Shown one piece after another: positions 1-64,000 of a stretch of DNA of 64,000 nt. This DNA is from Macrostomum lignano (lineage: Eukaryota), in contig NIVC01000879.1 in NCBI GenBank assembly GCA_002269645.1, positions 18,666 to 82,665 on the forward strand. Direction: 5' to 3'. Made by a program: the position numbers and the translations under genes. Positions within the stretch are counted from its first letter, which is position 1. Each line of letters starts with the position of its first letter. The notes under the pieces are model-generated. The model was not told where the DNA came from and ran no database searches. It was given only the letters and a program-made list of their open reading frames with translations.

Positions 1-2968
1 AGTGCTGAAGGTTAAGGGAGAGCGGCTCTCAGTGCTGAAGGTTAAGGGAGAGCGGCTCTCAGTGCTGAAGGTTAAGGGAGAGCGGCTCTCAGTGCTGAGG
101 GTTAAGGGAGAGCGGCTCTCAGTGCTGAGGGTTAAGGGAGAGCGGCTCTCAGTGCTGAGGGTTAAGGGAGAGCGGCTCTCAGTGCTGAGGGTTAAGGGAG
201 AGCGACTCTCAGTGCTGAGGGTTAAGGGAGAGCGGCTCTCAGTGCTGAGGGTTAAGGGAGAGCGGCTCTCAGTGCTGAGGGTTAAGGGAGAGCGGCTCTC
301 AGTGCTGAGGTTAAGGGAGAGCGGCTCTCAGTGCTGAGGTTAAGGGAGAGCGACTCTCAGTGCTGAAGGTTAAGGGAGAGCGACTCTCAGTGCTGAGGGT
401 TAAGGGAGAGCGCTCTCAGTGCTGAAGGTTAAGGGAGAGCGCTCTCAGTGCTGAAGGTTAAGGGAGAGCGGCTCTCAGTGCTGAAGGTTAAGGGAGAGCG
501 GCTCTCAGTGCTGAAGGTTAAGGGAGAGCGGCTCTCAGTGCTGAAGGTTAAGGGAGAGCGGCTCTCAGTGCTGAAGGTTAAGGGAGAGCGGCTCTCAGTG
601 CTGAAGGTTAAGGGAGAGCGGCTCTCAGTGCTGAAGGTTAAGGGAGAGCGGCTCTCAGTGCTGAAGGTTAAGGGAGAGCGGCTCTCAGTGCTGAAGGTTA
701 AGGGAGAGCGGCTCTCAGTGCTGAAGGTTAAGGGAGAGCGGCTCTCAGTGCTGAAGGTTAAGGGAGAGCGGCTCTCAGTGCTGAAGGTTAAGGGAGAGCG
801 GCTCTCAGTGCTGAAGGTTAAGGGAGAGCGGCTCTCAGTGCTGAAGGTTAAGGGAGAGCGGCTCTCAGTGCTGAAGGTTAAGGGAGAGCGGCTCTCAGTG
901 CTGAAGGTTAAGGGAGAGCGGCTCTCAGTGCTGAAGGTTAAGGGAGAGCGGCTCTCAGTGCTGAAGGTTAAGGGAGAGCGGCTCTCAGTGCTGAAGGTTA
1001 AGGGAGAGCGGCTCTCAGTGCTGAAGGTTAAGGGAGAGCGGCTCTCAGTGCTGAAGGTTAAGGGAGAGCGGCTCTCAGTGCTGAAGGTTAAGGGAGAGCG
1101 GCTCTCAGTGCTGAAGGTTAAGGGAGAGCGGCTCTCAGTGCTGAAGGTTAAGGGAGAGCGGCTCTCAGTGCTGAAGGTTAAGGGAGAGCGGCTCTCAGTG
1201 CTGAAGGTTAAGGGAGAGCGGCTCTCAGTGCTGAAGGTTAAGGGAGAGCGGCTCTCAGTGCTGAAGGTTAAGGGAGAGCGGCTCTCAGTGCTGAAGGTTA
1301 AGGGAGAGCGGCTCTCAGTGCTGAAGGTTAAGGGAGAGCGGCTCTCAGTGCTGAAGGTTAAGGGAGAGCGGCTCTCAGTGCTGAAGGTTAAGGGAGAGCG
1401 GCTCTCAGTGCTGAAGGTTAAGGGAGAGCGGCTCTCAGTGCTGAAGGTTAAGGGAGAGCGGCTCTCAGTGCTGAAGGTTAAGGGAGAGCGGCTCTCAGTG
1501 CTGAAGGTTAAGGGAGAGCGGCTCTCAGTGCTGAAGGTTAAGGGAGAGCGGCTCTCAGTGCTGAAGGTTAAGGGAGAGCGGCTCTCAGTGCTGAAGGTTA
1601 AGGGAGAGCGGCTCTCAGTGCTGAAGGTTAAGGGAGAGCGGCTCTCAGTGCTGAAGGTTAAGGGAGAGCGGCTCTCAGTGCTGAAGGTTAAGGGAGAGCG
1701 GCTCTCAGTGCTGAAGGTTAAGGGAGAGCGGCTCTCAGTGCTGAAGGTTAAGGGAGAGCGGCTCTCAGTGCTGAAGGTTAAGGGAGAGCGGCTCTCAGTG
1801 CTGAAGGTTAAGGGAGAGCGGCTCTCAGTGCTGAAGGTTAAGGGAGAGCGGCTCTCAGTGCTGAAGGTTAAGGGAGAGCGGCTCTCAGTGCTGAAGGTTA
1901 AGGGAGAGCGGCTCTCAGTGCTGAAGGTTAAGGGAGAGCGGCTCTCAGTGCTGAAGGTTAAGGGAGAGCGGCTCTCAGTGCTGAAGGTTAAGGGAGAGCG
2001 GCTCTCAGTGCTGAAGGTTAAGGGAGAGCGGCTCTCAGTGCTGAAGGTTAAGGGAGAGCGGCTCTCAGTGCTGAAGGTTAAGGGAGAGCGGCTCTCAGTG
2101 CTGAAGGTTAAGGGAGAGCGGCTCTCAGTGCTGAAGGTTAAGGGAGAGCGGCTCTCAGTGCTGAAGGTTAAGGGAGAGCGGCTCTCAGTGCTGAAGGTTA
2201 AGGGAGAGCGGCTCTCAGTGCTGAAGGTTAAGGGAGAGCGGCTCTCAGTGCTGAAGGTTAAGGGAGAGCGGCTCTCAGTGCTGAAGGTTAAGGGAGAGCG
2301 GCTCTCAGTGCTGAAGGTTAAGGGAGAGCGGCTCTCAGTGCTGAAGGTTAAGGGAGAGCGGCTCTCAGTGCTGAAGGTTAAGGGAGAGCGGCTCTCAGTG
2401 CTGAAGGTTAAGGGAGAGCGGCTCTCAGTGCTGAAGGTTAAGGGAGAGCGGCTCTCAGTGCTGAAGGTTAAGGGAGAGCGGCTCTCAGTGCTGAAGGTTA
2501 AGGGAGAGCGGCTCTCAGTGCTGAAGGTTAAGGGAGAGCGGCTCTCAGTGCTGAAGGTTAAGGGAGAGCGGCTCTCAGTGCTGAAGGTTAAGGGAGAGCG
2601 GCTCTCAGTGCTGAAGGTTAAGGGAGAGCGGCTCTCAGTGCTGAAGGTTAAGGGAGAGCGGCTCTCAGTGCTGAAGGTTAAGGGAGAGCGGCTCTCAGTG
2701 CTGAAGGTTAAGGGAGAGCTCTCAGTGCTGAGGTTAAGGGAGAGCGGCTCTCAGTGCTGAAGGTTAAGGGAGAGCCGCTCTCAGTGCTGAGGTTAAGGGA
2801 GAGCGGCTCTCAGTGCTGAAGGTTAAGGGAGAGCGGCTCTCAGTGCTGAAGGTTAAGGGAGAGCGCTCTCAGTGCTGAGGTTAAGGGAGAGCGGCTCTCA
2901 GTGCTGAAGGTTAAGGGAGAGCCGCTCTCAGTGCTGAGGGTTAAGGGAGAACGGCTCTCAGTGCTGAA
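1..2968. repeat. 30-bp satellite/minisatellite array (AGTGCTGAAGGTTAAGGGAGAGCGGCTCTC)n, open at the window start
   Basis: Unit read directly. Near-perfect core ~448-2700, variant units with point changes and 1-3 nt deletions at both edges. Each unit holds the hairpin GAGAG-CGG-CTCTC. Confidence 0.98.
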
Positions 2969-3599
2969 GATTTTGAAGCGTCCTCTTAACGTTATTTATT
3001 GGTCAGTTTTGCTCATATTTCCAGTCGTAGTTTGTTATACTGACTCTCTCCTTGGCCTGGAGTGGAATGGTTCTCACAATAAACCTTCCGTACCTTCCGG
3101 TTTCTCCACAATGTTTTTATTAGTTGGTTGCCACTGCATTATTATCTGTGTTAGAAATCTAAAATGAGGATATGTAATCTTGGGAATACGGAACAAGCCG
3201 AGTTCACATGTGCGCCCACTTATTTAGCTATATAATGCTAGTTTAATGCTATGAGACAGCCAGCCATTTGGGGGATTCATACAGTTAATGCAGTTCGAAA
3301 TATGTTATATATATGTGCTTACCATTGACATCCTTGCGTATTATGCTTTTATATCTATGGATCTCGGAACTGGTTCAAGTTTTGAAAATATTCTTTAAAA
3401 ATTGTATATAAGGAGGATCTGGGATGTCTCTCGTGCGAGCGGGGGCACGGGAAGCGGCACTCATATTTTCTTAACAATAATGTTTAGATCGAATATTGTT
3501 TAGGAAAGGTTGGCTGCTTCAAATGACACTGAGTTTCTTGTAAAGCTGTGGGGAAACTGACAATGAAGAGTTTTCTGGATTTTTTTCTCCAACTTTTCC

Positions 3600-4137
3600 A
3601 CTCTCATAGACGATTCTCATAGACAATTCTCATAGACTATTCTCATAGACTATTCTCATAGACTATTCTCATAGACAATTCTCATAGACAATTCTCATAG
3701 ACAATTCTCATAGACAATTCTCATAGACAATTCTCATAGACAATTCTCATAGACAATTCTCATACACAATTCTCATAGACAATTCTCATCGACAATTCTG
3801 ATAGACAATTCTCATAGACAATTCTGATAGACAATTCTCATCGACAATTCTGATAGACAATTCTCATAGACAATTCTGATAGACAATTCTCATAGACAAT
3901 TCTCATAGACAATTCTCATAGACAATTCTCATAGACAATTCTCATAGACAATTCTCATAGACAATTCTCATAGACAATTCTCATAGACAATTCTCATAGA
4001 CAATTCTCATAGACTATTCTCATAGACTATTCTCATAGACAATTCTCATAGACAATTCTCATAGACTATTCCCATAGACAATTCTCATAGACAATTCTCA
4101 TAGACAATTCTCATAGACAATTCTCATAGACAATTCG
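3600..4137. repeat. 13-bp minisatellite (TTCTCATAGACAA)n
   Basis: Direct reading; period 13 (e.g. 3901 to 3914). Confidence 0.95.
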
Positions 4138-4681
4138 CTCATAGCTGCGGCCAGATGAGAGAGAAAAGGAGAGGGAATAGAGAAGCAGATATAGAAGATG
4201 AGAGAAGAGATGATTCAAAAGTTAGGAAAGTTAGATTGGATTGCTATAGTAAATTAGAGAGGCCTCTTGCAGAGCCGCATGTGTTTTAAGCCATGAGGAA
4301 TAGGGGATGGGTAGGGTGAGGCGGGGGCTGCTCTTGCAGGTTAATCGGGTGTGCAGACACCCAGTTGAGGTCGCGTGTTGGCCAAACCTCTCCGGAGTCT
4401 TTCAAGTGGAAAAGAATTCTTCCCGCTAAACAGACACCAAGCAATCCAGCGCATTGCAACCGCTTATTCATTGAGAAAGTTTTATACAATATAAAGCTAG
4501 AGGATCGGTTGAAATTTCCCATTTTCACATTGCCTGTCACCTGTCCACCCCTTAGTCGCTGCATGGCATCGGGGCTTTCTCTCTGATTGAATAGACTGAA
4601 CTATACTCTTTCTGTGTGAAACATCCAGCTGAGAGCTGGTGGCCAGTGCTGTCTGGAAACCATGTTTTTCGCAGTCTTTTT

Positions 4682-5640
4682 AAGAGAGAGAGGAGAGAGG
4701 GGAGAGAGAAGGCAGAAGAGAGGTGGATATGGGTGAAAGGGGCACAGGGGCGAATAGATCAGGGAGGTTGGGAGAGTAGAGGAGGGGAGAGTAGAGAGAG
4801 GAGGGAAGAGAAGAGAGAGGAGGGGAGAGAAGAGAGAGGGGGGAGAGAAAAAGAGGAGAGAAGAGAGAGGAGAGGAGAAGGGAGAGGTGAGAGGGGAGAG
4901 GAGAGGAGAGAGGGGAGAGGAGAGGAGAGAGCGGAGATGAGAGAGGGGAGAGGAGAGGAGAGAGCGGAGATGAGAGAGGGGAGAGGAGAGGAGAGAGCGG
5001 AGATGAGAGGGGAGAGGAGAGGAGAGAGCGGAGATGAGAGAGGGGAGAGGAGATGAGAGAGCGGAGATGAGAGAGGGGAGAGGAGAGGAGAGAGCGGAGA
5101 TGAGAGAGGGGAGAGGAGAGGAGAGAGCGGAGATGAGAGAGGGGAGAGGAGAGGAGAGAGCGGAGATGAGAGAGGGGAGAGGAGAGGAGAGAGCGGAGAT
5201 GAGAGAGGGGAGAGGAGAGGAGAGAGCGGAGATGAGAGAGGGGAGAGGAGAGGAGAGAGCGGAGATGAGAGAGGGGAGAGGAGAGGAGAGAGCGGAGATG
5301 AGAGAGGGGAGAGGAGAGGAGAGAGCGGAGATGAGAGAGGGGAGAGGAGAGGAGAGAGCGGAGATGAGAGAGGGGAGAGGAGAGGAGAGAGCGGAGATGA
5401 GAGAGGGGAGAGGAGAGGAGAGAGCGGAGATGAGAGAGGGGAGAGGAGAGGAGAGAGCGGAGATGAGAGAGGGAGAGGAGAGGAGAGAGCGGAGATGAGA
5501 GAGGGGAGAGGAGAGGAGAGAGCGGAGATGAGAGAGGGGAGAGGAGAGGAGAGAGCGGAGATGAGAGAGGGGAGAGGAGAGGAGAGAGCGGAGATGAGAG
5601 AGGGGAGAGGAGAGGAGAGAGCGGAGATGAGAGAGGAGAT
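4682..5640. repeat. Polypurine (GA-rich) tract with a 33-bp tandem unit from ~4925
   Basis: Almost only G/A; the unit translates as the 11-codon MREGRGEERAE repeat, giving a 33-bp period. Confidence 0.92.
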
Positions 5641-6415
5641 AAAGACAGTGCAGGAGACAAAGGTGACGAATGCAGGTTGAAATGATCCGAAGCAGTTTTC
5701 AAGTTATGAAGCAGAATCGTCTTGCCTAGTAAAATTACTGAAAAGTGTGGCAACCATTGAGTAGACAATAAATAATTTTTTCCTTTCCTTCAATGGGTGT
5801 CTCTGACTGAGATCTTAACTATATCGCTCCATAACTCCATGGCATGTTTGACCAGTTGTCTATTCATTCCCAGGCAGTAATTTATATCAGGCATTGAGAT
5901 TGAGAACCTTATACTCGTATATCAAATATCCCTTTTAACCTGAGCACTGCTGCAGGTGTTCAAGCAGGCGGTCTCGCACACAGCAGCCACTTGAGTTTGG
6001 TCCCTGCAGCAGGTCCTGACTCCTGAATATTTATATAACATTTCAGAATGGAATTGTCTCGATACAGAGCAGCCCTGCCAGCCTTTGGGTATTATAATGG
6101 TTGAAAAATTGGAGAATCCAGTTGCAACAAAAAAGCACAGAGGGAGGGGGGGGGTTTGCTTATTGGGTATTGGGGGCTTCGGCTGTGTTTGTTCACCTTG
6201 TAGGCTGTGTTGGATCTGCAGACCTGTTTTATACTGCATTTGGAGTGGCAATTGATATTCCCCAATAATACAGCGATCCCACCGCTCTCTACATACACAG
6301 TTTGTTAAGATTCATTATTTATGCTGAATCTGCATTTAAAGTATAATAAAAATAGCAAATTTCATTTTCGCGCACAAGCCTCAAATAAATGATTAAAGAC
6401 AACAATTTGATCCAG

Positions 6416-6587
6416 TAGCGGATCCAGAAAATGTTGAACGGGGGGGGGGCGCAGACTACTAAGGTACATATATATTCATATCATGTACAAGTATATGTAC
6501 ATGATAATGTGTATTTACCATATAAAAAATCAAGAAAATCAAACTCAACGGGGGGCGCGCCCTGTGCGCCCCCCTCTAAATCCGCTA
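6416..6587. mobile_element. Short MITE-like element with terminal inverted repeats, upstream of Gsx
   Basis: TAGCGGAT at 6416 and ATCCGCTA ending 6587 are reverse complements. Sub-terminal GGGGGGCGCAG / CTGTGCGCCCCCC are also roughly complementary. No clear TSD. Confidence 0.55.
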
Positions 6588-6895
6588 ACGATTTGATCGA
6601 GTTAGAAAGAAGTTGAGTCTGTAGCTTCTTTCATGTTTGCTCCGATCGTCATTAAAAAAATGTCAGCCACTAAGAGAAAGAGCCAAGCAGAGCTCTCTCA
6701 TTGGCTGGGCACACGAGGCCACCCCCTGGCCTTGCGATAACGGGAGCCAATACCGAGAGGGAAGCGGCTGAGGAGTTGGCTGGCGGAGCAGCGAGATATT
6801 ATAGCCAAGAATTTTAAATGCCTGCTCAATAAAGCCAGCCAGAATTGCTTTCAGTTCAATTCTTATTTCCTAAACTAGACAAGCGGCCAGAAAAA

Positions 6896-9800
6896 ATGTC
6901 TTCTTCAAAGTCATTCCTAGTAGACAGTCTCGTATCGACAAGCAGCAGCGGCAGCGGCAGCAGCAAGGCCAGCCACTCCAGTTTCAATAAGAGACTGCAG
7001 CAGCAGCAGCAGCAGCATCCACCGCTCCTTCCGCCGAGCACTCAAGCTGCAGCGGCCGCGGCGGCGGCGGCGGCGGCAGCTGCAGCGGGTTTTCCCCTGG
7101 ACTGCCAGTCCGCTGTCCTGTTCAACCACCTGCAACTGCAGCAGCACGCCTTCAAGGCCGATCCGGCTCTTCATCACCATCAGCAGCAGCACCAGCGGAT
7201 GCTGCAGCCTGCAGGATCGCCGATGAACTTTGAGCAGCAGCGGCAGAGCGGCGGGCTTCCACATCAGCAGATGCCGCCCCTGCTGCCTTCTTGGCTCGCA
7301 GCTGCCTATCCCTACCTGCCCTTTGTTACCTTGCCGCCTCCGCTGCCGCCTCATCATCATCATCAGCAGCAGCAGCAGATGATTCAACAACACGAAGACG
7401 TTTCGCTGTCGCCGCCTTCGCCGACTCAGCAGCAGCAGGTGGTTCAGCAGCAGCAGCAGCGGCAGCGCCAGATGGAGCTGAGTGAGCCGCCGCCAAGTCT
7501 GCTGAGAGTTCGGGACACTTTGAAGCGGCCGTTGCCGACACAGCAACAGCAGGAACAGCGGCAGTTGGACAGCTCTGCAGTTGAAGATGGTGAGCCGATT
7601 AATATTAATGATGGTTTGTGTTTGACAGGATGGGAGGGGTTTAGCGACTGGGCTATCTGACAGGATGGGAGGGGTTTAGCGACAAGCTATTTGACAGGAT
7701 GGGAGGGGTTTAGCGACTGGGCTATCTGACAGGATGGGAGGGGTTTAGCGACAAGCTATTTGACAGGATGGGAGGGGTTCGGCGACAGGCTATCTGACAG
7801 GATGGGAGGGGTTTAGCGACAAGCTATCTGACAGGATGGGAGGGGTTTAGCGACAAGCTATTTGACAGGATGGGAGGGGTTCGGCGACAGGCTATCTGAC
7901 AGGATGGGAGGGGCTTAGCGACAGGCTATCTGACAGGATGGGAGGGGTTTGGCGACAAGCTATCTGACAGGATGGGAGGGGTTTGGCGACAAGCTATCTG
8001 ACAGGATGGGAGGGGCTTAGCGACAAGCTATTTGACAGGATGGGAGGGGTTTGGCGACAAGCTATCTGACAGGATAGGAGGGGTTTAGCGACAGGCTATC
8101 TGACAGGATGGGAGGGGTTTGGCGACAAGCTATCTGACAGGATAGGAGGGGTTTAGCGACAGGCTATCTGACAGGATGGGAGGGGTTTGGCGACAAGCTA
8201 TCTGACAGGATGGGAGGGGTTTGGCGACAAGCTATTTGACAGGATGGGAGGGGCTTAGCGACAGGCTATCTGACAGGATGGGAGGGGTTTAGCGACAGGC
8301 TATCTGACAGGATGGGAGGGGCTTAGCGACAGGCTATCTGACAGGATGGGAGGGGTTTAGCGACAAACTAAGCCCTATACCAAAGGCACTCAGTGAAGTG
8401 ATCTGACAAAGCACAGCGAGTCACATTGGTCAGACATCTCCACCACCATGAAGTGGGTTCCGCGGGCGTCTGGTTAGCGGTGAAATATTGCAACAGCGTA
8501 AGCTTAGCCTAGCAGTGGGGTAATTGGGTCACGTGACTCTGTCTGCCTTATTGTTGAAACTAAACTTGCATTTTTCAGCAGTTTGCTAACTAATAAAGCT
8601 CCCTTATCATCACTGCAGTGTCGGGGTCTCGTATCACCCGCGCCTACAAGTCGCAAGCGAGATACACTTGACTTGAAGCCCCATTCCAAATTTCCCAAAC
8701 CAATTTTCGGGAGAAAGTCTTAGAAGTGTTTTTAGAATTGTTGTTACCACAGGAAATTTCAAGCAATTGACACTTGAGGCTGAAAAAATCCTTAACGTAT
8801 TCATGTTGGGGGGGGGTCGCAACACCAGTTTAGCGCACGCGGCGTCAAAAACCGTCTGGCACAATATCCCACAGCCACTTTTAAAGACATATTCAACAGC
8901 AGGCAATATAAGCATTGATGGTGGCACAAGACATGGAGCTCAAGGAATGAGGCAGGCAGGGGCAATTCATTGTTGCCTTGTATCGCAGAATCAATTAAAC
9001 AAGCCAGTATATATTCTGCAAGCTATAGTTGAACACTTCAATGTCGTTGAGTGCCTTCACTCAACAAGCGAGGTCACGCCTTTTATGCCTCACTTAGCGG
9101 AGCTTCTGAGCATAGCAACTACTCAACCGTTCCCTCAGAGCCTCCGACTCCAGCACTCTACTCTGTTATGAGTTCTGTTATGAGAAGTAAATTATTCTAC
9201 AAAGAATTAAATTAGAAAAGCATGAATATAGTTATTGTTGATTAGTTTGCCGGAGTTATTAGCTGACTAAAAGTATGCAGTCATGTAATGATTCAGTCAC
9301 TGTAGTTCTAGACTGACATGGTTCTGTTTAAAACATTGAAAATGGCACTTTTCCCAATAAACCAAAAATGGCACTTTTCCCAATAAATCAAAAATGGCAC
9401 TTTTCCCAACAAATCGAATATGGCACTTTTGCAATCTGAAATCTCTGCAAAATCGAACTTTCATTTCCAAGACTCAAATTCTAACAAAGAACCTGTGGCC
9501 ACCCCCCCCCCACTTCATCAGCAGCAACATCGGCGGCCGACACCGACCAGCCAGAGGACCGGAACTCCAAGCGGATGCGCACAGCCTTCACCAGCGAGCA
9601 GCTGCTGGCCCTGGAGCGCGAGTTCGCGGCCAACATGTACCTGTCCCGGCTGCGCCGTATCGAGATCGCTCGCTACCTGCGCCTGTCCGAGAAGCAGGTG
9701 AAAATCTGGTTTCAAAACCGCCGAGTTCGCTATAAGAAAGAGACGGCAGCCTCGGCTGGCTGCGGCGCCGGAGGGACCGCCTCATCGGCAGGATTCGAAC

Positions 9801-9931
9801 CCGAGACCTCCTGTCGGTGCTGTTTGAAGGCTTCGACCACCACTACGACAGCAACAGCAGCAGCCTCGGAAACTGTTGAGCTGGACGTGACAAAAGTTGA
9901 GATGGACGAAAATTTCGAGGACAATGTCTAG
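6896..9931 (+). CDS. Gsx: GS homeobox protein (Gsx/ind, ParaHox class); exons 6896-7589 and 9522-9931
   Basis: N-terminal [12 protein letters not shown] matches the Gsx SNAG-like motif. Homeodomain [58 protein letters not shown] is diagnostic of Gsx. Phase-1 donor G|gtgagc at 7590 joins acceptor catcag|CA at 9521 in frame. AATAAA at 10219. Confidence 0.93.
7621..8366. repeat. 34-bp minisatellite in the Gsx intron
   Basis: (TGACAGGATGGGAGGGGTTTAGCGACAAGCTATC)n; period 34 (7801 to 7835). Confidence 0.95.
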
Positions 9932-10324
9932 CCAACTAAAATTAACAACCTTCGTCTAATGTTATATTTTATATTATAAAATATGAAATCAAATAATTAG
10001 TTGCTTCTTCATGTGTGCAGCTGGCTAAACAAAATATCAATTTGTTTTTTTAAACATCTGTCCTCTCCTGTATCTTATTGTTATATATCTGTGTATTGTT
10101 TACTTAAATGTCTGTGTAAAATTTAGTGCTATTAATCTTTTCTGATGACTCTGCGGTACACCAATGTTGTCTCTTTTGCGGACTGGCTGCTTATTCATAA
10201 ACCTGTGCCGACTTCTGTAATAAAAAATAAGAAAAAGTTCAAAATCAAAATTTAGTGCAACTTTGTGTTTAAATCGTTTTTAATTAATCGTTTTTTCTAA
10301 AAATGGCACAAGGTTCTAGGAATT

Positions 10325-10555
10325 CTGATATAGGTTTGCAGGAATTCTGCGCCATAGGTTTCCAGGAATGGCGCTATAGGTTTCCAGGAATGGCGCCATA
10401 GGTTTCCAGGAATGGCGCTATAGGTTTCCAGTAATGGCGCTATAGGTTTCCAGGAATGGCGCTATATGTTTCCAGGAATTCTGCGCTATAGGTTTCCAGG
10501 AATGGCGCTATAGGTTTCCAGCAATGGCGCTATAGGTTTCCAGCAATGGCACTAT
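10325..10555. repeat. 22-bp minisatellite
   Basis: (GCGCTATAGGTTTCCAGGAATG)n, degenerate. Confidence 0.88.
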
Positions 10556-12195
10556 GGTCTCCATCCAGAATCTTGGCCGTCATGTTGCTGCAAGTTACCA
10601 ACGAGTCTCGCTCCCATGACTAATTTTTAGAAAGAAACTATTAACTATTTCCAGTTTTTTATGATCTTATTTTGCAGTTGGAAACAGAAATTACCTGTCA
10701 TACACCTATAGGGTAAGGTTATATTTTACAGTCTAGAGAAAATTAAATGTCAATCTTTAAAAAATTAGGGATCTGATGGTGACATTTCTGTCTGTAAAAG
10801 ATTTTTTCCCAAAAATGTGTTTCACTAATCCTCCCTGATTGGGATTTTATTGCTCCACGGAGCCCCTTGGCTTAATCCTCTTGTGCATCAGTCCTCTCGT
10901 GGGTTGGGGGGGGGGAGCTTTCTATTGCGTAGTTGGACTCCAACCTTAATCCCTTTTGATTCAATGGATTGGACCATGCAGTCCAAGCAGATTTTGACAG
11001 TGAAGTTACCATGGCAAGAATAAAATGTCACAGGTTGGCTGCATGAAGATCCTTCGCGTTGTTGGTTGGCTTTTTGACAAATTGTTGCAATTAATTCAAA
11101 GCATATGCGTCGGAACGTTCTAAAAAGTGGGGGGGGGGGGCGAGGTGGGCGGCCGGCCAGGTACCATTGATGCCCCGGCCCCACTATAAAAGTGGGCGGC
11201 CAGACCATGGATTTGGGTACCATTTTAACTTTAAAAGTGGTTTATGATTGAAAGTGACACACTCCGGTGTATCTTTAGGCGCTGGCGCTGACACACATAC
11301 CTGAATGAGCTTCTCTGGGAGCACAAAAATGAATGCGGGGAAGATGTAAGTCGCTGTGATTAATTTTTCAAAAATATGGTTGCTATGAGTCAAACAGCAA
11401 ACTGTTGTGTCAAGAAGAGCAACACGTGTGTACAGCCATTCTCCATCTCCGCAAAAACGCCTATAAGAAGGCAAACATGATAACATGTAAAAAACATCTC
11501 GGAATCTCGGTTTTTATCTCGGAATCTTAGCTAGCCGCCCCAACAGCGAATATTTGCCGAACTCCAAAGACAGTTGCTATGATATTGATTGTTGCTAATT
11601 AAGTTCGCGGTCAAACTGAAGTTTATAGCCATCAGTTTACGTTTGGGAATATATGAGCTATATGTGTTTTTTGTTAGAAAGAATCAGTTCAAAGTTTCAT
11701 TCGAACAAACCCCGCCAGCACGTGTTAAGTATTTGTTATTCCATATCTTGTACACACGCAGACAAAAGCCGCGAGCCATGTCTGAACTGTTTGCCATGCT
11801 GTCTCATCCCCTTTTTTTCATTGAATTTGATCGCCGTCCTGTGGGATATGGGATCTGGGGATGTGGGTATTGGGCGGTAGGTGGCGGCGCGAATTGTGGA
11901 CTCCCAACTGTGAAAATTGTAGCTGTTGTGTTTGATAGAAATTTGCGAATAGTTTTGAAACAGAGAGCGGAGAGAACAGCGAAGTCGATTGTCTATGGCC
12001 CGCTAGTGGTCCAGGATCCCTATAATAGAGGTATTTGGACTGGAAACACTGCTCCGGCTCCGGCTTCAGCGTTCCGTTCGCATCTCTTAAATCAGGGGTC
12101 GCCCGCGGGCCACGTGCGAAGCTTCTCTACCCGGCCGGCTCTCGGGTCGTTTGAGCCTTCACAATTAGCAATCCGGACTGCTCAATGTTTGTGTT

Positions 12196-12655
12196 CTTCT
12201 CTCTCCTTCTCTCCTCTCTTCCTTCTCTCCTCTCTTCCTTCTGTCCTTTCTTCCTTCTCTCCTCTCTTCCTTCTCTCCTCTCTTCCTTCTCTTCTCTCTC
12301 TCATTCTCTCCTCTCTCCTTCTCTCCTCTCTTCATTCTCTCCTCTCTCCTTCTCTCCTCTCTTCATTCTCTCCTCTCTCCTTCTCTCCTCTCTTCCTTCT
12401 CTCCTCTCTTCCTTCTCTCCTCTCTCCTTCTCTCCTCTCTTCATTCTCTCCTCTCTCCTTCTCTCCTCTCTTCATTCTCTCCTCTCTCCTTCTCTCCTCT
12501 CTTCATTCTCTCCTCTCTCCTTCTCTCCTCTCTTCCTTCTCTCCTCTCTTCCTTCTCTCATCTCTTCCTTCTCTCATCTCTTCCTTCTCTCCTCTCTTCA
12601 TTCTCACCTCTTTTCTTCTCTCCTCTCTTCTTTTCTCCTCTCTCCTCTTTTCTCC
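12196..12655. repeat. Polypyrimidine (CT-rich) tandem tract
   Basis: Almost only C/T with recurring TTCTCTCCTCTCT units. Confidence 0.9.
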
Positions 12656-13109
12656 AAAACTTCTGATCCCTCAAATTTTAAATCCTTAAAACTTCAAAGT
12701 CCCCAAATGAGGTGGTTCTTTTTCGAAACACGTGATATCTTCAAACTCCAGTCCAGATACATGTAGGAGGCCATGAAAGAAACCGCCAGCCGACGCGCTC
12801 GGCACGGCAATTAAAAAAGCAACTTACGGTTAACTTGACTCCTATTTCTGCCCTCAATGCGCAGACAATGGAAATCGGAATTGGTTTTCACGCCAGCCCC
12901 CGGGGGCATTAATTGTGTCCCTGATTCAGTCGGGACGGAAGTCAGGAAACATCTGGACCTCGGCGGTTTGTAGCGCGAGGCGAAAAAAACCACAGCAGTT
13001 TTAGAAATTCTGAATTGCGGTATCATTTTAAGCCCAAACCTATAGGATTGGCCAAGGATCACCCGCAATAAAGAGAATTTGGATTGTCGACTTCTACTCC
13101 GAATGTCAT

Positions 13110-13590
13110 CGGATTTTTTAACTTGAAATCTTGGGGATTTGAAGTATGTGGGATTTTAAGTTTGTGGGATTTAAAGTTCTTGTGGGATTTGAAGTTCTTG
13201 TGGGATTTGAAGTTTGTGGGATTTGAAGTTTGTGGGATTTGAAGTTTGTGAGATTTGAAGTTTGTGAGATTTGAAGTTTTTGGGATTTGAAGTTTGTGAG
13301 ATTTGAAGTTCATGTGGGATTTGAAGTTTGTGGGATTTGAAGTTTGTGAGATTTGAAGTTTTTGGGATTTGAAGTTTGAGATTTGAAGTTTGTGAGATTT
13401 GAAGTTTTTGGGATTTGAAGTTTGTGAGATTTAAAGTTTGTGGGATTTGACGTTTGAGATTTGAAGTTTGTGGGATTTGAAGTTTTTGGGTTTGCAGTTT
13501 GTTGGATTTGAAGTTTTTGGGTTTGCAGTTTGTTGGATTTGAAATTTGTGGGATTTGAAGTTTGTTGGATTTGAAGTTTTGGGGTTTGCA
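13110..13590. repeat. 16-bp minisatellite (TGGGATTTGAAGTTTG)n
   Basis: Period 16 (13201 to 13217). Confidence 0.9.
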
Positions 13591-14464
13591 GTTTTAGGGA
13601 TATTTTGAAAAAGCTTTAACGCGCTCCAAATTCTTCTTCAATTTGTTCTCCTTGGCACTGGGGATGGCGTGACTCCAGCAACTTGATGGTCACCTGCTGT
13701 TTAAGTGTGCCGTGAAGCCCAGCAGCCAGCCAGCCAACACAGAGTTATTTGTGCGTGACAGCTCCAATTCTAGAGAATTTTCAAAGCAAGCTAGCAGACA
13801 GGCAATTCAACATGGTGAGACCTTAAGTATAGAAGGACGGCTGCGACAAACTTCTTGGGTTGAATTTGGCGTCTTGCCATTTTTTATTTGGGAAAAATAT
13901 TTCAGTTTTATCTACAATAAAAGATTTTGTTCTTTTCCTCACAAGTAAACGGACCCCCTTTGAGCCACAGACAATGAACAGCAAGTCCTCAGTTGGCTCG
14001 GCGCTTCTGTCCGCCTTAGGTGTCACCCGCTGATCCCCTGGGCTTAAGCATATTAAGACAGAAATTGTTGGGATAGGAACAGATCCAAGCCGAGACCATG
14101 AATCTGTAGCAATAAAATGCGAACTCCAGAGATGCATAAACTTCGTTGCCACTCCCTGCTTCTGGGAACTGATTTGATTGGGATAAAATTGTGCCGCATT
14201 CAACCCCCCTGGGGAGTTACCTGCTCCTGTGAAAATTATTGAAACCAAATTTCACTTTGGAAATTTCATATAACGCCTGTCTAATGCTGAAACATTTCTG
14301 GCCGAATACAAAACTATTAAAATTTGTGACGACTTTTTCGTCTGGAGAATTTTAAGTAGGAACATCTGTAAGGTAATAAAAAATCACTGTGGATTTTAAA
14401 AGCTTGGTCACGGTGAAACAGCATTATGTATTGATTGATCGTTTCCAGACTTGAGAGCAGAGAT

Positions 14465-14790
14465 GGGCCAGAGGAGAAAGAAGGCAGGAGAGAGAAGGGA
14501 GAAGAGAGAAGGGAGGAGAGAGTAGAGAGGAGCGAGGAGAGAGAAGGGAGGAGAAAGAAGAGAGGAGAGAGAAGAGAGAAGAGAGAAGAGAGGAGAGATG
14601 AGAAAGGAGAGAGAAGAGGGGAGAGATGAGAAAGGAGAGAAGAGAGGAGAGATGAGAAAGGAGAGAGAAGAGAGGAGAGATGAGAAAGGAGAGAGAAGAG
14701 AGGAGAGAGAAGGCAGGAGAGAGAAGAGAAGAGAGAGGAGCGAGGAGAGAGAAGTTAAAAGCGAGAACAGATAAGAGAAGAGAGAGAAGA
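14465..14790. repeat. Polypurine GA-rich tract
   Basis: Recurring GAGAGAAGAGAGGAGAGATGAGAAAG units. Confidence 0.85.
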
Positions 14791-15479
14791 TGCATGCGGA
14801 TCAGAGAGGGAGATAGTGAGAAGGATATAAACAGAAGAAGTACCACAGGCAGATTCTGAGGGAGTTGCATTAAAAGGACCTTAGATGCTCGCCAGCAGCA
14901 ACAGAGAAAGTGGGCAGGGCATACAGGGAGGCGATGGAAGCGGAATGAAGCAGTGTGGGGATCCCAGCGGCACAGTTGAAGGCAGAGGTGCGTTAACGGA
15001 TCAGAAATACAATGGACTGGAGCAGAACAATTGGCCAGAAGTTGACAGCGGGGGAGGAGCGAGCGGCAGACTCCGGGGGCGGACCTTCTGGAGAGCGCGT
15101 GCGACGCCCTGCTGACAAACTGCGGACGATTGAGCCGCTCTTCCGCTCAGCTTCCTTTTTCGTCAAGCTTCATCAATGATATCGTGTTGCGCAAGCAAGT
15201 GGTGGGATATTTTTATCCCACTCGGTCAGCCAAGCCACTCCTCCAGATCTCGCAGGTGTTAACCGCCCTCCCCGGTGTCCGGTTGTTTTTGCGAAATCAA
15301 ACGCCGCGGGGGTCCCCGCCTCCGCTTGCTGACCCCCCCCCCGCTGTGCCGCGTCTCAAAGCCTGGGCCCCGCTCATTACTACTCGTCCTAGTAAGTAGT
15401 GCAAGTGAGTTTTCTGATACTAAATAAGACACAGAATAAACTGCGTGAAAATGTTTTTTATTTAAATAAGAACGTTTGA

Positions 15480-15900
15480 ACTCTGCCACAGACTGCCACT
15501 GACTCTGCCACTGACTCTGCCAGACTGCCACTGACTCTGCCAGACTGCCACTGACTCTGCCAGACTGCCACTGACTCTGCCAGACTGCCACTGACTCTGC
15601 CAGACTGCCACTGACTCTGCCAGACTGCCACTGACTCTGCCAGACTGCCACTGACTCTGCCAGACTGCCACTGACTCTGCCAGACTGCCACTGACTCTGC
15701 CGCTGACTCTGCCACTGACTCTGCCACTGACTCTGCCACTGACTCTGCCACTGACTCTGCCACTGACTCTGCCACTGACTCTGCCGCTGACTCTGCCACT
15801 GACTCTGCCACTGACTCTGCCACTGACTCTGCCACTGACTCTGCCAGACTGCCACTGACTCTGCCGCTGACTCTGCCACTGACTCTTCTACTGACTCTGT
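15480..15900. repeat. Compound 20-bp/12-bp minisatellite just downstream of the ERG stop codon
   Basis: (CTGCCAGACTGCCACTGACT)n followed by (CTGCCACTGACT)n. Confidence 0.92.
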
Positions 15901-15994
15901 CCCCTCATTAATCAGTCAAATCTCGGCACAGAAGCTGTTACACCACTTGGGAGCTCAGCGAAATGGGCCTCCCCAATGTGCGCACGGACTGTCT

Positions 15995-25500
<9,506 letters not shown>

Positions 25501-27295
25501 TGCGGATATCCGGGTTGGACGGGGCTAAACTGGGTAGTGTATTTTTGGCGCAGTAGTGCTGCGCTGAAATTTCCAGTTTTTATCCAATCCAAATTTATGC
25601 AGAGTGGGCTGGCGTTGCCAATAAGCTGTGAAGATGCTGGCCACTATGAAACTATCTGGGGAACTGTTTGTCTCTGTTCTTGCCGCGCCAGAGACGATAG
25701 AGGGATCCACAGGGTCCTCTACACGGGGACACAGAAGCGGGCCTGCATTTTTAATTTCTGGGTGATTTGAAACCAAGTTATGCTACAACGAACCATGACA
25801 CCAAACAAGGTAAACAATGGATGTCTTCACTCCCATTGTCCTCAATAACAATCAATTCAACTTCAACTGTCAAAGTGTCAAATTCCTAAGAATTGACCTT
25901 TTCACCCGTCAAAATGAACCTGTCATGTTTTTGCAAAAGTTGCCCATTTTACAAGCGCTATAAGAACCCGAAAACCTTCTGTCAAGTCTTTGTTATCTCA
26001 TTATCGAGAGCAGAGTTATCGGCCGTTACTGATTAATGGATTCCGTTGAGTTCTTGAATTAAAGGCCCTCCGTATTCCTAAGGGATTGGATAGGATCCTT
26101 TGGGCCGATTGGGCTAAAAACACTAAAAACTCCATAGCATAGTATCTTAAAATAAAAAAATTGAGTTTCTATAATCCGAAAATTATGAACTTTTCGGTTT
26201 TAAGACTTGACACCATACCAATAAGTTTTTTTTTTAAATTGTAAAGAAAGATAACAAAGACGGTAACCTGGAGTAGTTATCATTAGAAGAATCACAGGAA
26301 ACAAGTACACTGACCTACAAGTGTACTAGCAAATTAATTTTGTGTTGCCTTTAATTATTGCAACACTTCTAATTGCAGTAATTAACAGTAGAACTACTAA
26401 CTACCAACAGTAGGCCTCCAACCAAGCGGAGCTTCTGGACCTTCAACAGGTGGCACCATGCGAATTTCTCTAGTTTCCCTGATCAAGCCTCAACTGCCGG
26501 ACATCCTCAGCTAGTTCCTCAATTCCGTCATCAGCCCAACGCCGTCGGGAATCCCTCCTGGGCAGTTCGAAGTGAGGAAAATGGCTTGGTGTTCCTATTG
26601 TTAAAAGATACCAAGTTAAAAGAATCTGTCATCTGAGACTTGGATTTGAAATATTACGACCAATGTTGTGTCTACGAGAATTGTTCATCCTTGGCTATTG
26701 ATTTAAATTCTCGCTGTAAACTAACCTTCCATTAACCAATGCCTCACCAAAATGCACTCGCGACCTAACCAGATCTATTTCTCTCTCCTCTCTCTATACG
26801 GCTCGTATTCTGCTGATCGTGTGGTTTTGTATTCGTGCGTTTGATCAAATTTGGCCCACAGAAGTGAAAGAAGCCCACATCTATGGGGAGCTTTTGCTAA
26901 TTAAACTGTTTGTTGGTTTCACTTTCTACCTATATAACGAAAAATAATAAGCTCGTAAGGACTATTGATTGATTAAAATCCTGTTTATGTGTTTCTCTTT
27001 TATTCAAGAATGCTATCCGCCATCTCAACAGAAAATAGAAACATAAGATTTCTTTCACCCAAGTGCTGTCTGAATAATTGAATCCTTAAATGCCTAAGAA
27101 TAGTATTTCTGCTGATTCATCTAGGGGATTCAGGCCATGTTAATATAGAGGTAAATGGTTGAACTAAACGCTGTAAACAACTAGTGCCGAGTCCTCACTT
27201 CCTGGATCAAATGGTGACCTTCCCAGTCACAAACCATTTTGTCTTTCAGTTCTTAGTCGGCTTCTTCTCGGCCGTTTCAATGTACGTTTGGTGGA

Positions 27296-27520
27296 TCACT
27301 TTCTGGTGGCTCGTCTGCGCTTCTTGCCGGCCACTGTAGAGGCGGAGCGCTTCAGCTTGCTGGTCCCCCTGGAGGCGGACCGCATCCTACTGGCCCCCTT
27401 AGAGGCGGAGCGTTTCCGCTTGGCTGGACGGGCTCGCTTGCGCGGAGTTGAAGCCGTCTGTCTCTCCGGCTTGTTATAAGTGGTGGCGACAGGTGACGGT
27501 TGTTGCGAGTGCGACCTCAT
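27296..27520 (-). CDS. Candidate small, highly basic protamine-like or H1-tail-like protein (74 aa)
   Basis: Single ORF with 25 of 74 residues K/R and three RSAS motifs at 10-11 aa spacing. It forms a GC-rich island in AT-rich DNA, with a minus-strand AATAAA at 26998-27003. No homologue recognised. Confidence 0.45.
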   Translation of the reverse strand: MRSHSQQPSPVATTYNKPERQTASTPRKRARPAKRKRSASKGASRMRSASRGTSKLKRSASTVAGKKRRRATRK

Positions 27521-28684
27521 CCTGGGCGATAGCTATAGCTTCAGCTGTTCAATTCGGTTTGATAATATTTTTTCTCTCGAAAGTTTTGAGCGTGCTTTTA
27601 AGGGCTTTAAAATCGTTTTTTGACCTGTTTTGAATTGCGTAAAATAGTCTATGGTGAAATATTTTCGTCTTACAAAACTCTGAATATTTAACTTAGTACG
27701 TCTTTCTAATTAGTCTTTAGAATTAACAATCGCATATGGGCTTCTCCAGCTAGCACCAGTTGCGTATCATTTTTACTTGCTATTTTGCTCAGAATGTTTG
27801 CTGTTTATTATTTTCTGCAAAAATCATTCAGCAGTCGCTCAATCCGCAGAAACAGATTCGTTCTTATTGCATGCATCGCATATAGGTTTCTTCACAAAAT
27901 TTGTAGTTTTCCAGTGTCATTAGCTTTGAAAGTAACTGTCAATGCATTTTTGCTGGTTTTATAAGTTGCATTAAGGTCATTAGTTAACTTATTACTTTAT
28001 TTTCACTTTGGTAGTTACGGTTCGTGGCTTTAATTCTCACGTTGCTGCAGATGTCAATCGGATCAATTAGTTTAGAATACGAGTATTCGCCATTTTTATT
28101 GAACTTGTTTCTACGGAAGAAAAGAAAAAATAGGACATATTAATTTTTAAACGATACTATGCAATCATTTTAAATCTAAGACTGTTGAAAATTTTATTAT
28201 TCAAGTAGTGAATCGTTGTTTTATTAGGTGCTTTAGCATCGATCGCCGTTACGGCGGGATTTTAAAGTACCAAATAGGAATTGAGTTTTTTAAATTTTCT
28301 GGCACCTTCACTTGGCCAGGACTACGACTCTTGCACCTTGCACGCAGTCCTACAACCCACTCCCCCTCCCTCCTGTCCCTCACAGGCGATGAAATCGAAA
28401 TATATTGATTAGCTATTTCAACGCACAAAAATGGATAAAATATATTGAATGATCCATCTTAGATTCCTGACAATGTTAAATCTATTTATCAAATACTTTC
28501 AGACTTTAGTAATTAGTTTTATTTTATTTAAGAAAGTTATAATACACTACCAATAAGATGGAATATAGACTTAAATGTGTGCCATACTATTAGTCATTCT
28601 CCTTGCTAGCACAGTGATGTATTGAATATATTTCTTTGATTTATTTAGGTCATCAACTCTCAAACTTGTGTAACTAAAATAAAA

Positions 28685-31600
28685 ATGAACAAGTGTTTAT
28701 TAATTTGCATTAAAATTTCAAGAGCGATACCACTTGTCTTTATTTCCCTTATATTATCTTGGTCATACTATGCCTATGTAGTTGCAATGTGCATATGTAA
28801 GTTTCAATTTTGTAGCTTTATTTTTTAATAAATTGGTTTTTGTTTATATAATAAATTTTATTAAATATAATTTCCAATTATAATTTTAGATGCTATTCCG
28901 AGTACAAGTGTTGGTGAAAAAGGTAATTTTGTATAATTTTTATCTTAACCTACATGTAATATTAGTTGACAATGTTGATTAACTTATTTCTTTTATACTT
29001 TATTTCAGATCAAATTATATATCCCTTTAAAAGATAGATATTTTTGTAGACCTTGGATATAATGAATTTATTAAAATGAACTAGCTAAGTTGCTAAATGC
29101 TTAGTATACTTTACTTTATTTTAACTATTTTTTAAATTGAATTAGAAATTTAGAAGATAATTTGTTATATTTGCAATCTAATCTAATAAACCCATACCTT
29201 TTTAGTGGCATTGATTGTTTTCTATCATATATTTTTTGGAATGTTTGTCTGGGCCTACATTCAGACAATATTGACAAAGCCATCGCTTGTCCCATCTAAG
29301 GTAAGTTTTTGTTTGTTGTGTCCTAATATATTGCTTCAATATATTTTGTTCAATCAATAAAAATATACTCATTGCCTATCCTTTGACCAGTTCAAGCTAA
29401 GTCAGACAGACCTAGCCAACATTCAAATAGTTGAAGGCAATGAATCTGAGTCCAGTTCAAGACGGCAGGATTACCTGCTGGGTGTTATTGCTGAGCGTCA
29501 CCTTCCTGTGTACACTCGCGGCTCTGGCGGCAGCAATGGCGGGAACAGCGGCAGCACCAGCCAAGGCAGATTCATCCGGCTTTGTGACCCCTGCCAGCTC
29601 ATTAAACCCGATCGGGCACATCACTGCTCCACCTGCGGAGTGTAAGATTTCCTGAATCTAGATCCCCATCCCAACTCTAGATTCCGATTCCAACTCTAGA
29701 TCCTGAACAATCCTAACTCTAGATCCCGATCCTAACTCTAGATCCCCATCCCAAATCTAGATCCCGATTCCAACTCTAGATCCCGAACAATCCTAACTCT
29801 AGATCCCCATCCCAAATCTAGATCCCGATTCCAACTCTAGATCCCCATTACAACTCTAGATCCCCATCCCAACTCTAGATCCCCATCCCAACTCTAGATC
29901 CCCATTACAACTCTAGATCCCCATTACAACTCTAGATCCCCATCCCAACTCTAGATCCCCATTACAACTCTAGATCCCCATCCCAACTCTAGATCCCCAT
30001 TACAACTCTAGATCCCCATTACAACTCTAGATCCCCATTACAACTCTAGATCCCCATTACAACTCTAGATCCCCATTACAACTCTAGATCCCCATTATAT
30101 CTCTAGATCCCCATTACAACTCTAGATCCCCATTATATCTCTAGATCCCCATTACAACTCTAGATCCCCATTACAACTCTAGATCCCCATTACAACTCTA
30201 GATCCCCATTATATCTCTAGATCCCCATTACAACTCTAGATCCCCATTATATCTCTAGATCCCCATTACAACTCTAGATCCCCATTATATCTCTAGATCC
30301 CATTATATCTCTAGATCCCATTACAACTCTAGATCCCCATTACAACTCTAGATCCCATTACAACTCTAGATCCCCATTACAACTCTAGATCCCCATTATA
30401 TCTCTAGATCCCCATCCCAACTCTAGATCCCCATTACAACTCTAGATCCCCATTACAACTCTAGATCCCCATTACAACTCTAGATCCCCATTACAACTCT
30501 AGATCCCCATTACAACTCTAGATCCCCATTACAACTCTAGATCCCCATTACAACTCTAGATCCCCATCCCAACTCTAGATCCCCATCCCAACTCTAGATC
30601 CCCATCCCAACTCTAGATCCCCATCCCAACTCTAGATCCCCATCCCAACTCTAGATCCCCATTACAACTCTAGATCCCATTACAACTCTAGATCCCCATC
30701 CCAACTCTAGATCCCGATCTCAACCCAAGATCCCAATCTCGAAGTCCCAATGTCATCTTTAGATCCCGGTTGTCATTACACGAGAGAACATTTGCGCACT
30801 CAATGCAGCTGTCTACTAAAAATGGACCACCACTGTCCCTGGGTGAACAACTGCGTTGGCTTGCATAACTACAAATACTTTCTGCTATTCCTAGTCTACG
30901 GAGCTCTGTACTGCTTCTACGTTGGCGGCTCGTCTGCTAAGTACTTCGTGGCATTTTGGACTGTGAGTTCTGGTTTAAAATAGACCGGTTGTATCTCAGT
31001 AAGAATATTATCTAACCCAGTATCTCACTGCAATCTCATCCAGTATTTAACTGCAATCTCACCCAGTATCTCACAGCAATCTCACCCAGTATCTCACAGC
31101 AATCTCACCCAGTATCTCACAGCAATCTCACCCAGTATCTCAGCAATCTCACCCAGTCTCTCAGAAATCTCACCCAGTCTCTCAGAAATCTCACCCAGGA
31201 TCTCAGCAATCTCACCCAGGATCTCAGAAATCTCACCCAGTCTCTCAGAAATCTCACCCAGGATCTCAGCAATCTCACCCAGTCTCTCAGAAATCTCACC
31301 CAGGATCTCAGCAATATCACCCAGGATCTCAGCAATCTCACCCAGGATCTCAGCAATCTCACCCAGTATCTCAGCAATCTCACCCAGGATCTCAGCAATC
31401 TCACCCAGGATCTCAGAAATCTCACCCAGGATCTCAGCAATCTCACCTAGTATCTCAGCAATCTCACCCAGTATCTCAGCAATCTCACCCAGTATCTCAG
31501 CAATCTCACCCAGTATCTCAGCAATCTCACCTAGTATCTCAGCAATCTCACCCAGTCTCTCAGAAATCTCACCCAGTATCTCACTGTCACCACCAGGCCG

Positions 31601-32829
31601 GCATAGCAGACGTGGAGGCCTACAGATTCCATGTCCTATTCGTATTCTTCGTGGCCTGGCTGTTCTCCCTGTCTCTGGTATTCCTGGCCGGCTACCACGC
31701 ATTCCTGACGCTGCGCAATCGGACCACGCTGGAAAGCTCGCGAGCTCCCATACTGGAGTCGGGACCGGACTACCGGGCCTTCGATCTTGGATTTAAGCGG
31801 AATTTCCGTCAAGTATTCGGCAATCGATGGCAGCTGTGGCCTCTGCCGGTCAAGTCCTGGTTGGTCGCGGTCTACTTTTAGCTGAACTCGCTCTAATGCC
31901 TTTGAGACTAATCCTCTAATCCCTTTGAGACTAATCCTCTAATCCCATTGATAATAATCATCTAATCCCATTGAGAATAATCATCTAATCCCATTGAAAA
32001 TAATCATCTAATCCTATTGAGAATAATCCTCTAATCCCATTGATAATAATCATCTAATCCCATTGAGAATAATCCTCTAATCCCATTGATAATAATCATC
32101 TAATCCCATTGAGAATAATTATCTAATCCCATTGAGAATAATCATCTAATCCCATTGAGAATAATCATCTAATCCTATTGAGAATAATCATCTAATCCCA
32201 TTGATAATAATCATCTAATCCCATTGAGAATAATCATCTAATCCCATTGAGAATAATCATCTAATCCCATTGAGAATAATCCTCTAATCCCATTGAGAAT
32301 GATCCTCTAATCCCATTGAGAATAATCCTCTAATCGCATTGAGAATAATCCTCTAATCCCATTGAGAATAATACTCTAATCGCATTGAGACTAATCATCT
32401 AACCCCATTGAGAACAATCCTCTAATCCCTTTGAGACTAATCATCTAATCCCATTGAGAACAATCCTCTAATCCCTTTGAGACTAATCATCTAATCCCAT
32501 TGAGAACAGTCCTCTAATCTCTTTGAGACTAATCATCTAATCCCATTGAGAATAACCCTCTAATCCCTTTGAGAATAATCCTCTAATCCCATTGAGAATA
32601 ATCCTCTAATCCCATCGAGATTCATCCTGTAGTCCCATCGAGATTCATCCTGTAATTCATAATCGAATCCTTTAGTCTTACATATAGAAATGGTATTAAA
32701 TAATATTTTTCCCTAATTATCATATATTAAACTGTACTTTGCAGGCTGGCTGACGGTGTGAACTGGGAGCAGCGCATCGGCTCTCCCTCCTGGGATCAGC
32801 GGCCCCCCAGTGCCGTCAGCGCTAAGTAA
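28685..32829 (+). CDS. ZDHHC2: DHHC palmitoyltransferase, ZDHHC2/15/20 subfamily, 7 exons, 330 aa
   Basis: Exons 28685-28796, 28890-28922, 29206-29300, 29391-29641, 30809-30962, 31597-31859, 32745-32829 total 993 nt, GT-AG and in phase. Motifs WSYYAYV (TM1), [35 protein letters not shown] (DHHC-CRD), NRTTLE (TTxE) and NFRQVFG (PaCCT). Paralogue 2, 15 or 20 cannot be resolved. Confidence 0.95.
29660..30745. repeat. 19-bp minisatellite filling the intron that splits the DHHC-CRD
   Basis: (ACTCTAGATCCCCATTACA)n; period 19. Confidence 0.95.
31010..31585. repeat. 21-bp minisatellite in a ZDHHC intron
   Basis: (ATCTCAGCAATCTCACCCAGG)n. Confidence 0.95.
31900..32650. repeat. 23-bp minisatellite in the last ZDHHC intron
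   Basis: (CCATTGAGAATAATCATCTAATC)n; period 23. Confidence 0.94.
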
Positions 32830-33284
32830 GCATCCTGCCGTCTCTGTACTTCTCAAACTAAGTTATATGATGTACTAAAAATTTACATCATCTTGCTGAC
32901 CCCTTCAACGCGATGGGATAATTCTTTGGGATGAAAATGTGTGATTTTCTACTATATCTACTACTCTTTCTACTTTAAGTAGGACGGCGGGCGCCACTTC
33001 TCGCAATCTTTTGTCAGAAAATAGAGATGTCCATTTAGTTATGATGCACTGCAGTTCGGCCTGATGACATCTACATCCGCCTGCCAGCCATGCCTCCCAA
33101 TGAATAGGGATTCTATACAGTCCTGCCACACAATGCAGGCTATTTAATAATGTTTGGAATGATGGAGACTTCCTTCCGTAATACAGTCTGTGTGTTGAAG
33201 AGTTGATTAAATCTCATTTTGACTTGAGACTTTAATGTGAAGCTTTTAATTTCATTGTTATGATTCATATTGCTGTCCACGCGT

Positions 33285-33615
33285 TGCTGGGTTCATGCGT
33301 GTGTTTATCAGCTAGCCAGTCATTCAGTGCTGGGTTTATGCGTGTGTTTATCAGCTAGCCAATCATTCAGTGCTGGGTTTATGCTTGTGTTTATCAGCTA
33401 GCCAGTCATTCAGTGCTGGGTTTATTCGTGTGTTTATCAGCTAGCCAGTCATTCAGTGCTGGGTTTATTCGTGTGTTTATCAGCTAGCCAGTCATTCAGT
33501 GCTGGGTTTATTCGTGTGTTTATCAGCTAGCCAGTCATTCAGTGCTGGGTTTATTCGTGTGTTTATCAGCTAGCCAGTCATTCAGTGCTGGGTTTATGTG
33601 TGTGTTTATCAGCTA
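33285..33615. repeat. 43-bp minisatellite
   Basis: (TTCAGTGCTGGGTTTATTCGTGTGTTTATCAGCTAGCCAGTCA)n. Confidence 0.93.
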
Positions 33616-34587
33616 CAAACAAACAATATTTTATCCGGACTTTCCAGCCCCATTCTTCTGCGTCCGGAAGAGAATTATCGGCCTCACGACGCAGACATCG
33701 AGGCCAACGGCAGAGCTCCCGTCTGAGGCAGCCGTTGTTTCTTTTTTCTGCTTTTTCCCAATGCGGACTTTCTTTGACCAGGTGTTAATTTTGAAGCTTG
33801 CTATAGAAAATCTTTATTATTGAAATCTTTTTGTCGTCCGCCCAATTGTCTTCTTATCTGTGTCTGTTGTAATCCGACCAAATTAATTATTCTGCGATAT
33901 TTACAATCTTTTTAAGCCTACTTTAAGTAGCCAAGATATACACAAAGAATGCACAATTTATTGATTAAACAATTAAGAAATAGATAAGCAATATTAATCT
34001 TGCGTGTATTTTTTTAGAAAAAGAAAACCATACGAAATCATCACGCGTCGGGCTCAGACAACCGTCTTATTTTTTCAAGCGTTCTGGACAGCCGCATAAA
34101 TAAGTGCAAATCTTGCAAAGTGCGGGGTCGTTTACAGAACAGGTGCTCAAACACTTGATGCTCCTATCAGTAATGTTTTTGGGGGATTTTTGAAGGCATT
34201 GCGAGGTGTGACTCTGAGATTCACAGGATTCACCAACCTGAAAATCCATGAACCTTAATGTACCTGTCAATTGGGTTGCCTCAAAGTTTTACCACTGACA
34301 ATGTTAATTAGACAGGAATAGTCCAAATCTTTGAAATTTAGACCGAACAACATATCATATTCAACATATTTGCACAATTTAGAAGCGTTGAATTTACTAC
34401 GGTCTCTCGCAATCACGCAGCGCACGAGGTTCAACTTGGGGGGTCAAGGACAACTAAAACTCAAAATAAAAGACTTTGATACAACCATATAAATTCCTGT
34501 GGTCTTTTAGAAGCACTTGTTTTAATCACAGCATACTCGAGCTACCGCAGGCAGACTGGGGTCACGGCTCCCTCCCAGTCGCGCACT

Positions 34588-35951
34588 CTACTTGATGCGG
34601 CTGCTCCGCCGACTGCCGCCTTTGTCGACGCTCAGTCTGGCGCCGGAGTTGGAGACTCGCCGGCTCGACAGCGAGCCGCCATTGTTCGCCTTGTCAGCTG
34701 GGCCGCTTGAAGCCGCCTTGCCGCTGCCTCCGGCGGTGGTTGATAGCCGCTTGGCGCCTCGCTTGGGACCGCTGGAGTTCAGCCGCTCTGCGAAATGGTC
34801 TCTGAATAAAGGATTCACCAACCTCAGACTCCGGATTCACCAACCTCAGACTCAGGATTCACCAACCTCAGACTCAGGATTCACCAACCTCAGACTCAGG
34901 GTTCACCAACCTCAGACTCAGGATTCACCAATCTCAGACTCAGGATTCACCAACCTCGAGCAATCCTGAGCAATAACAATTCACATCAGACTTTGTGAAA
35001 CTCGGGGAAGTTTCACAATTCACCGATTCCCGGAAACTCACTGATAAAGCTGTCATCATCCTCGAGCTGATCCAGCAGTGGCATGTACAGACGCTCCTCA
35101 GCGCCTTCGCTGGATGTCATCTCTACAATACAGTAAAATACAGTAAAATACAGTAAAATACAATGGGCAACAAGAAATCTCTTAATGAAAATCAAAACTG
35201 TCACTCACTGATCTCCTTGACCAAGATGAGGCTCTCCCGGTCTCTGAACACGATCTCTGGATCTTCGTCCAGTCGTTTGCTGATCCGTTTAACATTTCCG
35301 TCCTCGTCTGAGAGATCCAGCACATCTGCATTGGATAGGGGAAATTCAATTTCGGAATTGAAGGCTTCATCCGCTAGTTCCCAGACAACTATAAACAGTC
35401 ACAGCCTTGTACGAACGGAGATGTCTCCTGCCAACCACAGCCTCTCATATGTACATCATCATCAATCAATCTCATCAATCACATAGCGTCAGCTGTCTCA
35501 CCGTCTTCGGAGCAGCCGCATCGTTCACGAATATTGGCTAAAAGTGCCTGTGCCAAGCATTTGGGGTTGAACAGCTGTTGCTTGTTGTCTGCAATATTTA
35601 TTACGGTTGAAACAATTATTTAGGGCAGGGACAAGTCAAGCTTTCAATGTTCCACGTGTCTCTAAGGTTTTTGGGCGCCATTTTCGAGCGTTTAGGGTGC
35701 CAGTTTGAGTTTTGAGTGTTTAGAGGTGTCAGTTTTAACTGTTTAAAGGCGCAAGTTTCGAGTGTTTAGAGTGCCAGTTTCGAGTGTTTAGAGTGCCAGT
35801 TTGAGTTTTGAGTGTTTAAAGTGCCAGTTTTTGTGTGCAGGGGTGTCAAATTAGAGCGTTTAGAGGCCTCGTATTTGACTGCTATCAATATAATTCAAAA
35901 GTTGCAACAATGCCAATGAGCCTCACCTCCGTATTTCACCACAATGAACAT
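34588..35951 (-). CDS. CXorf65/C22orf15-family uncharacterised protein, 5 exons, 169 aa
   Basis: Exons 35927-35951, 35502-35588, 35209-35325, 35042-35122, 34588-34787 total 510 nt, all phase-1 GT-AG introns. Protein MFIVVKYGDNKQQLFNPKCLAQALLANIRERCGCSEDDVLDLSDEDGNVK...RESLILVKEI...RLYMPLLDQL follows, from memory, the pattern of CXorf65/C22orf15. It ends in a basic low-complexity tail. Confidence 0.75.
34808..34965. repeat. 22-bp minisatellite in the last intron of the CXorf65-like gene
   Basis: (GGATTCACCAACCTCAGACTCA)n. Confidence 0.9.
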
Positions 35952-36923
35952 CGCGCTTGATGGCAGCTGCTTCAGTAATTAAGTTGAATTAACTTTATTA
36001 GGCAAGAATTCGATTGTTGCACCTGGGATACAGCAGTTTAGTAAATGCTATTTGCAATTAAACACTGTGAATGTATTGCTTTAGCCTCAGTGCTTGGTTG
36101 AGTACAGATCAGACAGCAGCTGCAGAAGCAGATTAGATAAAAAACTCAATGCAAGGCGACTAAAAGCAGCGACTGAGAGACGAAATTAATAAAAGCAAAG
36201 GGGAGGCAGAATAACAGCTTCTGGTTGCGTGTTTGGGTGTGAGCCAGAGACTCAGGGGGTGGCCTGTCCGAAGTTTGGCAATTAAACAGGGCTGTTTGGA
36301 CACTTTTAACAATGTATGCTGTGTGTGTTACATGCGCTGCCAACTGTTGCTCTAGCCTGCACCGGAGCCAAGTCTTCTCCACCTACGATTTTTAATATGC
36401 CACGCACTGCCAGGTACAACGCGCATAGGTGCTCATTCTCCCCACCCAATTCCTATCTCTCACGGCCATCACCTACCCTATCCTATCGCGCTTACAGACC
36501 CGGCTACAGCAGAGCGAGAGAGAGAGAGGTGGGAAGAGGAAGAGGAAGTCAGTCCTCAGGTTGCCATGACGACTGTGAGCCGCCGGTCCACCTCTTCTCT
36601 TCTCTACCTCTCCAAATGCCTTCCTGACTCCAGAATATGCCGGAGCCAATGCTGCCTTTTTTACATTCTCCTCCCGCTCATCATGCTGCAATGCTCACTC
36701 ACTACCTGCTGTTCTACACTTTGCTGCCGGCTGAATTCACCGACTGCTGCCGCTCTGGGTTGCCTCCCAGCAGTGCAGCAGCCGCCGTTTCTGCGTACAA
36801 AGCATTTCTCTCTTTCCTTTGTCCCGCCTTTCCGATTAACCTAAAGTCGCTGCGTTTCCGCGGTAGCGGGCCAGGGCTACAGAATCTCTTTCTGGGAACT
36901 TTCTCGGCTCCTTGGATCAGCCC

Positions 36924-37110
<187 letters not shown>

Positions 37111-37271
37111 CTTTGAATTTTTTTAAATAGCTTTTTTTGCACTTTTCGTTGTTAATACTCGTAAATAGTTAAAACCCTGACGAAGGCCGCCTAGCCTAGG
37201 CCGAAATATCGATTCCAAGAAACCTAGTCGAACTGTGTGCGTGAATTTTTCCTTTGTTTTCATATCTATCA

Positions 37272-37570
<299 letters not shown>

Positions 37571-38424
37571 CAAGGATCTTTTATTTGATTGTGGCAGCTC
37601 CGACGCATTTCTGCACTTGCTGGCGGACAGCATGCACCTTTTAATTGAGTTTTATTTAGAAAAACAATCAGCAGAAGCTAAGTTTTTTGACATAAGCGCA
37701 CAAAAACATTCCCAGAAAATCTGCTTGCGCAGCAGAATTCTGATCTGGTGCAACAGCTGGGCCTGCGCGACTTCAGTCTGGGCTGATTAAATGATCGGTG
37801 CGGGGCAACCCAGCTGTCCTGCACCCGACTGCAGCCAAATAAACGAGCCATTCACCCACAGATTGCGGGCGGCTCGCGCAAGAACCTGCAGTGACGGAGG
37901 GCGGATCAGCGTGAGGGCGCTGAGCATTCCAGCGAGTGCTGACTTCAGCACAGTCAGCAATTAATCGTCTTTGCTCGATCCCCAAAGAATTGAATCGCGC
38001 CGTCTGTTGCCACCGCGGATTAGCCGGCCAGGGAGCTCAAAGTCCGCCCCCGTGCTCAGTTGGAGGATCAAGGATAATCCTTGGTGGCACAGGTGCGCTT
38101 GCCAAAATTGGGGACAACATCCAGTGCTAGTTAAATTGAATTGACTAATCTGCATTGGCGACCAGAATTAAGTCCTTGGTCTTTAGCTGAGGGTATTTAA
38201 ACCAGCAAAACTCGCGCCTCAGAAATCAGCTTTAAGCTTTTCCCCCCAAGAATCCCAGATTCCAAGCATTCAGTCTTGTCTCTCACTGCAGAGGCACCGC
38301 TTCTCTCTGCCTCTGTGTCCTCTGTGATAATCTCAAGCAAAACTTCTCCTTCTAGAAGGAAAGCAAAAACAGTGAACAGATACTGCAACAGAATCTACGG
38401 CAAGCCAATTGCAGACTGTTAGAG

Positions 38425-41400
38425 ATGATCTCTAACCAGCGTTTGACTCTGCCGTCAGCTTCTGCTGGCTTCGGTCTTCTGCTTCTGGCGCTGCTGGTGC
38501 TGCAGCAGCTCGGCTCCGCCAGCTCCACTGCCGCCGACGTTAAGCTCAAGGAGACTCCCATGTGAGTTGCCATGCTCAGGAGTGTGAGGATAGAAGACGA
38601 AGATAGAACATGAAGATAGAACATGGCGATAGAACACGAAGGTAGAACATGAAGATAGAACGTGAAGAAAGAACGTGAAGAAGATAGAACGTGAAGAAAG
38701 AACGTGAAGAAGATAGAACATGAAGATAGAACGCGAAGATAGAACATGGCGATAGAACACGAAGGTAGAACATGAAGATAGAACGTGAAGAAATAACGTG
38801 AAGAAGATAGAACGTGAAGAAATAACGTGAAGAAGATAGAACATGAAGATAGAACGTGAAGATAGAACGTGAAGATAGAACGTGAAGATAGAACATGAAG
38901 ATAGAACACGAAGATAGAACACGAAGATAGAACATGGCGATAGAACATGAAGATAGAACACGAAGATAGAACACGAATATAGAACACGAAGATAGAAAAC
39001 GAAGATAGAACACGAAGATAGAACATGAAGATAGATCATGAAGATAGAATGCAAAGATAGAGTATCTCGGACCCGCACACCGGGACATCAGGTTGAAAAT
39101 CAGAACGCGTGTCAAAGATTGACATGACAGCGAAGATCTTATCGCGCCTTCTTCCTCCCTCGCTTCCAGCACGGGCCGCTCTGGCTGGTGCATTGTCACT
39201 CTGCAGCGCCGCGAGGAGAAGAACTCGTCCTGCGGCAACATGGTGGAGATGACCATGGAGGGCCTGACCATCGACAAGTCCTCGGTGCCCATCCTGACCG
39301 ACGCCGCGCTGGCCAACCGGACGACACACGAGAAACGGCAGCTATCATTGCAGACCTACATTCGCGACTTCGCTTATAGCAAGGCCACGCCGAACTGCAC
39401 GTTCTATAAGTGAGCGAAAATTTTTCTACTGGCTACTGGTAGTAGAGGAATTAGAGAGGACAGTTTAAACTGAAGCTCAAGTAGAGACAGGAGTTCCAAT
39501 TTGCACTTTACGATTTGAACAACCAAAAAAACTGGCTGAAATCTACGGGTCTACATGCCAATGGTCTTTTAGTTAACAACTGTGTCTAACATGTTCACAC
39601 CCTGTCTAACAGTTTACACGCCTGTCTAATAACAGTACACACCCCTGTCTAACAGTTTACACGCCTGTCTTACAGCTCACACCCCTGTCTAATAGTTCAC
39701 AACCGTGTCTAACATGTTTACACCCCTGTCTAACAGTTTACACCCCTGTCTAACATGTTCACACCCTGTCTAACAGTTTACACTCCTGTCTAGCAGCTCA
39801 AAACCCTGTCTAACATTTTCAAACCCCTGTCTAACAGTTCACACCCTTTCTAACAGTTTACACGCCTGTCTAACAGTTCACACCCTGTCTAATAGTTCAC
39901 AATCGTGTCTAACAGTTCACACCCCTATCTAACATGTTCACACCCCTGTCTAACATGTTCACAGCCCTGTCTAACATGTTTACAGCCCTGTCTAACAGTT
40001 TACACTCCTTAATAGTTCAAACCCCTGTCTAACAGTTTACACCCCTGTCTAACAGCTCACACGCCTGTCCACGATCCTGTTCAACAGTGAACCACAGTCT
40101 AGCCCAGCAAAGCCCTCTTCACACCCCTTCTCACCACCACCCAGGCTGACCAACATCGAGAAGACGCAGTGCTGCGTTGGCTACGATGGCAGCAACTGCC
40201 AGACGGTTGTCTGCTTCGTCGATCGCGGCGGCTGCCTAAACGGCGGCAAGTGCGTCAAGCCCAACGTTTGCCAGTGCGCCACCAACTACCTGGGCACAAA
40301 CTGCGATGAGGACCTCAACGGTGAGTACTGTTAGAACTCTCATGGGCGGGAACATGCAAGCAAACTTTGCTGTTGGATTAACAGTATCTCAACTCTGGAC
40401 TTCCGGATGGCAAATGAAGCAATTTTGTCAATTTCGCCAGAACTTTGCTGGCTGGCTGGACACCGGTAGCATTTCTGATAATTATGAAAAATTTTGAGTG
40501 CATCTCGGACTCAGTTTTATGTACACTTGCTTCATTTGCAATTCGGAAGTCCAGAAGCTGAGATATTGTGAATAAGGTACTAAAAATATCTACAAGTAGT
40601 ACATTTTCAGCGAAAATCATGGATACCATTACAACTAGCTCGTAGATGGGCCACTCAGCACATTTGCGGATAGGCTACTTTAAGTAGAAAGATAAATCTA
40701 TAAGCATTTTAATGTCTTTTAGAACAAGACTCGCCTATTTGGCCCTCTCCTCACCCGCTCTGGCCGCGTCTTTCCGCACAAAATCTCTACCCCATCGCCC
40801 CCCAATTTTTATTGCCTCCCTCGGCCTTCCCGCCCAAAGCTGCCTGCCTGCCATGTACATTATATACGCTCGTTTATTGGCCCTCTCACCCCTTTACAGC
40901 TGAACCCCTCCGGCCGCGTCTTTCCGCACAAAATCTCTACCCCCGGCCCGCCCCCCCCCCCTGATTTTTCTTGCCATTCTCGATGTCCAGCTTAAAATTT
41001 CGCCTGTCATGTACATTCTTAGTTACGCTGGCTAATGTACATTACTGCTGCACCATTAGCCAGTTGTTTACGTCTGCAAGCTTGGCTTATAAATTTATCG
41101 AGTCATTTTAACAGTCTTTTTATTAAATAAATAGCTTCTGTATTCTTCCTTGCTACAAGTGAAACTTCTTTATTAAGCATATGTAGTGGCTCATCTAGCT
41201 ATTCTAGTACATGTATCTGCAGAGTATTCTCGTATTCTGTGAGTAATGGAAAGCCTGAAAGCCTGAACGATTTCAAACTCACATTTACATGTAGTGCAAA
41301 TGTTGTAATGATACTCTCAATTCAGTAGTACGTAAAGAGTAGCCGAGTAGCTAAAGTAACTAAAGTATGAAAATCCAGGGATTACGTGTAATAAAAACTG

Positions 41401-44400
41401 CTTGTTTCCCCAACTGCTTGCAGCCATCAAGAACAACCCGAACGAGCAGTATTGCTACTCAGACGACGCCTGTCTGACCAAGAAGACCGGCTTCGGCTCG
41501 AGTCGGGTTGCGTTCGGGCGCTGCTGCTCCGACGGCACCGGCAGCTTTGGCTACCAGAAGGGCTGCATGAGCTGCAAGACCAGCACTGTTGGTAAGATGT
41601 CTCATCGACTCTGTCCGACGACTCTGTCCCATCCGACTCAGTCTCACCTGTTGACGACTCTGTCTCACCAGTTAATGACTCTGTCTCACCTGTTGACGAC
41701 TCTGTCTCACCTGTTGATGACTCTGTCTCACCTGTTGATGACTCTGTCTCACCTGTTGATGACTCTGTCTCACCTGTTGACGACTCTGTCTCACCTGTTG
41801 ATGACTCTGTCTCACCTGTTGATGACTCTGTCTCACCTGTTGATGACTCTGTCTCACCTGTTGATGACTCTGACTCACATGTTGATGACTCTGACTCACA
41901 TGTTGATGACTCTGTCTCACATGTTGATGACTCTGACTCACATGTTGATGACTCTGACTCACATGTTGATGACTCTGTCTCACATGTTGATGACTCTGAC
42001 TCACATGTTGACGACTCTGTCTCACCTGTTGATGACTCTGTCTCACCTGTTGATGACTCTGTCTCACCTGTTGACGGGGCTCTTACTTTCTGGCTTTCAG
42101 CTCTTTGAACACAGCAGTCGTTACCCCTATCTAACCAAGAATGTGTGCATTCAATCCACTTAGCAAGTTCTTCTTTTTAAATAATATGACCATAAATTCA
42201 TCACCGCTCGACAGCCAAGAACAATACGGGAGTCGAGGTCGTGCCATTCGACACCTGCGTGAGCTACGGCCCGAACTCCTATCGAACGTTCGACGGTCTC
42301 ACCTTCGAGTATCAGGGCCGGTGCACCTACCTGCTGGCTGGCAGTACGAACCCAACTATGAAGTGGTGGTGCACCATCACACTGCTTAACTGTGACAAGT
42401 TTGAGACCTGCAGGAAGGTAAAGCTTAGCTTGGAGACGATTTTGTACATTTTGGGTCACACTGGAGATAGACTGTGGGTCACTCAAATAAGATAAGGGAA
42501 ATTGATCAGATTCATAACTGCAAAATTGAATAACACAAGGCTATTAAACTCAAATCTCAATTGCAACACAATTTCAGCAAATAACGATGCGTTTCGACGA
42601 CATCAACCAGTACGTGGCTCTAGGCTACAATGTCCAGGTCTTCAAGCTGTCCGGCACCACAGGAGCCACCACTCTCACTGCCAACGTCACCCTGGAGGAG
42701 AATTCGGAGCCGAACGAGTGGAACGGAGTGAAAGTCGAACGCAAAGGTGTCAATGTTTACCTGACCGTTCGCAGCATCGGCGTCAAGCTTAAGTGGGACA
42801 ACGAGAACTCCGTCTTCGTCACGGTGGACCGCTCGCTTCACAAGAACCGAGGCCTGAAGGGCCTCTGCGGCGACTACGATGGCGACGCGACTAACGACTT
42901 TGGCAGCGCGCCAAATCCTGCGGCATTCGGCAACCAGTGGAAATCGGAGTCGGTGAGTGACGAGCTCGGATGGATCTTGTGTGGTGACTGAGTCTGTGTA
43001 CCTGCGTCCGTTTTCCGGTACACCCTGTGTGAATTGGCATGACTTGCTCGGTTCCGCAATCGCTAGAAATCAGCATGGCTCACCGGTCCTTTCCCATCTT
43101 GCGCAGTGCCAAGACATCGCCAATGTGCCAATCCACTGCGAGAGCCCCGAGGACCAGGCGGCCGCGGAGGGCGACTGCCGGCCAATCAACAACGTGTTCT
43201 TCCAGTGCCATAGCAAGATCAGCCCCACCCAGGTGGTCAAGAGGTGCGTGCAGGACATGTGCATCCTGAAGAAGAAAGGCGAGACCAGCGACTCAGCCAA
43301 GTCATCGGTGCTGTGCTCCCACCTGAGCGCCTACTCGTACCAGTGCTCGCTGGAGGGTATCTGCATCGACTGGCGCGGCAGCACCATGTGCCGTGAGTAG
43401 AACTGACAACTCACCTGGCAACGACTGACCCGTCGCAGCCAATAGGCCATTAGAGGCACTCGCGTGCTTGTAGATTTTATAATTCAAAACGGACCAGAGG
43501 GTTTTAGTATTTGAAAATTCGTTTTTTTCTAAAAAATTAAAATCCAATTCAAAACGGCGCCAAAATATGTGTTTTGAAGCAATTATTAAATTAATTAAAA
43601 TAGCTATGGCAAGTGCTCATGAAACATCTTTTAAAACCCAGATATTTAAAATGTTAATACTTTTGAAGGTGAATTTTAGTTAGACAATTCTTCAACTAAA
43701 TTTGATTGGCGCCAAATAGAATTTGATTTCAGTTAATGAAGAAAAACAAGGGAAGCCCAAAGTTCAACTCAATTTTTCGAACAAATCCAGAAGTACAGCA
43801 ATTATCTCTACTGCTTTATTTACACAGAACCTCATTCTAAGTTCTTAGGAACTACTTCTGAGACGACTTCTTTAATTTACGCATCAAACCCGGAAAAATC
43901 CGTTTTGCAGCTCAGAGCTGCCCGGCCCTGATGACCTGGAGCGAGTGCGCCAGCGCCTGCCCGACCACCTGCGCCAATTACGATCAGCTGAAATCTGCCA
44001 CCTGCGAGAGCAGCATGGTGCCCAGGTGCAAATGCGGCTCCGGCTACGTCCATTACAAAAGTACATGCATCCGGCCGAACGAGTGCCCGTGCACTTATAA
44101 CTCGGTAGAGTACATGCCAGGCAGCAACCTGGTGGTTGACTGCAGCACCTGGTAAGTGCGATGCTGCTTGCTCTCTGGCTCTAAGCTAGAACTTTTTATC
44201 TGTATTCTAGTAGGTGCTAGTCCCACCTTTAACAGGTATTAGCTCTAATCTAACCGGTATAAGCTCCAGTTTAAGCGGTATAAGCTCCAGTCTAAGCGGT
44301 ATAAGCTCCAGTTTAAGTGGTATAAGCTCTAATCTAACCGGTATAAGCTCCAGTTTAAGCGGTATAAGCCCCAATCTAACCGGTATAAGCTCCAGTCTAA

Positions 44401-47400
44401 CCGGTATAAGCCCCAATCTAACCGGTATAAGCTCCAGTCTAACTGGTATAAGCTCCAGTCTAAGTGGTATAAGCTCCTGTCTAACCGGTACAAGCCCCAA
44501 TCTAACCGGTATAAGCTCCAGTCTAACCGGTATAAGCTCCAGTCTAAGTGGTATAAGCTCCAGTCTAACCGGTAAAAGCTCCTGTCTAACCGGTAAAAGC
44601 TCGCATTTACTCGCTATACAAGTTCAGCCCTGATCACTCATCCTTTCCCCTTTCAGCAACTGCGCCAATGGACGCTGGCAGTGCACCTACAACCCGAACT
44701 GCCCGAAGATGTGCTCAATCACTGGCAGCCACATCGTCACCTTCGATGGCGCCAAGATGGACTTCAACCCGATGGGCTGCGCGTACACCCTGCTGGAGCC
44801 GGTGTCTGGCGCCAATGACTCGCGTCTGCAAGTCCAGGTAACCATGGAGCCGAGCCCGGAGTACCTGCTGGCAGTCACCGCCGACTCCCAGTTCGTCAAT
44901 CTGCCCAAGATGATCACCGTCAAGTACCGCGGCGTCACCATCCAGCTGAAGTCGGTGACGCTGGCGGCCGGCACCCGACCATCCGTGATCATCGATGGAG
45001 TCGACTTCACGAATTCGCTGCCGTACGAGAATGTGCGCAGCCAGATCCTGGTGCGCCAGCTCACCTCCTTCTACGCCATGGTGAAGATCGGCAACCACCT
45101 CAGCGTGTACTTCGACGGCTACAGAACTGTCGAACTAAAGGGCGCCAAATTGCTGAGTCAGAAGGTGCGTTTTGGTTGATGTTCGCCTATCCAAAACTAT
45201 TCTAAAATGTGTGTTAATCCGCGTCTCAAATGTGTGTGAATCCATTCTTGACATGTTTGTGAATCCATGTCTAACATGTGTGAATCCATGTCTAACATGT
45301 GTGTGAATCCATTCTTGACATGTTTGTGAATCCATGTCTAACATGTGTGAATCCATGTCTAACATGTGTGTGAATCCATGTCTAGCATGTGTGTGAATCC
45401 ATGTCTAATATGTGTTTATCCATGTCTAACATGTGTGTGAATCCATGTTAAATGTGTGTGAATCCATGTCTAACATGTGTTTATCCATGTCTAAAATGTG
45501 TGAACCCATGTTTAATGTGTGTGAATCCATGTTTAATGTGTGTGAATCCATGTTAAATGTGTGTGAATCCATATTTAATGTGTGTGAATCCATGTTTAAT
45601 GTGTGTGAATCCATGTTAAATGTGTGTGAATCCATATTTAATGTGTGTGAATCCATGTTTAAAGTGTGTGAATCCATATTTAATGTGTGTGAATCCATTT
45701 TTAATGTGTGTGAATCTATATTTAAAGTGTGTGAATCCATATTTAATGTGAGTGAATCCATGTTTAATGTGTGTGAATCCATTTTTAATGTGTGTGAATC
45801 TATATTTAAAGTGTGTGAATCCATATTTAATGTGTGTGAATCCATGTTTAATGTGTGTGAATCCATATTTAATGTGTGTGAATCCATGTTTAATGTGTGT
45901 GAATCCATCTTTAATGTGTGTGAATCCATGTTAAATGTGTGTGAATCTTGTCCTAAGGTGCGAATTCAATTGCAATTCAGCTATGAACACTTGCCTAAAA
46001 TGTGTGAATCCACAGACAACAGCTGTGAATGTGTGCCTTATAGCCATTAATCCTGGCCTACATTTTTGAATTGTCCTTCGCTATTAACGCTCGTATAAAT
46101 CCAGTCCTCACGCTAGCGAGTCAATTACCAACTTTCAGATCGAAGGCCTATGCGGAAACTTTGATAGCAAAACGGAAAACGACCTGCACACCAAGGGCTC
46201 CGATATGATTGCGCCCCCCGTGCAGGTGGCGCAGTCCTACGTGTCCGGCTCCTGCAGCAAGACCGCCGCGGAGCTGCCCAGCCCCGGCTCGACTTCTCAG
46301 TCTGTAAGTCAGAGTCCACTCCCTCTCCTGACTGATTCTGAGAGTCCACTCCCTCTCCTGACTGATTCTGAGAGTCCACCCCCTCTCCTGACTAATTTTG
46401 AGAGTCCGCCCCCTCTCCTGACTGAGTTTAAGTCAGTCAGTGGAGCACTGATCATGCCCGATGTCATAAATAAAACCTGTGCCCATGGAATATCACTTGC
46501 ACAGTGAACGAGTCACAGTGAACGAGTCACAGTGAACGAGTCACAGTGAACGAGTCACAGTGAACGAGTCACAGTGAACGAGTCACAGTGAACGAGTCAC
46601 AGTGAACGAGTCACAGTGAACGAGTCACAGTGAACGAGTCACAGTGAACGAGTCACAGTGAACGAGTCACAGTGAACGAGTCACAGTGAACGAGTCACAG
46701 TGAACGAGTCACAGTGAACGAGTCACAGTGAACGAGTCACAGTGAACGAGTCACAGTGAACGAGTCACAGTGAACGAGTCACAGTGAACGAGTCACAGTG
46801 AACGAGTCACAGTGAACGAGTCACAGTGAACGAGTCACAGTGAACGAGTCACAGTGAACGAGTCACAGTGAACGAGTCACACTGAAGTGAACGTAGTTTT
46901 AATTTACACAAAAGTTTGCATGCAATGCCCAAAATAGTCAGACAGGTACATTCTGATTAAAATAATTATTTTGTGCTAACTAATGGTCATCTCTTCTCCA
47001 CTTTCCCCATAATTGTAATTTCAGTCTCAGGTGAGCTGCACCATTTTACCTGCGCCATGCTTGCAGTATCTTGGCGTTTTAATTATAGAGCTTTAGCAAG
47101 CAATGCCTGAACATGCGCCATTGCACCTCCCTCCGCTACTTAACACAGACACCGGATATTGTAAATTTTCAACTAAAAACTAATAATTTGAATAGTTTAG
47201 TGGATTAGGCACACGGTACTGTGGCCGCGTTAGCAACTGCACGCAAAGCAATTATAGATTTCAATTTGCACCATGACCTTACCTGTTACACCACTGCACC
47301 CTTTGTTAGACCGCGCCAATTTGATAGCTATTAACCCGTTATAAAAATCCTGTTTTCTATGAGTAATTAATTTTGTTACAACTCAAACAAAATCGAATAT

Positions 47401-50400
47401 TTATTTTATTTGGATAACGAAATAGAACAAGCTAATTTTGAATAGTAAAACAAATCAAAATGATTATAAATAAGTAGTCAGATAGGAGTAGCATTTTAAT
47501 TTAAGATTCATTTTGTAAGCAAATACGATTGCAAGTTTACAAAAAATTTCTGAATGTAAGATATTTGCGAATTTCTGCGATCCTAAATTTTCTACGGTTT
47601 TACTAAATTCAGTTCAAATTCGCGCCAAATATGAATTGTTAAACGAACATATTAATCACATATAAACAAGTTAGAACAATTTCTGACTTTTAAACTTTTA
47701 ACCTTTTAAGCAGCCTATGAGAACTTTAAATCTACTTTCCAAAACTCAAACCATGCAGCTTAGGGTGTTTAAAAGTGGCTTTGATTGAGTTTAGAGGTTG
47801 TTAAACGATGCCCCAGTTGGCGCGAATTTGAATTGACTTTCATTTAACGCTGAAAATGCAGTATATCGACAAAAATTATTCCGTTGAATTTTTGATATTG
47901 TAAAAACTTAATGGGAACAGAAACCTTGAAGGAAATCCAAATAGTCTTGTTGTGATTCAATATTAGTTTGCTTCCTAAAGACGCAGATATAAGTTGCTAT
48001 GTTTACTAATAATTAACACATGATAAGAGCTTTAAATATTAATAAAATGGTTAAAACGACAAGTATGAATTCCGAAGTTTTGCGCATCAAATTGAATTCA
48101 GTTTTAGCGAGTGAAGTTAATAATATCAATAAATTTTTTAATTCAAGCAGCATAATTAAAGCAGAATATGACAAGCACCCCCAAGTCACCTGTTTGTGCA
48201 GCTGAATGAGCTGCGATCTCGGCAATGCAATTTCCGGGATTAAATTTAATGGCCTGAAAGTCCTAATTCAACGCCATACACAAACCTCACCCTTCACCCA
48301 GTTCGTTGCACCTGATCACCTGCGCAAACCGGGTCCTAGCTAATATCTATTTTAGAGCATAAGAGATATTCCAGCTGCAAAAATTCTATTGCATAAAACA
48401 ATTAACATTCTCAGCTCAGCGGAGTGGACGATTGTACTCAAGTATTGCTCAACAGCGACTCGTTCAAAGCCTGCCGCGACTCCAAGAAGGTGGACATACT
48501 GGGCTATTACTACAGATTCTGCCAGAAGGAGAAGGCATGCGGCGGCATTCCCAACATCGGCGAGCTCTACTGCACCGCGGCAATGAGCGCCGCCCGCGCC
48601 TGCAAAACTGCCGGCTTCCAGATCGACTTCTCAACTGATAGCAGATTGTCCAAGTGCGGTGAGTCTCGTTTACTGATAGCTACCAATGTCAGCTGTGGGG
48701 TCGCATGAATACTGAAGACTGTGCTGTCTAGGATTAAAGAAGTACCGATCCTCAACAATCCCGTACCTGTTCTCAACAATCCCGTACCTGTTCTCAACAA
48801 TCCCGTACCTGTTCTTAATAATCTAGTACCTGTTCTCAACAATCCCGTACCTGTTCTTAATAATCCCGTACCTGTTCTCAACAATCCCGTACCTGTTCTC
48901 AACAATCCCGTACCTGTTCTTAATAATCCCGTACCTGTTCTCAACAATCCCGTACCTGTTCTTAATAATCTAGTACCTGTTCTCAACAATCCCGTACCTG
49001 TTCTTAATAATCCCGTACCTGTTCTCAACAATCCCGTACCGATCCTCAAACAATCCCGCACCGATCCTCAACAATCCCGTACCGATCCTCAACAATCCCG
49101 TACCGATCCTCAACAATCCCGTACCGATCCTCAAACAATCCCTTACCGATCCTCAACAATCCCGTACCGATCCTCAACAATCCCGTACCGATCCTCAACA
49201 ATCCCGTACCGATCCTCAACAATCCCGTACCGATCCTCAACAATCCCGTACCGATCCTCAACAATCCCGTACCGATCCTCAACAATCCCGTACCGATCCA
49301 CAATCCAGTACCGATCCTCAACAATCCAGTGCCGATCCTCAAACAATCGCGTACCTGTCCTCAACAATTTTCAGCTCCATCCTGCATGTCTGGCGGCGGC
49401 TCGTTCACCATCTGTGCCCGGACCTGCCGATCCTCGTGCAGCGACTTGAGCAGCACCAGCATCTGCGAGCTGGGCTGTTTCCCTGGCTGCGACTGCCAGT
49501 ACGACAATCAGTATCGGGACGCCTACGGCACTTGCGTTCGCCAGTCTGAGTGCACCTGTCTAGACAGGTACAACCGGAACGGCAAAATCTATCGATCTGG
49601 CGCCGTCATCAGCCGTCAGTGCACAAATTGCACCTGCGCTAACGGTGATTTTGCTTGCGGCAACAGCTCCTGCGCCGATAAGGTGGTCTGCCCTAAGGAC
49701 CAAGTGTACTTGGACACCATGCCGGCCTGTCAGAAGTGCATCAACTATGACAAGTGCCAGTCGAACCAGTCGGAATCGGGCCGGTGCGGCTGTCCCGGGG
49801 ATCTTGTGAAGAAGGCGGACGTAAGTGAACACTGTAGACTTGCGAGCAGCTTTCATTGAATTCAACCAGCAGTCCGATCCTATAAAGTCATCTTATAGTT
49901 TAGTAGAAAGTTAAATAATGTAATGTAATAATTTTAGGATAAGACTCGTTTGTTGGCCCTCCCATCACCCAGGCTCCGACCGCGTCTTTCCGCACAAAAT
50001 GTCTACCCCCCCCCCCCAGGCCCGCCGCCCAGTGTTTATTGCCTTCCTCGGCTGGCTAATATACATTACGGCTGGGCCAATAGCGAGAAACTTTAAGCGT
50101 GTTAGCCATCTTATCATATCGTAAATTCAATTCATTATTTACATCCAAGTTGAGGGGCGAATTGAAAGGAGGCTATTTATAGCACAGTGTACATTCAAGC
50201 CACGTACATTAAAGAAAAGGGGTGAACTTGATTCAGATTCAAAAGAGGTCTATTTTTAGCTCTAAGTACATTTAAATTGCTACAGCCGCGCACGCCTCAG
50301 CTGAGGGTACAAAGCATAGATAAAGTATACATAGATTCCACCCCTGCCCAGAATGTACACACGCTCGTGTCCAAACTTTGACCACCATAAAACTCACCGT

Positions 50401-53400
50401 GCTCTCATTGGCTGGCGCGAAAGCCTTCCTTTCAACCCCTTCGATTTCATTCCCTCACCCCTTCCACACAAGAAAGCTTTATAACTTTAATGCGCGGAAC
50501 GAAAGGATGTCTTACCAGTTTCAACAGTTTAGCAAGAATGAAGTCGACACGCAAGTGTTCCGGAGTTGGGGGAATGTACACACGTGGACTCAATGTGCAT
50601 AGCGTGGCCCAGCCAATAGGAGCGCAGTGAATAAAGTGATGGTCACAATTTAGACACTCCGCGGGGGCAGGGGTGGAATCTATGTATACTTTATCTATGG
50701 TACAAAGGGTAAGAAAATCAGGACAAAGAGGTTGCGTGAGAAGGAAAATGGACGATTGCTTGACCGTAAGGACAGAAGCAGACAAGCATAGAGGGTATAC
50801 TTCATTGATTGCTACGCACGGTATAATTGGGGTTTCAATCGATTTTCTCTCAATTTTCTCTTCGTCACCAATATCCAGGGCTCCTGCGTTGCAAAGCCGC
50901 ACTGTCCATGCATCTATCTCGGCACCGAGTATCTGCCAGGGCACATCTTGAAAATCGGCTGCAAGACCTACAAATGCGTGTCTAGAACTTGGACTAAAAT
51001 AGCGGAGGACGCCACTAAATGCGAAGGTGGGTGATGCAAAAATTCTGTGCTGCCATGTCATACAGTCAGCCAATTTTTTTCAAAATAATAATTCACAAAC
51101 AATTTGAGCACAATTTTTGTATCACTTGCAGCCGTCTGTGTGGCCTATGGTGATCCGCACTACAGCACATTCGACAGGAAGGCCTACTCGTTTCAGGGCA
51201 GCTGCCAGTACATCCTCATGAAGTCCGACGCCAACGCCGCTCTGGGCTTGCCGCCTATCGAGGTCTCGGCTCAGAATATTCCCTGCGGCTCCCAGCAGGT
51301 CACCTGCACCAAGTTTGTGCGGGTCAAGGTTGGCTCGGACACCTACGTGCTGGTGCGGGGCCGGGAGCCCGACCAGCTTCCCGTGGCTATGAACTACGGA
51401 ATGCGCAGGTGAGGAAACGAAACGTGTTCTATCTGACAGATTGCTGTAACATCTGGTTCTATCTGACATATTGCTGTAACAGCTAGTTCTATCTACCAGA
51501 TTGCTGTAACAGCTGGTTCTATCTGGCATATTGCTGTAACAGCTAGTTCTATCTACCAGATTTCTGTAACAGCTGGTTCTATCTACCAGATTGCTGTAAC
51601 AGCTGGTTCTATCTACCAGATTGCTGTAACAGCTGGTTCTATCTACCAGATTGCTTTAATACCATTTATATTTGAAAGACTGATGCAAAAGCGTCACAGA
51701 TATTTCTATCTAATCTAACGCACTGCCGTGACAAAACGTTCCATCTAAAAGTCTAGCTATCTAACCCAAAGCGCCTCCCGAACACCAAATCTACCAGGGA
51801 GAAATTCACGCTGTTCACTCAGCTGGTGTCGGACCAGCTGGGCCTGCGCATCCTGTGGGACAGATCAACCAGAGTGTACGTGTTCGTCAAGCCACACTTC
51901 AACAGCAAAGTCAGCGGACTGTGCGGCAACTTCGACGGGAACGCCGACAACGATTTCACCATAAAGAACTTGCCGATCAACAATCCCATCGAGTTCGCGT
52001 CCAACTTTCGCACCGGCGGCGACAGCTGCGCGTCGGAGGAGAGCTCCGCCTCCAAGTCGCCGCAGAGCTGGATTGAGATGTGCACCGCCAACAGCCGGCG
52101 GCGGGACTACGCCGAGTCTGTCTGCGGCGCCATCAAGAGCAAGACTGGCGTGTTCAGCGCCTGCCAGCAAGTCTTAGAGCAGGACGTCATCGAGAACTTC
52201 TACGAGAACTGCATGTACGACGCCTGTGGCTGCGACACTGGCGGCGACTGCGAGTGCGTCTGCACTGTGCTGTCCGCCTTCGCCACCACCTGCGCTGAGA
52301 GCGGCGTCTCCGTGCAGTGGCGCTTCCAGGACCAGTGCCGTGAGCCGAATATACTACTGTCAGGGTCCGCTGAATTGGCAGTAGGGGGCGTCTAGCAGTG
52401 CTTGGAACTTATTGGGCGATTTATTTAAAGAAATAATTGTTCGCTTCAAAGTAACTTGGCAGGATTCGGCATTTCTGTTTTTTTATCACATGGAACTTAA
52501 ACACGTACTACTTTAAAAACTTGATGATCCAGCTAACTAAAAGCTACTTTCAGTTCAGTAGAAAGTTATTAAATAGAAGTATTTTAATGTATTTTAGGTC
52601 AAGACTCGTTCATTGGTCCTCTTACCCTCGTCAAGCTTAATCCCACCGGCCGCGGCTTTCCGCACAAAATCTCTTACCCCCACCCGCCGCCCAATTTTTA
52701 TTGCCTTTCTCAGTGTTCCAGTCTGAAGCTGCCATGTACATATATAGGCTCGTGTATTGGATCCGGCCGCGGCTTTCCGCACAAAATCTCTTGCCCCCAC
52801 CCCGCCGCCCAATTTTTATTGCCTTTCTCAGTGTTCCAGTCTGAAGCTGCCATGTACATATATAGGCTCGTGTATTGGATCCGGCCGCGGCTTTCCGCAC
52901 AAAATCTCTTGCCCCCACCCCGCCGCCCAATTTTTATTGCCTTTCTCAGTGTTCCAGTCTGAAGCTGCCATGTACATATATAGGCTCGTGTATTGGATCC
53001 GGCCGCGGCTTTCCGCACAAAATCTCTTGCCCCACCCCGCCGCCCAATTTTTATTGCCTTTCTCAGTGTTCCAGTCTGAAGCTGCCATGTACATATATAG
53101 GCTCGTGTATTGGATCCGGCCGCGGCTTTCCGCACAAAATCTCTACCCCGCCCCGCTGTCTGCCTAAAGCTGCCTGCCATGTACATTTCAGCGGCGCTGG
53201 CTAAATGTACATTACCAATAGCCACTTGTTTACGTCTGCAAGTCACACCAGCTGCCTTTGTTTTCCTAAAATAGCTTACACATTCTTGCTTGCTACTGAA
53301 CTGAAAGTAGAGAAAGTGTTTAACAAGTAAATCTACCCAAAAAGCCCATCCAGTTATTATAGTATCTATGGCTTCCATGTTCACCTGCCCGTTTCTACTG

Positions 53401-56400
53401 GCAACACGCGCAACTGTACGAGCTACTCTTGAATTGCTATTAGACGAAACAGTTAGCACCTGACAGCTTCTCAGCCCATAGAGACCTGAAAAGTGTGTTG
53501 CCAGTGGAACAATGTCCTTGCGATTATAAAACTTCTGCGCATGCACATTATTTAATTAGTAATCTCTATACCTTTCTGGTTATCCTGAGAATATTTGAAG
53601 CCACAAGTGAGAAATTGATAAAGTTAATCAGCATTTAGCGTTACATCCTCTTTCTACCAGGGGTAATTTATTGCAGTTATTACAATTTTCATATTACTGT
53701 AACCCTATTGCTGCAGCCATCATGTGCACTGGCGGTCGCGTCTACCAGCCCTGCATGCCACCCTGCGCCAAGACCTGCCACAATGTCGGCCTGGAGCCGG
53801 AGCCCCACTGCGTCAACAGCCAGTGCATCGAGGGCTGCGCCTGCCCCAACGGCTATGTTGAGCACGACAATGAGTGCATACCCAGTGACAACTGTCCCTG
53901 CTTCTACCAGGGCAAGGAGTACCCAAAGGTTCTGTCATTCACAATACCACTAGCTGTTCAACCTGCAGCTGCACCAAAGGCGGTGTGATGAACTGCACTA
54001 GCGACAGCTCAGTGTGCCGGCCGACTAAGCCAACTTGCACTGAGAACCAATACGCGTGCAATGTGACCGGGATGTGCATCAGCTACAGCCAGTTCTGCGA
54101 CGGCACTCTGGACTGTCTGTACGGAGACGACGAGAAGAACTGCAGTAAGTAGCATGCGATTGTGTATAGCTAGCTCATTGCGAGCTGGTCTTCAACCTGG
54201 CCCATGCAGTAACTCGGATCTGGGAGGCTGGCCCAGCAACTGAGGACCTGGTAGGCCGGCGGTGACCCAGAAACTGAGGATCTGGAAGGGTAGCGAGAGT
54301 CATGTGAGTCATGAGGGTCTGGGAGGGCGGCGGTGGCCTGACGTTGACTCCGGGAGGGTGACCCAGTAACTGAGAATCTGGAAGGCTGGCAGCCCAACCT
54401 AAGGATCTGATAGTGTGGCGGGGCGAAAAACAAGCCAGAGCACCCGAACTCAACCCGCAGACACAACCTGCTCGCCGTCGTACTTCCGCTGCATCACAAC
54501 GCAGCAGTGCGTGGCCATGTCTCTCAAATGCGACGGCATTCCTCAGTGCACGGACGGTTCGGACGAGTTAAACTGCGGTGAGACCAGACGAACTGAAGAA
54601 TCCACCATTTGCATATTGATTTTAAAGTTTTATTACAATAATGAACCGAGAATATATTTTACGCATACTTAGGACTCGAATGCTAAACCGCATCTCATTG
54701 CAGGTTGCAATCCAACTGAGATTCAATGCAACAAAACCGGCAAATGCCTGCCAAAGCAGAAACGATGCGACGGAGTCTACGACTGTGGACTGCCCGACAC
54801 GACTGACGAAGGCGACTGCAAGAGTGAGAAATATTTTATGGAAATTGTTTAAAATTTGAAAAACTTTTATAAAAGTCGCTAATCGACTTCATTCATAAAA
54901 CTGCTTATTTTCCACCTGGCAGAGTGCGACGAAGTGTCTGAGTTCAAATGTGGGGCAGCAGACACCACAGAAACCAAGTGCATTCCACGAGTCAACCACT
55001 GCGATGGCCACGACGACTGTGGAGACGGCAGCGACGAAATTGGCTGCAGTAAGCTCAGAAAGTCAAAATCGCAAAAACTAGCGACTTTTTAATTTAAACT
55101 TGGAAACTAATCAATCTTACATTTAGAATGCCTCTGCATGGAAAAGGACACTGTTATATGCGATCAGTGCAAGTGCATCAATGTGACACAACTCTGCGAC
55201 GGAAATCGCGATTGCGAAGTGAGTAAAAAATTTTAAATTTTGTTTTAGCTGAACCTGCTCAAATATTAATAAATAAAATTGAATTAATCATATAAAAAAA
55301 CTTTTCCGCCAAACGAAATGAAGGACGGAACCGATGAACAGTCTTGCACAACAACATCTACGACAACTACAACAACTACGCCGACATCTACAACAACGTC
55401 AACATCAACATCAACATCGACAACGACAACAACACCTACAACAACGACGACTTCGACGTCGACGACCACAACTCCATCGTCTACAACAACTACGACACCA
55501 TCATCAACAACGACAACCTCAAGCTCAACAACGACCACAGCACCAACGACGACAACCTCGACGTCGACCACCACGACATCGCCGTCGACGACTACTACGC
55601 CGCCTTCGACAACCACGACTACAGAGAACATTCTTGCAAAGAGCACCTCCTTGCCGCAGCGTTGCATTGAGGAAGACGGCATGGCGAACAATGGTCCAAT
55701 TGGGTTGAGCGACATCTCTGTGAGTGCTTCCACTCAAGGTGTTGGACTCATTGCGCAAAGCGAGTTGAACCTCCTTCGTCCGTCGACGAGTGGTCTTGAT
55801 GTCAACCGCGCACCTTCAGTAACCCGCAAAGATGAAAGCATTTCCTTTGACTTCAATGTCAGTGGCGACGACGGCAGTCAGTCGATTATTGGAAAGCTCA
55901 GCATCATTTCAAGCACTCCAGGATTGATTACGTCAATCCAGCTGTATAAATCGTCTGGCGTTGCTGCAACCTTCACATTAGTAAAATCTGCCAACAGTGC
56001 TGAGGACGTGGCCACGTGTAGCAATAACTTTATCGAGTGTGCCTCAATCGGCGGCCTTGGTCTACAGACAAACAGAATCAGAATCAAGTTCAACTTCATC
56101 AATACGAACAACCTTCCGGTCAATGTTCAGGTAAGCATGCTAGGATGTTACACAAGACTTTCGACCACAACATCAACGTCGACGTCGACGTCGACGTCTA
56201 CGACAACATCCACATCAACCACAACTACGCCGCCGTCGACCACAACCACTACGCCAACATCGACGACGACAGCCTCAACGTCGACTACAACAACGCCGCC
56301 GTCGACCACAACTACTAAGCCGACGTCTACCACTATCACATCGTCAACAACAACAACATCGCCAACTACAACGTCTTTTTCGACATCGACAACGACAACA

Positions 56401-59400
56401 ACGACACCAACAACGACTTCTGCAACGACAGTCACCACACCGTGCACCGGGGACAACGTTCGCTGTCTAAATGCCGCTGGTGTCAGCATTTGTGCCCACG
56501 TATGCGATGGCATCGTTGAGTGCAGGAACGGAGAAGATGAACCTCCGTCGTGCTTGTGTAAGCTGGCAAATCATATTGTGACAGCCTCTGTCTTGTAGTA
56601 GCGGGTATGCCTTGTATCTTCTTCGTAGCCTTAGATATTCTCTTTGTCGATGATCGTACGGTCGTAGAAGCATACCAATAGCTAGCATCGAATATAGTGG
56701 AATTCGATATGCCCGTACGTTGTCTTTAGTTTCTGCTCAATGCATCACACTGACGAATTTCAATCATATAGGCAATCTTAAGCTGTGTCTCGTACGAGCT
56801 TATTTCTTGGCATATAGACGATTTACTCGTACTGAGTATGTAGACAAACCCTCCATTAAGTGACTTCATTTTTGCATTTGCTGTAAAAAGTTGAGAACTT
56901 ATCCGAAAACTATTTAAACAAATTTCAAACAGCTGTCAGTCAAAGCAGCCTTCTAAAAGTTTTCCCTCTGACCTAAATAGGTTATTCAAGCTTTAGTAAA
57001 AATAGAACAACAGAATTGCCTTTAACCTTTGCGCATTGCAGCCACAACAACAACGACTACGTCGACAACTACCGGCATCGTGCGAGTTTGCGAGCCAGAT
57101 GAACAGGATGGAATGGCGACGGACTCGGTGATCAGAGACGAGGACATCAAAGTGAATCCCAGTTCGTCAGCCAAGAAGCCGAAGTCTGACCTGCGGCCAG
57201 TCTCACCAGACTACTTTGTTCTTAACACAACGGGACTGAACGCGACATTAACAATCTCGCTGACACAAAACACTAAAATCAACTCTCAGTTGACTCGGCT
57301 TGAGCTAATATCGACGGACTTTTTCATTCCAACTGCATTTATAGTCGTTGAATTTAAAAAAGCTGAGGATTCGGACTACACACAATTGGCTAACTTGACG
57401 AGCACTAGCAGAAAATGCTTCCCGGATCTGCTGCACTGCGCTTTGCCAGCCAATTCAAATCCGTTGACGGCGCAAGAAGTTCGGCTGACGTTTTCATTCG
57501 TGCAGGAAACAACCATGTCCTTAAAGCTCTCGGTCTTTGGTTGCTTTGAAAAACTAACAACAACTCTGCCGCCAACCACAATGTACACCACAACTGAACT
57601 TGTAAAGCAAAGACGGAGACCACGCCTCCTCGTTGCGTAGAAAAAGATGGTATGGCAGATTCGAACATAATCACCACGGAAGAAATGTACATTAGAAGCG
57701 CATCTCTCGGAGTGAATTCGTATGCCGACCGCAGTTTAGATGATCTAAGGTTCAGCAAAGCAGGAACTGGATTCCAAATCACAGGCAATACAAATACACC
57801 AACGACAGAGTCCATTCAGCTGGATTTCTTCGTTGCAGGTGACGACGGAAGTGCCTCGATAATAGGTGCACTGCAAATTGCCCAGGTTGGACCCAAGTCA
57901 CTGATAAAAAAGGTGGAGCTCAGAGCCAATTACAACAATTCATCACCCGAAGATTTGATTGTAAGCGCCACTGAAACATCAGGCATAACAGCTTGCTTTA
58001 ATGACATGATCCAATGCGCGAAAATACCTGGCCAAGGACTAACGGCAACGAAAATATCCATTACGATTTCCTTTGTTAATATAATGCCTCAGCACATAAA
58101 ACTACAAATACTCGGGTGCTATCAAACTATCGAAACGTCGACAACAACCACGACGTCGACTACGACAACGCCGCCGTCGACCACAACTACTACACCAACG
58201 TCGACAGCAACCACAACGCCTTCTACGACCACGACACCGCCGTCGACGACAACTACGACACCATCAACTACGACCACTACACCAACAACCACGACAACGT
58301 CGACGTCGACTAGTACTACAACGCCTTCCACTACTACAGTGCCGCGTGTTTGTATTGAAATTGATGGACTTTCGAACCCATTCATCATCTCACCATCGAA
58401 TATTCAAGTAATCGGTGGAACACAGTCTGGATACACGGCTTCTGATTTAGAAAAGTTGCGCCTGTCATCACCAGTCCCATTTAATTTGAACCGGCCAACG
58501 GCCACATCTTTTAGTAATCCAAATGAGAACATTCTAATTGAAGTGAACCCTGCAGCTGAATCGACCAGCGGAGTAGAGATTGGACGAATTGAGCTGAGGT
58601 TTACAGCCCCCGAAGTAACAGCCGTTCGAGTGTACAACAAGCCGACGCTTTCTCAACCAAATTGGGACACTTACTATTTCTCTGGCAGCAATCTCACGAA
58701 CTGCAAGTCAGACCTAATGGTGTGCCTTAGTACAGTCTCTATTGTGTCGAAAATGCTTCGATTCGAGGTCTTCTACACATCTGTAACTGACAAAAACAGC
58801 ATCGACCTCCAAATTGGAATATATGGATGTTTCAAGCAAGGCTCCACAACTTCACCGGCGACAACGACCACGCCCACATCGACGACTACCACTCCAACGT
58901 CAACAACCACAACAACGCCTTCAACAACTACCACCACTCCGTCGTCAACAACAACCACAACGGCTTCAACAACTACAACACCAACTTCGACGACAGCTAC
59001 TACAACACCAACTTCGACGACCACAACCTCGACGTCGACTACGACAACGCCGCCGTCGACCACAACCACTACACCAACGTCGACAACAACCACAACGCCT
59101 TCAACAACAACTACAACACCAACATCGACGACGACAACTACAACACCTCCGTCTACAACTACGACCTCAACATCGACAACCACAACGCCAACGTCGACTA
59201 CAACTACGCCAACGTCGACTACGACTACGCCAACGTCGACAACTACAACGCCTACATCGACGACAACAACACCTACAACAACAACGACCTCGACGTCGAC
59301 GACCACAACTCCACCGTCTACAACAACTACGACACCATCATCAACAACGACAACCTCAAGCTCAACAACGACCACAGCACCAACGACGACAACCTCGACG

Positions 59401-62400
59401 TCGACCACCACGACATCGCCGTCGACGACTACTACGCCGCCTTCGACAACCACGACTACAGAGAACATTCTTGCAAAGAGCACCTCCTTGCCGCAGCGTT
59501 GCATTGAGGAAGACGGCATGGCGAACAATGGTCCAATTGGGTTGAGCGACATCTCTGTGAGTGCTTCCACTCAAGGTGTTGGACTCATTGCGCAAAGCGA
59601 GTTGAACCTCCTTCGTCCGTCGACGAGTGGTCTTGATGTCAACCGCGCACCTTCAGTAACCCGCAAAGATGAAAGCATTTCCTTTGACTTCAATGTCAGT
59701 GGCGACGACGGCAGTCAGTCGATTATTGGAAAGCTCAGCATCATTTCAAGCACTCCAGGATTGATTACGTCAATCCAGCTGTATAAATCGTCTGGCGTTG
59801 CTGCAACCTTCACATTAGTAAAATCTGCCAACAGTGCTGAGGACGTGGCCACGTGTAGCAATAACTTTATCGAGTGTGCCTCAATCGGCGGCCTTGGTCT
59901 ACAGACAAACAGAATCAGAATCAAGTTCAACTTCATCAATACGAACAACCTTCCGGTCAATGTTCAGGTAAGCATGCTAGGATGTTACACAAGACTTTCG
60001 ACCACAACATCAACGTCGACGTCGACGTCGACGTCTACGACAACATCCACATCAACCACAACTACGCCGCCGTCGACCACAACCACTACGCCAACGTCGA
60101 CAACAACCACAACGCCTTCAACAACAACTACAACACCAACATCGACGACGACAACTACAACACCTCCTTCGACGACGACAACTACAACACCGACTTCGAC
60201 GACGACAACTACAACACCGACTTCGACGACGACTACTACAACACCTACTTCGACGACGACAACTACAACACCTACTTCGACGATGACAACTACAACGCCG
60301 ACTTCGACGACGACTACTACTACACCTACTTCGACGACCACAACCTCGACGTCGACTACGACAACGCCGCCGTCGACCACAACTACTACACCAACGTCGA
60401 CAGCAACCACAACGCCTTCTACGACCACGACACCGCCGTCGACGACAACTACGACACCATCAACTACGACCACTACACCAACAACCACGACAACGTCGAC
60501 GTCGACTAGTACTACAACGCCTTCCACTACTACAGTGCCGCGTGTTTGTATTGAAATTGATGGACTTTCGAACCCATTCATCATCTCACCATCGAATATT
60601 CAAGTAATCGGTGGAACACAGTCTGGATACACGGCTTCTGATTTAGAAAAGTTGCGCCTGTCATCACCAGTCCCATTTAATTTGAACCGGCCAACGGCCA
60701 CATCTTTTAGTAATCCAAATGAGAACATTCTAATTGAAGTGAACCCTGCAGCTGAATCGACCAGCGGAGTAGAGATTGGACGAATTGAGCTGAGGTTTAC
60801 AGCCCCCGAAGTAACAGCCGTTCGAGTGTACAACAAGCCGACGCTTTCTCAACCAAATTGGGACACTTACTATTTCTCTGGCAGCAATCTCACGAACTGC
60901 AAGTCAGACCTAATGGTGTGCCTTAGTACAGTCTCTATTGTGTCGAAAATGCTTCGATTCGAGGTCTTCTACACATCTGTAACTGACAAAAACAGCATCG
61001 ACCTCCAAATTGGAATATATGGATGTTTCAAGCAAGGCTCCACAACTTCACCGGCGACAACGACCACGCCCACATCGACGACTACCACTCCAACGTCAAC
61101 AACCACAACAACGCCTTCAACAACTACCACCACTCCGTCGTCAACAACAACCACAACGGCTTCAACAACTACAACACCAACTTCGACGACAGCTACTACA
61201 ACACCAACTTCGACGACCACAACCTCGACGTCGACTACGACAACGCCGCCGTCGACCACAACCACTACACCAACGTCGACAACAACCACAACGCCTTCAA
61301 CAACAACTACAACACCAACATCGACGACGACAACTACAACACCTCCGTCTACAACTACGACCTCAACATCGACAACCACAACGCCAACGTCGACTACAAC
61401 TACGCCTACGTCGACTACGACTACGCCAACGTCGACAACTACAACGCCTACATCGACGACAACAACACCTACAACAACAACGACCTCGACGTCGACGACC
61501 ACAACTCCACCGTCTACAACAACTACGACACCATCATCAACAACGACAACCTCAAGCTCAACAACGACAACCTCAAGCTCAACAACGACCACAGCACCAA
61601 CGACGACAACCTCGACGTCGACCACCACGACATCGCCGTCGACGACTACTACGCCGCCTTCGACAACCACGACTACAGAGAACATTCTTGCAAAGAGCAC
61701 CTCCTTGCCGCAGCGTTGCATTGAGGAAGACGGCATGGCGAACAATGGTCCAATTGGGTTGAGCGACATCTCTGTGAGTGCTTCCACTCAAGGTGTTGGA
61801 CTCATTGCGCAAAGCGAGTTGAACCTCCTTCGTCCGTCGACGAGTGGTCTTGATGTCAACCGCGCACCTTCAGTAACCCGCAAAGATGAAAGCATTTCCT
61901 TTGACTTCAATGTCAGTGGCGACGACGGCAGTCAGTCGATTATTGGAAAGCTCAGCATCATTTCAAGCACTCCAGGATTGATTACGTCAATCCAGCTGTA
62001 TAAATCGTCTGGCGTTGCTGCAACCTTCACATTAGTAAAATCTGCCAACAGTGCTGAGGACGTGGCCACGTGTAGCAATAACTTTATCGAGTGTGCCTCA
62101 ATCGGCGGCCTTGGTCTACAGACAAACAGAATCAGAATCAAGTTCAACTTCATCAATACGAACAACCTTCCGGTCAATGTTCAGGTAAGCATGCTAGGAT
62201 GTTACACAAGACTTTCGACCACAACATCAACGTCGACGTCGACGTCGACGTCTACGACAACATCCACATCAACCACAACTACGCCGCCGTCGACCACAAC
62301 CACTACGCCAACGTCGACAACAACCACAACGCCTTCAACAACAACTACAACACCAACATCGACGACGACAACTACAACACCTCCTTCGACGACGACAACT

Positions 62401-64000
62401 ACAACACCGACTTCGACGACGACAACTACAACACCGACTTCGACGACGACTACTACAACACCTACTTCGACGACGACAACTACAACACCTACTTCGACGA
62501 TGACAACTACAACGCCGACTTCGACGACGACTACTACTACACCTACTTCGACGACCACAACCTCGACGTCGACTACGACAACGCCGCCGTCGACCACAAC
62601 TACTACACCAACGTCGACAGCAACCACAACGCCTTCTACGACCACGACACCGCCGTCGACGACAACTACGACACCATCAACTACGACCACTACACCAACA
62701 ACCACGACAACGTCGACGTCGACTAGTACTACAACGCCTTCCACTACTACAGTGCCGCGTGTTTGTATTGAAATTGATGGACTTTCGAACCCATTCATCA
62801 TCTCACCATCGAATATTCAAGTAATCGGTGGAACACAGTCTGGATACACGGCTTCTGATTTAGAAAAGTTGCGCCTGTCATCACCAGTCCCATTTAATTT
62901 GAACCGGCCAACGGCCACATCTTTTAGTAATCCAAATGAGAACATTCTAATTGAAGTGAACCCTGCAGCTGAATCGACCAGCGGAGTAGAGATTGGACGA
63001 ATTGAGCTGAGGTTTACAGCCCCCGAAGTAACAGCCGTTCGAGTGTACAACAAGCCGACGCTTTCTCAACCAAATTGGGACACTTACTATTTCTCTGGCA
63101 GCAATCTCACGAACTGCAAGTCAGACCTAATGGTGTGCCTTAGTACAGTCTCTATTGTGTCGAAAATGCTTCGATTCGAGGTCTTCTACACATCTGTAAC
63201 TGACAAAAACAGCATCGACCTCCAAATTGGAATATATGGATGTTTCAAGCAAGGCTCCACAACTTCACCGGCGACAACGACCACGCCCACATCGACGACT
63301 ACCACTCCAACGTCAACAACCACAACAACGCCTTCAACAACTACCACCACTCCGTCGTCAACAACAACCACAACGGCTTCAACAACTACAACACCAACTT
63401 CGACGACAGCTACTACAACACCAACTTCGACGACCACAACCTCGACGTCGACTACGACAACGCCGCCGTCGACCACAACCACTACACCAACGTCGACAAC
63501 AACCACAACGCCTTCAACAACAACTACAACACCAACATCGACGACGACAACTACAACACCTCCGTCTACAACTACGACCTCAACATCGACAACCACAACG
63601 CCAACGTCGACTACAACTACGCCTACGTCGACTACGACTACGCCAACGTCGACAACTACAACGCCTACATCGACGACAACAACACCTACAACAACAACGA
63701 CCTCGACGTCGACGACCACAACTCCACCGTCTACAACAACTACGACACCATCATCAACAACGACAACCTCAAGCTCAACAACGACCACAGCACCAACGAC
63801 GACAACCTCGACGTCGACCACCACGACATCGCCGTCGACGACTACTACGCCGCCTTCGACAACCACGACTACAGAGAACATTCTTGCAAAGAGCACCTCC
63901 TTGCCGCAGCGTTGCATTGAGGAAGACGGCATGGCGAACAATGGTCCAATTGGGTTGAGCGACATCTCTGTGAGTGCTTCCACTCAAGGTGTTGGACTCA
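38425..64000 (+). CDS. Giant secreted SCO-spondin/hemolectin-like mucin (signal peptide, EMI/EGF-like, 3x VWD-C8-TIL, 6x LDLa, discoidin-like domains alternating with Thr-rich linkers); 3' end beyond the window; two -1 frame breaks
   Basis: Phase-consistent exons: 38425-38561 (signal peptide [32 protein letters not shown]), 39170-39409, 40145-40320, 41424-41591, 42215-42417, 42578-42952, 43107-43392, 43911-44151, 44657-45164, 46139-46303, 48415-48658, 49375-49820, 50879-51026, 51132-51408, 51798-52339, 53717-54144, 54461-54577, 54704-54823, 54923-55048, 55127-55218, 55324-56557, 57042 to >64000. VWD motifs YRTFDG, IVTFDG and GDPHYSTFD, each with a GLCG motif; LDLa motifs such as CDG..DC.DGSDE. 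From 57607 the frame shows no stop in the stretches I translated, and the repeat units stay in frame to the window end. Confidence 0.9.
38590..39050. repeat. 13-bp minisatellite (GAAGATAGAACGT)n in mucin intron 1
   Basis: Direct reading. Confidence 0.93.
39590..40070. repeat. ~20-bp degenerate minisatellite in mucin intron 2
   Basis: (CACCCCTGTCTAACAGTTTA)n variants. Confidence 0.9.
40680..41160 (+). repeat. Dispersed repeat family copy 1 (intron 3)
   Basis: Shares AGTAGAAAG...AAGACTCG...TTTCCGCACAAAATCTCTACCCC...GTTTACGTCTGCAAG with the copy at ~52555-53300; the 5' part is also shared with ~49900-50060. Confidence 0.75.
41605..42075. repeat. 21-bp minisatellite in mucin intron 4
   Basis: (GACTCTGTCTCACCTGTTGAT)n. 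Confidence 0.95.
44228..44605. repeat. 21-bp minisatellite in a mucin intron
   Basis: (GGTATAAGCTCCAGTCTAACC)n. Confidence 0.93.
45225..45945. repeat. ~21-bp minisatellite in a mucin intron
   Basis: (GAATCCATGTTTAATGTGTGT)n. Confidence 0.93.
46501..46884. repeat. Perfect 14-bp minisatellite (ACAGTGAACGAGTC)n
   Basis: Direct reading; I saw no variant until the last unit. Confidence 0.98.
48742..49365. repeat. 21-bp minisatellite with two sequence subtypes, ending at the splice acceptor
   Basis: (CCCGTACCTGTTCTCAACAAT)n followed by (CCCGTACCGATCCTCAACAAT)n. Confidence 0.94.
49900..50060 (+). repeat. Dispersed repeat family copy 2 (truncated)
   Basis: AGTAGAAAG...GATAAGACTCG...GCGTCTTTCCGCACAAAATG. 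Confidence 0.65.
51425..51660. repeat. 30-bp minisatellite in a mucin intron
   Basis: (CTATCTACCAGATTGCTGTAACAGCTGGTT)n. Confidence 0.9.
52555..53300 (+). repeat. Dispersed repeat family copy 3, with an internal ~118-bp unit amplified ~4.5 times
   Basis: CGCACAAAATCTC recurs at 52661, 52778, 52896 and onward; its termini match copy 1. Confidence 0.85.
58140..64000 (+). repeat. Coding tandem array with a ~2.2-kb unit (Thr-rich, domain B, Thr-rich, domain A) inside the last visible mucin exon
   Basis: Domain B starts at 58345, 60541 and 62758; domain A starts at 59461, 61678 and 63874. Periods are 2196 and 2217 nt, both multiples of 3. Copies are near-identical. Confidence 0.96.

Follow-up and report, generated by a model that had tools for sequence, protein, structure and literature searches.

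A giant VWD-headed protein from the adhesive footprints of Macrostomum lignano, a candidate mucin-type relative of Mlig-ap2

A long stretch of flatworm DNA rich in cysteine modules and threonine codons raises the question of whether it holds one gene for a very large secreted protein and what such a protein might do. Within the window (the whole 64,000-nucleotide stretch of the Macrostomum lignano Mlig_3_7 assembly that was analyzed), one plus-strand gene was found to run from position 38425 to beyond 64000; all features described here lie on that strand. The gene model comprised 22 exons and 21 canonical GT-AG introns with strong consensus, contained no in-frame stops, and encoded at least 4411 codons, a lower bound as the window ends before the C terminus of the gene. 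Residues 1 to 1456 of the model matched the NCBI protein P0002 (BOX15_Mlig011629g1, 1475 amino acids [aa]) at 100%.

The predicted protein opens with a signal-like start and a Cys-rich/EGF-like region, followed by a D1-D2-D'D3-like head, six LDLa modules, and then units of ~160 aa. Exon 1 (38425 to 38561) supplied a start codon, shared with P0002, and an N terminus (34 residues) with a hydrophobic core of 15 residues, which, judged by eye, resembles the signal peptide named in the initial annotation. Exons 2 to 4 (39170 to 41591; individually, 39170 to 39409, 40145 to 40320, and 41424 to 41591) encode a Cys-rich region with a CCxGYxGxNC motif and one weak EGF-like module. The EMI/EGF-like region proposed earlier therefore stood in part: EGF-like signal was present below Pfam cutoffs (EGF_2, 17 to 19 bits; EGF_TEN, 21 to 22 bits), while EMI had no Pfam match at an E value of ≤0.1, the CCxGYxGxNC motif alone being present. 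Pfam recovered all three of the annotated VWD-C8-TIL assemblies, with VWD scores of 35 to 60 bits. The first (42215 to 44151; exons 42215 to 42417, 42578 to 42952, 43107 to 43392, and 43911 to 44151) scored 35 and 38 bits for VWD, 57.9 bits for C8, and 36.4 bits for TIL. The second (44657 to 51026; exons 44657 to 45164, 46139 to 46303, 48415 to 48658, 49375 to 49820, and 50879 to 51026) scored 37.7 bits for VWD, 21.9 bits for C8 (slightly under the cutoff), and 28.5 bits for TIL, and it continued into a D'-like Cys-rich segment that Pfam did not detect. The third (51132 to 53928; exons 51132 to 51408, 51798 to 52339, and 53717 to 53928) scored 59.8 and 38.8 bits for VWD, 58.5 bits for C8, and 40.2 bits for TIL, and its VWD module began with a GDPH motif at model residue 1119. 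An E-module after TIL3, LDLa1 to LDLa4, and the first half of LDLa5 occupied 53928 to 55218 (exons to 54144, 54461 to 54577, 54704 to 54823, 54923 to 55048, and 55127 to 55218). The six LDLa modules claimed earlier were recovered, four of them clearly (34.2, 47.3, 31.3, and 33.0 bits) and LDLa5, which is split between the exon at 55127 to 55218 and that from 55324 onward, at 26.4 bits once spliced; LDLa6 is degenerate, as it scored 19.7 bits against a cutoff of 24.1.

Downstream of the head, a single exon with a continuously open frame (55324 to 56557) carried the end of LDLa5, a Pro/Thr/Ser (PTS) linker, the first globular unit (A0), a second PTS linker, and LDLa6, and so physically joined the LDLa modules to unit A0 and the mucin linkers. 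The last exon within the window, a giant one, began at 57042 (acceptor ATTGCAG/CC), its first part (57042 to 57607) holding unit C. The units A (A0, 55660 to 56151), C (57083 to 57547), D (57631 to 58122), and B (B1, 58345 to 58833) lay within 6 nucleotides (nt) of the positions first given for them. Each is ~160 aa long with four cysteines; mutual identity was 23 to 36% (36% between D and A), and C2, E4, D6, G7, C120, C127, G162, and C163 were invariant. The C-x-E-x-DG(M/L) opening and (L/F/Y)GC closing both held, and the linkers, annotated as near-pure T/S/P, measured 93% Thr, Ser, and Pro (64% Thr) over lengths of 15 to 228 aa. From 58136 to 63999, where it runs off the window, self-BLAST revealed a tandem 2.2-kb macro-repeat (B, PTS linker, A, PTS linker) with 98.75 to 99.7% identity and a period of ~2196 to 2217 bp. 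Its copies were B1, A1 (59497 to 59988), B2 (60541 to 61029), A2 (61714 to 62205), B3 (62758 to 63246), and a partial A3 (from 63907), and the window holds at least eight units. All A copies were 100% identical in DNA, as were all B copies. The B+A repeat (58136 to 64000), the sharing of an exon by A0, and two frame breaks had been missed in the initial annotation.

Expression of the gene was evident from published mass spectrometry (MS) of footprint material (Dataset S2, PMC6410801). Twenty-five distinct peptides, from residue 41 to residue 2429 (unit D), matched the protein, all under one 2625-aa transcript entry and with 16 to 19 recovered in each of two experiments. Two peptides crossed predicted exon junctions (LKETPITGR at exons 1/2 and a 20-residue peptide at LDLa4/5), and another, of 11 residues, began exactly at exon 10 in the VWD2 region. 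Peptides of 19 and 17 residues mapped to the region of exons 2 to 4, LSVFGCFEK mapped to unit C, and two unit D peptides (12 and 10 residues) fell under the same entry as peptides of units A and C and of the VWD modules. Unit B peptides (one of 10 residues and one of 11 residues running on to GR) were also present in the footprint MS. A 738-aa 3'-like transcript fragment had no Pfam domain. Because peptides of the VWD and Thr-rich parts share one transcript entry, both parts belong to one translated gene; together with the shared exon, this links the VWD exons to the Thr-rich exons, and the gene model and peptides bear out the very large secreted VWD/LDLa-headed protein, followed by a beads-on-a-string array whose mucin spacers are Thr-rich, that was first proposed. 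The gene is real and expressed: it gives one message, its translation takes in units A, B, C, and D, and the gene product remains on the substrate along with the adhesive footprints of the worm. The transcript entry had been automatically annotated as MUC5B-like (e-118).

The two frame breaks could be taken as signs of two genes or of a decaying pseudogene, with the protein ending after TIL3 and the Thr-rich array separate or untranslated. Both breaks are present in the window sequence, and the NCBI model ends at the first (53926 to 53929), where one G is missing from a G-run; P0002 is out of frame from this point, which accounts for the truncation of BOX15_Mlig011629g1 at 1475 aa. P0001, from another assembly, nevertheless reads straight through this break (16 residues). 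At the second break (57602 to 57612), in an A-run at ~57604 to 57607 between units C and D, an intron would not fit; frame 1 meets a stop at 57638, and frame 0 is open after 57595, with 2134 codons without a stop in one frame after the break, far beyond chance. Both breaks sit in homopolymers, and comparable breaks occur at a paralogue locus in the same assembly. Peptides of LDLa4/5 and units A, C, D, and B come from downstream of the breaks, those of LDLa4/5, A, C, and D under the entry that holds the VWD peptides, and a split or decaying locus, already contradicted by this peptide evidence, is extremely improbable. Each of the two 1-nt breaks is either an error of the assembly or an indel that differs between individuals. 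A related doubt is whether the assembly, which carries indel errors, gave rise to the B+A array or to the copy number and perfect identity of its units; an N gap adjoins the array at the paralogue locus, and the short-read transcript reaches just 2625 aa. The linkers, however, vary in length and sequence between copies, a pattern not expected from simple collapse or duplication errors; in two assemblies, unit A0 has a different exon context, and long near-identical tandem units also occur in Mlig-ap2 and the paralogue. We consider an artifactual array improbable.

Whether the units are discoidin-like, as first annotated, was addressed by structure prediction. AlphaFold2 models built on 4-sequence alignments reached a pLDDT of 76.9 and pTM of 0.78 for unit A and a pLDDT of 71.4 and pTM of 0.74 for unit B. 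The best Foldseek matches in the PDB for both were discoidin domains of CASPR2, neuropilin b1b2, and DDR2, ranked first at probability 1.00 (TM, 0.54 to 0.55; root mean square deviation, 5.5 to 5.9 Å; identity, 8 to 16%), with CBM32, chitosan-binding modules, and APC10 (DOC folds) among the other top matches. The units are thus predicted to adopt a galactose-binding-domain-like (discoidin/CBM32-type) beta-sandwich, with modest similarity and no sequence-profile support. The same modest values would also fit a beta-sandwich that is specific to the lineage and has no kinship with discoidin domains, the matches and the C...GC clamp then reflecting generic jelly-roll geometry or convergence. In line with this, the units had no Pfam match at an E value of ≤1, including PF00754 (FA58C), a sequence-profile search of the PDB returned noise alone, hhalign aligned just the last 14 residues with genuine FA58C domains, and the sole match among 1.84 billion representative proteins was the same locus. 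A sequence frame typical of FA58C, as originally described, was therefore not upheld, whereas the discoidin-like label held at the level of predicted fold. Against an unrelated sandwich, two separately modeled units, 23% identical, fell into the same fold class with discoidin first, cysteines form the first and last residues as in discoidin domains, and the C-terminal strand motif outscored all 300 shuffles. An unrelated origin is accordingly the less probable reading, though one with an appreciable chance, and the galactose-binding-domain-like prediction is retained below.

Comparison with known systems placed the head among several families. SCO-spondin (SSPO) likewise has three VWD modules with C8 and TIL followed by an LDLa cluster; the SSPO-like limpet pedal-mucus protein P-vulgata_3, with 3 VWD, 2 C8, 2 TIL, and 5 LDLa modules (PMC7333891), consists of this head alone, and an SSPO-like Mya arenaria protein was 29% identical over 82% of the locus head. 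Unlike in SSPO, EMI was undetected, no TSR, SCOR, or vWC repeats or CTCK were found within the window, and at least eight divergent units with mucin spacers stand against the one FA5/8C domain of chick SSPO (PMC8487547). Orthology to SSPO is not established, as the best database scores were to FCGBP-like and zonadhesin proteins. Gel-forming mucins (MUC2/5AC/5B/6) and von Willebrand factor share the D1-D2-D'D3-like head, and the mucins also have long Pro/Thr/Ser domains broken up by small Cys-containing globular domains. In mucins, however, the interrupting domains are CysD (PF13330, absent from the locus protein) and, in vertebrates, LDLa modules are lacking; the CGLC motif of these proteins is replaced by GLCG in the locus VWD modules, and they end in D4-B-C-CK, whereas the locus C terminus lies beyond the window. 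Hemolectin/hemocytin and sea-star Sfp1 are secreted sticky or clotting proteins that also pair VWD-C8-TIL with lectin modules of the discoidin or galactose-binding kind, but their lectin modules are few, recognizable as FA58C (two genuine copies in the hemolectin-like match P0023) or Gal-lectin, and without mucin linkers between them, while the locus units fail the PF00754 test.

The closest characterized protein is Mlig-ap2, adhesion protein 2 of the same species (GenBank MH586845; Wunderer et al. 2019, PMC6410801), which is also present in footprints. Colinearity of the two heads starts at TIL1, takes in VWD2, C8, TIL2, the D'-like segment, VWD3, C8, and TIL3, and reaches the first LDLa (E value, 4e-88, with 27% identity in 1034 columns), and in both, Cys-clamped globular units, each followed by a Thr-rich linker, are tandemly amplified after the head. 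The RP-1/RP-2 units of Mlig-ap2 aligned weakly but end to end with the locus units (hhalign E value, 4.8e-4 over 143 columns), at a score ~12 standard deviations above 300 column shuffles, and on this sequence evidence the two kinds of unit are probably related. Mlig-ap2 differs in sequence and scaffold (scaf3366) and is described with 2 VWD, 2 TIL, and 1 LDLa module against 3, 3, and 6. Its units are rich in K/R and carry 2 Cys each, and K/R also occur in its linkers, whereas the locus units are acidic, carry 4 Cys each, and are joined by almost pure T/S/P linkers; its repeats number 46, each of 255 or 221 aa, against an A+B period of ~735 aa. TSP1/TIL repeats and a knot-like tail close Mlig-ap2, the locus tail lying outside the window, and Mlig-ap2 has been characterized by in situ, RNA interference, and lectin data, whereas the locus protein is known from sequence and footprint peptides. 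The architecture, which the initial annotation did not recognize as described, thus has a precedent: the locus protein is a variant on the already known Mlig-ap2 design, and the gene itself is uncharacterized. Mlig-ap2 comes near to being a characterized counterpart of the same architecture but is a paralogue, not an orthologue.

We think it likely that the locus is one gene for a giant, acidic (pI 5.7), secreted mucin-type glycoprotein, a paralogue in design of Mlig-ap2, acting as follows. In the manner of von Willebrand factor and gel-forming mucins, the VWD head would multimerize through disulfide bonds while in the secretory pathway, although its modules have GLCG in place of CGLC, and the GDPH motif may let the protein cleave and cross-link itself under acid conditions, as MUC2 and FCGBP do. 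The linkers rich in Thr, if densely O-glycosylated, would become stiff bottle-brush stalks spacing many discoidin/CBM32-type modules, which could bind glycans or surfaces multivalently, while Mlig-ap1 or other Lys/Arg-rich partners could attach to the acidic, Ca2+-binding LDLa cluster. Such a polymer would be hydrated and sticky; it most probably belongs to a gliding or trail mucus that coats the substrate, and it may also be an accessory to the glue. PNA-reactive Gal-beta1,3-GalNAc occurs in the frontal and adhesive glands of M. lignano (PMC6410801); the locus protein was absent among the entries listed in the PNA pull-down dataset. The candidate mucus or adhesive role first suggested is compatible with the presence of the protein in footprints, although such presence falls short of proving that it acts in adhesion, since tubulin and yolk or lipid-transfer proteins are also in those samples. 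A dedicated third glue component of the tail adhesive gland cells, binding surfaces like Mlig-ap2, would be consistent with recovery in at least two footprint MS experiments, the colinear head, and the probable kinship of the units. Two in situ screens and the 2019 study, however, assigned tail-specific adhesive transcripts to ap1 and ap2 only, ap2 knockdown alone abolished adhesion and footprints, footprint preparations hold mucus and cellular contaminants (adhering mucus in the legend of Fig. S16), and the acidic locus protein contrasts with the K/R-rich ap2 repeats; such a component is unlikely. A paralogue other than Mlig-ap2, whose unit scored 34.8 bits against the unit profile, has the same layout as the locus protein and was likewise found in footprints.

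From position 38425 onward, the forward strand of the window, which is eukaryotic and rich in minisatellites, carried stop-free segments in shifting frames, the last of which stayed open from 57598 to the window end (2134 codons). Simple scripted scoring of donor and acceptor sites, checked manually, gave a splice model of 22 exons encoding 4411 residues without a stop, with an incomplete 3' end lying past 64000. All introns (21/21) were bounded by GT...AG and fit the splice consensus strongly, the donors being mostly GTGAGT or GTAAGT and the acceptors YAG. The NCBI protein BOX15_Mlig011629g1 (“hypothetical protein,” 1475 aa) was 100% identical to the head of the predicted mucin-like protein and matched the splice model exactly over 1456 residues before ending at an out-of-frame stop. 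A G-run at 53926-53929 (forward strand) contains the 1-nt frame break that causes this premature stop. An automated model of the same locus from another assembly (P0001) was 97 to 100% identical to the gene model across exons and read straight through the G-run break, and the sequence read through was that expected for the module following TIL3, by analogy with the module following TIL1. Another 1-nt break was located at 57602-57612 (forward strand; A-run at ~57604-57607), between C and D, two of the ~160-aa globular units of the protein. An intron was rejected as the cause of these breaks: both frames overlap on the same DNA at 53928 and ~57607, and the overlap across ~57604-57607 makes an intron there impossible. 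The protein encoded by the paralogue, BOX15_Mlig009912g1 (1493 aa), was likewise truncated, by a C-run break, and its locus (L001) contained 1-nt homopolymer frame breaks within coding sequence at ~20590, 26094-26160, and 28064-28130. We conclude that the frame breaks have no biological meaning and stem either from homopolymer errors of the Mlig_3_7 assembly or from indels that differ between individuals. Both genes continue for thousands of residues past their annotated ends; at least two-thirds of each protein is therefore invisible to proteomic or expression studies based on the truncated public models.

Peptides from adhesive footprints of Macrostomum lignano, identified by mass spectrometry in Dataset S2 of Wunderer et al. 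2019 (PMC6410801), were compared to the gene model. One entry in this data set, a 7877-nt transcript with both untranslated regions and a 2625-aa product (282 kDa, pI 5.7), had been automatically annotated as MUC5B/hemolectin-like and was represented by 16 and 19 peptides in two experiments (PMC6410801). Every distinct peptide of this entry (25/25) had an exact match in the gene model, within the span of residues 41 to 2429, and was absent from paralogue locus L001. The peptide LKETPITGR spanned the predicted exon 1/2 junction, a 20-residue peptide spanned the LDLa4/5 junction, and an 11-residue peptide started exactly at exon 10. Seven of the peptides fell within units, with four in unit A, one in unit C, and two in unit D. 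The VWD exons and the Thr-rich exons thus belong to a single transcript, as the initial annotation had anticipated in linking the two sets of exons, and both frame breaks are read through. Two exact unit B peptides were listed under a separate, 3'-like transcript fragment of 738 aa lacking any Pfam domain, RNA1509_11446 (=RNA815_290.1), which also carried the peptides TTTSAETLTCLEDLIACASISGR and ADFSAPLSLVK, both absent from the window and from L001. The latter two probably represent a further unit type located downstream, in the 3' part of the gene beyond the window. Collectively, these data establish one spliced gene whose head and units A, B, C, and D are translated and whose product is deposited on the substrate with footprints. 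Peptides of the paralogue were also present in the footprint data, as were tubulin and yolk-like proteins, and presence in these samples therefore shows deposition, not function. No main-text mention of the identifiers Mlig011629 and RNA815_290 or of this transcript was found in the literature. The “Macrostomum mucus protein RNA1509_276” of Pjeta et al. 2019 was considered as a candidate and rejected, as it is a 6230-aa fibrillin-like protein with other peptides.

Three VWD-C8-TIL sets were identified by Pfam in the head, followed by four clear LDLa modules and a fifth, split LDLa module (26.4 bits), part of which lies on a small exon (55127-55218). The initial annotation of three VWD-C8-TIL sets and six LDLa modules was thereby borne out, but the sixth LDLa is degenerate, scoring 19.7 bits versus a Pfam cutoff of 24.1. 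The N-terminal EMI domain that had also been annotated was not recovered: no Pfam match was found in the spliced N-terminus at an E value of ≤0.1, where a 10-residue motif was the only trace, and the EGF-like signal in the N-terminal region fell under Pfam cutoffs. A Cys-rich segment between TIL2 and VWD3 was unrecognised by Pfam and is placed as D' is in von Willebrand factor and mucins. The motif GDPH opens VWD3 (~51150, model residue 1119), as it does in the paralogue, and is lacking in VWD1 and VWD2.

Three VWD-C8-TIL sets followed by an LDLa cluster is the layout of SCO-spondin, of which the N-terminal EMI was not detected here; the TSR/SCOR(TIL) array and C-terminal cystine knot of SCO-spondin had no counterpart within the window, past which the 3' end of the gene lies. 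The FA5/8C domain of SCO-spondin is placed among its LDLa repeats; none was found in P0016, a database match of low model quality in which the SCO-spondin domain order was checked. Chick SCO-spondin contains 1 EMI, 3 VWD, 1 FA5/8C, 13 LDLrA, and 27 TSR domains and a CTCK (PMC8487547), and a limpet pedal-mucus protein has only a head of 3 VWD and 5 LDLa domains (PMC7333891). The D1-D2-D'D3 head and long PTS domains of gel-forming mucins are both present in the predicted protein, whereas the CysD domains found within the PTS region of those mucins had no counterpart among the units (Pfam); their C-terminal D4-B-C-CK part would correspond to sequence past the window end.

Units A, C, D, and B were all present within 6 nt of where the initial annotation had placed them. 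The four types are genuine paralogues (23 to 36% identical to one another) in which four cysteines, an early E-x-DG, and a terminal GC are invariant; the invariant Cys positions include 2 and 163 of the four-unit alignment. The linkers between units sum to 1354 aa, of which 93% are Thr, Ser, or Pro and 64% are Thr. The first copy of A (A0) lies between the end of LDLa5 and LDLa6 in a single exon (55324-56557), so the LDLa part is physically tied to the units and mucin linkers. From 58136, a 2.2-kb tandem repeat (B, linker, A, linker) that was absent from the initial annotation has copies 98.8 to 99.7% identical, giving the order A0, C, D, B1, A1, B2, A2, B3, and partial A3 within the window. 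The A copies (55660-56151, 59497-59988, and 61714-62205, forward strand) were identical at every nucleotide, including A0 despite its different exon, as were the B copies (58345-58833, 60541-61029, and 62758-63246, forward strand); the linkers flanking these copies varied in length. This pattern suggests that the units alone underwent very recent amplification or gene conversion, or that the assembly was smoothed. Like the tandem repeat, the exon context of A0 and the identity of the copies were absent from the initial annotation.

No Pfam family, including F5_F8_type_C (PF00754), matched any unit at an E value of ≤1, no Mucin2_WxxW/CysD match was found by Pfam in any unit, and a sequence-profile search of the PDB with the units returned nothing meaningful. 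When 1.84 billion representative proteins were searched exhaustively with HMMER, the same-locus model P0001 was the sole match. Word-indexed protein searches with unit alignments (A1, and A6, which included Mlig-ap2 and paralogue units) returned no match and missed P0001 too, and the exhaustive search was therefore relied on. When aligned by hhalign to the two genuine FA58C domains of the hemolectin-like database match P0023, the units matched over 14 columns only (E value of 0.016, probability of 2.8%), corresponding to the final strand ending in GC.

Structures were predicted with AlphaFold2 from a 4-sequence unit alignment. The model of unit A was mostly beta (pLDDT, 76.9; pTM, 0.78). Unit B shares 23% identity with unit A, and its model, from a separate run, had the same strand order (pLDDT, 71.4; pTM, 0.74). 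In Foldseek searches of the PDB, unit A was most similar to the CASPR2 discoidin domain, followed by neuropilin-1 b1b2, a galactose-binding CBM32, and APC10, and unit B to neuropilin-1 b1b2, followed by the DDR2 discoidin domain, CBM32, and a chitosan-binding module. The top matches were thus discoidin domains (5y4m, 2qqi, and 7azb), at E values of ~1e-4, TM scores of 0.54 to 0.55, and identities of 8 to 16%. The fold class of the units is predicted with moderate confidence to be a galactose-binding-domain-like jelly roll, with discoidin domains nearest. The description of the units as discoidin-like in the initial annotation holds for the predicted folds of A and B and fails for the FA58C sequence profile (Pfam and hhalign); the units are discoidin-like in predicted fold, with a terminal Cys clamp, and are outside PF00754 by every sequence test.

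The closest known architecture was that of Mlig-ap2, a surface-binding glue protein of the same species, the sequence of which was taken from the supplement of PMC6410801. From TIL1 to the first LDLa, the heads of the two proteins are colinear (BLASTP, 27% identity, 1034 columns, E value of 4e-88), and after its LDLa modules Mlig-ap2, as here, has globular units with Cys at both ends and Thr-rich linkers. These amplified units comprise 21 copies of RP-1 and 25 of RP-2, which the literature terms “repeats of unknown function.” The end of Mlig-ap2, with its TSP1/TIL repeats and knot-like tail, resembles SCO-spondin. Identity of the gene with Mlig-ap2 itself was rejected, as the N-terminus, units, and scaffold all differ. 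The product of the paralogue (P0003) was 50% identical to the mucin-like protein, and the array at its locus (L001, 21889-28348) consists of a unique P1 unit and at least eight near-identical P2 units with T/S/P/E/G linkers. An N gap follows this array, and an oppositely oriented LDLa-encoding gene call past the gap may mark a scaffold mis-join.

The paralogue units were clearly related to the window units by profile (34.8 bits) and, like the Mlig-ap2 units, contain only two Cys each. Compared alone to RP-1/RP-2, the window units gave no match (E value of 0.51); a profile of window and paralogue units aligned with RP-1/RP-2 end to end over 143 columns (E value of 4.8e-4, probability of 32%), with the C-terminal Cys in register. 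The score of 29.5 was ~12 standard deviations above that of 300 column shuffles (9.9 ± 1.6; maximum, 17.3), none of which reached it (0/300), a lenient control because shuffling destroys beta-strand periodicity; the reversed alignment scored 10.0. Judged by these alignments, a common origin of the units and RP-1/RP-2 is probable but unproven. More tentatively, the window units, the Mlig009912 units, and RP-1/RP-2 could constitute one Macrostomum-restricted family of binding modules that have a Cys clamp and resemble discoidin/CBM32 domains. Their source would be the one FA5/8C domain of a SCO-spondin-like ancestor, multiplied along with mucin spacers.

In von Willebrand factor and gel-forming mucins, it is the VWD-C8-TIL assemblies that drive the formation of disulfide-linked multimers, and the head of the mucin-like protein would do likewise. 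GDPH at the start of a VWD domain can self-cleave at low pH and cross-link in MUC2, MUC5AC, and FCGBP, and its position at the start of VWD3 may permit both reactions here. LDLa modules, which bind Ca2+, serve as docking sites for basic side chains; the LDLa cluster could engage the Lys/Arg-rich Mlig-ap1. Thr/Ser/Pro runs are substrates of mucin-type O-glycosylation, which the linkers would be expected to carry. Modules resembling galactose-binding domains usually bind carbohydrates or surfaces, and the product may be a polymeric, hydrated bottle-brush bearing many weak binding beads. PNA-reactive Gal-beta1,3-GalNAc has been documented in the frontal and adhesive glands of M. lignano (PMC6410801).

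Such a protein might be a component of the mucus that coats the substrate, to which we assign about an even chance, or a dedicated glue component of the adhesive glands, which appears unlikely. In screens of the adhesive glands, ap1 and ap2 were the only proteins recovered. Knock-down of ap2 by itself abolishes footprints (PMC6410801). A role in substrate-coating mucus is preferred over one in glue on account of these two observations.

Macrostomum lignano is the main genetic model of reversible underwater adhesion, and the repeats of Mlig-ap2 match no known domain from which its grip on substrates could be explained. This locus and the paralogue show Mlig-ap2 to be one of a small family of mucin-like proteins with VWD/LDLa heads, of which two or more further members reach the substrate. 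For the repeated units they offer a structural hypothesis of galactose-binding-domain-like beads on O-glycosylated stalks. On the more tentative reading of a single family derived from an ancestral FA5/8C domain, the beads would be the substrate-gripping parts, and the glue and mucus of flatworms would have arisen from a Reissner-fibre-type protein turned into a multivalent lectin-on-stalk polymer. The protein represents no new kind of system but an architectural variant among the mucins and adhesive glycoproteins with VWD heads, nearest to Mlig-ap2. Previously, the gene had been annotated only as a hypothetical protein, in truncated form, and its product had gone unremarked in a supplementary table (PMC6410801). 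The analysis adds a lectin-like fold predicted for the beads, a probable relationship between the beads and the ap2 repeats, the occurrence in footprints of two or more additional ap2-like proteins, and the truncation of the public gene models, of relevance mainly to bioadhesion and mucin evolution.

Other genes were annotated upstream in the window. These included a forward-strand homeobox gene (6833-7657, a poly-Gln/poly-Ala exon, and 9485-9928, a second exon with a Pfam Homeodomain match of 77 bits) and a reverse-strand gene for an EAG/ERG-type voltage-gated K+ channel (~15998-25383), with exons encoding PAS, Ion_trans, pore (Ion_trans_2), and cNMP-binding-like regions. Inside the channel gene was a reverse-strand remnant of a Tc1/mariner-type transposase helix-turn-helix region (21359-21715; HTH_29 and HTH_SB). 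A forward-strand DHHC palmitoyltransferase gene (29361-31878; Pfam DHHC, 68 bits) had a later exon region overlapping a long minisatellite. Minisatellite and microsatellite arrays were very dense. Outside the mucin-like gene they occupied positions 1-2757, 4600-5700, 12150-12760, 16509-17125, 18351-19000, 21794-22450, and 36850-37530, and nearly every long intron of that gene contained one (41600-42105, 44214-44630, 45430-46047, 48709-49360, and 52588-53200).
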